Positions 1-64,000 of a DNA stretch of 64,000 nt are shown piece after piece (within the stretch, counting starts at the first letter, position 1; each line of letters begins with the position of its first letter). Position numbers and translations under genes: made by a program. Location of the stretch: assembly GCA_965116805.1 (NCBI GenBank), contig OZ220713.1:145724-209723 (forward strand), read 5' to 3'. The notes beneath the pieces are model-generated. The model had not been told where the DNA came from, made no database searches, and saw only the letters and a list, made by a program, of their open reading frames with translations. This stretch comes from Vicinamibacteria bacterium. Lineage in GTDB: Bacteria > Acidobacteriota > Vicinamibacteria > Marinacidobacterales > Marinacidobacteraceae.

Positions 1-1080
1 GCCTTCACCGGCATCGGGATGCCCGGCGGCCGCTTCATCGGCGGCCTGCTCTTCCTGACCGTGTTCATGGCCTGCTCCTACTACACGGTGGTGGTGGCCC
101 AAGTCCTTTTCTACGCCGCGCTCGGCGGCGTGGTGGTGGAGCCCGAGGCGTTCTACGCCCGGAACTTCGGCGGCATGACGGGGCTGAATCTCAGCCTCAC
201 CGTGCTCGTGTTCGGCGCGATGGGCCTGGTGGCCGCATTCGGCGTGCAGCGGGGCGTCGAGCGCCTGTCACGGATCGCGATGCCGCTCGTCGCGATCGGC
301 CTGGTCATCGTCGCGGTCCGCTCGGTCACGCTGCCGGGCGCCTCCGAGGGAGTGCGGTACCTGCTCTGGCCCGATCTCGGGAACGTGAGCGCCGAGACGT
401 TCCTGGCGGCCCTCGGCCAGGCGTTCTTCAGCCTCTCGCTCGGCGGCACCTTCTTCCTCGCCTACGGCAGCTACCTGCCCTCGAACGCCAACCTGCGCCG
501 GTTGTCGGGCACGACGATCTTCGGGGATTCGGGCGCCGCCATCCTGGGCGGGCTCGCGGTGCTGCCGGCCGCCTTCGCTCTCGGCGTGGAGCCGGCTTCC
601 GGGCCGCCGCTCGTCTTCTTCACCCTGCCCCGCGTCTTCGCCGCCATGCCCGGCGGCGAGTTCTTCGGCCCGGTCTTCTTCCTCGCCCTCTTCCTGGCCG
701 CCTTCCTGTCGGCCCTCGCCGCGCTCGAAGTCATCGTCAACTCGGCCGTCCCCTGGACCGGCTGGAGCCGGCGGACGGTGGTCGGGGCGGCGGTCGCCCT
801 CCAGATCCCGCTGGCGCTCCCTTCGATGGTCAGCTCCGACTACCTCGGCTGGAGCGACCTGATCTGGGGCTCGACCATGCAGCCCATCGGTTCGGCGCTC
901 ACCCTGATCGGCCTCGGGTGGTTCGTCTCGCGGGGCCGGGCGCTCGCCGAGGCGAGTCGGGGCTCGGCAAAGCCGCTCGGCGGGCTCTGGCTCTTCTGGA
1001 TCCGCTGGGTCATCCCGGCGGCCATCGTGGTGGTGCTGTTCTGGGGCTGGAGCGGGACGCTGCGGGAGCTCTTCTCATGA
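1..1080 (+). CDS. Sodium-dependent transporter, neurotransmitter:sodium symporter (NSS/SNF) family; 5'-truncated by window edge
   Basis: Open frame from position 1 with no upstream stop. Several TM helices. The motif 'LGQAFFSLSLGG..YGSY' resembles the NSS TM6 signature. Stop TGA at 1078-1080 overlaps the next start. Confidence 0.55.
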   Translation, partial: AFTGIGMPGGRFIGGLLFLTVFMACSYYTVVVAQVLFYAALGGVVVEPEAFYARNFGGMTGLNLSLTVLVFGAMGLVAAFGVQRGVERLSRIAMPLVAIGLVIVAVRSVTLPGASEGVRYLLWPDLGNVSAETFLAALGQAFFSLSLGGTFFLAYGSYLPSNANLRRLSGTTIFGDSGAAILGGLAVLPAAFALGVEPASGPPLVFFTLPRVFAAMPGGEFFGPVFFLALFLAAFLSALAALEVIVNSAVPWTGWSRRTVVGAAVALQIPLALPSMVSSDYLGWSDLIWGSTMQPIGSALTLIGLGWFVSRGRALAEASRGSAKPLGGLWLFWIRWVIPAAIVVVLFWGWSGTLRELFS

Positions 1081-1994
1081 GTGGGGAAGGCGCCCCCCTG
1101 CGCGTCCGGCACGGGCAGCTCCACTTCTTCGTGCGGGAAACGCTGAAGCGCGTGCGGCTGGCGCCGGAACTGGCGTCGCAGACGGCGGACGCGATGGTGG
1201 CGGCCAATCTCGCGGGCGACGACGCCGACGGCGTGGCCTGGCTGCCCGACCTGGCCCGGAAGCTCTCCACCCGGCACGTGAACACCACGCCGGAAATGAA
1301 GCTGGTGGCGTCCTCGGGCGGGACGGCGGTGCTCGACGGCGACAACGGGCCAGGGCCCGCCGTCGCCCGCCGGGCCATGACCGAGGCCATCGGGGGAGCG
1401 AACCGGCACGGCGTCGGCAGCACCGCGGTGCGCCGGGGCAACCGTCTGGGCTCGGCGGGACACGCCGCCGCCCTGGCCCTCCCCCACCAGATGGCGGGCA
1501 TCGCGATCGCCGGCGATCCGCAGCATCCGGAACCCGGAGCCTCTCCCGCCGCGGCCCACCCGGTTGCCCTCGGCATCGCGGTTCCAACCGCGGAAACCGC
1601 GGCGCCGCTCGTCCTGAATCTCCGCTTTCCGGACGGCGACGACCGGGACCTGGCGCTGGCGCTGGAGTTCCTGGTGAGTCTCGGGGGCGCCGCGCTCCCG
1701 GCGGAATTCACCGCGGAGCCCCGGCCCGAACCTGTACACGGCGGGACCGGACAGTTGTTCCTGGCCTTCCGGGTCCGGGCGTTCGCTCCCTGGGCCGGCT
1801 TTCGCAACCGGATGGTGGAGCGGCTCTCCCAGTTGCGGCGGGCCCGCATCGACTATCCGGGGCAGGAAGCCGCCGCCGTCGAGGAGGAACGCCGCACCCG
1901 GGGAATCCTCCTCGACCTGAAGACAACGGACTCCCTGCGCCAGCTCGCTTACCAGCTCGGCATGAACGAGATCTGGGACGGCCTGGGGAAGTAG
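1077..1994 (+). CDS. Ldh_2 family (malate/L-lactate/ureidoglycolate-type) dehydrogenase
   Basis: ATG at 1077 overlaps the upstream stop (ATGA). Motifs 'AANLAGDDADG', 'LDGDNGPGPAVARRAM' and 'HGVGSTAVRRGN..GSAG' fit the Ldh_2 family (E. coli YbiC/AllD-like). Confidence 0.65.
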   Translation: MSGEGAPLRVRHGQLHFFVRETLKRVRLAPELASQTADAMVAANLAGDDADGVAWLPDLARKLSTRHVNTTPEMKLVASSGGTAVLDGDNGPGPAVARRAMTEAIGGANRHGVGSTAVRRGNRLGSAGHAAALALPHQMAGIAIAGDPQHPEPGASPAAAHPVALGIAVPTAETAAPLVLNLRFPDGDDRDLALALEFLVSLGGAALPAEFTAEPRPEPVHGGTGQLFLAFRVRAFAPWAGFRNRMVERLSQLRRARIDYPGQEAAAVEEERRTRGILLDLKTTDSLRQLAYQLGMNEIWDGLGK

Positions 1995-2040
1995 CGGCGA
2001 TCCCGCCGGGAACAGGCGGAGCGCGCGTTTCACCGACGGA

Positions 2041-2100
2041 GAGGATCGGAGCGCCGGCCTCCGGCCGGCATCGCGCGGGAGCGCGAAACCCGCACGGGTG
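2041..2100. repeat. GC-rich palindromic intergenic repeat (REP-like), copy 1; core GGAGCGCCGGCCTCCGGCCGGCATCGCG
   Basis: The same core with the hairpin GCCGGCC-TCC-GGCCGGC recurs at 11.8, 16.05, 42.55, 29.9 and 46.65 kb. It lies between convergent genes. Confidence 0.6.
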
Positions 2101-2185
2101 GCGCCGCGCCATGCGACCGCGAGAACCGCAGTCGGCTCCTGGCGCCTGGTGTTTCGCGGTCCCGGGTTGGCGGAGACCGGCGCTC

Positions 2186-4246
2186 CTAGCGGTGGATGAA
2201 CGGGGCCTTGACCCGCGGACCGTTCTCCAGGAAGTTCCGAACCCCGATCCGCATGTCCGCGAGCGCGCAACCCTCGCCGAAGAGCCGTATCTCGTGCTCC
2301 AGTCCGGCGGCGAGATCCATCGCGGCGCCCTCGCGGACCGCCCGCTGGAGGAACCCGTCCACGGCGCGGGAGAGATGGCCGAGGTCCACGTCCAGACACG
2401 TCTCCGGTGCGGGGATCGGCCCCGCCGGCATCGTCGGCAGCACGCGTTCACCCCGGGCGGCGGCGGCGACGACCTGAACCGCCCGCTCCCCGAGCCGCTC
2501 GCCGGGGACCAGCTCGCTGACGAGGCCGAGTTCGAGCGCCTCCGCGGCCGAAACCGGCCGTCCCGTCCGCAGGATCTCCCACGCGGCCTCCACGCCGATC
2601 AGGCGGGGCAACCGCTGCGTGCCCCCGGCGCCGGGGATGATGCCCAGGTTCGGCTCCGGCTGCATCGCGAGCACCCTGAGTCCCTCCCGGGCGATGCGGG
2701 CGTGGCAGGCCATGGCCAGTTCGTTCCCTCCGCCGACCGCCATCCCGTTCAGGGCGCAGACGACGGGTTTCGGAAGGCCGGCGACGCGGTTCAGCACCTC
2801 GTGCGAGGCGCGGGAGAGCCGCTTTCCGTCTTCCGGGCTCCCGATCCGGGCGAGCGTCCGGACGTCGGCGCCCGAAACGAACGCCTTTACCCCGAAGCCG
2901 GTGATCACCATCCCGAGGATCCGGTCGTCCGCCGCCACGTCGGCCAGGTGGCGGTCCAGTTCCCGGAAGACGTCCTCGTCGAGCGCGCCGAGCACCTCCG
3001 GCCGGCGGATGGTCAGCACCGCCACCGCGCCGGACCCCGCCGGAACGTCGCGCCGGCCCACCCGGGAGACCGGCCGGGATGTCCACTCGGGCAGGTGTCC
3101 GGCGAACCCGGCGGGATCGAAGAAGTCCGGCTCGCGCTCCCGGTAGGAGCCGAGGAGGTCCGAAACCCGCGCCGCCCCCAGCTTCCGCATGAGGCCGAAG
3201 GGATGCACGACCGCGAGCGCCAGGTGGCAGGACATGTCCAGGTCGGGTACCGAGATCGCGCCGTCCGCGGCGGTCCAGGCGGCGAGCCCCAGGTACGCCG
3301 CGGTGATCCGTTCCTCGATGCGTTTCCGGCGCTCCTCGGGAACGAACACCTCCTCACCGCGCGCCGGGACGTCCCACACCCGGCCGGTGGGCCCCTCCTC
3401 CGCCACCGCCTCCTCGAGCAGCCGCGGCACCCGGAACCAGGGGTGGAGCCGCTCGTGCATCTCGGCAAACCCCTCGTAGGTGATCGGGTTGCCGCCGGTC
3501 AGGTTCATCGCCGTGAACGGCCCGATCCCGAGCCGGAGCGCCCGGCGGGCGACGTCGTCCACCTCCTTCGAGGTCCCGAGCCCTTCCTCGACCGCGAGCG
3601 CCGCGGCCAGGAACATCCCCTCAAAGATGGGGTTCAGGGCGTGGCCGAACCGGCTTTCGACGGCCACCGGCACCTTGCCGATCTCCTCGTAGAAGCCGAG
3701 CAGCCACGGCACGAGGCCGCGCGCGGGTTCGGCGGCGACGATCTCCACGACCGGGTTGCGCTCCGCCGGGAAGAAGTAGTGGGCCACCGCCGCGCGGCCC
3801 GGTTGAGTCAGCTCGGAGAAGATGCGGGACGGCTCGATGTGGGAGGAGTTCGAGAGCAGCACCGCCTCGGGGCCGGCGAGCTCCTCGACCGAAGCGAAGA
3901 TGCGCCGCTTGATCGCGAGGTCCTCGGATGCCGCCTCGATGACCAGGTCCACCCCGCCGAGCCGGCCGTAGTCGCTCGTGAACTCGACGGAGCCGCGCAT
4001 CCGCTCGGCCTGGGCGTCGCGGAACGCGCCGGTCTGCTGACCCTTCTCGATCTTGCCGAACATCTTCCGGCGGCCGGCCTCGAGCGCGGCTTCCGCGATG
4101 TCCAGCACCACCGTCTCCACCCCGTGGGGGGAGAGCGTCTTGACCAGGTGCAGGGCGATGTCGGGTCCTATCTGACCCGAGCCGATGACGGCGGCGCGGC
4201 GGATGACCCGGCCGCGCCAGGAAAAGCTCCCTGGCTGACTGTCCAC
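2186..4246 (-). CDS. Fused 3-hydroxyacyl-CoA dehydrogenase (N-terminal) / enoyl-CoA hydratase (C-terminal), fatty-acid beta-oxidation
   Basis: N-terminal NAD-binding 'VIGSGQIGPDIA' (HCDH Rossmann fold). C-terminal crotonase fold ('ALNGMAVGGGNELAMACHARIA'). 686 aa. The plus-strand 1715-aa ORF across it is antisense low-complexity. Confidence 0.8.
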   Translation of the reverse strand: MDSQPGSFSWRGRVIRRAAVIGSGQIGPDIALHLVKTLSPHGVETVVLDIAEAALEAGRRKMFGKIEKGQQTGAFRDAQAERMRGSVEFTSDYGRLGGVDLVIEAASEDLAIKRRIFASVEELAGPEAVLLSNSSHIEPSRIFSELTQPGRAAVAHYFFPAERNPVVEIVAAEPARGLVPWLLGFYEEIGKVPVAVESRFGHALNPIFEGMFLAAALAVEEGLGTSKEVDDVARRALRLGIGPFTAMNLTGGNPITYEGFAEMHERLHPWFRVPRLLEEAVAEEGPTGRVWDVPARGEEVFVPEERRKRIEERITAAYLGLAAWTAADGAISVPDLDMSCHLALAVVHPFGLMRKLGAARVSDLLGSYREREPDFFDPAGFAGHLPEWTSRPVSRVGRRDVPAGSGAVAVLTIRRPEVLGALDEDVFRELDRHLADVAADDRILGMVITGFGVKAFVSGADVRTLARIGSPEDGKRLSRASHEVLNRVAGLPKPVVCALNGMAVGGGNELAMACHARIAREGLRVLAMQPEPNLGIIPGAGGTQRLPRLIGVEAAWEILRTGRPVSAAEALELGLVSELVPGERLGERAVQVVAAAARGERVLPTMPAGPIPAPETCLDVDLGHLSRAVDGFLQRAVREGAAMDLAAGLEHEIRLFGEGCALADMRIGVRNFLENGPRVKAPFIHR

Positions 4247-4252
4247 AGGCCC

Positions 4253-5779
4253 CTACCGATCCTCGTCCGAGATCCGCGACTGCCAGCGCTCGATCTGCCG
4301 GGCCGCGGCGTCCCGGCCGCCGAGGCCGAAGGCCACCGCGAACGCCACCGCCACCGCGCCCAGCACGATGCCGAAGGCCAGCTCGATGATCTCGTTGGCG
4401 ATGCCCATCTGGCGGAGCCCCACCGCGGTGGTGAACAGCAGGATGCCCACCCGCGCCGCCAGCGCGAGGAGCCGCGCCTGCGGGACCCGGCTGGCGCTGA
4501 TGGCCCGCGCCGACAGGTTCGCGAGGAAGACCCCGAAGCCAAGGAACACGACTCCCAGCAGGAACTGGCCGGTGAACTGGAGGAGCCGCGTGAGCAGCCC
4601 CGCGGCGTTGTCGAAGCCCACCAGGCTCGCCGCCTCGATGCTCGCGAACAGCATGATGAGCGCGAGCACCACCACCCGCACGACGTTCGAGGCCGTGTGG
4701 TCGTCGGCCGTCGCGGTGCTGGTCAGCCCGATCCGGGTCAGGACGTGGTCGAAGCCGGCCTGCCGCAGGAGGTCACGGGTCAGGTTGGCGATCACGCGGC
4801 CCACCACGTAGGCGGTGAGCAGGAGCGCAACCGCGACCAGCAGGAGCGGCAGCGCACTGAAGACCCGCCCGAGCATGTCGCTCGCCGGCCGCGTGATCAC
4901 GTCGAGGCTCAACCGGTCGAGCCCGGTCAGGATCACCGGGAAGAGCACCAGCAGATAGGTGATCCCGCCGAGCAGCGCCGACGGAGTCCTCGAACCCAGG
5001 ATCCGGCGGAGCCCGAGCCGTTCCGCCGCCGTGTCGAGCCCCACCGCGGCGAGCAGGTTCGTCACCACCGCCTTCGCGATCCGGGCGATGAACCACCCGA
5101 CCAGGAAGATGATGATGGCGCCGAGCACGTTCGGCAGGAAGGTGATGACCTGGTTCACGACCGTCTCGATCGGCAGCAGCACCCCCTCCAGATCGAGCGC
5201 CGCCAGGATCGGCGGCAGGAACAGGAGGAGGACGACCCAGTAGACGATCTCGGGCACCGCGTGCGAGATCCGGCCCGGCGGCCGCTCGGTCCCCCGGTCG
5301 AGCCGCTCGTCCACACCGGCCGCCTCGAGGGCCACCCGCACCGCGCGGCGGAGCACGGCCGCCAGGAACCACGCCGCGAGAAGCAGGACCAGCGCCCGCC
5401 CCAACTGGGCGACCATCCCCATGATCCGGCCCAGCAGCGTCCCGCCGATGCCTCCCACCGCGGAGAGGTCCACGACCGACGCGACTCCCGCCACGACCAG
5501 GATCAGGAGCCCCCAGAAGACGATCCGGCCGGCGATCGCGTCGACGTCCTGCTGGGAGGCCCGTTCGGGGCCGAGCGCCAGCCGCACGCCGCCGGCGACG
5601 CGGGACCCGATCCGCTCCCGCAGTCCCAGGCGGAAGAGGGCCCGGCGGAGCAGGATGACCACCACCAGCGCGAAACCGAAGGCGGCTACCAGGACCCCCA
5701 GCGCGATCACCAGGTGACCCACCGTCGTATCGAAGATCGGGGGCATCCGGCGCAGCAGGTCGGAGAGTGCGTCGAGCAT
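4253..5779 (-). CDS. Polytopic membrane protein with four repeated 'conserved TM helix' units (MscS-associated TM_helix-type repeats)
   Basis: About four repeats of the pattern LP-x-LLGA-IIIFLVGW-IA-R-x-VV-x-LL-x-GLD-x-L, each forming a TM hairpin. No soluble domain recognised. Confidence 0.5.
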   Translation of the reverse strand: MLDALSDLLRRMPPIFDTTVGHLVIALGVLVAAFGFALVVVILLRRALFRLGLRERIGSRVAGGVRLALGPERASQQDVDAIAGRIVFWGLLILVVAGVASVVDLSAVGGIGGTLLGRIMGMVAQLGRALVLLLAAWFLAAVLRRAVRVALEAAGVDERLDRGTERPPGRISHAVPEIVYWVVLLLFLPPILAALDLEGVLLPIETVVNQVITFLPNVLGAIIIFLVGWFIARIAKAVVTNLLAAVGLDTAAERLGLRRILGSRTPSALLGGITYLLVLFPVILTGLDRLSLDVITRPASDMLGRVFSALPLLLVAVALLLTAYVVGRVIANLTRDLLRQAGFDHVLTRIGLTSTATADDHTASNVVRVVVLALIMLFASIEAASLVGFDNAAGLLTRLLQFTGQFLLGVVFLGFGVFLANLSARAISASRVPQARLLALAARVGILLFTTAVGLRQMGIANEIIELAFGIVLGAVAVAFAVAFGLGGRDAAARQIERWQSRISDEDR

Positions 5780-5942
5780 TCCGGGATGGTAGTGAATCCG
5801 GCGTTCGCCATCCGGCGGCGGGCCTCACGGCACGCGGCGGGACCGGCTGCCGGACCCGATCCCGGTGGTAAATTCCGCCGAATTCAGGGCCCCGTCCGCC
5901 GATTCCGGTTCGGATCCCGGGTTCCCTCAAAGGAGTTCCATC

Positions 5943-7247
5943 ATGCGGCGCAGGCGGTTTCTCAGTTCGGTGGGCGAAGCCGGCGGCGCCGCGCTCGTCA
6001 CCACCCTGTTCGGCCCGGAAACGATCCGGAGCGTCGAGGCCGCGGCGCAGCGGACCGTGGGGGCGAGCCCCGAAGACCTCGCCCGCGACGAGAACTACTG
6101 GAGCGAGATCCAGCAGGCGTTCAGCGTCACCCGCTCGATCATCAACCTGAACAACGGCGGGGTCTGCCCCTCGCCGCGGATGGTCACCGAGGCGTTCGTC
6201 CGTTACATCTGGGAATCGGAGGAAGCCCCCGTCTACACGATGTGGCAGATCCTCCAGCCCCGGAAGGAGAACGTCCGCCAGCGGCTGGCGGTGCTGTTCG
6301 GATGCGACCCCGAGGAGGTCGCGCTCGTCCGCAACACCTCCGAAGCCATGGAGATCCTGCTACTGGGCATGGACCTCCAGTCCGGCGACGAGATCCTCAC
6401 CACCACCCAGGACTACGGCCGGATGCTCACCACCATCCGCCAGCGGGTGCGCCGAGAGGGCATCGATCTCAAGTTCATCCAGATCCCGACCCCGGCGGAG
6501 ACCGACGAGGAGGTCGTGGAGGGATTCCGCGGCGCCATCACCGACAAGACCCGGATCATCCTGATGTCCCACCAGATCAACCTCACCGGGCAGATCCTGC
6601 CGGTGAAGGCGGTCTGCGACCTGGCCCGCGAACGCGGCATCGAGGTCATGGTGGACGGGGCGCACTCGTTCGCCCAGTTCGACTTCAAGCTCGCAGACAT
6701 CGGCTGCGACTACTTCGGCACCAGCCTTCACAAGTGGCTGCTCGCCCCCAAGGGCACCGGGATGCTCTACGTGAAGAAGGACAAGATCCCGAAGATCTGG
6801 CCCATGATGCCGGCTCCCGAGCGCATGGACGGGGACATCCGCAAGTACGAGGAGATCGGCACCCATCCCGCCGCCAACTTCGTGGCTGTCGGAGAAGCGA
6901 TCACCTTCCACAACACGGTGGGCGCGAAGAACAAGGAGGCCCGGCTCCGCTATCTGAAGGACACCTGGGCCGATCGCCTCTCGGCGCTCCCGAATACCGA
7001 ACTCCACACCTCGCGGAACCCCAGGCTGAGCTGCGCCATCGGCAACATCAACCTGACGACGGTCGAGCCGCCCCGGCTCCGCGACTACTTCTGGGAAAAG
7101 CACCACATCATCGTCACTCCCATCATGCACGAGGAGTTCCAGGGACTCCGGATCACCCCGAACCTCTACACGACCATGGCCGAGCTCGACTACTTCTGCA
7201 ATGTGTACGAGGACGTCGCACGGAACGGCCTCCCGAAGTCGGCCTGA
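5943..7247 (+). CDS. Class V aminotransferase (cysteine desulfurase / isopenicillin-N epimerase-like), Tat-exported
   Basis: ATG at 5943 preceded by AAAGGAG. Twin-arginine 'MRRRRFLSSVGEAGGAAL'. PLP-lysine context 'TSLHKWLLAPKGTG'. Class V fold motifs. Confidence 0.75.
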   Translation: MRRRRFLSSVGEAGGAALVTTLFGPETIRSVEAAAQRTVGASPEDLARDENYWSEIQQAFSVTRSIINLNNGGVCPSPRMVTEAFVRYIWESEEAPVYTMWQILQPRKENVRQRLAVLFGCDPEEVALVRNTSEAMEILLLGMDLQSGDEILTTTQDYGRMLTTIRQRVRREGIDLKFIQIPTPAETDEEVVEGFRGAITDKTRIILMSHQINLTGQILPVKAVCDLARERGIEVMVDGAHSFAQFDFKLADIGCDYFGTSLHKWLLAPKGTGMLYVKKDKIPKIWPMMPAPERMDGDIRKYEEIGTHPAANFVAVGEAITFHNTVGAKNKEARLRYLKDTWADRLSALPNTELHTSRNPRLSCAIGNINLTTVEPPRLRDYFWEKHHIIVTPIMHEEFQGLRITPNLYTTMAELDYFCNVYEDVARNGLPKSA

Positions 7248-7304
7248 TCCCCAGATGAACGTCGGTCCCGGTCCGGCGCGCGGCGCGCCGATGCGGCTGT
7301 CCTC

Positions 7305-8804
7305 ATGAGCCACACCGCCGCGCATCCGAGCGCCGCTCCTGCGTTCCGCCAGTACGACCACAACTCGACGTTCTACGACGAGATGTTCGACGGCGGCGGG
7401 TCCCCGCGGCGGCACTGCGCTGATTTCTTCGAGACCATCCGGGAAACGCCGCCGGATGACCTGAGGCAGATCCAGGAGCGGGTCACGCGCTCGTTCCTTC
7501 ACGAGGGAATCACCTTCACCGTCTACGGCGACGAGCAGACCATCGAGCGCGTCTTCCCGATCGACTGCCTTCCCCGCATCGTCCGCGGCGACGAGTGGGA
7601 CGACGTGGCCCGCGGGCTGGAACAGCGGCTCCGGGCGCTCAACCTGTTCCTCCACGACATCTACCACCAGGGCCACATCATCCGCGACGGGGTGATCCCC
7701 GCCGAACTGGTGTACGGAAACAAGCACTACCGGATCGAGATGCGCGGCGTCGAGGTTCCCCACGGCGCCTACGTCTCGGTGTGCGGCACCGACCTCGTGC
7801 GCACCCACGACGGGTTCGCGGTGCTCGAGGACAACCTCCGCGTGCCCTCGGGAGTGAGCTACATGCTCGCCTGCCGGGACGCGATCAAGCGCAGCATGCC
7901 GCGGCTCTTCCGGCGTTCCCGGGTCCGGGACGTGGAGCAGTACAGCCGGCGCCTGCTCGAGACGCTCCGATCGCTCGCGCCGCCGCAGGTGAGCGATCCC
8001 AGCATCGTCCTGCTCACTCCGGGCGTCTACAACTCGGCCTACTACGAGCACGCCTTCCTGGCCCGCCAGATGGGTATCGAACTCGTCGAGGGACGCGACC
8101 TGCTGGTCCACAACCGGCGGGTATACATGCGCACGACCGCCGGGCTGCGGCAGGTGGACGTGATCTACCGGCGCATCGACGACGATTTCATCGACCCGGT
8201 CACCTTCCGCGAGGACTCGGTGCTCGGGGTGCCCGGGCTCTTCCACGCGTACCGGGCGGGCCGGGTGGTGATCGCGAACGCCCCCGGGACCGGCGTGGCC
8301 GACGACAAGGCCGTCTATGCCTACGTGCCGCGCATCATCAAGTACTACCTGGGCGAAGAATCGCTCATCAAGCCCATCCCGACCACGCTCTGCCGGGAGC
8401 GGGAGGGGCTCGCCTACACCCTCGCCAATCTGGACAAGCTGGTCGTGAAGATGGTGGGCGAGTCCGGCGGCTACGGGATGCTGGTCGGTCCCCATGCCTC
8501 GGAAACCGAACGGAAAGAGTTCGCGGCGGCGCTCCGGGCAAACCCGGACAACTACATCTCCCAGCCGACGCTCGCCCTTTCCCGGGCCCCCTGTCTCGTC
8601 GGGGCCCATATCGAACCGCGGCACGTGGACCTCCGGCCGTTCATCCTGCAGTCGGACCGGACGGAGATCGTCCCCGGCGGCCTCTGCCGGGTCGCGCTCA
8701 AGAAGGGCAGCCTGGTCGTGAACTCCAGCCAGGGCGGCGGCTCCAAGGACGCCTGGATCGTGGACGTCCCGGAGACGGCCGAGCCTGCCGCTGCCGGCGC
8801 CTGA
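7305..8804 (+). CDS. Circularly permuted ATP-grasp type 2 protein (COG2308-like)
   Basis: 499 aa. First gene of the conserved CP-ATPgrasp / alpha-E / transglutaminase triad. Stop TGA overlaps the next start (TGATCATG). Confidence 0.8.
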   Translation: MSHTAAHPSAAPAFRQYDHNSTFYDEMFDGGGSPRRHCADFFETIRETPPDDLRQIQERVTRSFLHEGITFTVYGDEQTIERVFPIDCLPRIVRGDEWDDVARGLEQRLRALNLFLHDIYHQGHIIRDGVIPAELVYGNKHYRIEMRGVEVPHGAYVSVCGTDLVRTHDGFAVLEDNLRVPSGVSYMLACRDAIKRSMPRLFRRSRVRDVEQYSRRLLETLRSLAPPQVSDPSIVLLTPGVYNSAYYEHAFLARQMGIELVEGRDLLVHNRRVYMRTTAGLRQVDVIYRRIDDDFIDPVTFREDSVLGVPGLFHAYRAGRVVIANAPGTGVADDKAVYAYVPRIIKYYLGEESLIKPIPTTLCREREGLAYTLANLDKLVVKMVGESGGYGMLVGPHASETERKEFAAALRANPDNYISQPTLALSRAPCLVGAHIEPRHVDLRPFILQSDRTEIVPGGLCRVALKKGSLVVNSSQGGGSKDAWIVDVPETAEPAAAGA

Positions 8805-8806
8805 TC

Positions 8807-9781
8807 ATGCTCGCCCGCGTCGCCGACAACCTTTACTGGATGAGCCGCTACCTCGAGCGGTCGGACCAGACCATCCGGCTCCTGGGAGTGCAGGTACGCT
8901 CGGTGACCGACAACACCTCCGCCCAGGTCGCGGCCGGCTGGACCCGGCTCTTCCGCAGCCTGAAGGTCGCGCCACCCGGGGGCGACCCGCTTTACGGCGA
9001 CCAGCTTGAGGACTCGTTCCTGCTCGCCGACGCCTACACGCTCGCGGACTTCATGAGTTTCGAGGGCGACAACCCCGGCTCGATGGTGTCGCTGTGGGGC
9101 ATGTCGCGGGAGAACGCGCGGCAGGCGCGGCAGGAAATCACCCAGGAGATGTGGGGTCAGCTCAACCGGACCTACCTCTCGCTCCGCGACACGCAACTGC
9201 ACTTCTTCTGGAACAAGGAACCCGAGAACTTCTACAGGGAGACCTCGGCGCAGATCTACCTCTTCCGGGGAGTGACCGACAACGGCCTGCGGCACGGACT
9301 CGCCTGGGACTTCATCCGGCTCGGCCGGTTCATGGAGCGCATCCAGGTCACGACGGAGATCCTCGACAACTACCTCCCCGCCCTCGACGACGAGAACACC
9401 GACCTCGACTGGTCGCTGCTCCTCCGCAGTTGCGCCAGTTTCGAGCCCTACTGCCGGCACTACACGCCCGAGATCGATCCCTGGAAGGTGATGACCTTCC
9501 TGATCCACGAACCGGAGTCACCCCACACCCTCCGCTTCGCCGCCGAGGAGATCCGGAACGGCCTGGGCCGCATCGACCCGGCTGGCGGCGCCCGCCATCC
9601 TCTGCAGGCCGCGCACCGGATCGCCGGACAGCTTCGGGCGCTGCTCGTCTACGGGTCCCAGGAGCGGGAGGACCTCGCGGGGACGCTCGCCGAGGTGCGC
9701 CGGCTCTCCCGCGGGCTCCACGACGAGATCTACCGCCGCTACATCTTCTATCCCGCGGACCAGGCCCTGCCGGGAAGATGA
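8807..9781 (+). CDS. Alpha-E domain protein (COG2307-like)
   Basis: N-terminus 'MLARVADNLYWMSRYLERSD' is the alpha-E signature. Stop overlaps the next start (ATGA). Confidence 0.75.
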   Translation: MLARVADNLYWMSRYLERSDQTIRLLGVQVRSVTDNTSAQVAAGWTRLFRSLKVAPPGGDPLYGDQLEDSFLLADAYTLADFMSFEGDNPGSMVSLWGMSRENARQARQEITQEMWGQLNRTYLSLRDTQLHFFWNKEPENFYRETSAQIYLFRGVTDNGLRHGLAWDFIRLGRFMERIQVTTEILDNYLPALDDENTDLDWSLLLRSCASFEPYCRHYTPEIDPWKVMTFLIHEPESPHTLRFAAEEIRNGLGRIDPAGGARHPLQAAHRIAGQLRALLVYGSQEREDLAGTLAEVRRLSRGLHDEIYRRYIFYPADQALPGR

Positions 9782-10710
9782 CGATCTCCGTGACCTCAGA
9801 AGACACCCTGTACCGCATCGAACACGTGACCCGGTTCCGGTATTCGGAACCAATCCGGGAAGCTGTCGTCACGCTCTACCTCGAACCCCGGAGCGACGCT
9901 TCCCAGCATCTCAGATCCTTCCAGATCCTCACCGATCCCGGCGCGGAACTCGGCAGCTACGAGGACTGCTTCGGAAACGCGGTGCACTTCTTCGACGTGC
10001 CCGCCGAACACGAGCAACTCACGGTCACCTCCCGGTCCCTCGTGGCCCTGCACGCCAGCGATCCCGACGAGACCAGGAGAGCGGCTTGGGACGATCTGGA
10101 GGAGTTGCGGACGCCTTCGACGTGGCATCTGCTCCACCCCACCCCGCTGACCCGGCCGACCGCCGCGCTGGAAGCCTTTGTTTCCCGCCACCGGATCGAG
10201 CGTGGCGAAACGCCGCTGGCGTCCATTCGCGAGCTGACGTCCCGCATTCACGAAGCGCTGGACTTCGAGCGGGGACAGACGCGGGTCGACTCCCCGATCG
10301 ACGATGCCCTGGCGGCGGAAAGCGGCGTCTGCCAGGACTTCTCCCACATCATGCTCGCCATCGTGCGGGGCTGGGGGATTCCGGCTCAATACGTCTCGGG
10401 CTACCTCTTCCCGGTTCACAAGGGGAGGGAGCAGACCATGGCGCAGGCCAGCCACGCCTGGATCGAGTGCCTCCTCCCGGGTCTCGGCTGGGTGGGCGCC
10501 GACCCCACGAACAACACGGTTTCTCCGAGACATCACGTCCGGGTCGCGACCGGGCGGGACTATCGCGACGTACCTCCCACCCGCGGCACCTTTCGGGGAG
10601 CCGCGCATCAGGAGCTGGAGGTCGCCGTCAAGATCTCGATGCTGGATCCGGAACCCTCCGGCGGTCCCGCACGCCTCGAAGACGTGCGATCCCCGACCCG
10701 CAGGCAGTGA
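9778..10710 (+). CDS. Transglutaminase-like cysteine protease family protein (COG1305-like) with N-terminal Bact_transglu_N-type region
   Basis: Catalytic Cys context 'SGVCQDFSHIMLAIVRGWGIPAQYVSGYL'. Third member of the triad. Confidence 0.8.
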   Translation: MTISVTSEDTLYRIEHVTRFRYSEPIREAVVTLYLEPRSDASQHLRSFQILTDPGAELGSYEDCFGNAVHFFDVPAEHEQLTVTSRSLVALHASDPDETRRAAWDDLEELRTPSTWHLLHPTPLTRPTAALEAFVSRHRIERGETPLASIRELTSRIHEALDFERGQTRVDSPIDDALAAESGVCQDFSHIMLAIVRGWGIPAQYVSGYLFPVHKGREQTMAQASHAWIECLLPGLGWVGADPTNNTVSPRHHVRVATGRDYRDVPPTRGTFRGAAHQELEVAVKISMLDPEPSGGPARLEDVRSPTRRQ

Positions 10711-10857
10711 CGGACCGCGGCGGAACCCGCCTTTGCGTGTTGCGTTTCGCCCGGAAAACGCCGAGTATTCCTCCGTCGCGCGCCGCGTCCGCCGGGTTTC
10801 TGACCGGTTTCCCGGCGGACGTGGGTTCCCCCGGAGGCTGCTAAAGTTGGCGCCCCG

Positions 10858-11334
10858 ATGGCACCGAGGCGCGGCCCAGCCGGTAAGTCGAAGGCTCCCG
10901 CCTTCTCCTGCAAGCTGGACAAGGACCTGGGCGAACTCAGCGAGATGCTCGTGGCGCTCGAGGAGTTCGCGGAGAAACATGGCGTGTCGCCGCTGCAGAC
11001 GCAGCGCATCACGCTCTCGGTGGACGAACTGGTCACCAACATCATCAAGTATGGAACCCGCGAACTCGAACACACCCACATTCACATGTGGGCCACGATT
11101 GCGGACGGGACGTTCCACATCGAAATCGAGGATCACGGGATACCATTCGACCCGTTTCACGAGGCGCCGGTCCCCGACACGACCCTTCCCCTCGAGGACA
11201 GGCCGATCGGGGGACTCGGTGTTTTTCTCGTTCAGTCCCTCATGACCACGACCAATTACGAGCGAATCAAGGATCGAAACCGGATCACCCTGACCCGGTC
11301 GCTTACAGCCAGCGACCAGGAGGAAGCCCAATGA
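10858..11334 (+). CDS. Anti-sigma regulatory factor (RsbW/SpoIIAB-like Ser/Thr kinase, HATPase_c)
   Basis: About 150 aa. 'VDELVTNIIKYG..' and 'PIGGLGVFLVQSLM' resemble the GHKL N- and G-boxes. Stop overlaps the start of the STAS gene. The exact start is uncertain (alternative downstream starts). Confidence 0.6.
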   Translation: MAPRRGPAGKSKAPAFSCKLDKDLGELSEMLVALEEFAEKHGVSPLQTQRITLSVDELVTNIIKYGTRELEHTHIHMWATIADGTFHIEIEDHGIPFDPFHEAPVPDTTLPLEDRPIGGLGVFLVQSLMTTTNYERIKDRNRITLTRSLTASDQEEAQ

Positions 11335-11669
11335 ACCTGACGGATGAAACCAAGAACGGAGTTCTCGTGCTGTCGCCCCAGGGGCGCATCGACACCCGCA
11401 CGAGCAGCGAGTTCGAGCACGCCGTGATGGCGCACGCCATCGGGCCGGAGGGCGCCACCCAGGTGGTGATGAATTTCGGTGGGCTGGACTACATCAACTC
11501 GACGGGGATGCGCGTTCTGCTGATCCTCGCCAAGCGGCTGGCCGGGGTGAAGGGCAAGCTCGTGCTCTGCGAAATGAAGGAGCACATTCTCGAGGTCTTC
11601 AAGATCAGCGGCTTCAATCAGATCCTGACGATCACCGACACCGAAGCCGACGCTCTCCAGCGCTTCTAG
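11331..11669 (+). CDS. Anti-sigma factor antagonist (STAS domain, SpoIIAA/RsbV-like)
   Basis: 112 aa. 'VLVLSPQGRIDTRTSSEFEHAV' and 'LDYINSTGMRVLLIL' are typical STAS motifs with a phosphorylatable Ser/Thr. ATGA overlap with the upstream kinase. Confidence 0.7.
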   Translation: MNLTDETKNGVLVLSPQGRIDTRTSSEFEHAVMAHAIGPEGATQVVMNFGGLDYINSTGMRVLLILAKRLAGVKGKLVLCEMKEHILEVFKISGFNQILTITDTEADALQRF

Positions 11670-11785
11670 CGCGGCGGGTCAGTCCCGGGCGGGCTGACTG
11701 GCGGGGCGCCAAGACCACGCTTCGCCGGGTCCCGGGATCGAGATGACACCGTAACGTGACGCGGATCACACCGCGGCGAAAACAG

Positions 11786-11870
11786 TTCGGAGCGCCGGCC
11801 TCCGGCCGGCATCGCGGCCCGCAAGGGCCACGAAACCGCGTACGGCCTGGAACGCTGGCCGCCTCTCGCC
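11786..11870. repeat. GC-rich palindromic intergenic repeat (REP-like), copy 2
   Basis: CGGAGCGCCGGCCTCCGGCCGGCATCGCGGCCCGCAAGGGCCACGAAACCGCGTACGGCCTGGAACGC. Confidence 0.6.
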
Positions 11871-11916
11871 GCCTCCCGGCAGACGCGATGCTCCGGCGGC
11901 GGCAAACAGCCCTGCC

Positions 11917-12159
11917 TCAGCGAATTCCCTTCGCGCCGGGACCGGCCGCCGTGCGGGGATCCACCACCCGCACTCCCCGCGCCCGGAAGCCGCCGGGGAT
12001 CTTCAGCAGTTCGAACTCCACGGCCTGACCCTCGATCAGGAATCCCGGCTCCCGGTCGGCAAGCGCGCTGCTCGGAACGTGGACATCCGGTCCCTCGAAG
12101 CGCTGGATGAACCCCTCGCCGCGCTGGCGGTCGTACCACTTGACGGTTCCCTTGGCCAT
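11917..12159 (-). CDS. Cold-shock protein (CspA family, S1-like OB fold)
   Basis: 'MAKGTVKWYDRQRGEGFIQ..' with RNP1/RNP2-like motifs. 80 aa. ATG at 12159 on the minus strand. Confidence 0.8.
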   Translation of the reverse strand: MAKGTVKWYDRQRGEGFIQRFEGPDVHVPSSALADREPGFLIEGQAVEFELLKIPGGFRARGVRVVDPRTAAGPGAKGIR

Positions 12160-12190
12160 GATCCCGGATTCTGGCACGACCGGCGAGCTC

Positions 12191-13180
12191 CTAGACCGCC
12201 GATTCGGCCGGCTTCCGCCAATCGGTGTGGGGCGCGCGGTTGTGGACGAACCACTGCCAGAGCAGCCGCCCGTAGCTCGTTGGCTGCGCCCCGATCTCGT
12301 CGAAGAAGGGCCGGAGCAGGAAATGGAGCGCCCGCAGGTTGTAGAACGGCACCCGCGGGAAGTAGTGGTGCTCAAGGTGATACGCCGACCAGAGGAACGC
12401 GACGTCCCAGAACCGTGAGGGCCGCAGCACGCTGCCCCAGAGCGCCGGGTTCTCCGGGGCGATGTCGTAGTGCTGGCCCAGGCGGTTCACGGTGAAGGCG
12501 ACCGGGAAGACCAGGAACACGGGGACCAGGTAGGCCTTGAACGCCGGGAAGAATCCGCCGGCAGCGATGAGGGCGGCGAGGATGGCCAGGTGGCCGGCCA
12601 CGGTCAGCCTCCGCTCCCGGGCAATCGCACGCCGTACTTCGTCCGGATAACTCGCCGTCTCGTTCCGTGCCGCCCGGAAGTAGATCGGGATGAGCGCCGG
12701 GGTGAGATAGAGCGCCTTGAACCAGCGCGCGTTGCGCTTCGGCGACAGCCAGTGCCGCTTCGGGTCCGCCTCGGCGTCGCCGAGCTGGGCGTGGTGGTCG
12801 AGATGCCAGCGGGTGAACTGGGTCGCCGAGATCCCGCTCGGGAACGCGTACAGATGGCGGAGCACCCGGTAGCCGGGATGTCCGCCGGCTCCGAAGACCA
12901 GTTCGTGCACCACCTCGTGCAGCATCACGGTGAAGTTGAAGATCGTGAACCCGACGACCAGGGAGGCCGGCAGCCAGATCCACCACTCGGAAGCCCTCCA
13001 GGCGATGGCCCCGCCACCGAAGAGCAGGAGGAACTGCCAGCCCAGGACCAGGAAATGCAGCAGGGGGCGCCGCCGATGGAGCCGCTTCAACTCCTCCGCC
13101 GGCACCGCGGCGGCGAGCCGGGCCCGCAGGTCACCGGTCTGGTCCGCCCAGTAGGAGCGCCGCTTGGACTCGGATGACAC
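12191..13180 (-). CDS. Membrane fatty-acid desaturase family protein (di-iron, His-box)
   Basis: Histidine boxes 'HEVVHE', 'HLDHH' and 'HLEHHYFP'. Hydrophobic TM segments. Confidence 0.75.
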   Translation of the reverse strand: MSSESKRRSYWADQTGDLRARLAAAVPAEELKRLHRRRPLLHFLVLGWQFLLLFGGGAIAWRASEWWIWLPASLVVGFTIFNFTVMLHEVVHELVFGAGGHPGYRVLRHLYAFPSGISATQFTRWHLDHHAQLGDAEADPKRHWLSPKRNARWFKALYLTPALIPIYFRAARNETASYPDEVRRAIARERRLTVAGHLAILAALIAAGGFFPAFKAYLVPVFLVFPVAFTVNRLGQHYDIAPENPALWGSVLRPSRFWDVAFLWSAYHLEHHYFPRVPFYNLRALHFLLRPFFDEIGAQPTSYGRLLWQWFVHNRAPHTDWRKPAESAV

Positions 13181-13444
13181 GGTTTGCCTTGATGGTACTT
13201 CTGTGGCGCGGTCACGGGTGCTCGCCCCCCCTCACACTATGATCGGTTTCCGCCACCGGCAGCCTGGAGGAACCCAATCACCCCCTACCGCGCCCGCTCC
13301 TTCTCGCGTAGCGGCGAGCGCCGGAAGGCCCCGCGAGGAAGCTCCGGCCTGGCCGCCGCCTGCCGCGGTCTGGACGGACGCGGCTACCCCGCCTACCGCG
13401 ATCTCGAGGGGGAGTGGTCCCTCGGGACCGGGGTCACCGTTTTC

Positions 13445-15115
13445 GTGGACCGCGTGGCCCGCGATCCCTTCGCCCCTCCCTCCCGCGTCCGGGTCCGGAT
13501 GGACGGGGAGACGGCCGGCTTTCCCGCTGCGCTCGCTTCCCATCGGGCTCGCCGGACCGCCCTCGCCGACTTCCTGGCCCGGGGATTCCGCCGGGCGATT
13601 CCCCGTTCGGGAAGCTCGGCGGGCTCGGGGCACAGCGGCCAGATCCGGATCGACGCGGGCGGCCAGGAGGTCCTCGAACGCGCGGCGATCCGCATCTCCG
13701 GCGATCCCTCCGGCGCAGGCTTCGTCGAAGCCCGCGTGGAGGTGGGTTTGCCGGCCGCGGGGCGCCGCATCCTGGGCCACCGGGCCGCCGACCTGCTGGC
13801 CCGTGACCTTCCCGAAATCGCGGGGCGGACGCTCGTGTTCGGGAGCCTTCCCGCGGGGGCGGCAGAGTCCTTCGTGAACGCGATCGAGAATCAGCACGAC
13901 CTCCGCTCCCAGCTCGAGGACCGCAATCTCGCCGCGTTCGTGCCCGACGGGGCGATCCTGCCGCGCGCGCACGGCGCGAGCGAGCGCCCCCTCACGGACG
14001 GGGTCGTTCCCTTCGAGAGCCCGGCATCGCTGCGGGTGAGTCTGTCCCTGCTCCACCCGGGAGACGGCCCCCGGGAGATCCACGGAATGGGCATCCCGGA
14101 AGGGGTGACGCTCATCGTGGGCGGCGGCTTTCACGGAAAGTCCACGCTGCTCCAGGCGCTCGCCCGCTCAGTGGTGCCCCACGTCCCCGGAGACGGGCGG
14201 GAGCTGATGGTCACCCGGGCGGACGCCGTCACCATCCGCGCCGAGGAAGGACGCGCGGTGTCCTCGGTGGACGTCAGCCCCTTCATCCGCGAGCTTCCCG
14301 GCGGGCGGGCCACCACCGCGTTCACCACCGACAACTCGAGCGGCAGCACCAGCCAGGCGGCCTCCATCGTCGAGGCGCTGGAAGCGGGGTCCCGGCTCCT
14401 GCTGATGGACGAGGACACCTCGGCCACCAACCTGATGATCCGGGACGCCCGGATGCAGGCCCTGGTGGCGCGGGAGGCGGAACCGATCGTCGCGCTGGTG
14501 GACCGGGTGCGGGAACTCTTCGAGCGCCACCGGGTCTCCACCATCCTGGTCATGGGAGGTTCCGGGGACTATCTGGACGCCGCGGACACCGTGATCCAGT
14601 TCGCGGACTACCGGCCGCGGGAGGTGACCGCCCAGGCTCGCGAGGTGGCCGCGCGCTATCCCACGCGAAGGTCCCCCGATGCCGGGGCCGCCGGTTTCCG
14701 CGGGCGGGAGCGCTGTCCCGAACCCGGGAGTTTCGACCCGGCCGGCCGCAAGGGGACTCCGCGGATCCGGGCCACCCGCCGCGACCTCCTCCTCTACGGA
14801 GAGGAAGAGGTGGACCTCAGGGCGGTGGAACAGCTCTTCGACGAGAGCCAGGCCCGGGCCGCGGGGTACGCGATGGCCGCCGCTGCCCGGGACTTTCCCG
14901 GGCTCCCGGTCCGGGAGCTCCTCGATTCCCTCGACGCCCGGCTCGACGAGGCGGGACTCGAATCGCTCACTTCCGACGGCCGCGCCGGCCGGCATCCCGG
15001 CCGCCTGGCCCGCCCCCGCCGTTACGAGATCGCTTCCGCACTGAACCGGCTGCGCCGCGGCCGCTTCGAAAGCCGGTCCTCAAGAACCTCAGACCAGTCC
15101 CAAGGGAGTCACTGA
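13445..15115 (+). CDS. Predicted ABC-class ATPase (ABC_ATPase / PF09818-like)
   Basis: Walker A 'GGGFHGKSTLLQAL', 'LLLMDEDTSATNL', D-loop region. GTG start. The N-terminal extent is uncertain. Confidence 0.6.
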   Translation: MDRVARDPFAPPSRVRVRMDGETAGFPAALASHRARRTALADFLARGFRRAIPRSGSSAGSGHSGQIRIDAGGQEVLERAAIRISGDPSGAGFVEARVEVGLPAAGRRILGHRAADLLARDLPEIAGRTLVFGSLPAGAAESFVNAIENQHDLRSQLEDRNLAAFVPDGAILPRAHGASERPLTDGVVPFESPASLRVSLSLLHPGDGPREIHGMGIPEGVTLIVGGGFHGKSTLLQALARSVVPHVPGDGRELMVTRADAVTIRAEEGRAVSSVDVSPFIRELPGGRATTAFTTDNSSGSTSQAASIVEALEAGSRLLLMDEDTSATNLMIRDARMQALVAREAEPIVALVDRVRELFERHRVSTILVMGGSGDYLDAADTVIQFADYRPREVTAQAREVAARYPTRRSPDAGAAGFRGRERCPEPGSFDPAGRKGTPRIRATRRDLLLYGEEEVDLRAVEQLFDESQARAAGYAMAAAARDFPGLPVRELLDSLDARLDEAGLESLTSDGRAGRHPGRLARPRRYEIASALNRLRRGRFESRSSRTSDQSQGSH

Positions 15116-15116
15116 C

Positions 15117-16040
15117 ATGCCGAAGAACCCGTTCCGCCTTGCCATCCTCGGGGCGCTCCTGGCTGCGAGCGCCGCCGGCGCCCAGACGAATCCGCTCTGG
15201 GGAGAAACGAAGGTCAAGAACTATCTGCCGCACATGAGCTGGACGGAAGTCGAGGACCTTCTCACCCGCACCGACATGGTGATCATGCCGGTCGGCTCGC
15301 TGGAACAGCATGGGCCGCACCTGCCCATCGGCACCGACTTCCTGAACGGGATGGAGCGCGCCAAGCTCGTCGCCCAGCGAACCGACGTGCTGGTGGCGCC
15401 GATCCTCTTCGTCGGCAACGCCCCTTACCACTTGGGCTTCCCGGGAACGGTGAGCCTGCCGGCGGAAACGATCCAGCAGGTCTATTTCGAGGCCGCCCGG
15501 AGCCTGATGCGGCAGGGCTTCAAGCGATTCCTGATCCTGAACTCGCACGGGGGCAACCGCGTCATCTCCCAGTACATCGCCGACCGCATCAACCACGAGA
15601 CGGAGGGGATCGCCGTCGAGCTGGGCGCGGCGGCGGCGCCGTTCCGCCAGGAGTCGGCGGAGCCCTCCTCCGAAGAACCCGTCTTCGACCGGCACGGGGG
15701 CGTGGGCGAGACGTCGAGTTCGCTGTATCTCATCCCCGATCTGGTGGATCTTTCGAGGGCGCGGGCGGCCACCCTCACGATGCCGGAACACCTGGAGCGC
15801 CTGGTCCCCGAGGTGGTCGCCGGCGACCCCACCGCGCTGAGGGTGTTTCTCGCCGAGAACCTGAAGGCCGAGGAGACGGGCAAGGGCACCTCCACCCGGG
15901 AGATCACCGACACCGGCGTCTGGAGCGTCCGCGACCTTGAGGAATCGAGCGTCGAGCGCGGCCGCCGGGGAGCCGAAGCCTTCGTTGACGCCGCCGTCGC
16001 GTTCATCGAGCGCTGGAAAGAGCTGAGACCGATGGAATAG
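15117..16040 (+). CDS. Creatininase (creatinine amidohydrolase) family protein, secreted
   Basis: Signal peptide. 'MPVGSLEQHGPHLPIGTD' and 'LNSHGGN' are creatininase-family metal-binding motifs. ATG two bases after the upstream stop. Confidence 0.7.
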   Translation: MPKNPFRLAILGALLAASAAGAQTNPLWGETKVKNYLPHMSWTEVEDLLTRTDMVIMPVGSLEQHGPHLPIGTDFLNGMERAKLVAQRTDVLVAPILFVGNAPYHLGFPGTVSLPAETIQQVYFEAARSLMRQGFKRFLILNSHGGNRVISQYIADRINHETEGIAVELGAAAAPFRQESAEPSSEEPVFDRHGGVGETSSSLYLIPDLVDLSRARAATLTMPEHLERLVPEVVAGDPTALRVFLAENLKAEETGKGTSTREITDTGVWSVRDLEESSVERGRRGAEAFVDAAVAFIERWKELRPME

Positions 16041-16053
16041 GGAGCGCCCGCTC

Positions 16054-16112
16054 GGAGCGCCGGCCTCCGGCCGGCATCGCGGCCCGAGAGGGCCGCGAAA
16101 CCGCACCGCGGT
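16054..16112. repeat. GC-rich palindromic intergenic repeat (REP-like), copy 3
   Basis: GGAGCGCCGGCCTCCGGCCGGCATCGCGGCCCGAGAGGGCCGCGAAACCGCACCGCGG. Confidence 0.6.
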
Positions 16113-16192
16113 ATCAGGAATGATCGCCCGACCTGGAGATCCTGGTCTCCCTGGTTTCCGCTAGGGTTTCCTGGCGCCCACCGGACCACCCC

Positions 16193-17614
16193 ATGACCCC
16201 CATCCCTACCCACAGTCTTCTGCTCGCCGTGCCGCTCGCGGGAGCCGCGTGTTCCGGTTCCGGGGCGCCCGCCGCCCAACCCGCCGAGCGCCTCCTGATC
16301 GACGGCGGCACCGTGGTGGTCATGGACGACGCCGGGACCATCCTCGAAGGCGGCGCGGTACTCGTCGAGGGCGACCGGATCGCGGGGCTCTTCGACCGGG
16401 CGGCGCCCCGGCCGCCCGGGATCCCCACCCTCGACGCGACCGGGCAACTGGTCATCCCCGGACTCATCAACACCCACGGGCACGCCGCGATGTCCCTGCT
16501 GCGCGGGCTCGCGGACGACCTGCCGCTGATGGACTGGCTGGAGCAGAACATCTTCCCGGCCGAAGCCGAACTCGTGGCGCCCGATTTCGTCTACTGGGGA
16601 ACGCTCCTGTCATCCATCGAGATGCTGAAGAGCGGGACGACCACCTTCACGGACATGTACTACTTCCGGGACGACGTGGCCCGGGCGACGATCGAGGCCG
16701 GAATCCGCGCCGTGGTCGGGCCGCACGTGATCGGCTTCCCGACCCCCGATTTCGCGACCCCGGAGGAATCGCTGGCCGAGGCGGACGCCTTCATGGAGCG
16801 CTACCGGGACCACCCGCTCGTGATCCCCGGCACCGCCGCCCACGCGCTCTATACGACTCCGCTGGAACCCACCCGGGCCGCCTTCGAGGTCGCGGAGCGC
16901 CACGACGCCCCCTTCCAGATCCACGTGGTGGAAGCTCGCGACGAGGACGAGCGGATCGAGGCGGCGATCGGCATGCGCACGATCGACGCGCTGGACTCCA
17001 TCGGGGCCCTGCGGCCGGGAACCGTGCTCGCGCACGGCACCTACATGTCGGATGAGGACATCCGGAAGGTCGCGGCGGGAGGCGCCGGGGTGGCCCACAA
17101 CCCGGAGAGCAACATGAAACTCGGAGCCGACCGGGCGGCCCCGGTCGAGGCGCTGCTCGCCGCCGGGGTGCCGGTGGGCCTCGGCACCGACGGCCCGGCG
17201 AGCAACAACGACCTCGACATGTTCGGCGAGATGGACACGGCCGCGAAGCTGCACAAATTCGCGACCGGCGATCCGACCTCGCTGCCGGCGGAGACGGTTT
17301 TCCGGATGGCCACCACCTACGGCGCGCGCGTGCTGAACCAGCAGGACCACATCGGCTCCCTCGAGGTCGGCAAGCGCGCCGACATCGTGCTCGTCGAGAC
17401 CCGCCGCGCCGGCATGACCCCGCTCTACCGTCCGTATTCCCACCTTGTGTACATCACGCGCGGCAGCGACGTCCGCACCGTGCTCGTGAACGGGCGGATC
17501 GTGGTCCGCGACGGCGAGATCACCACCGTGGACGAGGCCGAGGTGATGGAGAAGGCGCGGGAATTCGCGGATCAGGTCCGTGAGGTCGTGGCGCCGGTGA
17601 AGGCCGGGCAATAG
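16193..17614 (+). CDS. Amidohydrolase, TRZ/ATZ (MTA/SAH-deaminase / chlorohydrolase-like) family, lipoprotein signal
   Basis: 'GLINTHGHAAMSLLRG' (HxH metal site). 'HVVE' and 'LGTDGPASNND' C-terminal metal ligands. Signal with Cys (AGAACSGS). Confidence 0.7.
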   Translation: MTPIPTHSLLLAVPLAGAACSGSGAPAAQPAERLLIDGGTVVVMDDAGTILEGGAVLVEGDRIAGLFDRAAPRPPGIPTLDATGQLVIPGLINTHGHAAMSLLRGLADDLPLMDWLEQNIFPAEAELVAPDFVYWGTLLSSIEMLKSGTTTFTDMYYFRDDVARATIEAGIRAVVGPHVIGFPTPDFATPEESLAEADAFMERYRDHPLVIPGTAAHALYTTPLEPTRAAFEVAERHDAPFQIHVVEARDEDERIEAAIGMRTIDALDSIGALRPGTVLAHGTYMSDEDIRKVAAGGAGVAHNPESNMKLGADRAAPVEALLAAGVPVGLGTDGPASNNDLDMFGEMDTAAKLHKFATGDPTSLPAETVFRMATTYGARVLNQQDHIGSLEVGKRADIVLVETRRAGMTPLYRPYSHLVYITRGSDVRTVLVNGRIVVRDGEITTVDEAEVMEKAREFADQVREVVAPVKAGQ

Positions 17615-17696
17615 AGGCGGAGCGATCCCGGTCGTCCGCTGCGGCGGGCGGCGCCGGCCCGACGGCTCCCACCGGGAGGGCTGGCCGGCGCTCCCT

Positions 17697-18476
17697 CTAC
17701 GTCCCGCGGACTTCCGCGAGCAGCTCCAGCACCTCGTCGTGGAGGGCGCCGTTCGTGCTGAGCGCGTTCGGCCCGTGGATGGTGCGGTTCCCGTCCCAGT
17801 CGGTGAAGCGGCCGCCCGCCTCTTCGAGGATGGGCAGAAACGGGCTCGAGTCCCACGCCTTCATCTCGGGGTCGAGGCCGATTTCGGAGCGTCCCGTGCA
17901 GACCAGCGCGTGGCCGAAGGCGTCGCCCCAGGTGCGGCGGACCGCGCCCTTCGCGCCGACCGCATCCCAGATGGGGCCGATGGTCGCCGGGTCGGTGGTG
18001 GTGGCGAGCGCGTTCCCGATCTCGGTCACGTTGGAGACGTGCGCCGGGCGGCCGTTCCAGAAGGCCCCCTCGCCGCGGGCGCCGGTGACCATCTCGCCGA
18101 GTCCGGCGATGTTGCAGACGCCGACCACGGCCTCGCCGTTGATCTCGAGGCCGATGAGCATCCCGAACAGCGGCACGCCGTGGATGAACGAAGTGGTGCC
18201 GTCGATGGGGTCGAGGATCCAGCGGTGCGCCGGGTCGGACCCCGATTCGCCGTCCTCCTCCCCGAGGATCCGGTGGCGGGGGAACTTCGCCTCGATGCGC
18301 TTCCTGAGCAGGCGCTCGCCGGCGATGTCCGCCTCGGTGACCGGCGTGCGGTCCGGCTTGGTGGAGACGCCCACCCCCACCTGGAAGTGGCTCATGATGA
18401 GACGGCCGGCCTCCCAGCCGATCTCGGTGGCGAATTCCAGCAGTTCGCGGGTGCTGGCCGGGGCCCTGTCGTTCAT
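17697..18476 (-). CDS. Inositol monophosphatase family protein (SuhB/HisN-like)
   Basis: 'EEDGE', 'WILDPIDGTTSFIHG' and 'WDSSPF' are IMPase metal-binding motifs. Confidence 0.75.
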   Translation of the reverse strand: MNDRAPASTRELLEFATEIGWEAGRLIMSHFQVGVGVSTKPDRTPVTEADIAGERLLRKRIEAKFPRHRILGEEDGESGSDPAHRWILDPIDGTTSFIHGVPLFGMLIGLEINGEAVVGVCNIAGLGEMVTGARGEGAFWNGRPAHVSNVTEIGNALATTTDPATIGPIWDAVGAKGAVRRTWGDAFGHALVCTGRSEIGLDPEMKAWDSSPFLPILEEAGGRFTDWDGNRTIHGPNALSTNGALHDEVLELLAEVRGT

Positions 18477-18692
18477 GTCCTGCGTGTCTCCTCTCCCGCC
18501 GGGCTGGCCGGGCGGCGCGAACTATGTCATGCGGCCGGGGCCGGTACGGCCCGGAAACGGTCTCTCCCGACGGTCTTCACGGTCTTTTCACGGCTGCGTT
18601 CCGTGGCTCTCACGCGCCTTGGAACACCGGTCTCGGCGCCGCCGTTTCCCGGAAGTGCGCGACGGCTCGCGGCGCGGTAAATTTGACCGGTT

Positions 18693-20945
18693 ATGCGCTT
18701 TCCGGCCCTCCCCCTGTTCGCCCTCGGCGCCCTGCCTCTTGCGGCCGGGCTCAGCATGGGTTCGGAAGACGAATCGGCGACCGGCGCGCGCATCGGCCGC
18801 GCCTTCTCCACCATCGAGGCGCCGGCCATCGACGGCCGGCTCGACGAGGACGTCTGGGCCGCCGCCGAGCCGCTGACCGACTTCATCCAGGCGGAGCCCT
18901 TCGAGGGCCAGCCGGCCACCGAGCGCACCGAAGTCCGCATCCTCTTCGACGACGAGGCGGTCTACATCGGCGCCATGCTCTACGACAGCGATCCCGCGGG
19001 GATCATCGCCACCGACGCGCGCCGCGACTCCAACCTGCAGGACACGGATTCCTTCCGGGTTGTCTTCGACACCTACCACGACCTCCAGAACGGCTTCGTC
19101 TTCGGGACCACCCCGGCCGGACTGGAGTACGACGGACAGTTGAGCAACGCCGGCGGTGGCGGCGGCGGTGGCGGTGGGGGGCCCCAGATGCGCGCCCGGA
19201 CCGGGTCCGGCGGCGGTTTCAACGTGAACTGGGACGCGAGCTGGACGGTGGCGACCCAGGTGACCGACGAGGGTTGGTCCGCCGAGTTCGCGATCCCGCT
19301 GCGGACGCTGCGTTACGGATCGAGCCCGCAGACCTGGGGGATCAACTTCCACCGCAACATCCGCCGGAAGCGCGAGGAGGACTACTGGTCCCCGGTGGCC
19401 CGGATCTATGACCTCTACCGGCTCTCCTCGGCCGGCGAACTGCACGGGCTGGAGTTGCGCAGCCCCCGGAACTTCAAGGTCACCCCGTATGCCCTGTCCG
19501 CCGCCGGCCGTGACTACGCCGTGGAGGTCGAGACGCAGACCAACACCGATTTCGGAGTCGACGCCAAGGTCGGCCTCACCCCGAGCCTCAACGTGGACCT
19601 CACCTACAACACCGACTTCGCCCAGGTGGAAGTGGACGACCAGCAGATCAACCTTTCCCGGTTCAACCTCTTCTTCCCCGAGAAGCGGCCCTTCTTCCTC
19701 GAGAACGCCGGCAACTTCTCCATGGGACAGGGGAGTTCGGTGGACCTGTTCTTCAGCCGCCGCATCGGGATCGGGCCCGGGGGAACGCCGGTGCCCATCC
19801 TGGGCGGCGCCCGACTGTCCGGCAAGGCCGGCGACTACAACCTCGGCTTCCTGAACATGCAGACCCAGGAGGTCGCCGGCGTGGTCGCGGCGAACAACTT
19901 CTCGGTGATGAGCCTGAGCCGCGAGTTCGGCGAACGTTCCTCCCTCGGGGCCATGTTCGTGAACCGGATGGGGACCAGCGGCCCCGCTTCCGAGGATGAC
20001 TGGAACCGCACGTGGGGCGTGGACGGCCGGCTCGGCATCGGCGAGACCCTCACCTTCACGGGCTTTGCGGCGCGCACCGAGACACCGGGATATGAACTGC
20101 TCGACGGTGGTGAGTACGCCTACATGGTTCGCGGCGAGTATTTCCGCCGGGACCTCCGCCTCTGGCTCGGGACGTCGGAGGTGGCCGCCAACTTCAACCC
20201 CGAGGTCGGGTTCCTGCGCCGTAAGGCCTACCGCAGCCTCGACTACGGGTGGTTCGGCTACTACCGGCCGAAGATCTTCGAGGGAATGCCGTTCGCCTTC
20301 CGCGAGCTGCGGCCGCACATCACCTACAACGGCTTCCGCACGCTCGATGGGTTCCTCGAGACCAGCCGGCTGCACGTCGACAATCACTTCGACTTCGAGA
20401 ACGGCTGGTACTTCAGCCCGGCCATGAACCGCATCACCGAGGGACTCGAGGAACCATTCGAGATCCGGGAGGGCATCGTGGTCCCACCCGGCACCTACGC
20501 GCACTGGCAGGCCGGCTGGCGCTGGAACACGAACCGGGCCGCGCCGCTGTCCTATTCGGGCGCGCTCGACTACGGCGGGTTCCTCTCCGGCGACCAGACG
20601 TCGGTCGACACCACCATCAACTACCGCTGGGGCACCCGCCTCATCACCTCGGCCGCCTGGCTCTACAACGACATCCAGCTCGCCGAGGGCAGCTTCGTGG
20701 CGAACCTCGGCCAGTTCCGGGTGGCCTACAACATAACCCCCCTGATCTACCTGCAGGCGCTCGTCCAGTACAACGACGATGCCGACATCTGGTCTTCGAA
20801 CGTCCGCTTCAGTTGGCTGAACACCGCCGGCACCGGCCTCTTCGTCGTCTACAACGACACCGAGGGACTCGGGAACGTCCTGATCGGACCCCAGAACCGC
20901 AGCCTGACGGTCAAGTACACCCGCCAGTTCGACGTTCTCCGGTAG
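18693..20945 (+). CDS. Secreted/outer-membrane protein, DUF5916-like with CBM9-like N-terminal region
   Basis: Signal peptide. N-terminal 'IDGRLDEDVWAAAEPLTDF' (CBM9-like). Poly-Gly linker. C-terminal Y/F/N-rich beta-rich region. 750 aa. Confidence 0.5.
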   Translation: MRFPALPLFALGALPLAAGLSMGSEDESATGARIGRAFSTIEAPAIDGRLDEDVWAAAEPLTDFIQAEPFEGQPATERTEVRILFDDEAVYIGAMLYDSDPAGIIATDARRDSNLQDTDSFRVVFDTYHDLQNGFVFGTTPAGLEYDGQLSNAGGGGGGGGGGPQMRARTGSGGGFNVNWDASWTVATQVTDEGWSAEFAIPLRTLRYGSSPQTWGINFHRNIRRKREEDYWSPVARIYDLYRLSSAGELHGLELRSPRNFKVTPYALSAAGRDYAVEVETQTNTDFGVDAKVGLTPSLNVDLTYNTDFAQVEVDDQQINLSRFNLFFPEKRPFFLENAGNFSMGQGSSVDLFFSRRIGIGPGGTPVPILGGARLSGKAGDYNLGFLNMQTQEVAGVVAANNFSVMSLSREFGERSSLGAMFVNRMGTSGPASEDDWNRTWGVDGRLGIGETLTFTGFAARTETPGYELLDGGEYAYMVRGEYFRRDLRLWLGTSEVAANFNPEVGFLRRKAYRSLDYGWFGYYRPKIFEGMPFAFRELRPHITYNGFRTLDGFLETSRLHVDNHFDFENGWYFSPAMNRITEGLEEPFEIREGIVVPPGTYAHWQAGWRWNTNRAAPLSYSGALDYGGFLSGDQTSVDTTINYRWGTRLITSAAWLYNDIQLAEGSFVANLGQFRVAYNITPLIYLQALVQYNDDADIWSSNVRFSWLNTAGTGLFVVYNDTEGLGNVLIGPQNRSLTVKYTRQFDVLR

Positions 20946-20951
20946 CCCGCG

Positions 20952-21746
20952 ATGAGCGCCGGGATCCTCGGCGGGCTGGTGGTCTCGCTCCTCTCGGGGC
21001 TCTACACCTCTTTGTGGGGGGGGTTCAAGGACTCACCCTGGGAAGGGTTCAAGCCGCGCACCTTCCCGCGCAGCATCCTCTTCTCCGCGGCGATCTTCGC
21101 GTTCCTGCTCGCCGTTCCCGTCCTTCGCGTTGCAGAGTTGGGATTCGTCCAGCTCTTCTTCCTGGTGATGGGGCTCGAGCGCTTCCTCACCGAACTCCAC
21201 AAGGGCTGCTTCCGCGAGGAGCCGCAGGAGAAGTACTTCGTCCCCTCGGCGCTTACGATTCTCGGACGGCCGGTGAGGAGCCGCGCGCTCCGGATCGCGG
21301 CCGGCGTGGTGCTCGTCTCCGGAGTCATCGCGGTGCTCTTCATCGGGACGCCGGTGACGCGCTTCTGGGCCTATCTCGCCGTTGCTTATCTGACCGGCCT
21401 GCTGGTCTCGGGGGGCGGCGCCTGGAAGGACGCCCCGTTCGAGGGGTTCCACACGCTGAAGTTCTTCCGCTCCGGGCTTACCCTTGCGGTCGCTTCCCCG
21501 CTCTTCTTCTGGCTCCAGACTCCCGGTGAGCCTGTCGCCCTCGGAATCCTGATCTACATGAACGGGGGCCTCGAGCGCTTCCTCGTGGAGTACTACAAGA
21601 CCTACATCCAGCGAAACATGTCCGGGAAATTCCGGCCCGACCTGCCACGGGTGGAGTCTTTCCGGCGCGAGGGATTCCACTACGGCGCCTGGGTGCTGAT
21701 CCTGGCGGTCGCGGTCACCGCATTCTTGGAAGCCAGCGCCGCCTAG
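20952..21746 (+). CDS. Integral membrane protein with internal duplication (two 'W-G/K-D-x-P-(W/F)-EGF' repeat units)
   Basis: 'WGGFKDSPWEGFKP' at the N-terminus and 'GGGAWKDAPFEGFHT' mid-protein, each followed by TM helices. Family not recognised. Confidence 0.45.
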   Translation: MSAGILGGLVVSLLSGLYTSLWGGFKDSPWEGFKPRTFPRSILFSAAIFAFLLAVPVLRVAELGFVQLFFLVMGLERFLTELHKGCFREEPQEKYFVPSALTILGRPVRSRALRIAAGVVLVSGVIAVLFIGTPVTRFWAYLAVAYLTGLLVSGGGAWKDAPFEGFHTLKFFRSGLTLAVASPLFFWLQTPGEPVALGILIYMNGGLERFLVEYYKTYIQRNMSGKFRPDLPRVESFRREGFHYGAWVLILAVAVTAFLEASAA

Positions 21747-21748
21747 AC

Positions 21749-23269
21749 GTGTCCCGCTCGGACGACGCCGCCGGCTGGGACGCGATCGTCATCGGCTCCG
21801 GCCTCGGGGGAGCGCTCGCCGCCCACCGGCTCACCAAGGCCGGGGCCCGGGTCCTCGTCCTCGAGCGGGGGCGCTGGCCGCACCGGGACGAGGGCGACTG
21901 GAATCCCCGGGCGATCCTGGGCGATCTCCGTTACCGGGGAAGAACGCCCCTCGCGGTGAGGCAACTCGGCGACCGCCGGTTTCGCCCGCTCCCGATGAAC
22001 GAGACCGTCGGCGGCATGTCCGTCTTCTACGGCGGCGCGTCGCTACGGCTCCGGCCCCCGGACTTCGGTCGCTGGCCTTTTGACTACCAGGATCTGGAGC
22101 CCTCCTACGCGGAGGCGGAGCGGCTGCTCGGCGTCCACGGGACCGCGGGCGCCGATCCCCTGGAACCCCCACGGTCGCGTCCCTACCCCTTCCCTTCCAT
22201 TCCGTGGTCGGCGCCGGCCGAGCGCGTCCGGCGGGCCGGTGAGGATCTCGGTTTCCGGCCGTTCCCGATCCCGCTGGCGATCAACTTCTCGGGGGCGGAG
22301 CGACCGCAGTGCGTGCGCTGCAACACCTGCGACGGCTTCCCCTGCGCCATCGACGCCAAGAACGACGCCGCCGGCATCCTGCGCCGCGCCGAGCCGGCGG
22401 GACTCGTGGTCCGCTCCGGAACAGTGGTCTCGAGCCTGCGGACCCGGGGATCGAAGGTGGTCGGCGCCGAGTGCGTCGATCAGAGATCGGGCGAAGCGGT
22501 CTGGCTCGAAGCGCCCCTCTTCGTCCTTGCCGCCGGCGCCCTCGGCAGCCCGGCGATCCTCCTCCGGTCCGGCCTGGGCGGTGACGGCGCGGAGGCGCTT
22601 CCCGTAGGGCGGTTCCTCATGCGGCACTGCAACGCGGTGGTCGCCGGGCTCTTCCCGTTCCGGACGAACCCGGAAGCGGTGTTCCACAAACAGGTCTGTT
22701 TCACCGACTTCTACGAAGAGGTGCGCGAACGGGACGGCCTCGCGGTGGGCGTCATCCAGGACATCTACACCCCCGACGCCGGCGTCGTCCGGCGCGCGGC
22801 CGGCAAGGTGGCCGGCGCCTTCCTTCGGAAGCCGCTCGTGGACCGGCTCCAGAATCTCCTGTGTGTCGCGGAGGACGAACCGGACCCGGACAACCGCGTT
22901 TTTTTGGGAGACGAGACGGACGCGTTCGGGATGAAGCGGATTCGGGTCGAGCACCGCTACCGGAGAGCCGACCACGACCGGTTGCAGTTGCTCGTCCGGC
23001 GGGCCCGGAAGGTCCTCCGCGCGGCGGGCGCGCTCGCGACCCACGTCTGGCCCATCTCGTCCTTCTCCCACGCTGTGGGCACGCTCCGGATGGGTAACGA
23101 GAGGGATGACGCGCCGCTCGACCCGGCGGGCCGGCTGCGAGGGCTCGACAACCTCTTCGTCACCGACGGCAGCACCTTCCCCGCTTCCGGAGGGGTGAAC
23201 CCCAGCCTCACGATTGCAGCGGGGGCCCTCCGCGTCGCGGAAGAGATCGTGAACCGGAGAACGTCTTGA
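21749..23269 (+). CDS. GMC-family FAD-dependent oxidoreductase
   Basis: 'DAIVIGSGLGGALAAHRL' FAD Rossmann fold. C-terminal GMC motifs 'HAVGTLRMG' and 'LFVTDGSTFP'. GTG start. Confidence 0.7.
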   Translation: MSRSDDAAGWDAIVIGSGLGGALAAHRLTKAGARVLVLERGRWPHRDEGDWNPRAILGDLRYRGRTPLAVRQLGDRRFRPLPMNETVGGMSVFYGGASLRLRPPDFGRWPFDYQDLEPSYAEAERLLGVHGTAGADPLEPPRSRPYPFPSIPWSAPAERVRRAGEDLGFRPFPIPLAINFSGAERPQCVRCNTCDGFPCAIDAKNDAAGILRRAEPAGLVVRSGTVVSSLRTRGSKVVGAECVDQRSGEAVWLEAPLFVLAAGALGSPAILLRSGLGGDGAEALPVGRFLMRHCNAVVAGLFPFRTNPEAVFHKQVCFTDFYEEVRERDGLAVGVIQDIYTPDAGVVRRAAGKVAGAFLRKPLVDRLQNLLCVAEDEPDPDNRVFLGDETDAFGMKRIRVEHRYRRADHDRLQLLVRRARKVLRAAGALATHVWPISSFSHAVGTLRMGNERDDAPLDPAGRLRGLDNLFVTDGSTFPASGGVNPSLTIAAGALRVAEEIVNRRTS

Positions 23270-24222
23270 CCGGAGAAGGTTCCGCGGACACCGCCGGGCG
23301 TCCGACGGTCGCCATCGTCGGTTGTGGCCGGATCGCCCGCGTGCACGCGGCCAACCTGGCGCCGCGCGCGCATCTCGCGTTCACCAGCCGGCGTTCCGAG
23401 TCGGCCCGCACGCTCGCGGCGCGGTTCTCCGGGGAGGCGCTCGCCGGTTTCGAGGAGGCCCTGGAGCGCCCGGACATCGCGGCGGTCGCCATCTGTTCCC
23501 CGCTCGAGCACCACGCCGCCCAAACCGTCGCCGCGCTCGAAGCCGGAAAGTCGGTCCTGGTGGAGAAGCCGATGGCGCAGTCACGCGCCGAAGTCGAAGT
23601 GATCGGCCAGGCGCTGATCGGGCGGCCGCCCGGGTCGCTGATGGTCGCGGAGAACTACCTCTACAAGCCGTCCCTCGGCCGGCTCCGGGCGTGGCTCCCG
23701 GGCATCGGGCCGCTGCGCCGGGTCCGCGTGTCGAAGCTCACCCGGCAGCAGCCATCCGACTGGCGGGCCAGCCACGGCGCCCTGCTCGAAGGCGGCATCC
23801 ATTTCGTCGCGCTCCTCGGCGCCATCGCCGGCGCCGAGCCGGCAGCCGTGCGGGCGGACTTTCCGGGCGGAGGCGAGCCCGAGCGGCACGCCCGTCTCGA
23901 ACTCGACTATCCGTCCGGAACCCGCGCCGAAGTCCGCTACGGCTGGGACACGCCATCGCTTCCGGGAGGGATCCTGCAGCACTCGTTCGTGGAAGGTGAG
24001 GACGGCCGCCTCGTGTTCGAGAGCAACGGGCTCTACCTCTGGTCGCGCGCCGGGTCGGGATTCCGGCTCCGGGCGGGCCCGTTCGCGGACCTCATGGGGT
24101 TCGGCGCGATGGCGCGGGATTTCCTCCGCTCGGTCCGGAATCCCGCACTCCGTCCACGTTCCGATTTCGAAACCGCGCGCCGCGATCTGGAGGTCGTTTT
24201 CCGGGCCTATGACACTCGGTAA
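23266..24222 (+). CDS. Gfo/Idh/MocA-family NAD(P)-dependent oxidoreductase
   Basis: 'VAIVGCGRIARVHA' Rossmann fold. 'EKPMA' motif. Overlaps the upstream stop. Paired with the GMC oxidase as in sugar/glycoside-oxidation loci. Confidence 0.65.
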   Translation: MTGEGSADTAGRPTVAIVGCGRIARVHAANLAPRAHLAFTSRRSESARTLAARFSGEALAGFEEALERPDIAAVAICSPLEHHAAQTVAALEAGKSVLVEKPMAQSRAEVEVIGQALIGRPPGSLMVAENYLYKPSLGRLRAWLPGIGPLRRVRVSKLTRQQPSDWRASHGALLEGGIHFVALLGAIAGAEPAAVRADFPGGGEPERHARLELDYPSGTRAEVRYGWDTPSLPGGILQHSFVEGEDGRLVFESNGLYLWSRAGSGFRLRAGPFADLMGFGAMARDFLRSVRNPALRPRSDFETARRDLEVVFRAYDTR

Positions 24223-24406
24223 TTCAGTGGCTTATGGTCCTCCAGATGTGGTATATTTCCATTGCGCTGGAAAGTTCACCTCCTTACATCCGGCGTCCGG
24301 CGTTGCCGGGGGCTGTCGCGCGAAGACCCACCCATCCCCAAGCGGCAGCCCGAAGGGGGGCTTGGTGGAAACCAATCCCAACCGCGTTGGGGAGATGTCT
24401 GTCCGG

Positions 24407-25576
24407 CTACGAAGAAAAACGCGCGAGCCGGTAGTCCGACAGCAGGGTGACCTCGACATCGTCGAGGATCTCCATGGCGGCGAACATCCCCATGACGGGG
24501 GCCATCGTGATCCCGCTGTGCATCGAAGCGAAGTAGATGCCGGGCGCCGCCGGATCGAAACCGACGATGGGGTGCCCGTCCCTCGGTAGCACGCGGTAGC
24601 CGAGGCTGACCTCTTCCACCTCCAGGCCGGCCGCCGCCGGGAGGACCTTGGCGGTCTCCCGGAAGATCTGCTCGCCCACCGCCCGCGAGTGGTCCGTCGA
24701 ACCCGCGCCCGCGAAGCCGACGCCGGCCACCACCTTGCCGCCGGCGGCCTGCTTCACGTGGATGCTCGGCGCCAGCACGATCCGGTTCACTACCGTCTTC
24801 GCCGGAGTGGAGTGGGCGAGGATGCCCGGCGACTCGATGAGGGGCACGTCGACCCCCGCCTGGCGCGCCAGCTCGGGCGCCTGGACGCCGGCCGCCAGGA
24901 CCAGCGTGTCGAGTTCATGGTCTCCCGCCGAGGTCCGGACACCGCGCAGGACGCCGTAGCCGATGTCCAGCGCATTCACCTCGGCAATCAGGAACTTCGC
25001 CCCGGCGGCTTCGGCAGCCCCCCACAGCGCCCGGGTCGCCGAGCGCGGCTCGATATGCCCTTCGGCACTCGCCCAGATCGCGGCGAGGACCGGCGCCTCC
25101 GGGGTCAGTCCCGGTTCGAGTTCGCGGAAGCTGGCTTCGTCCACTTGGTGGATGGGGTAGCCCCAGCACTGACTCCGCGCGAGTTGTTCGTGCAGGAGCC
25201 GCACGCGATCGGCCTCGATGCGGTACTCCAGGCTGCCCCCCCAACTCACTTCCAGCGCGCCGCCGAGCTCGGCCTGGAGCCGCCGCCAGCCCTGGAGACC
25301 CCGCCAGTTCAGCTCGTGATACGAGTGCGGACGCTTCGAGAAACTGGCGTTCATCCAGGCGAAGGAGTTCCCGGTGGCGCCGGCCGCGGGTCCCTCGCGC
25401 TCGAAGACGGTGACGTCGGCGCCCCGGCGTGCGAGGTGTAGCGCGATGGAGCACCCCAGGATGCCTCCACCGACGATGCCGATCCGTCCGTTCAGCCGTG
25501 CGGCCGCCGGCACCCCGCGGTAGCCCGAGACCACCGCGACACCCGCGACCGAGGTCAGAAACCGGCGGCGTCGCAT
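24407..25576 (-). CDS. FAD-dependent oxidoreductase (DAO family), Tat-exported
   Basis: Start 'MRRRRFLTSVAGVAVV' (twin-arginine), then 'IGIVGGGILGCSIALHLARRGADVTVFE'. Only the 3' 1170 nt of the 1200-aa ORF is the real gene. Confidence 0.7.
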   Translation of the reverse strand: MRRRRFLTSVAGVAVVSGYRGVPAAARLNGRIGIVGGGILGCSIALHLARRGADVTVFEREGPAAGATGNSFAWMNASFSKRPHSYHELNWRGLQGWRRLQAELGGALEVSWGGSLEYRIEADRVRLLHEQLARSQCWGYPIHQVDEASFRELEPGLTPEAPVLAAIWASAEGHIEPRSATRALWGAAEAAGAKFLIAEVNALDIGYGVLRGVRTSAGDHELDTLVLAAGVQAPELARQAGVDVPLIESPGILAHSTPAKTVVNRIVLAPSIHVKQAAGGKVVAGVGFAGAGSTDHSRAVGEQIFRETAKVLPAAAGLEVEEVSLGYRVLPRDGHPIVGFDPAAPGIYFASMHSGITMAPVMGMFAAMEILDDVEVTLLSDYRLARFSS

Positions 25577-25720
25577 TGCCTGCGCTACCCGGCCAGGGCG
25601 GGAAGGACGCGGAGCGTCGTGTGTCGGGACTTCAACGTGCGCATGGAACGGCCAATTTACCGGACGGTGCGACGTCCGGCGACTCTCCCCTTGCCGGAAC
25701 GTGGGAAGATTCGAGGCAAG

Positions 25721-27661
25721 ATGGCCAGCGATCGAGACCCCGCTCCTGCCGCCGGCCAGGCCCCGGGGAACGACCGCGACCTCGGGATGAGCCGGAAGAT
25801 CAGCCGGCGCGACTTCCTGAACGGGATTCCGGTGGGCGTAGGGGCTCTCGCGCTCCCGGGGGCATCCGGCTGGCTGCTCGGCGCCTGTACCCCGCCCGGA
25901 CCGAGCGGCCCCTATCCTCCGGCGCTCACCGGGTTGCGCGGCAGCCACCCGGGCTCCTTCGAGGTCGCCCACGAACTGCGCGACCGGGTGGAGAACGGCG
26001 GGTCCTGGGACGACTCCGGCGCCGCCGACGGGGGCAGTTTCGACCTGGTCGTGGTGGGAGGCGGCATCAGCGGCCTCAGCGCGGCCTGGTTCTACCGAAA
26101 GGCCTTCCCGGAAGCGCGGATCCTGATCCTCGACAACCACGACGACTTCGGCGGCCACGCAAAGCGGAACGAGTTCACCCACGAGGGCCGCACCGTGCTC
26201 GGTTACGGCGGCACCCAGTCCCTCGACTCCCCCTCCACCTTCACCCCGGCGGTGAACGGCCTGCTCGACGATCTGGGAGTCGACCTCGACCTCTTCTTCA
26301 CCGCCTTCGACCGCGACCTCTACCGGTCCCACGGACTGCAACGTTCCGTCTTCTTCGGCAGCGAGGACTTCGGCGAGGACCGCCTGGTGACCGGCATGGG
26401 ACGGCGCCCCGCCGCCGAGTTCGCCGCCGAGACGCCCTTGAGCGAGGCCGGACGCGCCGACTTCGTGCGCCTCTACGAGGCCCCCGGAGACCCGTGGCCC
26501 GACCTGGACGAAACCGCCAGGAAGGAGCGGCTGGCCGCCACCAGCTACGAGGCTTTTCTGGACGCTCTCGGGATGGGGGCCGAGATCCAGGCGCTCTACC
26601 GGCAGCGCACCCACGGGCTCTTCGGCATGGGGCCGGACGGGGTTCCCGCGCTCGACCTCTGGGGTCTCGGTTATCCCGGGTTCCGGGACATGGATCTCAC
26701 CGCGGGAGACCATCCCCGGCTCAGCCTGACGGCGAAGCCGAACGACAACCCGGATCCGTACATCTTCCACTTTCCGGACGGGAACGCCACCATCGCCCGG
26801 CTGCTGGTGCGCAGGCTGGTGCCGGGCGCCGCCGCAGGCAGCACGCAGGAGGACATCGTCGAGGCGCGGCTGGACTACGGCGCTCTCGACCGGCCCGGTT
26901 CCCCCTGCCGCATCCGCCTGAACAGCACCGCGGTCCGGGTGCGCGACGGCGGCGCCGCCCCGGCCAGCGTGACCTACGTCCAGGACGGCGCCGAGACCCG
27001 GGTTCAGGCGGGCCACGTCGTGCTCGCCTGTTACAACCGGGTGATTCCCTACCTGCTGCCCGAACTTCCCGAGGAGCAGCGCGAGGCGCTCGCGTACCCG
27101 CCCAAGGTGCCCCTCGTCTATTCGAACGTCCTGATTCGGAACTGGACCTCCTTCGTTTCGCTGGGAACCTCGAACATTTACTTCCCCGCCGGGTTCCACG
27201 CCAGCGTGTCTCTGGACTTTCCGGTGAGCGTCGGGGGCTACGACTTCTCGAGCGGCCCCGAGGACCTCATCGTGCTCCACACCGTGCGCACACCGTGTCT
27301 CCCCGGAGCCAGCGCCCGCGTGCAGCACGCGGCCGGACAGCACGAACTGCTGGAGATGGGCTTCGAGACCTTCGAACGCGAGACCCGGAGCCAGCTCGCG
27401 CGGGCGCTCGGTCCCGGGGGCTTCGACCCGGCCCGCGACATCCTGGGGCTCACCGTGAACCGCTGGCCGCACGGCTACGCCTTCGAGTTCAACTCCCTGT
27501 GGGACCCGCCCTTCGCTCCCGGGGAGGCCCCCAACGAGATCGGCCGCCGGCCCTTCGGACGGATCCGCATCGCGAACTCCGACGCCGGCGCCTACGCCTA
27601 CACCCAGTCCGCCATCGACCAGGCCCACCGCGCCGTCAGCGAAATCCTGAGCGGCGGATAA
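25721..27661 (+). CDS. Tat-exported FAD-dependent amine oxidoreductase (spermidine-dehydrogenase SpdH-like / flavin amine oxidase family)
   Basis: 'SRRDFLNG' Tat motif. 'DLVVVGGGISGLSAAWFY' and 'DNHDDFGGHAKRNEF'. Alternative start at 25787. Confidence 0.6.
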   Translation: MASDRDPAPAAGQAPGNDRDLGMSRKISRRDFLNGIPVGVGALALPGASGWLLGACTPPGPSGPYPPALTGLRGSHPGSFEVAHELRDRVENGGSWDDSGAADGGSFDLVVVGGGISGLSAAWFYRKAFPEARILILDNHDDFGGHAKRNEFTHEGRTVLGYGGTQSLDSPSTFTPAVNGLLDDLGVDLDLFFTAFDRDLYRSHGLQRSVFFGSEDFGEDRLVTGMGRRPAAEFAAETPLSEAGRADFVRLYEAPGDPWPDLDETARKERLAATSYEAFLDALGMGAEIQALYRQRTHGLFGMGPDGVPALDLWGLGYPGFRDMDLTAGDHPRLSLTAKPNDNPDPYIFHFPDGNATIARLLVRRLVPGAAAGSTQEDIVEARLDYGALDRPGSPCRIRLNSTAVRVRDGGAAPASVTYVQDGAETRVQAGHVVLACYNRVIPYLLPELPEEQREALAYPPKVPLVYSNVLIRNWTSFVSLGTSNIYFPAGFHASVSLDFPVSVGGYDFSSGPEDLIVLHTVRTPCLPGASARVQHAAGQHELLEMGFETFERETRSQLARALGPGGFDPARDILGLTVNRWPHGYAFEFNSLWDPPFAPGEAPNEIGRRPFGRIRIANSDAGAYAYTQSAIDQAHRAVSEILSGG

Positions 27662-27674
27662 GCGCCTCACCTTC

Positions 27675-28499
27675 TTGCCGGAACTGCCGGAAGCGGAAGC
27701 GAACCGCGAGAACCTCACGACCTGGCTCGCCGGGGAACGGCTGCTGGAAGTCGCGGTTCCTGACCCGCTTACCCGGCGCGGACAGTCGGAGAGCGCGATC
27801 CGGGCGGCGGCCGAGGGTCGCGTGGTGGCGGCGGTTCGCCGGCGCGGCAAGTTCCTGCGCATCGAGTTCGAACCGGGCGGCCCGGCGCTCCTCAGCCACC
27901 TCGGCATGAGTGGCAAGTGGGCGCTCCGTGATCCGGGCGATGCCGACCCGCCCGCGGTCCGGGCGGCTCTCGGGATCGCCGGCGGGCGCCGGGTGCTCTT
28001 CTCGGACAAGCGTCGCTTCGGTCACTTCTCCGTGTGTCTTTCCGCCGACGACGAACGGCTCGCCCGTCTGGGTCCGGAACCCCTGGGGCCGTCATTCACG
28101 GGGCGGCGGCTCGCCGCACTGCTGCGCGCCAGCCGCCGCCCTGTGAAGTCGCTCCTCATGGATCAGGACCGGATCGCGGGGATCGGCAACATCCAGGCGG
28201 CCGAGGCGCTCTGGCGCGCGGGCATCCACCCGGCCCGGAACTCCGCCGAACTTGGGGACCGCGAGGCCGCGAAACTCCAGCGTGCGATCCGCTGGACGCT
28301 GCGTCGCTCGATCCGCAGCACCCGGACTCCCGAGATCCTCTACCTGAGCGATGGCGAGGCCGGCCGGCAGAGCACCTCGTCCCGCTTCTTCGTCTATGGC
28401 CGCGAGGGCGACGCGTGCCCCCGCTGCCGGCGGGGGGTCATCGCCCGCATCCCGATCGCGGGCCGGTCCTCCTTCTACTGCCCCCGATGCCAGGCTTGA
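27675..28499 (+). CDS. mutM: Formamidopyrimidine-DNA glycosylase (Fpg/MutM)
   Basis: TTG start giving 'MPELPEAE' (catalytic Pro2). H2TH region. C-terminal zinc finger 'CPRCRRGV..YCPRCQ'. Confidence 0.8.
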   Translation: MPELPEAEANRENLTTWLAGERLLEVAVPDPLTRRGQSESAIRAAAEGRVVAAVRRRGKFLRIEFEPGGPALLSHLGMSGKWALRDPGDADPPAVRAALGIAGGRRVLFSDKRRFGHFSVCLSADDERLARLGPEPLGPSFTGRRLAALLRASRRPVKSLLMDQDRIAGIGNIQAAEALWRAGIHPARNSAELGDREAAKLQRAIRWTLRRSIRSTRTPEILYLSDGEAGRQSTSSRFFVYGREGDACPRCRRGVIARIPIAGRSSFYCPRCQA

Positions 28500-28715
28500 C
28501 GGTCCCGCTTCGAGGCGTGTTAGGCTTCGGATTCAGCAGTCGGGGTTGATGCCCCGCGTCCCTGACGCTCCTCGAACTGCTCCTTTCGTCGGCGATTCAG
28601 CGCCGCTGGGTCGTCCCGGGCATCCGATTGATCAACGTGTCGCGCCTCGTTTGCGCGTCTTCTCCGGACGGCCCCCCGGGTTGTCCTTCGAAATCCCCGT
28701 AGATCTTCCTCCCGA

Positions 28716-29162
28716 ATGAAGTACCGCCGCCGCGGACAGCGCAAGCGTCGCGATAGCGAAGAGCAGCGCCGGTTCCAACGCGAAGTGGGTGAGCGGCTCG
28801 CCGATCTCGGCAACACCGAGCAGTTGCGGACGCTCCGCCTCGCCGGAGACCGGCGCGCCACCATCGTGACCCGCTGCGCCCGCTGCGGGTATCAGTGGCC
28901 GACCGGAGAGGTGTCGATCGTCGTCGGCTCGACGTGTCCCACGTGCAGCACGCCGCTCCGCTCCTGCCGACACTGCACGTTCTTCGATCCGAAGGAACGC
29001 TACGAATGCCGGGCCGACGTTCCGGAGCGCATCGTCAACAAGTGGGCCGGCAACGAGTGTCTCCACTTCCGCCCCACCGAGGTCCTCGACGTGACCGGGA
29101 GGAAGCTGGACTCCGCCCGGGACGCCAAGGCCGCGTTCGACAGCCTCTTCGAGAGCAGTTGA
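28716..29162 (+). CDS. Hypothetical Cys-rich zinc-ribbon protein
   Basis: Basic N-terminus, then CxxC...CxxC...CxxC clusters ('CARCGYQW', 'CPTCSTP', 'CRHCTFF'). ATG start. Confidence 0.4.
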   Translation: MKYRRRGQRKRRDSEEQRRFQREVGERLADLGNTEQLRTLRLAGDRRATIVTRCARCGYQWPTGEVSIVVGSTCPTCSTPLRSCRHCTFFDPKERYECRADVPERIVNKWAGNECLHFRPTEVLDVTGRKLDSARDAKAAFDSLFESS

Positions 29163-29863
29163 ACCTCCTCGCCGGCACCTCCGGCTACGGCTTCCGGGAG
29201 TGGGTGGGCGCCTTCTATCCGGAGAAGACGAAGCCCGCCGACTTCCTTTCCCACTACGCCTCGGTGTTCCGGAGCGTGGAGGTGAACCACACCTTCCGGC
29301 GCTTTCCCAAGCCCGAGCTCGCGGCGTCCTGGGCCGCGAGCACGCCGGAGTCCTTCCGCTTCGCGGTCAAGGCGAATCAGGGGATCACCCACCGGGCCCG
29401 GCTCGCGGACACCGGGGAGTCGGTGGCTTCCTTTGTCAAGGCGCTCGAACCGCTCGGAGACCGCCTGGGCCCGATTCTCTTCCAGTGTCCCCCGTGGTTT
29501 CGCCGCGACGAACAACGGCTGGCGGCGTTCCTGGCGAGCCTGCCCGCGGGAACCCGCGCCGCACTCGAGTTCCGGCACGATTCGTGGGACTGTGACGCCG
29601 TGCGCGACGCCTGCCGGACGGCCGGCGCGGCGCTGGTAGCCGGAATCTCGGAGCTGGAAGAACAGCCGGACGTTCCCGTCACGGCCGATTTCGCCTACGT
29701 CCGCCTCCGCCGGGACCCTCCCTACACCCGCGAGGAGCGCATGGTGATCGCCGGGATGCTGGAGCGGCTGCGCGACCGGGTGGAAACCCTGTATCTCTAC
29801 GTCAAGCACGACGGCCCGGGCCTGGCGCCCGAAGCAGTTTCCTGGATCCAGAGTTTGGGGTAG
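29159..29863 (+). CDS. DUF72 (UPF0759) family protein
   Basis: 'LLAGTSGYGFREWVGAFYP' and 'LGPILFQCPPWF' are DUF72 signatures. TTG start overlapping the upstream stop. Confidence 0.6.
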   Translation: MNLLAGTSGYGFREWVGAFYPEKTKPADFLSHYASVFRSVEVNHTFRRFPKPELAASWAASTPESFRFAVKANQGITHRARLADTGESVASFVKALEPLGDRLGPILFQCPPWFRRDEQRLAAFLASLPAGTRAALEFRHDSWDCDAVRDACRTAGAALVAGISELEEQPDVPVTADFAYVRLRRDPPYTREERMVIAGMLERLRDRVETLYLYVKHDGPGLAPEAVSWIQSLG

Positions 29864-29924
29864 CTGGGGTTCTCCGGCGGGGGGTTCCGCGGCGACGCCA
29901 TCGGGGGGCACGGCCCCATGTGCT

Positions 29925-30030
29925 GTGCGGCCCTACGGGCCGCGTGCCGGCTAAAGCCGGCGTTCCAAGCCATTGTGTGGTCGGGGCGAAGCGCCGGGCG
30001 GTCCTCCGGACCGCTCGAGGCTAAAACGGC
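29925..30030. repeat. GC-rich palindromic intergenic repeat (REP-like), copy 5 (inverted orientation; hairpins GCCGGCTAAAGCCGGC and GCGGTCCTCCGGACCGC)
   Basis: Reverse-complement match to copy 4 (42.62-42.67 kb), with a variant of the core hairpin. Confidence 0.55.
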
Positions 30031-33000
30031 CAGCCCATCCAGAAGTCGAACTTCCAGCCGTCGAGCGTGGTGGCGAAGTCGGTGCGCTTGGACCAGGCGA
30101 AGTTCAGCGGCAGCCCGAGGAAGTAGACGCGGGCATTGAACCCGTAGGAAGCCACGAAATCGTCGAGGCCGCCCCCTTCCGAGACGCAGACCACGTTCTG
30201 GCGCGGACCGCAGAGCCGGCCGAGCCGCGACTCCCGGCGCTCGGAGGAGTAGATGCTCAACTCCTCTCCGTCGTAGGCGGCCCCGCCGGCGTCAATGAAC
30301 ACGCTGCCGCGGAACGGGCCGATCAGCCCGAGAGGCGTGATGGCGGCGTCGATGATCGGGAAGCGGAACTCGACGGTGGCGTGGCCGCCGCGGTTGCCCA
30401 CGAAGGAATAGAGGTCGTAGCCGCGGAGTTCACCCATTCCGCCGAACCAGAAGAACGCCGGCGCGTCGCCGGAGCTGTGCATCCACTTGAGCCGCGCCGC
30501 CAGCACGCTGGAGGTCGTGACCTGGAAGTACTTCCGGGCATCGAGGTTGAAGGTCGTCCTCGAAAGGAACGGTCCGCCGGGGGACCACTCGAGTCCCGCA
30601 TAGACCGTGCTGCCGGCCTGCGGGAACACCGCCGGCCCCAGCTGGCGGAACCGGATCGTGTCCTGAACGAAGGCGAAGCGCGCCGGCAGAACGTGACCGG
30701 TCGGGAAGATCCGGGTGTAGAAGTCGTCGTACTGGTCGACGAACTGCTGGGGGAAGAGCGGATCCTCGCCCGGTTGGAGGTAGATGTTCTCGAAACCGGC
30801 CTTCTGGTAGTCGTAGCCGATCCCCATCTCGAACCGCCGGAAACGGCTGAGCGGATAGAGCGCCCGCGCCGAGGCCCCCGAGGAGCGGATCGTGCCGATG
30901 CTGTCCGCGCGCGACCAGAAGTTCGTGAGGTAGTAGGGAAGCCCCGGGTAGAAGAAGGAGGTCTGGTCGTGCGCCTCGACGGCGTACTGCAACCGTCCCG
31001 ACAGATTCGCGTACTGGGCGTTGTAGATGCGGTAGGAACGGACGGAGTACGCGGTGAACGAGAGCCGGTCGTCACCGAGGACGTCGGAGAGCGAGATCGC
31101 GGTGCCGCCGAGGAAATCGAAGTCGCTGGTGAACCCGGCGGTGATCGGGGGCGGGCCATCGAGGAACAGCTTCTCGAAGCGCCCCTTCTCGCGCTTGTTC
31201 TCGCTGATGACCTGGTGATTCACGGTGGGCACGAAGTCGATGACCGGCCCCGGGGTCCGGACGATGGTGTCGGCGAAGATCTCCTTCACCGGCTCGTCCA
31301 TGCCGAGGGTGTGCAACCCCCAGTTGCCCTTGTAATAGCTCGTGAAGAGCAGCGTCTCCTGTTCCGTCTCGGGGTCCCTGATGACGCTGGGCGCGAAGTT
31401 CCCGCCGAGGACGTCGGTGTACTGGAGGATGTCGCCGGTCTCGGTGTCCAGCGACCGGATGTTGAAGATCCCGTCGTCCTCATTCGAGGAATAGATGAGG
31501 TCGCGGCCGTTGGGCGCGAAGATCGGGGCCACGTCGTTGAAGGTCCCGAAGGTGACCTGCTCCTTCTCGCCGCTGGCGATCCGCAGGCGGTAGAGCTTGT
31601 CGTAACCGCTGATCCGCCGGCTGTAGTAGACCCATTCCCCGTCCGGGCTCACCGTCGGAAACTTGTCGTGGAAGTCGTCCCGGGTCAGGTTCTCGATCTC
31701 CTCCGTCGCGATGTTCACCCGGTACACGTCGGAGATCGCGTTGTTCAGCGCGGTGAAGTAGACCCACTCCCCGTCCGGCCCGACGTGCGGAAACTTGGCG
31801 CGGTCGAGGGGCATTTCGATGCGCCGGACGATCCGCGATTCCACCACGTCGGCGAAGAGGAGCGCCCGGCGTTTCTGGAACCGGCCGAAGAAGGCGACTT
31901 CCGACCCGTCCGGCGTCCAGCTCAGGTTCCGCCCCATGAGCTGATCCTCACCGCTGAGTCCCACCACATTGATGAACTCGCCCGCGTAGCCGGGGGTCAG
32001 GTTACGGATCACCTCGCCGTCCCGGGCGGACAGCAGCACCACGTCGTATTCCGACTCGCGCCGGTTCCCGGCCAGCACTGCGATGACTTCTCCCGACGGT
32101 GACTGCGCGGCGGAAATCGCACCGACGTAGCGGCCTTCGCGCGGCGACAGGTCCACGCTGTAGTCCTCGGGAATCTCCTTGTCCCGGTACGGCTTGAACC
32201 GCTCCTTCATCCAGCGCTTGTACTCGCGGTAGAACTCTTCCGAAGGCATCCGGAAGGCCTGCTCGAACACCTCCTCGCTGACCCCGCCGGTCACTGCCCG
32301 GCGCAGCGAGAACACGAACTGCCGCACGCCCTCCTTGCCGAAGCGCTCCTCCATGAAGTCGAAGATGGACGCCCCGAAGGAGTACGGCGCTCGAGCGAAG
32401 CGCTGGTTGAGTTCCTGGAAGGTGGGAATCTGGTCGGCGACCGCGGCGTCGCGAACCACCATCAGGTCGATCGGGTCCCACTCATCCTCCATGTAGGTGG
32501 CGAGTCCCTCGTCGATCCAGAGCGGCACCGTCTGCCGGAAGAGCGACCGGGGAATGATGTCGAACTCGAAGATGTGGGTGAGCTCGTGGAGGAAGAGCTC
32601 CTGGAGTTCATCCGGGGGGTTGTCGATGGGGATGACCATCCGGTCGCGCGCAGACTCCGCGAACGCCCCCACCCCTTCCGGGATCTCCGACGGCGAGAGG
32701 TTCGTCTGGGCGAACTCGGAGAACGTCTTGTAGAGGATCAGCGGAATGGCGAAGGGGATTTCGTGCTTCAGTTCGTCCGACAGCGTCTCGTAGGCGCTCT
32801 CGGCGTAGCTCACCAGCCGCCCGAGTTCCTCCTCCATCTCGGGGTAGTAGTAGACGTCGAAGTGCGGCGAGCGGTACACCTGCCAGTCGTGCTTGTCGTA
32901 CTTGACCTTGTTCTTCCCGTAGAACGGGATGAAGTACTGCGCCGGAGCCACGGCCGCCGTGCCGAGCGCTGCCAGCAGGACAGTGAGAACGAAGGGCGCC

Positions 33001-33038
33001 CGGGCCCGGGAGCCGGATTTCGAAGAGTCGCGAATCAC
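30021..33038 (-). CDS. Large secreted multidomain protein: N-terminal zinc-peptidase-like (HExxH), TolB-like WD40/PD40 beta-propeller, C-terminal outer-membrane beta-barrel
   Basis: Signal peptide. 'LHELTHIFEFD' HExxH. Repeated 'SPDGEWVYY' and 'TPDGSEVAFF' PD40 units. Y/F/N-rich C-terminus ending in an aromatic (GWPF). The plus-strand 709-aa ORF is an antisense artifact. Confidence 0.7.
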   Translation of the reverse strand: MIRDSSKSGSRARAPFVLTVLLAALGTAAVAPAQYFIPFYGKNKVKYDKHDWQVYRSPHFDVYYYPEMEEELGRLVSYAESAYETLSDELKHEIPFAIPLILYKTFSEFAQTNLSPSEIPEGVGAFAESARDRMVIPIDNPPDELQELFLHELTHIFEFDIIPRSLFRQTVPLWIDEGLATYMEDEWDPIDLMVVRDAAVADQIPTFQELNQRFARAPYSFGASIFDFMEERFGKEGVRQFVFSLRRAVTGGVSEEVFEQAFRMPSEEFYREYKRWMKERFKPYRDKEIPEDYSVDLSPREGRYVGAISAAQSPSGEVIAVLAGNRRESEYDVVLLSARDGEVIRNLTPGYAGEFINVVGLSGEDQLMGRNLSWTPDGSEVAFFGRFQKRRALLFADVVESRIVRRIEMPLDRAKFPHVGPDGEWVYFTALNNAISDVYRVNIATEEIENLTRDDFHDKFPTVSPDGEWVYYSRRISGYDKLYRLRIASGEKEQVTFGTFNDVAPIFAPNGRDLIYSSNEDDGIFNIRSLDTETGDILQYTDVLGGNFAPSVIRDPETEQETLLFTSYYKGNWGLHTLGMDEPVKEIFADTIVRTPGPVIDFVPTVNHQVISENKREKGRFEKLFLDGPPPITAGFTSDFDFLGGTAISLSDVLGDDRLSFTAYSVRSYRIYNAQYANLSGRLQYAVEAHDQTSFFYPGLPYYLTNFWSRADSIGTIRSSGASARALYPLSRFRRFEMGIGYDYQKAGFENIYLQPGEDPLFPQQFVDQYDDFYTRIFPTGHVLPARFAFVQDTIRFRQLGPAVFPQAGSTVYAGLEWSPGGPFLSRTTFNLDARKYFQVTTSSVLAARLKWMHSSGDAPAFFWFGGMGELRGYDLYSFVGNRGGHATVEFRFPIIDAAITPLGLIGPFRGSVFIDAGGAAYDGEELSIYSSERRESRLGRLCGPRQNVVCVSEGGGLDDFVASYGFNARVYFLGLPLNFAWSKRTDFATTLDGWKFDFWMGWPF

Positions 33039-33069
33039 GAGCCTTCTCCTTTCTTTGCCGGACAGCCCA

Positions 33070-33873
33070 TCAACGCAACAGGATTCGGGTGCCTCGGAAC
33101 GTCTGGGGCGTTACCACGCTCAGGAAATTCGGGAGGATGCGGTCCATCAGTTCGAAGTACGAAGAGAGCGCCGAGCTCTCCTCGTCCCGCCCGAAGATGA
33201 CCTCCTCGGTGAAGCGCTCGCGGTGGATGGTGCGGCCGCTCGCGCCGTCGATGAAATAGAACTCGGCGGTCAGGGTGTACGCGTTGCGCTCCTGGAACTG
33301 CGTGCTGCGCACCAGCCGGGGCCGGTTGAAGTTGTCGCGGACGTAGCGGTCGCGGCGGGAGAACCCCGAGCGCTCCTCCGCCGCGAAGCGGAGCCGGCCG
33401 CTGATGATCAGCGGCTCCTCGAACTCCTCGCCCAACCGCCGCCAGTACTCCTCGTCCTCGAGGAGCTTGTCCTGCTCCAGGTCGATCCACTCCTGCCGGG
33501 AGATTTCGCCGTCGCCGATCGCGACCGCTTCGGCCGCCATGTCGTCGAACTGTTCGGCCAGCCCGCTGGCTTCGAGCGCCGCATCGGAAAAGTCTCCGAG
33601 CGGCTCGACCTCGGCCTCGATCACCGCCAATCGCGAGTTCAGGCGTAACTGGTTCCGGAGCAGCCGCGAGGTCTCCGAGTCGAGATCCAGGTTCTCGTTG
33701 GTCTGGCTGACGAAGCTGCCGACGAGCACCCGCCCGTATTCCGAAAGGTCCAGCTTGGCGTCGATCGGGATCTCGATGGGCACCTCGACATAGGGCCCGG
33801 CGGCGCAGGCGGTGAAGCCGAGCAGTGAAAACGCAACTCCCGCAGCGAACCGGCGATGGCAGGCAACACCCAT
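33070..33873 (-). CDS. Lipoprotein, hypothetical
   Basis: Start 'MGVACHRRFAAGVAFSLLGFTACAAG' (lipobox LGFTAC). The upstream part of the listed ORF is another frame of the TPR gene. Confidence 0.5.
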   Translation of the reverse strand: MGVACHRRFAAGVAFSLLGFTACAAGPYVEVPIEIPIDAKLDLSEYGRVLVGSFVSQTNENLDLDSETSRLLRNQLRLNSRLAVIEAEVEPLGDFSDAALEASGLAEQFDDMAAEAVAIGDGEISRQEWIDLEQDKLLEDEEYWRRLGEEFEEPLIISGRLRFAAEERSGFSRRDRYVRDNFNRPRLVRSTQFQERNAYTLTAEFYFIDGASGRTIHRERFTEEVIFGRDEESSALSSYFELMDRILPNFLSVVTPQTFRGTRILLR

Positions 33874-33880
33874 GAGCCGG

Positions 33881-34306
33881 TCAGCGTCTCCGCGAGCGGG
33901 CGGCGTCGCGGTCCTTCCGCTTCTTTCGCTCGTAGGCCTCGCGGAACAACTCGTAGTTCTGACGAATCTGTTCACTGCTGGGCGCCAGCTCGAGCGCCGT
34001 CTCGTAGGCGTCGAGCGCTTCTTCGAACTTGCCGGAGCGCTCGTAGGCGACCCCGAGATTGTTGTGGGCCTTCGGGTTCTGGGGATCGAGTTCCACGGCC
34101 TTCTCCCAGCGGTAGGCCGCCTCCTTCCAGAGGCCCTTGCTGGCCACCTCCACCCCGAACGAGTTCTCCTGGCCGGACCGCTCGCCACCGGCGGATCCGG
34201 AAGCGTCGAGCGTCGCGGTGGGCTGGGCCGCCGCGGATCCCCCGATCAGCACGGTCGCAGCGACGAGCGACGCGACAGTGCGGAGGGGCGCGGGCAGCCG
34301 GTGCAT
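33881..34306 (-). CDS. Secreted TPR-repeat protein
   Basis: Signal 'MHRLPAPLRTVASLVAATVLIGGSAAA'. TPR units 'AYRWEKAVELDPQNPKAHNNLGVAYERSGKFEEALDAYETALEL'. 8 nt upstream of the lipoprotein gene. Confidence 0.55.
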   Translation of the reverse strand: MHRLPAPLRTVASLVAATVLIGGSAAAQPTATLDASGSAGGERSGQENSFGVEVASKGLWKEAAYRWEKAVELDPQNPKAHNNLGVAYERSGKFEEALDAYETALELAPSSEQIRQNYELFREAYERKKRKDRDAARSRRR

Positions 34307-34537
34307 CGTCAGAGGTGAATGCAATGAACAGGCCATGTCGCTGGTTCCCGGGCAACTGCCCTGGCGAAGGCTCCGGACGCGAATCCGGACGGTCTCCGAT
34401 AGTAGCGCGTGCCGGCCGGTGGGGGAAAACCCCATCGGGGTGAGAAGAAATCGACACGAATTACGTCAATAGGTCTTGAGGGCGTTTCGACCGGTTCCGA
34501 TCCCCGGAGCGGCGGACCGGCCTCAGGGAGAACCTCG

Positions 34538-35677
34538 ATGACGAACCGCCCCGTCCCACCCCGGAAGCAGTCTCGGGCCCGCCTCGAAGAGGTGGCGCTC
34601 GCAATCGCCCTTGCCGAGCGGCCGCCGCCCCGGGAGCGCGCCCGCTGCTTCGAGAGCGGCAACCTGGAAGCCGCCGCATCCACGTTCCGGCGGAAGTTCG
34701 GCGAGTTGCCGGCCGGTTGGCTCGACGCCGCGCGGCGCTGGCGCGACGCGGCCGCCGCTGCCGGGCGCCGGCTGCTGATTTTGGGACAACCCGGGTTTCC
34801 GCCCCGGCTCGCCGAGATCGCCGTTCCACCCATCGCCCTCGAGGTAGCGGGCGATGCCGACCTCGCGGCGCCGGGGATCGCGGTGGTCGGTTCCCGGAGA
34901 GCGACCCCCTACGGAATCGCCGTCGCGGAACGGCTCGCGGCCGGGTTGGCCGAGGCGGGGCTCGTGGTGGTGAGCGGCCTCGCCCGGGGCGTGGATGCGG
35001 CGGCTCATCGGGCGGCGCTCGAGGCCGGGGGCAGGACCGTCGCCGTCCTCGGTTCGGCGCACGACTCGCTGTACCCCCCGGAGCACCGCGACCTGGCGCG
35101 GGCGTGCTGCGCGTCGGGAGCGGTGCTGACCGAGTTCCCCCCCGGCACGCGTCCCCTCCCGCATCACTTTCCGCGCCGCAACCGGATCATCGCCGGGCTC
35201 ACGCTGGGAACGCTGGTGGTGGAAGCCGCGGCGCGGAGCGGCTCCCTCGCGACGGCCCGCCACGCGGTGGACTCCGGACGCGAGGTCTTCGCGGTCCCGG
35301 GCCCCATCGGGTCGGAAACGAGCGCCGGGTGCCACGCGCTGATCCGGCTGGGCGCCACCCTGGTCACGGGCGTGGCCGACATCCTGGAAGAGCTGGGGCC
35401 CCTCTCCGGTGTCTCCGGACCGGGCACGGAAGCGGGAGCCGCCCGAAACCGGGAACCGGAGAGCGGCTCTCCGAGGCCGGGCATCGGCCCCGAAGCGACC
35501 CGCCTGCTGGACGCGCTGCGGAAACGGCCGTCCGGGATGGATCTGGACACTCTCCTCGGCGCCGCCGGCCTCCCGGTGCCGGTGGCGCTGGCTGCGATCT
35601 CGGAGCTGGAACGGCGGGGGCTGGTACGTCGGTTTCCGGGCGACTTCTTCCGTGGCGCGGATGGATCGTTAGACTGA
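34538..35677 (+). CDS. dprA: DNA-processing protein DprA (Smf)
   Basis: Rossmann-like core 'VVGSRRATPYGIAVAERLAAGLAEAGLVVVSGLARGVDAAAHRAAL' and 'GSLATARHAVDSGREVFAVPGPI'. GGGAGA SD before the ATG. Confidence 0.8.
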   Translation: MTNRPVPPRKQSRARLEEVALAIALAERPPPRERARCFESGNLEAAASTFRRKFGELPAGWLDAARRWRDAAAAAGRRLLILGQPGFPPRLAEIAVPPIALEVAGDADLAAPGIAVVGSRRATPYGIAVAERLAAGLAEAGLVVVSGLARGVDAAAHRAALEAGGRTVAVLGSAHDSLYPPEHRDLARACCASGAVLTEFPPGTRPLPHHFPRRNRIIAGLTLGTLVVEAAARSGSLATARHAVDSGREVFAVPGPIGSETSAGCHALIRLGATLVTGVADILEELGPLSGVSGPGTEAGAARNREPESGSPRPGIGPEATRLLDALRKRPSGMDLDTLLGAAGLPVPVALAAISELERRGLVRRFPGDFFRGADGSLD

Positions 35678-35686
35678 TCGCACGTC

Positions 35687-37960
35687 ATGGGAAACGCACT
35701 CGTCGTCGTCGAATCCGCCGCCAAGGCCAAGACCATCGAGCGGTTTCTGGGGGGCTCCTACCGGGTCATGGCCTCGGGAGGACACGTCCGGGACCTGCCG
35801 CAGCGGGGCCTCTCGGTGGACATCGCGAACGGTTTTCGCCCGCAGTTCGAGGTGGTTCCGGACCGGGCCAAGATCCTCGAGAGCCTCAAGCGGGCGGCAA
35901 AGAAGGCCACCCGCATCTACCTCGCGACCGACCCGGACCGGGAAGGAGAAGCGATCAGCCACGACCTCGCGGAGGAGTTCCTCGGCGCGCTGCCGCGGGG
36001 ACGCCAGGTTCCGATCCAGCGGATCACCTTCCACGAGATCACCCCGCCGGCGGTCCGGCGCGCGCTCGAGAGCGCGTCCGAGGTGGACGGGAACAAGGTC
36101 AAGGCCCAGCAGACGCGCCGGGTGCTGGACCGGATCGTCGGCTACAAGATCTCGCCTCTCCTTTCCCGCAAGGTCGCTCCCCGTCTCTCCGCCGGGCGCG
36201 TGCAGTCGGTGGCTCTCCGCCTGATTTGCGCGCGCGAACGCGAGATCCGGGCCTTCAACGTCGAGGAGTACTGGACGATCGACGCGCTCCTGCTGACCGG
36301 CGACGGCGCCTCGCTGCGGGCGACCGCCGAAGTTCCGAAGAGCCTCCCGCGGAAGCCGGCGGTGCGCGAGGAGGCCACGGCCCGGGCGATCCAGCGCTTT
36401 CTCGAGACGTGCGACTACCGGGTGGCGGAGGTCGAGTCGAAGGACCGCCAGGAGAAAGCTCCCCCGCCCTTCATCACCAGCACCATGCAGCGGCAGGCGG
36501 CCTCCCTGTTCCGCTTCCCGGCCGCGCGGACCATGCGCGCCGCGCAGGGGCTCTACGAGGGGGTGGACCTTGGCTCCGGAGACCGCGTCGGATTGATCAC
36601 CTACCTGCGGACCGACTCCACCCGGGTCTCGAAGGAGGCGCTCGGGGAGGTGCGGCAGTTCATCGGCAAGCGGTTCGGAAGCGACTTCCTCCCCGAGCGG
36701 CCGAACTACTTCCGCAAGCTGAAGGGGGCGCAGGACGCCCACGAGGCAATCCGGCCGACGTCGGTCGAGCGGACTCCCGATCGGGTGGCGCCTTTTCTCA
36801 CGGAGGACCAGCGGAAGCTGTACCGCATGATCTGGGAGCGGTTCATCGCCTCCCAGATGACCCCGGCCGTCTGGCACGACACCAGGGCCACGATCGTCGC
36901 GGAGCGCGCCGGCGGGGGCGCGGCTCCCGAGATCCCCGGGTTCGGCAAGGCGCCCGAACGACTGGTGGCGAGCGGGTCGGTGCTGGCGGAGCGCGGCTAC
37001 CGGGTTCTCTATCGCGAAGCGACCGAGGACGCGGGGCCATCCGCCGAGTCCGACAAGAGGACCGTCATCCCCCCGCTCGAGGCCGGACAGGCGCTCACCC
37101 TCGAAGCGGTCCTGCCGGTCCAGCACTTCACGGCTCCCCCGAAGCGGTACAGCGAGGCGAGCCTGATCCGCAAGCTGGAGCAGAACGGAATCGGCAGGCC
37201 CAGCACCTACGTGCCCATCCTCCGCAAGATCAAGGACCGGGAGTACGTCCGAACGAAGCAGCGGGTCTTCCTGCCGACCGAGGTGGGCATGCTGGTGAGC
37301 GATCTGCTGGCGGGGAGCTTCGACAACCTCTTCAACGTGCGTTACACCGCGGACATGGAGGAGAACCTCGACCGGATCGAGCAGGGCGAGGCCGGTTTCG
37401 AGGGCACGCTGAAGGCGTTCTACGAGGATTTCTCGCTCGACCTCGACAAGGCCGTCGTCGAGATGCCCCGGATCAAGGGGCTGCCGACCGCCGAACCCTG
37501 CGAGCGCTGCGGGCGTCCGCTCGTCCTTCGCTGGTCGGGAGGCGAGAAGTTCCTGGGTTGCGAGGGGTTCCCGGACTGCCGCGGCAGCCGATCGCTGGGC
37601 GACTCCGGCGAGGAGGCGAGCGACGGGGAGGCGCCGGTCTGCCCGGAATGCGGCGCGCCCATGTCCGAGAAGCGGGGCCGGTTCGGGGCCTTCCTCGGCT
37701 GCACGCGGTACCCCGAGTGCACCACGATCATTCAGGTCAAGGGGGGCCGGCCGGTCGCCAGGCCCGCGCCGGTGCCGGTCGAGGGCAAGTGTCCCGAGTG
37801 CGGGAAGGGGCTCGTCCAGCGGCAGGGCCGGCGCGGGCCCTTCGTCGGCTGCAGCGGTTTCCCGAAGTGCCGTTACATCCAGCCGCGGCCAGCGAAGAAG
37901 GGCAAGAAGGCGACCTCCCGGAAGACCGCGGCGCGGCGCGGCACGCGCCCATCGCCGTGA
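35687..37960 (+). CDS. topA: DNA topoisomerase I
   Basis: TOPRIM N-terminus 'LVVVESAAKAKTI'. Catalytic region. Several C-terminal C4 zinc ribbons. 757 aa. Confidence 0.9.
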   Translation: MGNALVVVESAAKAKTIERFLGGSYRVMASGGHVRDLPQRGLSVDIANGFRPQFEVVPDRAKILESLKRAAKKATRIYLATDPDREGEAISHDLAEEFLGALPRGRQVPIQRITFHEITPPAVRRALESASEVDGNKVKAQQTRRVLDRIVGYKISPLLSRKVAPRLSAGRVQSVALRLICAREREIRAFNVEEYWTIDALLLTGDGASLRATAEVPKSLPRKPAVREEATARAIQRFLETCDYRVAEVESKDRQEKAPPPFITSTMQRQAASLFRFPAARTMRAAQGLYEGVDLGSGDRVGLITYLRTDSTRVSKEALGEVRQFIGKRFGSDFLPERPNYFRKLKGAQDAHEAIRPTSVERTPDRVAPFLTEDQRKLYRMIWERFIASQMTPAVWHDTRATIVAERAGGGAAPEIPGFGKAPERLVASGSVLAERGYRVLYREATEDAGPSAESDKRTVIPPLEAGQALTLEAVLPVQHFTAPPKRYSEASLIRKLEQNGIGRPSTYVPILRKIKDREYVRTKQRVFLPTEVGMLVSDLLAGSFDNLFNVRYTADMEENLDRIEQGEAGFEGTLKAFYEDFSLDLDKAVVEMPRIKGLPTAEPCERCGRPLVLRWSGGEKFLGCEGFPDCRGSRSLGDSGEEASDGEAPVCPECGAPMSEKRGRFGAFLGCTRYPECTTIIQVKGGRPVARPAPVPVEGKCPECGKGLVQRQGRRGPFVGCSGFPKCRYIQPRPAKKGKKATSRKTAARRGTRPSP

Positions 37961-38934
37961 ACCCGGGCGAGGAACCCGCAAGCAGACAGAAGACGCCGCT
38001 GCGCGCGTTGATCCGGGATTTCCTCGAAGACCTGGAGGAGCGCCGGGGGGCCTCGCGCCACACGGTGCGGAACTACGGCAGCGACCTGTCGCAGTTCGCC
38101 GAGTTCCTCGAGGCGAAGCGCGCGCCGGAGCACGAGCCCGCCGGTCCCGGACCCGTGGATACGGCGGTGCTGCGCGACTACCTCGGGTCGCTGCACGAGC
38201 GCGGGCTGTCCAGCACCACGGTCGCGCGCAAGCTCGCCGCTCTCCGCTCGCTCTACCGGTATCTCACCCGTTCGGGAGCGGTGGACCGGGATCCGGCGCG
38301 GGCGCTCCGGGCCCCGCGAACTCCGGCAAGGATCCCGACCCGCATGGAAATGGACGAGGTCGAGGCCCTGCTGCGCGCGCCCGATCCGGCCACGCCGCTC
38401 GGCTGCCGCGACCTCGCCATCCTCGAGCTTCTCTACGGCACCGGGCTTCGGGTTTCCGAGCTGGTCGGTCTCAACCTCGCCGACGTCAACCCGGGCAGCC
38501 GCATCCTGCGGGTCCTCGGAAAGGGCGGCAAGGAGCGGGTGGCCCCCTTCGGCGAGGTCGCCGCCGACGCGCTCGGTCCCTGGCTTCGGGCCCGCGCGGA
38601 AGTCCAGGGAACCGCGGGCGACAGCGAGGCCGTCTTCCTGAATGCGCGCGGCGGACGCCTCTCCGACCGGTCGGTGCGCACGGTGGTGCGGCGCTATCTG
38701 GGCGAGGCGGGCCTGGTCCGGCTCGCCGGCTCGGTGTCCCCCCACACGTTGCGCCACGCGTTCGCGACCCACCTGCTCGATCACGGGGCCGACCTGCGTT
38801 CCATCCAGGAACTGCTCGGACACACAAACCTCGCGACCACCCAGAAGTACACCCACGTTTCGACGGCCAGGATCTTCGAGGTCTATTCGCAGGCCCATCC
38901 GCGCAAGGCGGGCGGCCCGGAAAAAGGGGAATAG
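37957..38934 (+). CDS. xerC: Tyrosine recombinase XerC/XerD family
   Basis: GTG start overlapping the topA stop (GTGA). 'LELLYGTGLRVSELVGL', 'HTLRHAFATHLL', 'LGHTNLATTQKYTHV' (R-H-R-Y catalytic set). Confidence 0.75.
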   Translation: MNPGEEPASRQKTPLRALIRDFLEDLEERRGASRHTVRNYGSDLSQFAEFLEAKRAPEHEPAGPGPVDTAVLRDYLGSLHERGLSSTTVARKLAALRSLYRYLTRSGAVDRDPARALRAPRTPARIPTRMEMDEVEALLRAPDPATPLGCRDLAILELLYGTGLRVSELVGLNLADVNPGSRILRVLGKGGKERVAPFGEVAADALGPWLRARAEVQGTAGDSEAVFLNARGGRLSDRSVRTVVRRYLGEAGLVRLAGSVSPHTLRHAFATHLLDHGADLRSIQELLGHTNLATTQKYTHVSTARIFEVYSQAHPRKAGGPEKGE

Positions 38935-38944
38935 GCTCGGCGAT

Positions 38945-40195
38945 TCAGTACCTGGGGACCCGGGGCGACGCGGCGGCGGCGCCGAAGATCCGGCGGTAAC
39001 GGCGGATCTCGGCGGGACTGCCGGTGCTCTTCCCCGGGTTGTCGCTGAGCTTGACGAGCGGCCGGCCGTTCGCCACCACCGGTTTCATGACCAGGGAGTA
39101 GTTGGGGACCCCGCAGTCGTTCGTCAGGTTGGTTCCCCAGCCGTAGGACACCCCGATCCGCCCGGCGAACCGTGCTTCCAGGCCGAGGATGTCGGGGAGT
39201 TCCAGGCCGTCACTGAAGACGAGGGATTTCGCCCTCGGGTCCACACCGAAGTCCTCATACCAGCGGATGGCCCGCTCCCCGAACGCGGCCGGATCGCCGG
39301 AGTCCTGCCGGACCCCGCGAAACCTCCGGGCGCGCGCTTCCCCGACGGCCGCGAAGAAGAACTCCGAGCCCCAGGTGTCCGTGAGAAAGAGCGAGAACGG
39401 CTCGCCGTACATGTCCCACCACGCATCCAGCATGCGGCGCTGCGACCCGCGGATGGAGTCGTCCGATCCATCTCCGGCCGCGGCGCCCACCATGAAGACC
39501 TCATGGGCGATGGTCCCGACCGGAACCAGGCCGTGCCGGAAAGCCGAAGCCACGCAGGAGGTGCCGATGAACTGCTCCGGCAGCGCCTCGGCGAGACGCT
39601 CCTCCAGCGCGAACTGCCAGGTCCGCGAGAACCGCCGGCGGGTGCCGAAGGAAGCGAAGCGGATCCCGGGATGTCCGCGGAGCGCGGCGATCTTCCCCTC
39701 GAGCCGCTCCCGGCCCACGGCTTCGGCCCGCGCCCGAGCCCCGGCGCCCGCCCCGGCGAGAGCGGCCCGCGAGAGGAGCTCGCTCAGCACCGAAAGCGCG
39801 AGCGTCTCCCAGAGGATCATCTCCGGCCAGGTGGATTCGACCTCGAGGCGGAGGTCGCCGTTCCTGACCTCGAGTTCGACCGGAGGCAAGCGGAGACGGC
39901 GGAGGAAGTCCAGGTAGTCGTCACCGAAGAGTCCGCGCGGCTCGAGCCCCCTGAGGTACTCGAGTTCCGCCGGGGCGAACGCCAGGGACCTGACGGCGTC
40001 GAGAGCATCCCGGAAGGCCTCTGCCGGTACGAGGTCCGCCAGCCGGACATCCGGCGTCCGGCAGAGGAGCCGGTATCGGACCCGCACCCCGGAGTGCCGC
40101 CGGAAGACAAACTGCCCCATCGTGAACTTGTAGAAGTCCACGTCGAGGAGGGAGGCGACCGGAGGTCCGGCCGTCAGGCCGGAAAGCCGGGCCAC
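38945..40195 (-). CDS. pncB: Nicotinate phosphoribosyltransferase
   Basis: 'LLDVDFYKFTMGQFV' N-terminal NAPRTase signature. 416 aa. 3' to the nicotinamidase gene. Confidence 0.7.
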   Translation of the reverse strand: MARLSGLTAGPPVASLLDVDFYKFTMGQFVFRRHSGVRVRYRLLCRTPDVRLADLVPAEAFRDALDAVRSLAFAPAELEYLRGLEPRGLFGDDYLDFLRRLRLPPVELEVRNGDLRLEVESTWPEMILWETLALSVLSELLSRAALAGAGAGARARAEAVGRERLEGKIAALRGHPGIRFASFGTRRRFSRTWQFALEERLAEALPEQFIGTSCVASAFRHGLVPVGTIAHEVFMVGAAAGDGSDDSIRGSQRRMLDAWWDMYGEPFSLFLTDTWGSEFFFAAVGEARARRFRGVRQDSGDPAAFGERAIRWYEDFGVDPRAKSLVFSDGLELPDILGLEARFAGRIGVSYGWGTNLTNDCGVPNYSLVMKPVVANGRPLVKLSDNPGKSTGSPAEIRRYRRIFGAAAASPRVPRY

Positions 40196-41214
40196 TCCTC
40201 GAGCGGGTCGGTGCTCCGCACCCGGACCATCCCCGCGCGCTCGAAATCGGCGAAAGCCGCGTCGGCGGCGTCGGTGAAGTCGGCGCCGGGGACCACGACC
40301 GGCGAGGTGGCGTCCTCGAGCAGGAACACCCGTCGGGCCAGCCCCCGGGTTCCCTCCGGATCCCGCCGCGCGATCTCGTCGCGCAGGTCGGACACCGTCC
40401 AGGCGACGCAGTGGCTCTTGGCCTGGCCGGCGACGATGAGGGCGTCGTACTCGAGCAGATGGTCGAGCAACTGCCGGTTCGGCTCCGCGATGGGGTTTCC
40501 GTCAGCGTCTTCGAGGACTTCGGGCCGCAGCACCGAGTAGTTCTCGGTCAGCGGGTTCAGGCCCTTGGGCTCGAATCGGGGCTGGGCCGACCGCGCGATC
40601 GAGTGGAAGAAGACGGCTTCCTCGATCGCGGGCACCACCGCGTGCCCGGCGCCGCCGAGCATGGCGTGATACGGCCAGACGACGAGCACGTACTTTCCCT
40701 GCGCCTCCAGCCGGCGGCAGTAGTGGAGCGCGTGGCGGGATAGAGCCTTCTCGTCGAGGCCGGCTCCCGCGGCCGCGTCGGGATTTACCCGGTAGCGGCC
40801 CGTTTCGAGGTCATCGGAGGTGATCTGCGTGTACGCGGCGGGTGGATTCCCGTCCCGGTCGAGGAAGAAGTGGGCGTGGAAGACCTGGATCGCCGTGTGG
40901 GTATCCAGCGTCAGGACGATCTCGCTGATCCGGCCCAGGTGCCCGTAGAGGAACTGGCAGAGGCGCCAAGAGTCCTTCACCGCACCGAGTCCCGATCGGC
41001 CGGCGACGAAGAGTTCGCCCCCGGGCAGGCAGAAGGTGTTCTGGCAGTCCACCAGCAGGAGGCCAACGCGTGGCGCATCGCCGGTGGCGGGAGTGAGCCC
41101 GTGCTGCCGGGCCCACGCGCGGGCTTCGGCGGCCCGGGCCTCGTAGGGGACCCGATAGAGCTGACCGACGCGCTCGGAATCGAAGAAATCGGGAATCGGA
41201 AGCGTTTCCGGCAT
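40174..41214 (-). CDS. pncA: Isochorismatase-fold nicotinamidase (PncA-like, long form)
   Basis: 'LLLVDCQNTFC' catalytic-Asp motif, 'SHCVAWT' catalytic Cys. Overlaps pncB by 22 nt. Confidence 0.6.
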   Translation of the reverse strand: MPETLPIPDFFDSERVGQLYRVPYEARAAEARAWARQHGLTPATGDAPRVGLLLVDCQNTFCLPGGELFVAGRSGLGAVKDSWRLCQFLYGHLGRISEIVLTLDTHTAIQVFHAHFFLDRDGNPPAAYTQITSDDLETGRYRVNPDAAAGAGLDEKALSRHALHYCRRLEAQGKYVLVVWPYHAMLGGAGHAVVPAIEEAVFFHSIARSAQPRFEPKGLNPLTENYSVLRPEVLEDADGNPIAEPNRQLLDHLLEYDALIVAGQAKSHCVAWTVSDLRDEIARRDPEGTRGLARRVFLLEDATSPVVVPGADFTDAADAAFADFERAGMVRVRSTDPLEEWPGFPA

Positions 41215-41262
41215 GGAAGAGAAACGGGGGGATTCGCCCCGGACGCTGTCGGTTTAGGCTAA

Positions 41263-42552
<1,290 letters not shown>

Positions 42553-42553
42553 G

Positions 42554-42700
42554 TCGGAGCGCCGGCCTCCGGCCGGCATCCGCCGGGCCCAGCCCAGCGG
42601 AACCGCACTCCGCTCCTCGCGCGCGGCACGTACGGCTTGGAACGCCGGCTTCAGCCGGCACGCGGCCCGCAGGGCCGTAGAGCGCGTACGGCCCGTGTAT
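42554..42700. repeat. GC-rich palindromic intergenic repeat (REP-like), copy 4 (full bipartite form: hairpin GCCGGCCTCCGGCCGGC plus hairpin GCCGGCTTCAGCCGGC)
   Basis: Directly after the serS stop, between convergent genes. Confidence 0.6.
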
Positions 42701-42729
42701 TCGGATGGCGCACCCGGCTTGCCCCACCG

Positions 42730-43893
42730 TCAGACCCGCCGCATCCTCGCGAAGAAGTCGATGTTCGAGTTCACGATGTACTCGCGCGCCGCGGCATTCG
42801 GCTCCAGCGACCACTCCCCCCGCTCGCCGGTCCCCCCGAGGATGATCCCGGAACTCCGCGGCTGCATGCTGAAACCGCCGACGCCCGGCGGCGCGCCGGG
42901 AGCGTTCCCGGACACCGCGTAGTTGATCTCCGACTGCGGAACGAGCACGGTGAGCTGTCCCTTCAGCGGCATCAGCTCGGGATCGGGGAACAGCTCCCCG
43001 GATCCGAGCCCGGTGCAGTTGATCACGAGCGATTCATCGAGCGCGACGAGTTCCCGGGCGTCCGTGAACCTGCGGATCACGATCCGCCCGCCGACCTCCA
43101 CGAAGTCGCGGACCAGCGCGTCCAGATAGGTCGCCGGCTCGATCCGCATGTAACTGCGCCGGGTTGCGTAGCGGGTGGGAAAGGGATGTTCCCCGGGGCC
43201 CAGCCGGAGCCGGCCGCTGATCAGGTGGTCGGGGAGGAGCGGTTCCCGCCGGCGAGGCCGCCGGCTCGCTGACGGATCGCGCGGCTCGATGTCGGTGGCC
43301 GTGTAGCGGTCGAGCCAGTCGATTCCGTACCCCCTGCCGACCAGCCACTGGAACTCGCGAAAGGAGATCTCGGCGGCGTCCCGGAACTGAACGTCGAACG
43401 CGGGCGTCCGCATGTTGTCGTCGACCAGCCAGGCGGCGGGAGTGAACCCCGCCCAAGCCATGTTCGAGGTCGTGTTCGGCGGCACCGACATGGCGTAGAT
43501 CGTCACGTCGAAGCCGCGGCGCTGGAGCTGACGCGCCGTCGCGAGTCCCACCGCTCCGCAGCCAATCACGGCGGCTTGGCGGCTCCGGTGCTCGAGCGCC
43601 ATTTCCGCCACCCGGCGTCCGGTGCCCCAGGAGAGCGAGATCCCTGACCCGCCGTGGCCGTAGTTGTGGAGGACGGCGGTGCCGTCGAGCTTGTCGGCAC
43701 GGAGCACGAACCCGGAGGGGCGGTACGGCCGAAGTCCGACGGTGGTGCGGATGATCCGGTTCCACGCCACGTTCACGATCGGCAGGCGGAACGCCGGCTC
43801 CCGTGGCAAGACGTCGGAGCGCGCCGCGCAGGCGCCGAGACCCGCGCCCAGCAGGCCGCCGCCGCCGAGTCTTAGCAGGGTCCGTCGGTCCAT
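42730..43893 (-). CDS. D-amino-acid-oxidase-like FAD flavoprotein, Tat-exported
   Basis: 'MDRRTLLRLGGGGLLGAGLGA' Tat signal. 'AVIGCGAVGLATA'. 'HNYGHGGSGISLSWG' matches the DAAO signature. Confidence 0.65.
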   Translation of the reverse strand: MDRRTLLRLGGGGLLGAGLGACAARSDVLPREPAFRLPIVNVAWNRIIRTTVGLRPYRPSGFVLRADKLDGTAVLHNYGHGGSGISLSWGTGRRVAEMALEHRSRQAAVIGCGAVGLATARQLQRRGFDVTIYAMSVPPNTTSNMAWAGFTPAAWLVDDNMRTPAFDVQFRDAAEISFREFQWLVGRGYGIDWLDRYTATDIEPRDPSASRRPRRREPLLPDHLISGRLRLGPGEHPFPTRYATRRSYMRIEPATYLDALVRDFVEVGGRIVIRRFTDARELVALDESLVINCTGLGSGELFPDPELMPLKGQLTVLVPQSEINYAVSGNAPGAPPGVGGFSMQPRSSGIILGGTGERGEWSLEPNAAAREYIVNSNIDFFARMRRV

Positions 43894-44099
43894 CGTCGTT
43901 GCCGCCGGGAGCGGCGGGCAACAGTAGCAGGCCGGCTCCACGCCCGGCATTCGGGTTTCCTGCCTGCCTGGGCCGAAATCAGCCGCCCGGGTTGGTACTC
44001 TCCTGACTGTGACATCTGTAATGGACAGGTGTCACCCGAGATCTTTCGCGGCGGGCTCTCCCGCCGGCACGAGTTGCTCGTCGAGAGGAGAGCCCAACA

Positions 44100-45215
44100 A
44101 TGCACCAGCTTGCGGCGGTATCGGTCTGCCTCCTTGCTCTCGTCGGGTGCGGTAGCGATGGCGCGCCCGCCGCTCCAGCGTCCCCAGCCGCGGCGCCCAC
44201 GACGCCCGCACCACCGGCACCGCCACCCGCCCCGGACCCTCCGGCTGCCCCCGCCGGACTCCGCGTCTCGGAGGCCGGCGGTGATTTCATCGAATGGACC
44301 TGGAACGCCGTATCGGGGGTCAGCGGTTACCAGGTCCAGTACAGCCCCGACGACGCGTTCACCGATGCGGATGAGGTGATCGACCGGGCGGCCGACCAAA
44401 CCTCGTATCGGCGGGAGGATCTTCCCGCAGGAACGACCGCCCACCTGCGTGTCCGGTCCGCCAGCGGGATGGGGGAAGAGCTGATCCATGGCGCATGGTC
44501 CATGCACGCAACCGGGATGACCGCGGCTCCCCCACCCCCGGCCACCGCAACGACCTGGCGCGGACTGACGGTCGCCCCGGAGGAACGCTGTGCGCCATAC
44601 GACGCCGATGACTACCGCTACCCGCAGTCCGTCGAGAACAGCGTCGTGCGCGACCTGGGCGGGATCTACAGCCCTTATACCTGCGAGAGCTTCGACTCTA
44701 TCCGGGAAACCGACATCGAGCACATCGTGGCGCGCTCGGAGGCCCACGATTCGGGCCTCTGCGGGGCCGACGCCGCGACGCGGACCCGCTTCGCGCGGGA
44801 CCTACTCAATCTCACGTTGGCATCGCCAGCCGTGAACCGCCGGGAGAAAGTGGCCCACGACGCGGCGGAATGGCTGCCGGACCAGAACCGCTGTTGGTTC
44901 GCCCAGCGGGTCTTGGACGTTCGTCTCGCGTATGGATTGACGATCGATCAGGCCGAAGCCGATGCGCTCGACGGGATTCTCACCTCCTGCCAATCCACGG
45001 AGATTTCCTGCGACCTCACCCGGCCCCCTGCCGTAGCCGAGGCGCCACCAGTTCAGGCTTTTCCGAACTGCAACGCCATGCGCCAGGCGGGATGGACCCG
45101 CGGCGTGAACCGCGACGGCGGGACCTACCAGGCGGCGTGGGACGAGGCTGAGAAGCGGACCTACGCGCTGAACACGGCGCGAGACCGCGATGGCGACGGG
45201 CACGCCTGTGAGTGA
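44100..45215 (+). CDS. Lipoprotein with Fn3-like domain, DUF1524 (GmrSD-C-terminal HNH-like nuclease-related) domain and C-terminal Excalibur calcium-binding motif
   Basis: Lipobox 'LALVGCGS'. Pro/Ala linker. 'TDIEHIVARSEAHDSG..NLTLASPAVNRREK' (DUF1524-like). C-terminal 'DRDGDGHACE' (Excalibur). Confidence 0.55.
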   Translation: MHQLAAVSVCLLALVGCGSDGAPAAPASPAAAPTTPAPPAPPPAPDPPAAPAGLRVSEAGGDFIEWTWNAVSGVSGYQVQYSPDDAFTDADEVIDRAADQTSYRREDLPAGTTAHLRVRSASGMGEELIHGAWSMHATGMTAAPPPPATATTWRGLTVAPEERCAPYDADDYRYPQSVENSVVRDLGGIYSPYTCESFDSIRETDIEHIVARSEAHDSGLCGADAATRTRFARDLLNLTLASPAVNRREKVAHDAAEWLPDQNRCWFAQRVLDVRLAYGLTIDQAEADALDGILTSCQSTEISCDLTRPPAVAEAPPVQAFPNCNAMRQAGWTRGVNRDGGTYQAAWDEAEKRTYALNTARDRDGDGHACE

Positions 45216-46639
45216 CCGGGTTGCGGGCCTTCCCGCGTAACGGGCATGCTCGGGGCGTGGCTGCCTCGACACCGTCGCTCCCCCGTCTGACGCTCGTGAT
45301 CACCGCCCTGCTGGCGACGGTGTGCAGTGCTCACGAAGCCGTCAGTCAGAGCACCTACATCCTCGCGACGGGGCGGCGGTTGCCGTACCTCTACGCGGTT
45401 TCTCTTGACCGCGCCGTCGATCCGGCGAACGACAACACCCCGAACGCGGTCGTCAGTCGCGCCAAGGTGGCGCTCGACCGGCTGGACGGTCAACCGCTGG
45501 GCGATCCCGCCAATCTGGTCGTGAACGAGGACGGCGGCACCGTGTATGTGGTCAATCACCATGGCGCCATCGACAACGTCGAGTTCCGGCAACACGGTGG
45601 CCGGGGAATGATCGCGGTGCTGGACGTGGACGAAGTCCTCGATCCGGACAACGACAAGACAGCCAGCGCCCTCAGGCGGCACCTTGACTCGGGCGGCTTC
45701 GGCGCGCTCGGCGTCGTCCTGCTGCCCGACATGCTGATCGTCGGCAACGCCGAGAACCACCTGACCGAGGACGGCGGAAATCGCATCACGTTCATCGATC
45801 GACGGACGGGAAGTCTCCGCGCTACGGTGGAGTTGGCGCTCGGCTCACCCGGGTTCGCCTGCGAGGAGTACCCGGTCCCCCACGCCGCTCCCTACGGGCC
45901 GCCCGGGAATCTGGCCGTACTTGCCCCAGGTCCCCACCTGGGGTGTTTCCCGAATCCGAACGGGCTGGCGCTCGGACGCTCGAGCGATGGCGGCGAGTAC
46001 GTGTTTTCCGCCAACGGCGGCACGAACGACGTGTCGGTGATTTCCCTCGCTCGCGCTCTTGAAGGCGATCGGCGCGCGGAACTCGGCCGGATCCCGATGC
46101 AGGTCGGCCCCTGGGGCATCACGGCGACACCCGACGGGCGCCACGTCATCGTTGCCAACGGAGGAAGCCAGCGCGAGAGCCGGTCGGGGAACACGATTTC
46201 GATCATCGATGTCGATCGGGCGAGCGCCGGTGACGAAGACGCCGAGGTCGCGCGCATCCTGGTAGGGACGGATGATCCCGAGGAGCAGACACATCCGCTC
46301 ATACCGTCCGTGACCCCGGACGGGAGAGAGGTGATCGTCCCGAACGTTCGCGCCGACAACGTGTCGATCGTGAGTTTGGAACTGACGCTGGCCGGCAATC
46401 CCGACGCGGAGGTCGCGCGCATTCCGCTGAGCCGGGCGGACGGACGGCCCGCCCGCCCGAAGGGTTCGGCGATCACTTCCGATGGCCGCTACGTGGTGAT
46501 CAGCGGAGGGCCGGGGTCGCAGCCGTTCTCCGAGGAGACCGGGTACGTCTATGTGATCGATCTTGGAGCGCGCCGCGTCGTAGGCACGGTGACCGGCGTT
46601 GGTAACGATCCGTACAACCTGGCCCTCGTACGAAGGTAG
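45212..46639 (+). CDS. Secreted beta-propeller repeat protein (YVTN/lactonase-like repeats)
   Basis: Signal peptide. Repeated 'DG..VYVVNH' and 'TPDGRHVIVANGG' blade-like units. GTG start overlapping the upstream stop. Confidence 0.5.
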   Translation: MTGLRAFPRNGHARGVAASTPSLPRLTLVITALLATVCSAHEAVSQSTYILATGRRLPYLYAVSLDRAVDPANDNTPNAVVSRAKVALDRLDGQPLGDPANLVVNEDGGTVYVVNHHGAIDNVEFRQHGGRGMIAVLDVDEVLDPDNDKTASALRRHLDSGGFGALGVVLLPDMLIVGNAENHLTEDGGNRITFIDRRTGSLRATVELALGSPGFACEEYPVPHAAPYGPPGNLAVLAPGPHLGCFPNPNGLALGRSSDGGEYVFSANGGTNDVSVISLARALEGDRRAELGRIPMQVGPWGITATPDGRHVIVANGGSQRESRSGNTISIIDVDRASAGDEDAEVARILVGTDDPEEQTHPLIPSVTPDGREVIVPNVRADNVSIVSLELTLAGNPDAEVARIPLSRADGRPARPKGSAITSDGRYVVISGGPGSQPFSEETGYVYVIDLGARRVVGTVTGVGNDPYNLALVRR

Positions 46640-46644
46640 CGGCG

Positions 46645-46705
46645 GCACGCCGGGCGCGTACTACGCTGGCCTTCGGCCAGCGGTGCCGGTCTGAAGACCG
46701 GCGCT
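46645..46705. repeat. GC-rich palindromic intergenic repeat (REP-like), copy 6 (variant hairpins CTGGCCTTCGGCCAG and CCGGTCTGAAGACCGG)
   Basis: Between the propeller gene and tRNA-Ser(TGA). Confidence 0.5.
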
Positions 46706-46709
46706 CCCG

Positions 46710-46794
46710 CGGAGGGGGAGGGATTCGAACCCCCGGACCCTTTCGGGCCAGTGGTTTTCAAGACCACCGCCTTAAGCCGCTCGGCCACCCCTCC
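46710..46794 (-). tRNA. tRNA-Ser (anticodon TGA)
   Basis: The reverse complement reads GGAGGGGTGGCCGAGCGG...CTTGAAAACC...long variable arm...GGGTTCGAATCCC...CCCCTCC-G. Perfect 7-bp acceptor stem. CCA not encoded. Confidence 0.8.
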
Positions 46795-46825
46795 GGTGAC
46801 TGCCGCCGGGCAGGCGCCGCGCTGG

Positions 46826-47752
46826 TTACTCCGGCTTCGGAAGGGCGTCCAGCATCGCCTGCGCCTGCGCCGCGGCGGCGCTTTCCGGCTCCACCTCGAT
46901 CGCCATCTCGAACTGTTCGGCGGCAGCCGGGAAGTCGCCCATGTTCAGGTAGACGATGCCGATCTGGACAAACGGCTCGGCCCAGTCCGCGCGCCGGTCG
47001 GCGGCGATCATGTAGTACTCGATCGCCTTGTCCGTTTCGCCGTTCTGGAAGGAAATCTGCGCCACGTTGTAGGGGATGACCTCGTCCTCGGTGGAATCGA
47101 CCGCCTGCTCCCAGTAGGCGAGCGCCCCGTTCATGTCCGAGTCGGCCATCGCCATTTCGCCCAGTGACACGAGAGCCGCCGCGTTCCCGGGTTCCTGGTC
47201 CAGCACGATCTGGAAGGCCGCTCTCGCTTCATCCGGCCGGCCGAGCTCGCGGAGTACCGCGGCCCGGTTCAGGTTGATCTGGTACACCGTCGGATCGGCC
47301 GTGAGGACCTCGTCGTACATCGCGAGCGCCTCGTCGAAGCGCCCGGCCTGGTGCAGTTCCTGAGCCTCCGCCAGCAGGCCGCCGCCGGTGCCCGCGGACC
47401 GTCCCATCTGGGCGCGCTCGAGAATGAGGTCCATGTCGGGGTTCTTCCCCGCCTGGCGCATCGGCGCCTGATAGTTGTAGGGCATGAAGCCCGGCGCCTG
47501 GACCGAGAAGTCGTAGGCCCGGGACCGGAAGCCGAGGATGGCCCAGCGGCCGCGCTCGTCGGTGGTGGCCTCGAGGACCCGCCCCGAGTCACCGGCCTGT
47601 GCGGTGACGGTCGCCCCTTCGATGGGGTTCCCCTCCTGATCCTTCACCGTTCCGGACACCCGGCCGGTACCCATCTGGGCCATTGCCGTCTGCGCGACAA
47701 AGAGCAGGCCGAGCGCAACGAGTCCGGCCTTGCGAATCGTGTTTTTTCTCAT
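46826..47752 (-). CDS. Secreted protein with carboxypeptidase-regulatory-like domain followed by TPR repeats
   Basis: Signal 'MRKNTIRKAGLVALGLLFVAQTAMA'. 'GRVSGTVKDQEGNPIEGATVTA' (CarbopepD_reg-like). Several TPR units. GGAGA SD. Confidence 0.55.
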   Translation of the reverse strand: MRKNTIRKAGLVALGLLFVAQTAMAQMGTGRVSGTVKDQEGNPIEGATVTAQAGDSGRVLEATTDERGRWAILGFRSRAYDFSVQAPGFMPYNYQAPMRQAGKNPDMDLILERAQMGRSAGTGGGLLAEAQELHQAGRFDEALAMYDEVLTADPTVYQINLNRAAVLRELGRPDEARAAFQIVLDQEPGNAAALVSLGEMAMADSDMNGALAYWEQAVDSTEDEVIPYNVAQISFQNGETDKAIEYYMIAADRRADWAEPFVQIGIVYLNMGDFPAAAEQFEMAIEVEPESAAAAQAQAMLDALPKPE

Positions 47753-47820
47753 CGGAGATCTCCTTCGCCTCGGGCGTCGGGGCTCCCTTCGGGCGGACGC
47801 CCCTTCCGCCCACACCCGGC

Positions 47821-47895
47821 TGGCTGGGAAGCAGGGACTCGAACCCCGATTCCACGGTCCAGAGCCGTGTGTCCTGCCATTGGACGACTTCCCAG
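47821..47895 (-). tRNA. tRNA-Gln (anticodon CTG)
   Basis: The reverse complement reads TGGGAAGTCGTCCAATGG...CTCTGGA...GGGTTCGAGTCCC...CTTCCCAGCCA. U1-A72 start typical of tRNA-Gln. CCA encoded. Confidence 0.85.
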
Positions 47896-48014
47896 TGTTG
47901 CGGGAACACATGAGGATAGCAGGATTCGATGTCGTACGCCGGCCTGACGCGGTCGTGATTCCACCGGTGTACCATGCCCCATCCGGCGGCGAAACTACCG
48001 CCTTGTCTGGCGTT

Positions 48015-48101
48015 GGAGAGGTGCTGGAGTGGCTGAACAGGGCTGCCTGCTAAGCAGTTGCGCGGGATACCGCGCCGAGGGTTCGAATCCCTCCCTCCCG
48101 C
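48015..48101 (+). tRNA. tRNA-Ser (anticodon GCT) with imperfect acceptor stem; probable attachment site (attL) of the downstream integrated element
   Basis: GGAGAGGTGCTGGAGTGGCTGAACAGG. Anticodon loop CTGCTAA. Long variable arm GCGCGGGATACCGCGC. T-arm GAGGGTTCGAATCCCTC. The 3' acceptor strand CCTCCCG gives G1.G72 and A3.C70 mismatches. Confidence 0.65.
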
Positions 48102-48241
48102 CGCCGGGGTGGTTCTCGCGTTCGTTCCTGTTCCCAAGAATGAGTTGTAATACCCCACATTTCAACATCTTATGATCTTGCGGCGTTCGGTCGCTTCCTC
48201 TATAGTCCCGTATGGCGCGTGGGACAACGCGTTGGGTAACT

Positions 48242-49387
48242 ATGGGAACATTGACTGTCGCGCGGGCCAAATCGCTCTCTGAACCCGGCCTCTACCGAGC
48301 GGACCCGACGCTCTACCTCCGGATCGCGCCCGGCGGATCGAAGTCGTGGGTTCAGCGGCTGACGATCGAAGGGCGTCGTCACGATCTCGGGTTGGGCGGC
48401 TTTCCGCTGGTAACTCTTGCCGAGGCGCGAGCCAAGGCATACGACAACCGACGGCTCGCCCGCTCCGGAGGCGATCCGCTCGCTGCGAAGCGTCGCGCCA
48501 AGACGCCGACCTTCCGGCAGGCGGCGTCGCGGACGTGCGACGCTCTCCGTCCACGCTGGCGGAACCACAAGCACGCGACGGACTGGATGGCGACCCTGGA
48601 GCGCCACGCCTATCCGGTGATCGGCGATATGAGCGTGGACCGAATCCGCCGAGAGGACGTGTTGCGGACGCTGACCCCGATTTGGACACACCGCCCGGAG
48701 ACGGCGCGACGCGTCCGCCAGCGAATGCGTGCCGTGCTGCGCTGGTGTTGGGCGCACGGCCACGTAGCGGAGAACGTCGCTGGAGAAGGGATCGACGGCG
48801 CGCTGCCGAAGATGCCGGCGGTCAGACAGCACTTCCGTGCGCTGCCGTATTCGGAGGTCGCGTCCGCGCTGGAAACGGTGGAGGCGTCACGAGCGAGCAA
48901 GGCGGCGAAACTCTGCCTCCGGTTCCTTGTCCTGACCGCGGCACGATCCGGCGAAGCTCGCGGGGCGACGTGGGCGGAGGTTGACGCGGAAGCACGGGAA
49001 TGGCGCATTCCGGGTGATCGCATGAAGCGGGGTGCGGAGCATCGGGTTCCGCTGAGCGATGCCGCGCTGGGTGTTCTCGAGCGGGCGCGGCCACTGGACG
49101 ATGGGAGCGGACTGATCTTCCCGTCAGCCCTGAGGCCGGGACACTCCCTTTCCAACATGACTCTCACGAAGATCCTGCGGGACCAGGGCCTCGCCGGCCG
49201 GACGACCGTCCACGGGTTCCGAAGCGCGTTTCGCGACTGGTGCGCGGAGACGGGTAAGCCCCGCGAGATCGCCGAGGCCGCGCTCGCCCATACGGTCGGG
49301 GGAGTGGAGGGGGCCTACTTTCGAAGCGATCTGTTCGCACGACGCCGCGTGCTCATGGACCAGTGGTCGGCCTTTGTGACTCGATAA
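48242..49387 (+). CDS. int: Tyrosine-type site-specific integrase (P4-like, DUF4102 N-terminal domain)
   Basis: 'LTVARAKSL.EPGLYRADPTLYLRIAPGGSKSWVQRL' arm-binding domain. Catalytic 'HGFRSAFRDW' and 'LAHTVGGVEGAYFRSD'. Immediately 3' of tRNA-Ser. In-frame alternative start at 48212. Confidence 0.85.
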   Translation: MGTLTVARAKSLSEPGLYRADPTLYLRIAPGGSKSWVQRLTIEGRRHDLGLGGFPLVTLAEARAKAYDNRRLARSGGDPLAAKRRAKTPTFRQAASRTCDALRPRWRNHKHATDWMATLERHAYPVIGDMSVDRIRREDVLRTLTPIWTHRPETARRVRQRMRAVLRWCWAHGHVAENVAGEGIDGALPKMPAVRQHFRALPYSEVASALETVEASRASKAAKLCLRFLVLTAARSGEARGATWAEVDAEAREWRIPGDRMKRGAEHRVPLSDAALGVLERARPLDDGSGLIFPSALRPGHSLSNMTLTKILRDQGLAGRTTVHGFRSAFRDWCAETGKPREIAEAALAHTVGGVEGAYFRSDLFARRRVLMDQWSAFVTR

Positions 49388-49511
49388 ACCATTGATTCAA
49401 TAGGATGTTATGCGATGTTCCAAACCCTGGTATCACGTCGTTTGTCACTCACGCTCTCCGATGCGGTGATTGAGCTCAACGCGGTCCTGCGAAGCGAATC
49501 GCCATCGATGA

Positions 49512-50104
49512 TCAGGGCTCCTGACGGATCCCCTGCACGAACTCCACGTATGTCACTTCCCCGTCCGGGAAGGCGATTCGCCACCGGCCGTGTCGCTTCC
49601 CGTCCACGAACGGCCCCTCGGCTACGTTTCCATCGGCATCCCTGGTGACCCACCGTCCGTGGTTCTTCCCAAACCGGAACGGGCCCTCATCAACCCAACC
49701 GGTATGGTCACGGATCACCGACTCGCCGTGCGGCTGCCCGTATCGCCGGTTCCCTTCCCCTCCGGCGCATCGCGCCGCTCCAGGATCCGATCCACGTCTT
49801 CCAGCAGCGCTACCGCCTCGACATATGACTCCGCTCACCTGCTCGTAACCGTTAGGTATTCGGTGACGGACTCCTTCGCCGTCGCGAGCAGCCCCACGGC
49901 AAACGCCACCCGCGCGTGCTGGAAACGGAACTCGGGTGGCAACTCCAATTCGTGCTCTGTCGCGAAGGCGAACGCCTCCTCCATGACCGGAACCACCAAG
50001 TCGAGATCGCCGGCCTCGACCAGCCGCTCGGTCCGGAGGAGAAGCTGGTCCAACAGGACTTCCGGCGGAAGCTGGAGTCCACCCGCCGGTGTGACCTCGA
50101 ACAC
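49512..50104 (-). pseudogene. Decayed, internally deleted and frameshifted paralog of the MORN-repeat protein gene (51886..53298)
   Basis: ORF 49835..50104 matches residues about 20-105 of the 470-aa protein ('LPPEV.LD.LL.R.E...A.DLD.....M..A.A...E..LE..P.F.F.HA..A...G...TA..SVTEYL'). ORF 49512..49838 carries three MORN_2-like units ('EGPFVDGKRHGRW'). No signal peptide. The two pieces are in different frames. Confidence 0.4.
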
Positions 50105-50421
50105 TAGGGGCGCCTAGAAACGTGCCAACAGGCCGAGTCGGTTCTCGCTCACGGCGCTCAGCGCGGTCCGATGTGGGGTAAAAGGTGTATCGGTGGGTAG
50201 CCGCATACGCGATTCACTCGGGCGTGGCTCTACCCGCCGCTAGAGCGATAGGGCTACTCTCCCGGCACGGAGCCGGTGCGGTAGAGCTCGCGAGTCTGGA
50301 CGACTCCCCTACTCGACATCACGACGGGGACGCTCAGGAGTACCTGGGCACGGAGGTCCGAATCCAGGTTAGAGGACGCAGCGAATAGTGTGGTGTAATG
50401 CGTGTACGACCTGCGTAACGA

Positions 50422-50961
50422 ATGGAGGATAGTGCGATGCCCGACGAACCAAGCTCTCAGCAACTTGAACAACTGCCTAGACACATGAAGCACCTTGTGT
50501 ACGTGCTCTGCGCCACGCTCCTCTTGTCGACGATTGCGGTCGTCGTCTATGCCATCGTGATGTCTTTCAAGATTGGGCTAGCTAAGAATGTCTTACCCGG
50601 AGCTGACGCCGGATTCATAGCTGTGACGGCTGCAATCTTCGGCATTCTCATTACCGGCGTCTTCGTGTTCATGACCTTCCGCATCGACCGCGGTGCAGTA
50701 ATCGAGGCTCGTTCCACCGCACTACGGGAGGCCGGGAAGGTAACGGAGTCTGCAAGGACCGAGGCACGAAGGGCGGCTGAGCAAGCGATAGTGGAGAAAA
50801 AGGCAGAAATGCTGAGGGAGGCCGGGCAAGCTAGTGAAGAGTTCGCGCTGAGTATCGCGAACAGGCTGAGGGAACACACGATTACAGTTCTACAGGAAAG
50901 GAATGACAACCTTGCTTCGGACATTCCGAGACTTACCGCAGAGGACGCGCGGAACGGCTAA
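50422..50961 (+). CDS. Hypothetical membrane protein (2 TM helices plus charged coiled-coil tail), low-GC foreign composition
   Basis: About 50% GC with A/T-rich codons, unlike the 70% GC host. Two hydrophobic helices, then 'EARSTALREAGKVTESARTEARRAAEQAIVEKKAEMLREAGQ'. Confidence 0.45.
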   Translation: MEDSAMPDEPSSQQLEQLPRHMKHLVYVLCATLLLSTIAVVVYAIVMSFKIGLAKNVLPGADAGFIAVTAAIFGILITGVFVFMTFRIDRGAVIEARSTALREAGKVTESARTEARRAAEQAIVEKKAEMLREAGQASEEFALSIANRLREHTITVLQERNDNLASDIPRLTAEDARNG

Positions 50962-50984
50962 CCTGTTGGTACGCCAAAGCCATG

Positions 50985-51278
50985 GAGCAAAACGGGAAGA
51001 TCGATCTGGGTGCGAGGACCGTCGAATCGGCTAGACGGTTCCTGACGGGATTTGACTCGGCTAACTACAAGGAATTTCGCAGGGCGCTGAGCGAGGTCCG
51101 CCCGCCGGGCGGTGCGGACGCGGGGCCACTTCCCGAATGACCGGGCGGCAACCAAGCTGATCTACCTGGCGCTGCGCGACCTCAAGAACGGATGGCGCGC
51201 GCCGCCGCTGTTCTGGCACCAAGTGCGGCCGGAGTTCGCGATCCGCTTCGGCGAGCGCTACGTGCTGGACGGCTCGTG
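50985..51278 (+). mobile_element. Remnant of an IS256-family (mutator-type) transposase gene, C-terminal about 95 codons, frameshifted
   Basis: Translation gives 'FPNDRAATKLIYLALRDLKNGWRAPPLFWHQVRPEFAIRFGERYVLDGS*', the hallmark IS256 transposase C-terminus. The upstream piece is in another frame. The N-terminal about 300 codons are absent. Confidence 0.55.
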
Positions 51279-51885
51279 AGCGGACATCGCGATCCCCGCT
51301 CCGTACCTGTCGGCGCTGCCCTGATGGCGCGGATGGACAGCCCCCGGAGATCGCTCCCGGACCCAGCCCGGCGGCACACGCCAACGGGGGTTCGGACACT
51401 CGGGACCACCGTCCCGACCGCAACCGTTACTGTAGTGAGATCCGGGCGGACCCATCAGGTCCGCCCAGAACGGCCCAAACACGGAAGTTCTGACAGTCCC
51501 TCACCGGGTCGGTCCGTCACTGCGTTCGCGTACGCGCCGACGCATCACGTCCAGTGCACGCGCAACGTCGCGGTGAGCGTCCTGTAGTCCTGGGCCAAGC
51601 TTGTCACCTGCCCGTCGAGCCGCTCGAACTCCTGCCGCAAGATTGCGTTCTCCGCTGGCTGCCGCTCGATTCGCTGCCGCAAGGCTTCGATCTGCTCGCC
51701 TTGCCGCCGCTGTTCCAGTTCGTAGTGCGTCAGGTCAGAGGCGCTCCTCGAACGAGACCGTCAGGAGCGCGCGCCACCGTGTTCTCGACTCCGGCGAGGA
51801 ACGCCGCCCACTCCGCCGGCTAGGGCAGTTGAGACTCCGTACGGGCATCCGGCGCATCGAGAAGGCGGACGGGAAGCCGCTGCAG

Positions 51886-53298
51886 TCAGTCTCGTCCTAG
51901 GTTGTAGTAGCTCCGCGGACAGCGACAATCGCTCCCACCTCTTCCGGCCATGGCCTCGAGAAGGTCGCACGCCTGCGCCATCTGTTCACGAAACAGCCCT
52001 ACTTTTTCCGGAAGAACCATCCCCATAGTGAACTGGCAGCGCTTCAGTTCAGCGTCCAGCGCATAGAAGATCAGATGATCGGGTCCCCATTGCCCACCGA
52101 CTCGTACTTCGCAGTACGAGAGTCTCGTGTTGTTCGGATCGAATGCATCGGGATTGTTGGGAAAGCCGGGAATCTCACATGCGCCGGTGGTAGCGGAATC
52201 GACCCTTGGCTGGCCTTGGGAAGTACGCGTCCTACCGGCGCTCGTGGCTGACGGGCTGTCGCGAGTGGTGCCTTGATTTGTGGCGCCCGGGGCCGGAAAG
52301 TCTTCCTGCACATCCTGCCGTTCCCAAGCGCCCGGCCTACCGTCCACGAACCTATTCTCGTAGGTGGATCCGTCTTCCTCCTTCAGCACCCAAACTCCAT
52401 GGCGCTTTCCGTCCACGTAAGGCCCTTCTCGCGTGCGTCCGTCCGCACCCTCCTCCACCCATTGGCCGTCGCGCTGTCCGTCCACGTACGACCCCTCGCG
52501 AATGACTCCGTCCGCATCCTTCTCCACCCAATGGCCATCGCGTGTGCCATTGACGTAAGACCCCTCCTGAGTGCTCCCGTTCGACAACTTGTGTACCCAA
52601 CGGCCGTGCCGCTCGCCGTCCACATATGAACCCTCCTCTAGAGTTTTTCCCAACAGGCCCCGGTGCACCCACTTGCCATGCCTCTTTCCTAACCGGAACG
52701 TTCCTTCGTGCCCTGCATGGCTGACTCGATCTCCAGCCCGCTTTAGTCGTCCCGCCCCTGTGGCTCGGCCTTCCGAACAACCACCCGTCCACTCAAGCCT
52801 TTCATCGGTGCCAAAGAGAAGACGCTCAGGTATGACGGACTTCGGTATCCAGATGAAACAATCCGGCCGCCCGATCAGTGCCATCCAACACGCGGATGCT
52901 GCCGCTTCGTGACAGTCGGGTCCAACGCGGGTTCTAAGGCCATCTAGTTCTTCCAATAGCGTTAGAGCCTCCCAATAGAACTCCCCCTCCCTGCCGACAC
53001 TCTTGAGGTATTCCGTTACCGATCGCTCCGCAGTTTCGATGCGACCTGCCTCCAATGCCATCTGCGCGTGCACGAAATGGAACTTCGGGCGAAATTCGAG
53101 GCCGTACTCTTCCTGAAGGGCCAAGGCTTGCGACATCACGGCAAGCGCACCGTCGAGATCGTCAGCGGCATTCAGCGTTTCGGCTCGCACCAACAACCGG
53201 TCCAACTGCACCTCTGGCGGTAGCTGGCGTCCACCCACCATCCCGCCGATGCAGAGCGACAACACCAAGAAACGAACTACGTTCTTCGTTGTTTTCAT
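51886..53298 (-). CDS. Secreted MORN-repeat (MORN_2 variant) protein
   Basis: Signal 'MKTTKNVVRFLVLSLCIGGMVGG'. Six tandem 'EGSYVDG.RHG.WV.K..DG' units. About 58% GC. GAGAAGG SD. Start overlaps the stop of the HU-like gene. Confidence 0.6.
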   Translation of the reverse strand: MKTTKNVVRFLVLSLCIGGMVGGRQLPPEVQLDRLLVRAETLNAADDLDGALAVMSQALALQEEYGLEFRPKFHFVHAQMALEAGRIETAERSVTEYLKSVGREGEFYWEALTLLEELDGLRTRVGPDCHEAAASACWMALIGRPDCFIWIPKSVIPERLLFGTDERLEWTGGCSEGRATGAGRLKRAGDRVSHAGHEGTFRLGKRHGKWVHRGLLGKTLEEGSYVDGERHGRWVHKLSNGSTQEGSYVNGTRDGHWVEKDADGVIREGSYVDGQRDGQWVEEGADGRTREGPYVDGKRHGVWVLKEEDGSTYENRFVDGRPGAWERQDVQEDFPAPGATNQGTTRDSPSATSAGRTRTSQGQPRVDSATTGACEIPGFPNNPDAFDPNNTRLSYCEVRVGGQWGPDHLIFYALDAELKRCQFTMGMVLPEKVGLFREQMAQACDLLEAMAGRGGSDCRCPRSYYNLGRD

Positions 53299-53600
53299 AC
53301 CTTCTCATCCGACAAGCCAAGACGGGGAGATGTAGCTCCCGACAGTGCACAGGTGCCCAACAATCGGCTGACCGCCCATCCTCGGGGACGACTCACCGGT
53401 TCGTCGGTGCGCGGGTTCCGCGCCTTTCCCGTCTTTCGGGGGGCGGCTTGGAACACCCCGAACCTCCGCAGCACCATGTGGTCGCCGCGCTGAGGCGCTG
53501 AGCCAAGGTTCTCGAACAGCGTCTCCACCGCGCGCCGCGCGGCGAAAAGCTCCAGATTTGCTACCTCTGTGGCCCGGTTGATGAGGTCCGTTTTCACCAC
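53295..53600 (-). CDS. HU/IHF-family DNA-binding protein-like
   Basis: 'VKTDLINRATEVANL..AVETLFENL..GDHMVLRRFGVFQAAPRKTGKARNPRTDEPV' follows the HU pattern (K-T-ELI...GD.V.L.GFG.F....R..RNP.TGE). GTG start. The C-terminal 30 aa are atypical. Confidence 0.5.
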   Translation of the reverse strand: MVKTDLINRATEVANLELFAARRAVETLFENLGSAPQRGDHMVLRRFGVFQAAPRKTGKARNPRTDEPVSRPRGWAVSRLLGTCALSGATSPRLGLSDEKV

Positions 53601-53716
53601 GACGGTTGGATCTTATGCGGCATGCGACCCGTAGTTCACCCGCGATCCTGGAGCCGGGCGGAAGGTTACGACGGCGGGTCCGGCCAGGAACACGGCCCAG
53701 AGGTCCATTGCGCCGC

Positions 53717-53745
53717 TATAATAAGTCATTGATTTATCCCGGCAA
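53717..53745 (-). promoter_or_regulatory. Candidate sigma70-type promoter for the HU-like/MORN operon (-35 TTGCCG, 17-nt spacer, -10 ATTATA on the minus strand)
   Basis: AT-rich stretch containing TATAAT on the plus strand, equivalent to ATTATA on the minus strand, with TTGCCG 17 nt upstream. About 110 nt upstream of the HU-like start. Confidence 0.25.
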
Positions 53746-54115
53746 TACGGCCCGTCTCAGACCCGTGTTATCACTTGCCTTATCATGTTTTCGTTTGCCG
53801 AAACGCTCGGGGCCATCGGGGAAGTAGCGAGAATGCTCACGCGCAAATGCGCTTGATGGTGTACCCAGCGCACGGCAGGAACGACAACACGGGCGACAGA
53901 CGTCAGGGAGGTCAGGAGTCGGATGTGATGAGGTTTGAGCGCAGCCCCGATGACCTCGGGGCTGCGAAATCGGCAGTAGTTGCCGATCGCCGCTACGGAT
54001 CTCCTCTCCGGGACGTTCCACGTGGTCCGGAACAACTGCCGTTGCCTCGCCGCGAGGCTGTCGCGCGCCCTCGGTCTTCTTCACGCTGTACGCAACAGCG
54101 AGAGAAGCACGTACA

Positions 54116-55456
54116 TTGCCGCAGCGGGAGACCACAAGGGTGCCCACCCAAGACTATCCGCTCGGCGGAAACACAGGAATGACCAAGAGAAAGAAGAAGA
54201 CTCGGGACCGCGCGGGTGACCTGTCGTTTGTCCGAGCTTTCTTACGGCAGCTATTGAAGGACAGCAGCTTTAGCTCAGACCCTCGCGACATGCTTAGAGG
54301 TGCCTCATGGTTCCGGGCGGCTGAGGGTATTCTGACCCTCCCTTCAAGCGAATACAGAGAGTACAAACGGGTTCTCACCCGGTTAGACAAACAACTTGCC
54401 CCGGACGACGATCTATCTCGTGCCGCCATCGAATCTGCCCTACTCGATGCTGTATTCGCAACCGTGGACATTCCTCAAAGCAGAAACTCCGATGCACAGA
54501 TCCGCATGGACGAGGCTGTCGCGGCGATTCAAGAGCTCGCTAACAGAAAGCTCGAGACCTACGAGTGCTGGCTTAAAGTCGGCGGTCTGGACAAGCGATC
54601 GCTACCATCAGCCTTCGGCCGCATCCGATTCGTTGCATTCACCAACTACCAACGTCGCCAGCTCCGCAAGAGGTTCAAAGCCAAACAACGTCCCTTCTTG
54701 GCTGCCTCAGAAGAGCGCCTCTTGGGCTCCAATGTTGCCATAGTGAAGTGCGAAGCCCGTGACGTCAAGGCTGCACCAGCATTGGCCGAAAGGGCGCTTC
54801 AAGCAACCATCGAGTGCCTAAACTTCTTTTCCGACCTGCTTGACTACAATCATGGTTGGCTGTTCCTACCCGGCGAAGGTGAACCAACACTTAAGACGAG
54901 GATCGCCGTCGACGGGAATGGGGCCTTCGTTAACGAGTCACACGCTACCGGACCGATTGGAGGGTACGCAATCGCAAGGCTCCGCTCACAAACCGGCATT
55001 AAGCGTGCCGTCAAACGAGTTAGTGCTCTACTCCAAGGAGAGAGCACGGCCGTTGACGCACTCTTGCTGAGAGCGGTCCGCTGGGCAGGACGAGCTACAG
55101 TTGCACCCGTGCGCGAGGAGGGGTTCATTCTGAACACGATCGCGTTGGAATGCATCGTCTTGCCCAGTGTGAATCAAGGTGAGTTGAGCCACAGGTTTTC
55201 TCAGAGAATTGGAAGAATGCTGTCGAGGACGGTTCGTGATCGGCGTGAGTTCCAAAGGATGGCGACAAGACTCTATAACGTTCGGTCAGAAGTCATTCAC
55301 AGCGGCGCCTACCGCGTGAGTGAGGATGATGCTCACAACATGCGACTCCTCACAAAGCATGTGATACTCACACTGTTAACCGATTCGAGCGTAAGACGTT
55401 TTGCGAAGGAGAAAGAGCTGAATGACTGGTATGAGGACAGGATGATGGGAAGCTGA
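54116..55456 (+). CDS. Hypothetical protein with C-terminal HEPN-type Rx4-6H motif (candidate RNase effector), low-GC
   Basis: About 53% GC. C-terminal 'RLYNVRSEVIHSGAY' matches the HEPN R-x4-H motif in the Abi_2/RiboL-PSP style context. N-terminal 300 aa unassigned. Starts: TTG at 54116 (GAGAGAAG SD) or ATG at 54179. Confidence 0.45.
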   Translation: MPQRETTRVPTQDYPLGGNTGMTKRKKKTRDRAGDLSFVRAFLRQLLKDSSFSSDPRDMLRGASWFRAAEGILTLPSSEYREYKRVLTRLDKQLAPDDDLSRAAIESALLDAVFATVDIPQSRNSDAQIRMDEAVAAIQELANRKLETYECWLKVGGLDKRSLPSAFGRIRFVAFTNYQRRQLRKRFKAKQRPFLAASEERLLGSNVAIVKCEARDVKAAPALAERALQATIECLNFFSDLLDYNHGWLFLPGEGEPTLKTRIAVDGNGAFVNESHATGPIGGYAIARLRSQTGIKRAVKRVSALLQGESTAVDALLLRAVRWAGRATVAPVREEGFILNTIALECIVLPSVNQGELSHRFSQRIGRMLSRTVRDRREFQRMATRLYNVRSEVIHSGAYRVSEDDAHNMRLLTKHVILTLLTDSSVRRFAKEKELNDWYEDRMMGS

Positions 55457-55536
55457 TCGCGCTGGTAGGAAGTCTACTGTCGAGTTGACTCATCGGTGCA
55501 CGGTCTGCTGAAACGGCACGTCGGAAAGAACCGCGA

Positions 55537-56559
55537 TTGGAAAATCGGTTCCAGAAACAACTCCGAGGTCTGGAACATCGAAACACAATGTCATACCGGT
55601 ATCGTGACGACGACGATCGGCCCTTCTTTCTGAACGCAGGACACTACATCCAAGCGCATCAGATCTGTAGGGATGCCGTGAGTTCGGCCGACCTGCGCTC
55701 GGGACAGCCGCCAACAAGAGTAGGCGACGGTCGATTGTTGAGTGGAGTAGGGAACCCCAGGATCGCAGAGAAGAATCGACTGCTCCCCGTTGACGGGCAC
55801 TTCTCGTTCTATAGCGATCTCTTGGGATTCACCATGGAAGTGTCCAAGGGAGGCATGGATAGCCTACCTGACTACTACGGGGGAGCGGTCGTAGCTGCTT
55901 CCGGAAGTCCGAACGTCAAGGTTTATCTGCTGTCCGACACGTGCGTCGCAACGGCCTCTGCCGAGAACGCCGGCGAGTTCGTTGAGTTTATTTCCCTAGT
56001 CGTTTCTCGATGGCTTTCCGATGGCCTCATTCCTCAGTGTCTCATTGGGCACGGCAGCTTCGTGGAACGCAAGCCCTTTCCCCGTTTGCAACTTCAGAAC
56101 TTTCTTGGGACTCAGATATCAGGCACGGCCATATCTGACGCCGTGGGGCTCTTGAAGCGACATAAGCCTCTGGGTTCCAGGATACTGGTGTCAGAAGCTG
56201 CCTACCGGCACTGGCCGGCCAATACACGGGAGCTCGTAGGGCGAGATGGGCAGATTCGAGAGTTTTGGCCAGAACGGCCCTTGGGGGAGTACGTCTTTGA
56301 TTGCCTCTACTACTTGCTGTGCCTTCGAGAACATGAACCTGGCACGCGTCCATTTGACCATTACGTCTGGTCATTCGCATCGAGAGCCAGGGCCGGAGGC
56401 GACGCCGTGCGAAGGCTTGCAAACACTCTTGCTGCACCCTATTGTGCTGACGGTCACCACGAGGCAGCCCTCCACCAGATTGACCACGTAGTGCGACTCT
56501 ATGAGACTGCTACATCTTCGTCGGAGTTCAAATGCACGTCCGACCAGTCGGCGAGGTGA
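55537..56559 (+). CDS. Divergent class III nucleotidyl-cyclase-like (CHD fold) protein
   Basis: 'FSFYSDLLGFTMEV' fits F-x-D-[IL]-x-GFT (first metal Asp). 'KVYLLSDTCVATAS' is similar to K-x-I-GD-x-Y-M-A. 'CLIGHGSFV' is similar to R-IGIH-x-G-x-V. 'GTAISDAVGLL..PLGSRILVSEAAY' is similar to G..VN.AsRle...pg.I.vSe.t. The Asn/Arg transition-state pair is not conserved. TTG start with GGAAAG SD. Confidence 0.35.
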   Translation: MENRFQKQLRGLEHRNTMSYRYRDDDDRPFFLNAGHYIQAHQICRDAVSSADLRSGQPPTRVGDGRLLSGVGNPRIAEKNRLLPVDGHFSFYSDLLGFTMEVSKGGMDSLPDYYGGAVVAASGSPNVKVYLLSDTCVATASAENAGEFVEFISLVVSRWLSDGLIPQCLIGHGSFVERKPFPRLQLQNFLGTQISGTAISDAVGLLKRHKPLGSRILVSEAAYRHWPANTRELVGRDGQIREFWPERPLGEYVFDCLYYLLCLREHEPGTRPFDHYVWSFASRARAGGDAVRRLANTLAAPYCADGHHEAALHQIDHVVRLYETATSSSEFKCTSDQSAR

Positions 56560-56676
56560 ATGGAGTCCCCGCGCATCTCATCGAATGTGTCATGTGGTGT
56601 TCGGCGCCGAGGCACTACGCCTCGCGGACTGCCTCGAAGAGCTCGGACGGGCGGGCCAGAACCTCGTATTCCGCCA

Positions 56677-57303
56677 CTAGACGGATACAGGTGATTGCGC
56701 CGATTGGTTGGTGGGTTCGGGGCGCGCGGCGAACTGGTTGATCCAGGCAGCGACGTTGCCGAACCGGGCGTGAGAGAGGTGGATGGCGCGCGCGACCTGG
56801 TAGATGGAGAGGCCGCCCCGCGCGAGCAGACGAACGAGATTCTTCGTATGGATGCAGGCGAAGATGTGCCAGAGCTGGTCGCGCTCCACGGGGGTGAGCT
56901 CGGCCGCGCGGAAGATACGGCCGAGCGCGGCGCCATGCGGGCGGTTCGGATAACCCGCGAGATAGCTGGCGGAAAGACCGGCAAAGAACAGGTCCGGATT
57001 CTCTGGTGTGACGGGCGGTGTGGCGCGGGCGCGAGGATGATCGAAGCAGCTCAAGGGAAGAGGGTTGCGGGGAAGGCGTCTCTCAGGATTGAAACCGAAG
57101 CAGCGGGCGGGTTTGTCCGGCCCGCCGACGAGAGAGCCGTGTTCGCCGAGGCCCTCAGCTCTCGGATCGCCGGCCCGGAGGAGACATTCCTCGACCGCTT
57201 GGCGTTCGGCCGCCGCCCACAGTTCTTCAGGAGTCGATTCGTGTGCCGGGTCATCGGGCGGAGGATGGAAGTAGAAGTGACGGATCTTCACGACATCGAG
57301 CAT
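56677..57303 (-). CDS. Hypothetical protein; possible partner of the AbiEii-like nucleotidyltransferase, C-terminal HTH-like segment
   Basis: 13 nt downstream of the NTase gene on the same strand. 'LSIYQVARAIHLSHARFGN' is HTH-like. Protein-like composition (W, Y, F, H), unlike the plus-strand antisense ORF. Confidence 0.35.
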   Translation of the reverse strand: MLDVVKIRHFYFHPPPDDPAHESTPEELWAAAERQAVEECLLRAGDPRAEGLGEHGSLVGGPDKPARCFGFNPERRLPRNPLPLSCFDHPRARATPPVTPENPDLFFAGLSASYLAGYPNRPHGAALGRIFRAAELTPVERDQLWHIFACIHTKNLVRLLARGGLSIYQVARAIHLSHARFGNVAAWINQFAARPEPTNQSAQSPVSV

Positions 57304-57315
57304 TGTTGTGTGCCC

Positions 57316-58047
57316 TCAGCGTTCCCAGGGGGTGTCGGTTCGGAACGATCGGGACGGCACCCTGGAACGGAGTGCGTCCGTGATGATCTCATCAGTGATG
57401 CGGACGGCGTTGGAGGCGGCACGGCGGCTGACCGGTCTGATGAGTGGCTGGCCATGGTTTGCCAGCCAGCGGTCGGGCAAGGAACGCAACTGCGCCTGGA
57501 TCGCCCGGAGATCGGGAGTATCGACAGCGCATAGCGCGGAATGGAGCGAGCCGGGCTCGCGTTCGCTGGCGATGGCCAGGTCGTAGAGGTCGCGCGGGAG
57601 GAGCCGCCCCTGCAGGAACATGCGGTAGTGGAGCTTCTTGGCGAGTATCTCGGCGGTTGCTTCCAGGTGGACAGGGGTGTTGCGGACAGTGTCCGAGGAC
57701 GCCGGAAGCCTAGTGAGAGGGGGGCTGGTGGCGAGGGTCACTTCGCCAAGCTGATCATTCTGGCGGAAGTGGATCGTGGCGAGCCCAGCATCGATATCGA
57801 CGGCATGAGCGCCCAGATGGCGCTGTACATGATCGCGGAACGAGAGCCGTTCGGTGAAGAGGCCTTCGTAGGGTGCGGGCCCAATGAAGAGATCCACGTC
57901 GGTGCTGTGACGGTGCGCCCACCGGGCAGCAAGCGCCGTCCCGCCGCCGAGCCGCATGTGGTGTTGGCCACCAAGGTAGTCGCCAAGGGTGCCGCGCACG
58001 GCTTCGAAGAGTTCGGCCGGGCCGGCGGGCAGGTCGTATTCCGCCAT
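57316..58047 (-). CDS. Nucleotidyltransferase, AbiEii/DUF1814 family (type IV TA toxin-like)
   Basis: N-terminal 'LGGGTALAARWAHRHSTDVDLF' is the AbiEii GGTAL...R.S.D.D signature. 243 aa. Confidence 0.55.
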   Translation of the reverse strand: MAEYDLPAGPAELFEAVRGTLGDYLGGQHHMRLGGGTALAARWAHRHSTDVDLFIGPAPYEGLFTERLSFRDHVQRHLGAHAVDIDAGLATIHFRQNDQLGEVTLATSPPLTRLPASSDTVRNTPVHLEATAEILAKKLHYRMFLQGRLLPRDLYDLAIASEREPGSLHSALCAVDTPDLRAIQAQLRSLPDRWLANHGQPLIRPVSRRAASNAVRITDEIITDALRSRVPSRSFRTDTPWER

Positions 58048-58175
58048 CAGACGCTGCTGGTGTCCTCGTGGGACATCGGTGCGGATCCCAAGCGACCGTT
58101 ACCCATGATAGCGCCCCAGTCTCCAGGAGACTTCAGGCACACTCCCGCTCCGACCGGCGGTAAGCACACGGATGC

Positions 58176-60254
58176 TCATATCTGGCCGGCTTCCCGCGCG
58201 CGCCAGTAGGGGCGGTCGCGGGGGAGGTAGTGTGGCTTGAGATAGACGCGGGTGGCGGGCTGCGCGTTGGTCCCGTCGTAGGGGAGGATGATCGCCTGGC
58301 AGTTCTCGAGGAGGGAGAAGGCGCGGGAGTGGAAGAGCGGCTCCCGCTGCTCGCGGTAGGACTTCGAGGTGCCGAGGGTGCCTTTCGCCCCGCCGGCGCG
58401 GGCGGTGATGACCGAGAAGCCGGGCTTGGCGGACTCCGTGAAGGAGTAGGAGGGGGAGAGCCGGAGCACCTTGCCGCACATGTTGGACGCCAGCTCGGCG
58501 CTGCTGTCGTCGCTCAGCGACAGGAAGACCTTGGTCCGGAGGGTCTGGAGGAGCGTGCGCCAGGCGTCCTGTCCCGACAGCACGCTCTTGAGCGAGCTGA
58601 TGGACTGGGTGGCGACGATCGGGATGACGCGGGACTGGCGGGTGAGGGCGAAGGCCTTTTCGTCGCCGGCGGGGTCGTCCTCTCCCACGGACGCGAAGCT
58701 CTGGTATTCGTCGCAGAGGAACACGGCGGGGCGGAAGTAGCGGTTGGGGTTGAGCTTGATCTGCGCCGGGCGGGCGAGGAGCGTCTGGAGCCAGGCGTTC
58801 TTCAGCAGGACGCCCTCGGTGCGTGCGAGGGCGGGGTTGGCTCCGGCCGGCATGTTGAGGGCGATGACCTTGCCCGACTCGATGAGTTGCTGGAGCGGCG
58901 GGAGGCGTTGGAGGAGGCCGGTGGCGACGGGCGTCGTCGCGCCCGGTGGGGGCGACGGGAGGTCGTGGGGGACGGGCGCCGCGGGCGGCGGCGGTGGCGG
59001 GCAGAACACTCGGGCCACATCCGGGAGGTCGAACATGGAGAGGAAAACGCTCACACCTTCCACGATGGAGGTCCGGAGCTTGGTATCGAGCTGGAGCCAG
59101 TCGTAGTGGTACCAGCGCTCGATGGCGGCGACGCGCTGGGCATGCTCGCTCGGCGGGCGGTAACTCGCCTCGACGGTGGCCTCGACCCCGACGGACCTGA
59201 GGGAATCGAGCAGCTCCTCGTCATAGGGGACCCGGATGCCGTCGCCGTCGTCGCTGGCGGGTTGCCACGGGTATTCGAGCAGGCCGTCGTCGCGTTTGCG
59301 GAGAATGTCGTGCCTCGAAGCGACGATGTAGTAGGTGGGCGGGGGGCCGTCGAGCGCCTTGGCCTGTTCGATCTTCTGGCCGATGCGCTGGGGGTCAATG
59401 GCGCAGTGATAGAGGTCCTGGAACGTCACCCACTGGTCGGGGAGCGCCCGGTGGAGTTCGATCAGCCAGCGGATGAGGTTGGTGTACGCCTGCTGCCAGA
59501 AGGGCTCCTTGCTCTTGCCGAAGAGCTGGTTGAGCAGCGAGGCGACGGTGTAGGCGAGCGAGTAGCTGTCCAGGGAGGACGCGAGGGGGTTCCACTGCCA
59601 GCGGCCCCCGAGGGCGAGTTCGATGTAGTCGTCGCCCCGGCCGGCGTCTTCCAGGTCCGCGCGGATGTCGTGGCAGAAGTCGCCCTTGACTTCGAGGACG
59701 AGAGCGGCGGCCCGCTTCTGCGGGTCCGCGGACTGCCACGAGAGGAGCTGCTGCGCGAAGGGCCGCATGCAGGCGGAGGTCTTGCCGGTCCCGACGGCGC
59801 CGAAGACGGCGATCCCGGTATACAGGCCGCGCTCGGGGAGCGTGAGCCAGGAAGGCCGGGTGATTTCGCGGGGCTCGGTGGGATGGTGGAACTCCCCGAC
59901 CACGAGAGAAAGAGAGTTGTCGGCGGGCGAGGTGGGCCAGGGCGGCAGGGTGCCGCGGCCGAAGCGGCGGTCCCGCGTGCGGGAACCGAACCAGAGGCGG
60001 TAGGAGCTGGTGACGACCATGACGCCGATGAAGGCCATGACCGACGGCATGAGGAGATGCCAGGTGCGGATGACCGCGTAGAAGCCGGGGTCTTCGAAGG
60101 CGATGAGGTCGAGGATGGGAACGTCGCCGGGCGCGGGGAAAGGGCGCGCCACGGCGGACCACGCGAGCACAACGCACGCGAGAAAGAAGGCGACGACGAC
60201 CCGCCAGCTGAGAAGTCGGTTGGCCGCTTCGGCGGCGCCAGCGAAGCGGTTCAA
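58176..60254 (-). CDS. Type IV secretion coupling protein-like ATPase (VirD4/TraG/TraD family)
   Basis: Two N-terminal TM helices. Walker A 'GIAVFGAVGTGKTSACMRP'. 'VFLCDEYQSF' (Walker B-like). 'QTLRTKVFL'. The start is uncertain (TTG at 60254 proposed). The first 150 codons of the 841-aa ORF are low-complexity and overlap repeat DNA. Confidence 0.6.
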   Translation of the reverse strand: MNRFAGAAEAANRLLSWRVVVAFFLACVVLAWSAVARPFPAPGDVPILDLIAFEDPGFYAVIRTWHLLMPSVMAFIGVMVVTSSYRLWFGSRTRDRRFGRGTLPPWPTSPADNSLSLVVGEFHHPTEPREITRPSWLTLPERGLYTGIAVFGAVGTGKTSACMRPFAQQLLSWQSADPQKRAAALVLEVKGDFCHDIRADLEDAGRGDDYIELALGGRWQWNPLASSLDSYSLAYTVASLLNQLFGKSKEPFWQQAYTNLIRWLIELHRALPDQWVTFQDLYHCAIDPQRIGQKIEQAKALDGPPPTYYIVASRHDILRKRDDGLLEYPWQPASDDGDGIRVPYDEELLDSLRSVGVEATVEASYRPPSEHAQRVAAIERWYHYDWLQLDTKLRTSIVEGVSVFLSMFDLPDVARVFCPPPPPPAAPVPHDLPSPPPGATTPVATGLLQRLPPLQQLIESGKVIALNMPAGANPALARTEGVLLKNAWLQTLLARPAQIKLNPNRYFRPAVFLCDEYQSFASVGEDDPAGDEKAFALTRQSRVIPIVATQSISSLKSVLSGQDAWRTLLQTLRTKVFLSLSDDSSAELASNMCGKVLRLSPSYSFTESAKPGFSVITARAGGAKGTLGTSKSYREQREPLFHSRAFSLLENCQAIILPYDGTNAQPATRVYLKPHYLPRDRPYWRAREAGQI
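60081..60152. repeat. Direct repeat copy A (about 70 bp, about 90% identical to 60372..60445) within the 5' region of the coupling-protein gene
   Basis: CGGGGTCTTCGAAGGCGATGAGGTCGAGGATGGGAACGTCGCCGGGCGCGGGGAAAGGGCGC versus CGGGGATCTTCGAGGGCGATGAGGTCGAGGACCGGAACGTCGCCGGGCGCGGGGAATGCGCC. Both encode ..FPAPGDVP(I/V)LDLIA(F/L)EDP.. on the minus strand. Confidence 0.6.
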
Positions 60255-60371
60255 GGGAAGAGCGGCAGCCCGGCCGGCGGCGTGGCGGAGGAGCGCGGCG
60301 TGGCGGACGACGGCGCAGCCGAAGGAGAGGGTGACGCAGGCCGGTGCCGCGTAGTGCCACGCCCAAGCACC

Positions 60372-60445
60372 CCGGAGGCGCGGGGATCTTCGAGGGCGAT
60401 GAGGTCGAGGACCGGAACGTCGCCGGGCGCGGGGAATGCGCCGTA
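60372..60445. repeat. Direct repeat copy B (partner of 60081..60152)
   Basis: See copy A. Confidence 0.6.
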
Positions 60446-60462
60446 GCGGAGCGTGAGGCAGG

Positions 60463-60572
60463 GCGCGTCGAGGGCCGCGGTGATGGGGACGACGAGGCGC
60501 GTGGGCCGGGTTCTCGAGGTACTCCACGAGGACCGGCGCGCGGGTGGTGCCGTCATCCCGAAGTTGCCTTCC
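60463..60572. repeat. Left copy of an about 105-bp imperfect inverted repeat flanking the IS110-family region
   Basis: The reverse complement of 60470..60570 aligns at about 85-88% with 62158..62265 (..GATCCCTGCGGGAAGGCAA.T.CGGGATGA...CCACCCGCGC...GTGGAGT.CCTCGAG.A.CCGGCCCACGCGCCTCGT). Confidence 0.6.
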
Positions 60573-60871
60573 CGCAGGGATCAGTCGCGCCGTCGGCGCG
60601 GGCAGGGAGCGACCTCCGACACCTAGCAGAAGGGCTAGCCTGAATGCGGGTTTCGGGACCGTAGATCGGCCGATCGGAGGGGGGTCGCTTGTCTCTTCCA
60701 TACTTGGCGATTCCGGCCCGATTCACGGGTCGGGGACGGTGGTCGGATCGCGGGGTCGCATGGCCGTAAGGGGCCGCTAGGGAGTCCTGATCGCCACCGT
60801 CCTTCCTCCGTCCTGAATGGATACTCGAGCATCGAGGCTCGCACGACAAGCACAGGAAAAGGGAAGAACCC

Positions 60872-61828
60872 ATGAACAGCATCCTTCGCACCGTCGGGAT
60901 CGACATCTCCAAGGACTGGTTCGACGCCTTCGCCGCACCCGAGGGCGGGACAGCCCGGTTCTTGAACAACCGGGCTGGCTTCCGCCAGCTGATCGCCTGA
61001 ATCGGCTCCGGAGTCGACCGGATCGCGTATGAGCCCTCGGGCACCGTCCACCGAGAGCTTGAGGAGACGCTCCTGAAGGCCGGCCTCCCGCTCTATGCGA
61101 TCAACCCGTTCCAGGTGCGGTCCTTCGCCCGCTCGCTGGGGCGGCGCGCCAAGACCGATCCGGTGGACGCCCGGATGCTGGCCACCATGGCGGCGTCCGT
61201 CGAGGATCTGCGGCCGACCGAGGCGCGGTCGGAGGGGCAGCACGACCTCGCCGAACTCCAACAGATCCGGGACGGTCTGCGCCGGGATCGGGTCACCGCC
61301 ATCAACCGCGGCAAGCAGTTGCGCACCCCCGTGGGCAAGCGGCTCAACAAGCAGCGGCTGGGGCAGATCGAGCGGCAGCTGGAGGTCATCGACGCCGAGA
61401 TCCGGACGCGGCTCGCGGAGGAGAAGACCTTGCAGCGCCGGGCGGAGATCCTGACCTCCATCCCGGGCATCTCGGACATCACCGCGGCCGGTCTGGTCGT
61501 CCTGATGCCCGAGCTCGGCACGCTCACCGGCGCACGGGCCGCCAGCCTCGCGGGGCTGGCCCCGGTCACCCGGGAGTCCGGGCAGTGGAAGGGACGCGGC
61601 TTCATCCAGGGCGGCCGGCACCGGGTCCGCCGGCTGCTCTACATGCCCGCGCTGGTCGCCGCGCACCACAACCCCGGTCTCAAGCACACGTACCAGGCGC
61701 TCCTGGCTCGGGGGAAGCCGCCGAAGGTCGCCCTGACGACGGTGATGCGGAAGCTCCTCGTCCTCGCCAACGCCCTTGTGCAGCAGAACCGCACCTGGAC
61801 GGCGCTTGCCCCAGGCGCTCACGGGTGA
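60872..61828 (+). mobile_element. IS110-family transposase gene with an in-frame TGA (60998-61000) at the position of a conserved Trp; pseudogene or sequencing error
   Basis: N-terminal 'MNSILRTVGIDISKDWFDAFAAPEGGTARFLNNRAGFRQLIA*IGSGVDRIAYEPSGTVHRE' is one continuous frame with the C-terminal 'DPVDARMLA...' domain (ORF 61115..61828). IS110 transposases have ..LIAWL.. at this position, so TGG changed to TGA. Confidence 0.7.
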
Positions 61829-62027
61829 GCGTTCGGTGAGGGTATCGAGGACAGCGAGCACGGAGAGGCGGGAGCCGCTTTTGCCGCCGGTTGCGCAGCT
61901 TTCGGGGTCAGCGTTTTGCGGCAAAAGGACAGCACCCCCCTTTTGCCGCTGCTTTTGCCGCTTCCCGATCACACCGTCGTTCCCGAAAGCCGTTGTCCCC
62001 GTTGCCTTTCGGGCAGGGCATCCTCTC

Positions 62028-62059
62028 CCCCGTTCTCCGCGTTTGCGCGGAGAACGGGG
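62028..62059 (+). other. Perfect 14-bp GC-rich stem-loop (CCCCGTTCTCCGCG-TTTG-CGCGGAGAACGGGG) in the palindrome-rich region downstream of the IS110 transposase gene
   Basis: Read directly from the sequence. No T-tract follows. The surrounding 61,830-62,160 holds several further palindromes (TTTTGCCGC/GCGGCAAAA, CCCGAAAGG/CCTTTCGGG). Confidence 0.5.
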
Positions 62060-62157
62060 CGGGGAGCGACCCCCCTCCATCTTCGGGATGGACGGCCCGG
62101 AAACGGGCGGCTTTTGCCGCCCCTTTTGCCGCTTTGGGGGTCGCTCCCCGGCCGCGC

Positions 62158-62265
62158 CTGCGGCGCGAGTGATCCCTGCGGGAAGGCAAATCCGGGATGA
62201 TCGCGCCACCCGCGCCCGGGCCCTGGTGGAGTTCCTCGAGGATCCGGCCCACGCGCCTCGTTAAC
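62158..62265. repeat. Right copy of the about 105-bp imperfect inverted repeat flanking the IS110-family region
   Basis: See left copy (60463..60572). Confidence 0.6.
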
Positions 62266-62759
62266 GGATGATCGGACTCGTTCGGAGCGGCTCCACTTGA
62301 CATGGATACTCCCTGCCCAACTCTCCGCCCCGAAGCGGAGAGTGCGGTTCGGGAGTACGCGAGCGAACCGTAGCAATGCCAACGGGTCTTGCAGGGCACG
62401 GTGGCGAGAACGGGGGTAGCGGAAGTGCTAGCGGAAGGGGGTGCTGACTTCCGCTAGTACAGACGTGGCCCCCGACGTGGCCCCGTGGGGGATGACTTAC
62501 CCGCGGGAGTCGGGCGTCCGTTCGTGAACGGCCCGGTGCGTTCGAACGGCGACCACCACCAGTTGTGACAGGTTGTTCAGGCCGAAACCGCGGGTGCTCC
62601 GTCAGCCGTCGTCGGTGCGGTGTCGGCGCGAGAAGGCGACGGGGAAGGGTCTGCCATCGGACTCGTTTTCCCGGCGGGCGACGTTCCGGGAACCGACGTG
62701 GAGTTCTCTCGTCGTGGGGTTTGGCGGGGGTGTCGACCACAGGGGGACCTCCGGCTGGG

Positions 62760-63811
62760 TTAGAGAGCGAGCATGTCGGGAGCGAGGCGTTCAGCGACGT
62801 GAGTGGAGTAGGCGTCGATGCACTTCGCCGGCCCACGGGCGTCGCTAATGCGCTGCTCGATGCGCAGCGCGCGTCTGCCCGCTTCGAGCCAGCCGCCGTG
62901 CCTGTCGAGCTGCGAGAAATCGCCGGTGGAGTTGGCGAGCTCGACGTCATCAAGGAGTTGCTGGTCTGTTGCGGAGTGAGCAACGGCGGGCGCCGGTGGC
63001 CCGCACCATTTCTCCAGGATTGCGGCGTTCCTCGCGGCAGCGTCGTCCGTGCGGGTGACGGCAACGACGTGCACGGCGTCCCCTCGGTTACGGAGGGCTT
63101 CCCAGAGAGCAACGTGGGCGGCGGCCCAGGACCGGATGCCGGCGGACCGGGGCGGGCGCCGGTCGGCGGTGTCCGTGTAGACGAACGTCGTGGTCGTCCG
63201 ATCGCCCGCGATGGGGAGCTTCAGTGCGAAGTAGCGGTGGGTGGAGCGATCGGTACGGGGCCGCGATAGACGCGCTGGGGAAGGGTGGCGACGGGGATAC
63301 CGAGACTCTCGAAATAGGCCAGCTTCTCGGGTTCCGTGGGCAGCCAGTGGAGATCCTGGTGTTCGAGGACGTAGTCGAGCGAGAGGAGCCGGCGCATGGT
63401 GATTTCCGGGGAGGCAGGCTTGCGGTGACGGTTGTTCTCGATCCCAAGCGCGCGGTAGAGCGGGCGGGCGTGGATGTGGCAGACACCGGTCGGCCGATAG
63501 GGACGGCGATCGGGGAACCTGGCTTCGCGGGCAATCCCGGCTTCGATCAGTGCCACGGCGACCTGGTCCGCGCGCTGTCGGCAGACGCCGTAGCAGTCGG
63601 CGTACTGGCGACGGGTGAACACGCCGGAGTGGAGGCAGACCAAGGCGAGCCACTCGGCCTGCCGCTCCGTCCAGCCGAGGCCACGAAGGGTCGCGGTCCG
63701 CTCCGCGAACGTGGGGAGCGCGGTGGCGGCTGCGTCGTTCATGGGCAGGCCGGGGCGGCGAGAAGGGGCCGGAGCCGGTCCGCCCAGATGGCGACCCGCG
63801 CAGCGGTCCAC
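62760..63811 (-). pseudogene. Possible frameshifted gene for a mobile-element protein (replication/relaxation-like, wHTH N-terminus); two overlapping minus-strand ORFs 63221..63811 and 62760..63653
   Basis: The 196-aa piece ('..WLALVCLHSGVFTRRQYADCYGV..HIHARPLYRALGIENNRHRKP..RRLLSLDYVLEH..') and the C-terminal 150 aa of the 297-aa piece ('YFALKLPIAGDRTTTTFVYTDTADRRPPRSAGIRSW..') both look protein-like. They are in different frames, overlapping near 63225-63250. Confidence 0.3.
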
Positions 63812-64000
63812 GCTGCCACCGGGCTGACGATGCGGGCGACCACGCCAGCCCGGGTTTCGAGCCAGCCGTTAGGCCAGGTCCTTACGGGATTGGCGGCGTC
63901 GCGAGCGGTCGTTGCGGAGGCGGTGCCGGCTTCGAAACCGGCGTGATAGCCGACGAGCGTGTATTGCAGTGAAATCCAACGCACGAGGGCAGCATTGTAG

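Follow-up and report, generated by a model that had tools for sequence, protein, structure and literature searches.

Among the systems closest to the locus described here are genomic islands inserted at tRNA genes by P4/CP4-57-type integrases, for example enterobacterial pathogenicity islands, in which an Arm-DNA-bind_3 integrase lies directly downstream of the tRNA and which display a directly repeated tRNA 3' end, patchy composition, mosaic cargo and IS decay. The present island has all these traits. It differs in its host, a sponge-associated member of the Vicinamibacteria, in the use of two neighbouring tRNA-Ser genes by the same integrase type, and in a backbone that holds HU, orf85, orf327 and a coupling protein. 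Similarly, it resembles IMEs (defined in PMC10484663, reviewed in PMC11389934) in that it places its integration module at one end, lacks mating-pore genes, has partial conjugation functions and carries defence cargo but, unlike them, it is devoid of a canonical relaxase or known oriT-binding protein: the T4CP is its sole recognisable transfer protein, the conserved partner of the latter belongs to no known family, and this copy is partly inactivated. Finally, the island shares the orf327-T4CP pair (42% and about 57% identity, respectively) with VirB/Trb-type (MPF-T-like) clusters of Acidobacteriota (L037 and L038; GCA_028874635.1), whereas the VirB2, B3, B4, B6, B8, B9, B10 and B11 genes carried by these clusters all have no counterpart in it.

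The foreign DNA at the end of tRNA-Ser(GCT) is a genomic island of 22.9 kb (Table 1). Because it runs past the end of the window (the whole stretch analysed, 64,000 nt), the window was extended with ENA ERZ25072195 contig_60 (1,822-bp overlap, 0 mismatches); the right 6.9 kb of the island is thus that of another assembly of the same population, not of the window's own contig. The partner of attL, attR, lies beyond the window, at window-equivalent 70924-70947, that is, 6.9 kb past its end and exactly where GC rises and a TonB-receptor gene starts. The exact core common to attL and attR is 16 nt long (E=0.001, blastn-short) and the alignment extends to 24 bp; in the sister assemblies L001 and L002, the 24-mer direct repeat is perfect. 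The 3' acceptor strand of the window's tRNA-Ser(GCT) is one T short (CCTC-CC vs CCTCTCC) and its Rfam tRNA score is 43 bits, versus 57-58 bits for the two neighbouring tRNAs; the extra T is present in both sister assemblies. No second copy of the tRNA 3' end exists within the window, and the search between attL and attR revealed no internal att-like repeat. In 1-kb windows, GC drops to 0.545-0.60 between 50 and 57 kb, whereas the flank has ~0.69. The original prediction, an ICE/IME-like element of patchy GC, longer than 16 kb, with no attR before position 64000 and an integrase starting 140 bp after the tRNA gene, was therefore correct on all these points except the class of element, dealt with below. 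No excisionase was recognised in the island, and the attP junction of an excised circular form is absent from JGI metagenome contigs.

Table 1. Features of the island and of its integration target, in window coordinates.
Feature	Position	Strand	Basis
tRNA-Ser(GCT), integration target	48015..48102	+	ARAGORN
attL core TTCGAATCCCTCCCTC(T)CCGCCGC, T-loop to tRNA 3' end	48082..48104	+	blastn-short, alignment
P4-type tyrosine integrase, 381 aa, intact	48242..49387	+	Pfam, gene call, alignment, PDB matches
Broken MORN-repeat gene, two ORFs	49512..50104	-	translations, tblastn, blastn
Membrane / coiled-coil protein, cargo	50422..50961	+	ORF, gene call
Possible C-terminal remnant of IS256-family transposase	51112..51279	+	Transposase_mut E=0.002
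MORN-repeat protein, 470 aa, hydrophobic N-terminus, cargo	51886..53298	-	weak MORN and LIC20035-adhesin matches, paralogy
HU/IHF-like DNA-binding protein	53295..53600	-	Bac_DNA_binding E=1e-10
425-aa protein, C-terminal RSEVIH (Rx4H) motif, low-GC cargo	54179..55456	+	translation
323-aa protein, low-GC cargo	55588..56559	+	AF2 pLDDT 84, Foldseek
31-codon remnant of second AbiEii gene	56591..56677	-	direct repeats D3 and D11, tblastn
orf208, between AbiEii and AbiEii remnant	56677..57303	-	gene call
AbiEii-family nucleotidyltransferase toxin, 243 aa	57316..58047	-	Pfam AbiEii E=3e-11; PADLOC weak
VirD4/TraG-type coupling protein (traG)	58176..60556	-	Pfam, NCBIfam, tblastn with L006 TraG795
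IS110-family element	60690..61977	+	Pfam; insertion point mapped against L006, L007, L032
Extra orf327-traG spacer and traG 5' end copy, inverted	61978..62308	+	inverted repeat I1, blastn L006/L032/L033
Inverted repeat TAGCGGAAGT-N20-ACTTCCGCTA, orf327-traG spacer	62417..62456	.	perfectly conserved
orf327 pseudogene, conserved coupling-protein partner	62763..63742	-	six-frame reading
orf81, homologous to orf85, the gene before orf327 in relatives	63739..63984	-	tblastn, 59% identity
Island beyond window end, +6.9 kb (from L004)	63985..64000 onward	.	extension contig

In at least 17 of 24 related loci (Vicinamibacteria), tRNA-Ser(GCT) directly abuts the same TonB-receptor gene and the site is therefore empty; the junction sequence is that of attL-left joined to attR-right. 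Four other genomes display an attR-type junction at the same site. For L008 and L015, 10 kb of island sequence is available and is unrelated to the window's island, while less than 250 bp of island is visible in L009 and L010, that of L009 matching the right end of the window's island. The last 24 bp of tRNA-Ser(GCT) is where the P4-type tyrosine integrase placed the island. The island's own 24-mer rebuilt the tRNA at attL, beside the integrase gene, and the displaced original 24-mer stayed at attR, ahead of the TonB-dependent receptor gene.

The integrase ORF spans 48212/48242-49387, the form starting at 48242 being the one called in two other assemblies. Pfam recognises Arm-DNA-bind_3, Phage_int_M and Phage_integrase domains, the PDB matches are CP4-like integrase domains, and alignment with three family integrases reveals a complete catalytic set (R235, K262, H324, R327, H350 and Y359). 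In other relatives, close homologues of it (75-88% identity) occupy the 3' end of the neighbouring tRNA-Ser(TGA) gene. The pairing of a P4-type integrase with a tRNA gene would also suit a prophage or phage satellite unrelated to conjugation, and the closest fold to that of orf327 in a viral library is that of Bacillus phage G gp146 (E=1e-4). Such an origin is nevertheless extremely improbable: no gene for a capsid, terminase, portal or tail protein was detected, the ten proteins compared with PHROGs (backbone orf85, orf327 and T4CP plus seven cargo ORFs) gave no match, one repeat protein excepted, and the island encodes a VirD4-type coupling protein, homologues of which reside inside T4SS clusters.

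The transfer module comprises the expected VirD4/TraG-like coupling ATPase, which contains TrwB_AAD_bind and TraG-D_C domains and whose translation includes a Walker A (GAVGTGKTS) and a Walker B (FLCDEYQ) motif. Its 692-aa ORF (58176-60254) is colinear with natural homologues of 680-710 aa, so that traG may still work; compared with 790-aa relatives, the first N-terminal repeat (60365-60556) lies in another reading frame. With its frame repaired, orf327 has more than 2,200 full-length matches among proteins of about 325 aa, with up to 87% identity, and several paralogous copies occur per genome. It consists of an N-terminal winged helix and an alpha/beta domain, as judged from structure. Replic_Relax proteins likewise have an N-terminal winged-helix type DNA-binding region. 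The replication/relaxation-like gene of the original prediction exists but its proposed family is unsupported: Replic_Relax (PF13814) was not matched by the orf327 fragments of the window (E cut-off 0.05) or by any of 55 family members (E cut-off 1), orf327 (327 aa) has no Pfam family, and NCBIfam has no model that matches either orf327 or the 55 homologues. The inverted repeat of the orf327-traG spacer, found in the window/L004, L006, L007 and L032, is a candidate oriT or operator.

This copy of the module is decaying. orf327 is frameshifted near 63257-63278, the first N-terminal repeat of traG is lost, and a 1.6-kb IS110 complex separates the two genes. The IS110 element, also anticipated, has a transposase (60872-61828) with DEDD_Tnp_IS110 and Transposase_20 domains and an in-frame TGA at codon 43 (60998-61000); a diverged extra spacer copy (74-78% identity) is joined to its right side. 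Furthermore, the whole module is inverted relative to the integrase. If the frameshifts and the nonsense codon were assembly errors, the island would be a fully functional IME, and indeed the 1-nt tRNA deletion, relative to two other assemblies, indicates that errors or variants of one base are present, neither the integrase nor the att sites are damaged, and the 692-aa traG is like natural short forms. However, ENA contig_60 and Logan contig 681062, both of which match the window with 0 mismatches, show orf327 split into the same 173-aa and 104-aa pieces, the traG region is the same in L001, the tRNA base being the sole difference, and the IS110 complex is a structural change and not a base error. 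A functional IME is therefore very unlikely.

Comparison with relatives places the module in a recurrent context. In L006 and L007, the backbone order is int-HU-orf85-orf327-T4CP, followed by a type I R-M system (the L007 contig starts at HU), and a compact backbone without any MPF gene recurs in L006, L007 and L032. In L033 and L034, which harbour the same element between different flanks, int-HU-orf328 is followed by a type I-E CRISPR-Cas system with no detectable T4CP, so the orf327-T4CP link is frequent, not obligatory. The island ORFs that were scanned (22.9 kb; Pfam, NCBIfam) included neither an MPF gene nor a relaxase. Since it lacks both type IV secretion genes and a canonical relaxase, the island is not an ICE, and of the predicted ICE/IME-like nature only the second half holds, for an element that is IME-like at best and damaged. 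The region is, with high probability, a decaying IME-like island from an undescribed family of compact, putatively mobilizable elements; as there is no canonical relaxase and no proven oriT, this mobilizability is deduced from the coupling protein and gene context alone.

A homologue of orf327 (42% identity, E=1e-65) is located directly upstream of the T4CP in L037 and L038, from other Acidobacteriota, within the full VirB cluster. This embedding, along with the heavy decay of the island (pseudogenes, IS elements, inversion), would also fit a once self-transmissible ICE that had its T4SS genes deleted, as opposed to a member of a dedicated mobilizable family. That history is quite unlikely, for in L006, L007 and L032, which are MPF-free, int-HU-orf85 lies directly upstream of orf327 and the cargo directly after the T4CP; in the full cluster, MPF genes stand where the compact elements have int, HU and orf85, and VirB11, which follows the T4CP there, is missing from the compact elements as well. 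Members of the compact family have a backbone of an integrase, an HU-like protein, orf85, orf327 and a VirD4/TraG coupling protein, with variable defence or secreted-protein cargo after it. The coupling protein would dock onto the T4SS of a co-resident conjugative element, orf327 probably being its DNA-processing partner in docking. Given the lack of mating-pore genes, transfer would occur only via a T4SS supplied by the co-resident element, and this presumed reliance designates an IME rather than an ICE.

The HU-like protein is 57-61% identical to the HU genes of L006, L007, L033 and L034. In relatives the HU gene directly follows the integrase gene; in the window it has moved away from that gene and lies on the opposite strand. 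The window copy has a broken backbone order, so some parts may come from a second element. The island could even be a composite of at least two elements, an integrase-only island at the tRNA and an unrelated T4CP module that arrived separately, one example of a route being recombination between paralogous elements at different places in the genome. The integrase is about 50% identical to those of L006, L032 and L033, while orf327 and traG are 79-88% identical to their L006 and L032 counterparts; the module is on the strand opposite to int, HU is displaced, the spacer copy beside IS110 comes from another family member, and there are several paralogous copies per genome. Modules in such element families usually exchange integrases, however, there is no internal att-like repeat, and the canonical order int, orf85, orf327, traG would return if the segment flanked by the inverted MORN paralogues were flipped back. 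A composite origin is on balance unlikely, and a single decaying IME-like island is preferred.

The cargo is mosaic. The broken MORN gene is paralogous to the 470-aa and 476-aa MORN proteins (75-83% DNA identity) and points the opposite way to the 476-aa copy, which lies at window-equivalent 65016-66446. The membrane/coiled-coil protein has sub-threshold matches to Pfam DUF4199 (E=0.00026, 21.9 bits, cut-off 32.3) and PADLOC PtuB (E=0.006) and no NCBIfam or PHROGs match. As for the predicted IS256 fragment, its sole support is a Transposase_mut match of 17.4 bits, under the 21-bit cut-off, and tblastn with the intact IS256 transposase of L036 gave no match. Low-GC cassettes have been inserted, and one of these took the place of part of the AbiE-like locus. 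The original prediction had described a HEPN/cyclase cassette. The 425-aa protein, which matched nothing in Pfam, NCBIfam, PADLOC, PHROGs or the PDB sequences, is only a candidate HEPN, on the strength of its RSEVIH motif. The 323-aa protein, with no Pfam or PADLOC match, is predicted to adopt a class III nucleotidyl-cyclase fold followed by a C-terminal helical domain: Foldseek yielded 71 PDB matches at E<=1e-3 (best 5.5e-6), the best 50 of which are all class III adenylyl/guanylyl cyclases, and D77 and D117 are invariant. Likewise, half of the AbiEii-like pair stands, namely the toxin; its partner, orf208, has no AbiEi match and no family match in Pfam, NCBIfam, PADLOC or PHROGs. orf208 is in the position of the putative antitoxin of a lost second toxin, whose remnant (55% over 31 aa, with an internal stop, tblastn) begins by overlapping the orf208 stop and is truncated at the border of the low-GC cassette. 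The 6.9 kb past the window (L004) encode orf169, the 476-aa MORN protein, Peptidase_C1 and Trypsin_2 proteins, a repeat/TM protein and a 107-aa TM protein, after which come attR and the TonB-dependent receptor gene.

The element at tRNA-Ser(GCT) is now bounded on both sides. The original prediction placed a P4-type integrase 140 bp after this tRNA gene, and that gene is as described: it carries three Pfam domains (see table), is called as a 381-aa protein from 48242 in other assemblies, and keeps R235, K262, H324, R327, H350 and Y359 invariant in an alignment with three family integrases, that is, the full R-K-H-R-H-Y set of the tyrosine recombinases. The patchy base composition was also borne out, with a GC fraction of 0.69 to the left of tRNA-Ser(GCT) and 0.545-0.60 between 50 and 57 kb (1-kb windows). 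ARAGORN places two further tRNA genes, tRNA-Gln(CTG) and tRNA-Ser(TGA), a short way upstream and in the opposite orientation.

As predicted, no second copy of the tRNA 3' end was found inside the window, either by a repeat scan or by a pattern search allowing up to 3 mismatches. Exact-protein look-ups led to two metagenome assemblies that represent the same population, namely ENA ERZ25072195 and Logan ERR14375724. Contig_27 of the former (L001) covers 47317-60921 and contig 117913 of the latter (L002) covers 48074-58424, each being one 1-nt indel away from the window. ENA contig_60 (L004) overlaps 62179-64000 with no mismatch and extends 9.7 kb beyond; the right end of the island was thus read from another assembly than the window's contig. 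On L004, low GC persists for about 6.9 kb beyond position 64000, up to the start of a TonB-dependent receptor gene, and attR lies exactly there. The tRNA pattern used on the window overlooked attR in L004, because of a 1-nt indel and a different left flank. It was detected by blastn-short as a same-strand copy of tRNA nucleotides 48082-48097 (16 nt exact, E=0.001), a match that alignment stretches to 24 nt with one indel. The att repeats start at 48082 and at window-equivalent 70924 (window numbering continued past 64000 along L004), and from attL start to attR end the island spans 22,866 bp, well above the predicted minimum of 16 kb.

Features of the island and of related loci (we: window-equivalent coordinates)
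Feature	Position	Strand	Evidence
tRNA-Ser(GCT)	48015-48102	+	ARAGORN
P4/CP4-type integrase ORF	48212/48242-49387	+	Pfam Arm-DNA-bind_3, Phage_int_M, Phage_integrase
MORN gene, broken	49512-50104	-	
MORN gene	51886-53298	-	
AbiEii nucleotidyltransferase toxin	57316-58047	-	Pfam AbiEii, E=3e-11
VirD4/TraG-type coupling protein	58176-60254	-	Pfam TrwB_AAD_bind, TraG-D_C; Walker A/B motifs
Inverted repeat TAGCGGAAGT-N20-ACTTCCGCTA	62417-62456		perfectly conserved between four element copies, in the spacer that separates orf327 and traG
MORN gene, extension	L004 7297-8727 (we 65016-66446)	+	
Low-GC trio at the right end	L004 4214-6581 (we 67162-69529)		166-aa repeat protein, Trypsin_2 and Peptidase_C1 proteases
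orf327 homologue between virB8 and T4CP	L037 8680-12460; L038		42% identity, E=1e-65

In L001 and L002 the att repeat is the perfect 24-mer TTCGAATCCCTCCCTCTCCGCCGC, of which the window keeps 23 of 24 positions. The indel is a T that is absent from the window tRNA and present in both other assemblies (48097/48098, acceptor 3' strand). With this T the acceptor stem is perfect, GGAGAGG/CCTCTCC; without it the stem is bulged, and the window tRNA-Ser(GCT) obtains an Rfam score of 43 bits versus 57-58 bits for the neighbouring tRNAs. The missing T, which is the sole difference between the window and the two same-population assemblies over 13.6 kb, is either an assembly error or a genuine tRNA lesion. 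The L002 contig begins 8 nt before the att core, within the tRNA (window 48074), a break that could come from a mix of occupied and empty sites in the sample.

Empty sites were searched for using the TonB-receptor protein as a probe and one genome per species, which yielded 24 loci from Vicinamibacteria / 'Candidatus Marinacidobacterium' MAGs. The same tRNA trio was found with tRNA-Ser(GCT) directly abutting the receptor gene in at least 17 of them. In the empty junction the tRNA, ending in TTCGAATCCCTCCCTCTCCGCCGC, runs straight into GCCGCCGGCCCG, a junction that combines the left side of attL with the right side of attR. The island was therefore inserted site-specifically into the 3' 24 bp of tRNA-Ser(GCT), and the end of the tRNA was rebuilt from element DNA. 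Foreign DNA next to a tRNA gene, clearly delimited and missing from the same site in relatives, makes this a textbook case; what the original prediction observed, and how it interpreted it, were essentially correct, and the boundaries are now firm.

The same site has been used more than once. An attR-type junction occupies the same position in four other genomes (L008, L015, L009 and L010), and in L008, whose receptor gene is 98% identical, the 10 kb of island sequence is unrelated to the island of the window; tRNA-Ser(GCT) is therefore a hot spot. The right ends of islands in five genomes, those four among them, share the motif AAT(C)A(A/G)TGA(C/T)TT at 12-22 nt before the crossover core, possibly an integrase-binding site. 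The tRNA-Ser(TGA) gene has 17 nt of the att core in common. Its site is empty in the window (46709-46794), and in five other loci (L011, L018-L021) integrase homologues of 75-88% identity, whole or broken, adjoin its 3' end. At that site the homologues are often fragments, accompanied by further remnants of islands. Separated by 1.3 kb, the two divergent tRNA-Ser genes thus form a double integration hot spot and should be annotated as such, with 48082-64000 and the 6.9 kb beyond marked as accessory DNA. The segment at 42.5-46.7 kb was considered as a second island, at tRNA-Ser(TGA): it is absent in two relatives (L025, L026), but closer relatives have the same host genes there, and this reading was rejected. 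Outside the island, at 44100-45215, a host-conserved gene with fn3, GmrSD_C nuclease and Excalibur domains lies beside a gene for a beta-propeller protein. Because the integrase gene and the att sites are intact, excision of this copy may remain possible; the attP junction 40-mer was absent from JGI metagenome contigs, and no excisionase was identified in the island.

What kind of element is this? The minus-strand genes run, from right to left, orf81 (the window homologue of a gene called orf85 in relatives), a frameshifted orf327, an IS110 complex, the coupling-protein gene (traG), AbiEii, orf208 and a 31-codon remnant of a second AbiEii gene; an HU-like gene and a membrane-protein gene are also present in the window part. 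The predicted VirD4/TraG-like coupling ATPase was recovered with its Pfam domains and Walker motifs; its homologues number more than 5,000, most of them from Acidobacteriota MAGs, and in a plasmid database it found only three distant hits (21-27% identity). Of the hallmarks of an integrative and conjugative element (ICE) this T4CP is present, but none of the ORFs scanned over the 22.9 kb has a mating-pore (MPF) domain such as VirB4, nor do the island ORFs include a member of a relaxase family (Pfam, NCBIfam). The island fails the ICE test because it is without MPF genes and without a relaxase. A prophage or phage satellite was rejected in the same way, as Pfam and PHROGs scans returned no virion, packaging or phage replication genes among the ORFs scanned. 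Measured against published definitions of integrative and mobilizable elements, or IMEs (PMC10484663), the island carries its integration module at one of its ends and lacks a complete MPF. As to a relaxase or oriT-binding protein with an oriT, the T4CP alone is recognisable, orf327 being a candidate by gene context that is frameshifted here. Judged by its gene set and its relatives, the compact element would behave as an IME under these definitions. Of the predicted ICE/IME-like character, the IME-like half is the probable one and the ICE half falls away: the island is of a known kind, tRNA-integrated, with a P4-type integrase, IME-like and decaying.

The conserved partner of the coupling protein, orf327, deserves closer attention. 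Read through its frameshift, it finds more than 2,200 matching proteins, about 325 aa long, with up to 87% identity over the full length, and not one of these has a Pfam domain. The window copy is therefore a pseudogene, and two further assemblies have the gene split in the same way. The original prediction labelled this gene replication/relaxation-like. That label is not supported, as Replic_Relax (PF13814) gave no hit with the window fragments (E<=0.05) or with 55 homologues (E<=1), and the 55 homologues had no other Pfam hit and no NCBIfam hit. In an AlphaFold model (pLDDT 85.5) the N-terminal winged helix matches MarR-type domains, and the C-terminal alpha/beta domain has no significant match in the PDB; the best viral match of the model is an uncharacterised phage G protein.

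The relatives place orf327 in a recurrent backbone. On a single 4.57-Mb contig (L006), which holds four different orf327 copies, one strand carries an integrase, HU, orf85, orf327, a coupling protein of 795 aa and, after it, a type I restriction-modification system. L007 has the same element, its traG interrupted by an IS3-type insertion, and L032 has the same order with HU not called. In L033 and L034 the series int-HU-orf328 is followed by a type I-E CRISPR-Cas locus, and the flanking genes differ between the two assemblies, which is evidence of recent mobility in the family. L037 and L038 (GCA_028874635.1) have a complete conjugation cluster, comprising TrbC/VirB2, VirB3, VirB4, CagX/VirB9, TrbI/VirB10, TrbL/VirB6, VirB8, a 327-aa gene, T4CP and VirB11. 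As the pair lies inside a full VirB/Trb cluster, orf327 and T4CP are a conjugation gene pair; unlike this cluster, the compact islands keep the pair but have no pore genes. Within 10 kb on each side of the orf327-T4CP locus of L037/L038 there is no Pfam relaxase, and this, together with its place in the VirB/Trb cluster, makes orf327 a candidate non-canonical DNA-processing protein.

A scheme can be proposed from the gene set and the relatives. A family member that is intact would, once excised, be processed somewhere within the spacer between orf327 and traG, and the T4CP would then pass the element to a VirB/Trb pore supplied by another element. The inverted repeat of this spacer (see table) is a candidate oriT or, alternatively, an operator. 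It is conceivable, though I regard it as rather unlikely, that the int-HU-orf85-orf327-T4CP backbone family constitutes a new type of IME with a new DNA-processing protein. On that hypothesis orf327, with its winged helix and alpha/beta domain, would be a new kind of relaxase or of DNA-processing partner of the T4CP. Sponge-associated Acidobacteriota and neighbouring phyla would harbour the family in abundance, several copies to a genome; its elements would shuttle type I R-M, type I-E CRISPR-Cas and the cyclase/HEPN-like cassette from one symbiont to another and would pirate L037-type VirB/Trb systems to do so. The literature searched contains no description of the element family or of 'Ca. 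Marinacidobacterium'; neither the backbone family nor its core protein, which matches no Pfam family, seems to have been described there. To our knowledge, conjugation in Acidobacteriota is almost unstudied, and the orf327-T4CP pair may include an unrecognised DNA-processing enzyme for it. The island is in any case a way into a large unannotated family of small transfer-related islands that move defence genes among uncultured sponge symbionts.

The copy in the window is damaged. Relative to L006, 60690-62308 is an insertion in the orf327-traG spacer made up of an IS110 element and about 330 nt. The predicted IS110 element is confirmed by its transposase domains (DEDD_Tnp_IS110 and Transposase_20, Pfam), but its frame is not intact, with an in-frame TGA at codon 43 (60998-61000). 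The approximately 330 nt to its right are a diverged (74-78%), inverted copy of the recipient spacer and the 5' end of traG, resulting in 200-nt imperfect inverted repeats around the IS; one possibility is that this extra spacer copy was carried over from another family member. In the window, traG has lost its N-terminal repeat to a frameshift, codons 1-64 of the 795-aa form being out of frame. What is left is an ORF of 692 aa whose start coincides with that of natural homologues of 694-709 aa, so traG is not called dead. Integrase and transfer module are on opposite strands, and HU is displaced. The island also encodes three MORN-repeat paralogues, each with a hydrophobic N-terminus, two in the window (one whole, one broken) and a third in the extension. 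The outer two genes, inverted and 75-83% identical in DNA, bracket about 50.1 to 65.0 kb, a segment that appears to be inverted, and re-inverting it would restore the canonical order. Transfer of this copy has probably been lost.

The cargo agrees in part with what had been predicted. Of the AbiEii-like pair, the AbiEii member holds (see table) and the AbiEi partner does not: there is no gene between traG and AbiEii, and the downstream orf208, which precedes the 31-codon AbiEii remnant, has no AbiEi match. An IS256 fragment had also been proposed; its score (E=0.002) is below threshold, and tblastn with an intact IS256 transposase from L036 gave no support. The second AbiEii gene is truncated by a low-GC, plus-strand cassette of two genes (54179-56559), predicted to be a HEPN/cyclase pair. 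Its first gene encodes a 425-aa protein, a candidate HEPN protein by its RSEVIH motif only, for which a PDB sequence search returned noise. The cyclase half fares better, at the level of predicted structure. The second gene encodes a 323-aa protein with a predicted class III nucleotidyl-cyclase fold (pLDDT 84), and the model has 71 PDB hits at E<=1e-3 (Foldseek, probability 1.00, best E=5.5e-6), the best 50 of which are all adenylyl or guanylyl cyclases. D77 and D117, which from motif resemblance I take to be the metal-binding aspartates, are invariant. Neither cassette protein has a match in Pfam or PADLOC (e.g. no Pycsar, no CBASS), and Pfam, NCBIfam, PHROGs and PADLOC returned nothing for orf327, orf85, orf208, orf169 and the HEPN-like and cyclase-like proteins. 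A different gene stands beside the cyclase homologue of L035, so the pairing with the RSEVIH protein is not fixed. The extension read from L004 also brings Peptidase_C1 and Trypsin_2 genes, which belong to the low-GC trio listed in the table. The 166-aa tandem-repeat protein of this trio has a C-terminal TM segment and hits PHROG 30808 (function not annotated), and the two protease genes overlap by 4 nt.

Follow-up and report, generated by a model that had tools for sequence, protein, structure and literature searches.

The long inverted repeat around an IS110 recombinase gene in the DNA analysed here is most probably explained by an insertion sequence (IS) that is guided by a bridge RNA, carries as a passenger a complete copy of the element that it targets, and has inserted, inverted, into a resident member of that target family. 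We put the probability of this whole explanation at about 85%. The window, meaning the entire stretch of 64,000 nucleotides under analysis, is G000:C1:145724-209723 of a 3.56-Mb genome with 70% G+C. The target element, which we call X, is a non-coding, hairpin-rich element of ~315 nt. The two arms of the repeat differ in origin, the left arm being target X and the right arm passenger X. Comparison of sequences establishes the boundaries of the IS, its target, its guides, the absence of the passenger from related elements and the separate origins of the arms. The features are collected in Table 1.

Table 1. Coordinates (window numbering) of the IS, its target and the neighbouring genes.
Feature	Position	Strand	Basis or remark
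VirD4/TraG-like coupling-protein gene	58176..60250 (start approximate)	-	PF10412 and PF12696; third-position bias ends at ~60250
Left arm of the inverted repeat	60492..60689	-	3' module and downstream tail of native X; target DNA, outside the IS
Target core dinucleotide CT, left junction	60688..60689	+	empty site overlaps both flanks by 2 nt
Inserted IS110-group element, 1,621 bp	60690..62310	+	missing from orthologous loci L014 and L015
Left end with predicted bridge RNA, 182 nt	60690..60871	+	RNAalifold consensus and guide matches
Predicted guides	LTG 60752-60759; RTG 60779-60784; LDG 60817-60825; RDG 60845-60850	+	matches to target or IS ends
IS110 recombinase gene	60872..61828	+	in-frame TGA at 60998-61000
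Passenger segment, ~440 bp	61830..62270	+	complete X 61876-62190, tail 62191-62261 and a few flanking bases
10-mers in IS-borne X	direct 61878, 61940, 61952, 62111, 62123; inverted 61918
Right arm of the inverted repeat	62065..62261	+	inside passenger X of the IS; repeat search and gapped alignment
Ancestral right-end terminus	62262..62310	+	homologous to IS right ends of G001, G007 and G011
Remainder of native X (5' module)	62311..62490	-	contiguous with 60689 in empty sites; aligns with other X 5' modules
Winged-helix/nuclease-like gene upstream of native X	62760..63811	-	frameshifted; intact paralogue L007:2406-3482

The inverted repeat and the boundaries of the IS

A repeat search of the window found inverted arms at 60492-60617 and 62136-62261 (126 nt, 86% complementary), and a gapped local alignment extended them to 60492-60689 against 62065-62261, with 156 of 195 aligned positions identical (80%). 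The gapped alignment scored 102, as against 12±1.5 for shuffled sequences (maximum 17, n=200 shuffles). The long imperfect inverted repeat that an earlier note on this DNA had described around the IS110 gene is, on these figures, real. Its dimensions needed revision: each arm runs ~120 nt further inward than the ~105 bp given there, and of the left arm as given there only 60492-60570 aligns (79 nt, 85%), which puts its start 22 nt later. The earlier reading of a frame open in both arms (from the open reading frames) stood, as did the view that the identity of the arms lies at the DNA level. Indeed, when the locus was compared with its orthologues, an excess of substitutions at third codon positions was seen only up to ~60250 and none in the arms. 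The lack of third-position bias beyond ~60250 indicates that the arms are non-coding, and we ruled out coding arms on this ground.

Loci without the IS were found in other species of the same genus. The orthologous locus of G003 (L014) matches the window at 58969-60689 and then directly at 62309-63809, both at 93%, with an overlap of 2 nt. The locus of G009 (L015) shows the same pattern, so that in both genomes the left arm is contiguous with 62311 onward, and a further unoccupied site with a solo X was found in G008 (L019). Absence of 60690-62310 from the empty sites identifies this stretch as the inserted element, and their boundaries make the left arm target DNA and place the right arm inside the IS. 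The dinucleotide CT, the core at the left junction, also terminates the IS at 62309-62310.

The recombinase region is present in three copies in the genome, A (in the window), B and C, which are 95-99% identical over 60656-62190 and diverge in 60618-60655 and in all outer flanks. Their left arms are unlike, chiefly in the 60-nt loop of the target element, yet one common junction ends them all; the right arm is 96-99% identical across the three. Copy B (genome 1101681-1103300, minus strand, 1,620 bp) has the same ends as copy A and has another X as its target, and all insertions lie at one motif. All three copies are partly defective, and present activity would need complementation in trans. 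In copy A the ends are intact and the recombinase gene has a nonsense codon; in copy B the gene is intact and the right-end core is AT in place of CT; in copy C (L006, genome 64891-66518) the gene is intact and the right end has been lost.

These boundaries bear on two readings put forward in the earlier note. According to the first, a long palindrome was already present, the IS entered it at its centre and both arms are target DNA; this would account for arms that are 80-86% complementary and would suit IS110 elements, known to pick hairpin-forming repeats. However, the empty sites of G003, G009 and G008 join the left arm straight to 62311 onward, so that the first two hold the left arm only and no palindrome, and the right arm is near-identical in the three copies, although these have different left arms and outer flanks. 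In addition, a search of the genome for the repeat unit free of an IS returned six solo X elements and, among 12 X sites, no IS-free palindromic X-X pair. We therefore regard a pre-existing palindrome as very unlikely. What survives of this reading is insertion into a pre-existing hairpin-bearing repeat: the left arm is target DNA and comes from an element that is repeated and forms hairpins.

According to the second reading, the arms are the ends of a composite or TIR-type transposon with terminal inverted repeats of unusual length, as their position on either side of a recombinase gene might suggest. In such elements the inverted repeats are the termini. Here, the inserted segment does not include the left arm, which the empty sites also possess and which varies among the three IS copies. 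The right arm is internal to the IS, hardly differs from copy to copy and falls 49 nt short of the right end. Moreover, the real ends, given by the donor guides and the CT core, share no long repeat. Terminal repeats are thus extremely unlikely. The suspicion that the repeat might be a generic one, and not a feature of the IS, proved half right: the unit is a generic repeat of integrative elements, one copy of which is now part of the IS.

A predicted bridge RNA with guides to the target and the IS ends

IS110-group elements encode a bridge RNA with target- and donor-binding loops in their left end, and IS1111-group elements have it in a long right end (PMC11208160). Passenger aside, 60690-62310 has the sequence of an ordinary IS110-group bridge-RNA insertion sequence. 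The intact recombinase of copy B matches PF01548 (E=4.7e-22) and PF02371 (E=3e-19), and has the DEDD (RuvC-like) N-terminal and C-terminal Tnp domains that are characteristic of IS110. The recombinase of copy A has the same domains despite its TGA codon, which is TGG in the other two copies.

We derived an RNAalifold consensus from four left ends, namely those of the window IS and of three related elements from G001 and G006. It consists of a 5' hairpin followed by two modules, each a stem, an internal loop and a hairpin. With guide roles assigned by the definitions in PMC11208160, the LTG in the first loop equals the 8 nt directly left of the insertion point and the RTG in the same loop matches, as reverse complement, the CT core together with the 4 nt that open the right flank. 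In the second loop, the LDG equals the last 9 nt of the IS, and the reverse complement of the RDG reads CT followed by the 4 nt with which the IS begins. All four matches together were obtained in none of 20,000 shuffles of the left end. The left end is thus predicted to encode a bridge RNA with guides both to the target and to the ends of the IS.

Guides and flanks also vary together among the relatives in G001 and G006. The IS of L021 (G001) has different target guides, which match its own, different flanks; the G006 IS has its right donor guide altered at exactly the base where its left terminus differs; and an RDG of AACAAG pairs with the TGTT start of a relative.

A separate observation concerns L024 (G001:C10:44407-45468), an IS whose recombinase gene has a TGA codon. 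Its target guides mismatch its own flanks, and the flanks resemble the target of the sister element L021. The mismatch points to an IS that was mobilised in trans or whose guides drifted afterwards.

The ancestral terminus of the right end contains a -35-like TTGACA at 62297-62302, with the terminal CT after it. Joining of the right end to the left end in silico gave TTGACA, a 17-nt spacer and CATACT, a junction sequence that is the promoter expected for a circular form of the element. The element therefore resembles IS621 and the IS110 group (PMC11208160) in its DEDD and Tnp recombinase, left-end bridge RNA, CT core at both junctions, site-specific insertion and lack of terminal inverted repeats, and in a right-end -35 box that would form a promoter across the circle junction. 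It differs from them in that its right end, at 482 nt, exceeds the left end of 182 nt, the reverse of the order usual in the group, because of the ~440-bp passenger, and in that its target is the stem of a mobile-element module and not a chromosomal REP sequence. The window IS does not fit the IS1111 group, whose members have subterminal inverted repeats of 7-17 bp and encode the guide RNA in a long right end, as all four guides lie in the left end and the right end owes its length to the passenger.

Element X as target and as passenger

From its 5' end, X is made up of a 5' module hairpin with a variable stem and a conserved loop, a short GC hairpin, a stem of 17-20 bp that encloses a loop of ~60 nt, a further hairpin and an invariant tail. 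The IS separates the 5' module of the native X from its 3' module, and the left arm accordingly reads as stem, variable loop, stem, hairpin and conserved tail. A 10-mer, whose sequence changes from one X to another, is repeated within each X, five times in direct and once in inverted orientation. Among the loci compared, the tail does not vary, and compensatory changes have preserved the stem. A conserved 14-mer of the tail occurs 12 times in the genome. Six occurrences belong to the arms flanking the recombinase in the three IS copies; the other six are in solo X elements, each located 0.4-4.4 kb downstream of the 3' end of a P4-type integrase gene. No other IS110 genes were found beside the solo X copies, the genome having only three copies of the recombinase. 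X-like elements were found in 14 of 15 other genomes of the genus that were searched. An Rfam scan of 59500-63500 at E values up to 1 gave no match.

The passenger sits between the stop codon of the recombinase gene and the last 49 nt of the right end. It is 86-88% identical over ~400 nt to native intergenic X elements beside coupling-protein genes in G002 and G013. Related elements lack it: two copies in G001 are 1,260 bp long with right ends of ~82 nt, and the G007 element has ~40 nt after its stop codon and ends in the same terminal motif. In the relatives without a passenger, left ends are 221-228 nt and right ends 40-82 nt. Judged by these comparisons, the passenger is a complete X, of another subtype than the resident targets, that was acquired in this IS lineage.

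The segment 61830-62270 could alternatively be a functional RNA of the IS itself, for instance a right-end guide RNA of the IS1111 type, rather than a passenger. In favour are its length, its many hairpins and its near-identity among the three copies, and the bridge RNA of IS1111-group elements does sit in a long right end. We nevertheless consider this reading unlikely, and strongly so, since the left end already contains a complete bridge RNA and all four of its guides, right ends of 40-82 nt suffice in close relatives, the segment has no Rfam match, and the same sequence is found without an IS between two conjugation-type genes in many phyla.

How the IS gained its passenger X is less clearly recorded in the DNA. 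An imperfect duplication of ~11 nt, derived from the last codons of the recombinase gene, flanks the passenger, and the upstream flank of the native X also resembles the left junction. As a trace of capture the duplication is suggestive, being too short and too diverged to decide, and we set it aside as proof of a mechanism because the alignment is weak (score 18). IS110 variants have been described that have 3' non-coding extensions homologous to flanking DNA, and recombination at half-matches was proposed for them (bioRxiv 10.64898/2026.08.14.744561). By analogy, and as the simplest framework available, the passenger was possibly captured through such half-match expansion; we found no convincing donor half-match at its boundaries. 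The window IS is like these expanded elements in that its body is enlarged on the 3' side by DNA that resembles the flank, and differs from them in that it captured a whole copy of its own target element, of another subtype and always inverted. No passenger-bearing copy was found outside this genome, although fragmented assemblies such as G011 have the IS collapsed.

In the mechanism that we propose, the target-binding loop would be programmed for GGGGTCGCT^CCCT, one strand of the conserved X stem, and the IS lineage has gained a complete X of another subtype between its stop codon and its last 49 nt. Use of the same stem strand at each insertion seen in an X leaves the passenger X opposite to the target X, so that an inverted repeat is built in: each such insertion produces an imperfect inverted repeat of ~200 bp, with target X on the left and passenger X on the right. 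The target motif is present on both strands of each X stem (for example at genome positions 29846/29912 and 2454884/2454950), and all readable insertions in X, namely the three in this genome and the G011 junctions, are on one stem strand. We infer that this preference could reflect survivorship, as insertion on the other strand would give direct repeats, soon deleted by homologous recombination. At one locus in G011 (L118, G011:C113:3500-4898), a copy of the left end of this IS abuts a flank that is not X and that ends in the same 9-nt left-target motif, which shows that the guide match, and not X itself, defines the site.

ISPpu10 is a structure-gated IS110 element for which the target hairpin may matter beyond base pairing (bioRxiv 10.64898/2026.03.19.712850). 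Like it, the window IS inserts into many copies of one conserved intergenic, hairpin-bearing sequence. In contrast to ISPpu10, the insertion point of the window IS is inside the stem, and one of two near-identical stem strands is used.

Copy C points to what follows from carrying such homology. Its left junction is normal, and its passenger X switches into the flank of an integrase-associated solo X (93% identical to the S2 flank), with loss of the right end of the IS. The carried homology thus appears to drive rearrangement and deletion. The switch point falls within the last 35 nt of the conserved block, a putative nick region, which makes it compatible with homologous recombination or with relaxase-mediated recombination between two origins of transfer (oriT).

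The IS family, bridge RNA, conserved hairpin targets and 3' extensions resembling flanks were all known before. New are a passenger that is a complete copy of the IS's own target family, an inverted repeat that arises systematically from this IS, and a target that is the near-invariant stem of a cross-phylum module, which has the appearance of a relaxase-plus-oriT system not described before. In this way, the presence of long inverted repeats on either side of an IS110 recombinase gene is explained without new transposition chemistry. The element also offers natural examples of an IS whose bridge RNA is directed to a structural site conserved in other mobile elements, of the capture of non-coding cargo by an IS110 element, and of a captured target copy that predetermines inverted repeats at every insertion, the homology then driving rearrangement as in copy C. 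A by-product of the analysis is the deeply conserved non-coding element X, together with an unannotated family of neighbouring proteins.

The island around X and a possible role in transfer

The native X lies within an integrative element bounded by a tRNA-Ser gene and a P4-type integrase gene (48015-49387), with the coupling-protein gene downstream of X and the winged-helix/nuclease-like gene upstream. We considered and rejected the idea that X is a tRNA-like target or the attachment site of an integrase: the solo X copies have no tRNA nearby, and the X of the window has a mid-island position, 12 kb away from the attachment site at tRNA-Ser.

The winged-helix/nuclease-like protein (~325 aa) has more than 650 relatives, and its family is encoded at more than 580 loci across Acidobacteriota, Gemmatimonadota and others. 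Searches with it gave no match to a Pfam, NCBIfam or PHROG family and nothing in PDB sequences or plasmid records. A scan of the genome with PF13814 (Replic_Relax) missed both paralogues, and we set aside membership in Replic_Relax or a known relaxase family, for which there is no support at the sequence level. In the structural model (mean pLDDT 86) we recognized a MarR-like winged helix (Z about 8), and the C-terminal part best matched the restriction endonuclease SdaI with a middling Z of 7.5 (rmsd 3.6 over 113 aligned residues). Foldseek against the PDB returned the winged helix only. We examined 80 loci that encode relatives of this protein, from Acidobacteriota, Gemmatimonadota, Dehalococcoidia and Proteobacteria MAGs (L037-L116). 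The coupling-protein gene is directly downstream of the neighbour-family gene in 56 of them, and in 50 of these 56 the X profile matches the spacer. From its modelled fold, the gene is a candidate relaxase gene, and with X it may form a candidate new relaxase-plus-oriT family.

This arrangement recalls MOBC systems. The MOBC relaxase of pAD1, TraX, binds five direct repeats at a distance from nic (reviewed in PMC12857230). The neighbour protein, as modelled, may share with TraX an N-terminal winged helix and a restriction-endonuclease-like C-terminal fold, and X is like the pAD1 oriT in its large inverted repeat and five short direct repeats, next to a coupling-protein gene. In contrast to TraX, the neighbour protein has no detectable sequence relation to Replic_Relax or any other family, so that the likeness is one of fold, at a Z of 7.5. 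The gene order, modelled protein folds and repeats resemble those of MOBC systems and lead us to read X as a probable oriT: what is expected of an oriT, a conserved inverted repeat and short direct repeats with relaxase-candidate and coupling-protein genes adjacent, is all found here. By analogy with pAD1, we give X roughly even odds of being an origin of transfer.

Somewhat short of even is the chance that X is another cis-acting site of the island, such as an iteron-type replication origin, a regulatory region of the coupling gene or an array of integrase arm sites, or else a non-coding RNA gene. The five direct and one inverted 10-mers, which vary between X copies, are as in iterons and arm sites; the solo X copies are close to the 3' ends of integrase genes; and the upstream protein is no recognised relaxase. 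On the other hand, the X of the window is far from the attachment site, in mid-island, the order of winged-helix/nuclease-like gene, X and coupling-protein gene recurs in 56 of 80 loci across phyla, and this order mirrors pAD1-type MOBC systems, with their five relaxase-binding direct repeats set apart from nic.

If X is an oriT, the solo X-plus-integrase islands would be hitchers of an already described kind, which carry an oriT only. It is rather unlikely, and would be the most far-reaching case, that the IS captured a working oriT of the integrative elements that it parasitises, with a cross-phylum relaxase-plus-oriT family behind it. If this were so, each insertion would break a resident oriT and deliver a replacement, the IS circle and any replicon that it entered would become mobilisable by the cognate relaxase, and conjugation would join RNA-guided recombination as a means by which the IS spreads. 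A relaxase-plus-oriT system of this kind would, in addition, aid the annotation of integrative mobilisable elements in poorly studied phyla.

Two further observations concern the island. The tRNA gene that precedes the integrase gene is tRNA-Ser(GCT), and a 16-nt repeat of its T-arm region occurs ~22.8 kb downstream, at ~70924 in window coordinates and thus outside the window, which may be the right attachment site of the island. Next to the coupling-protein gene, a direct duplication of 73 nt (85%) pairs 60073-60145, in the N-terminal part of the gene, with 60369-60441, 296 nt upstream. The same duplication is found in the G003 orthologue and is therefore older than the insertion of the IS.
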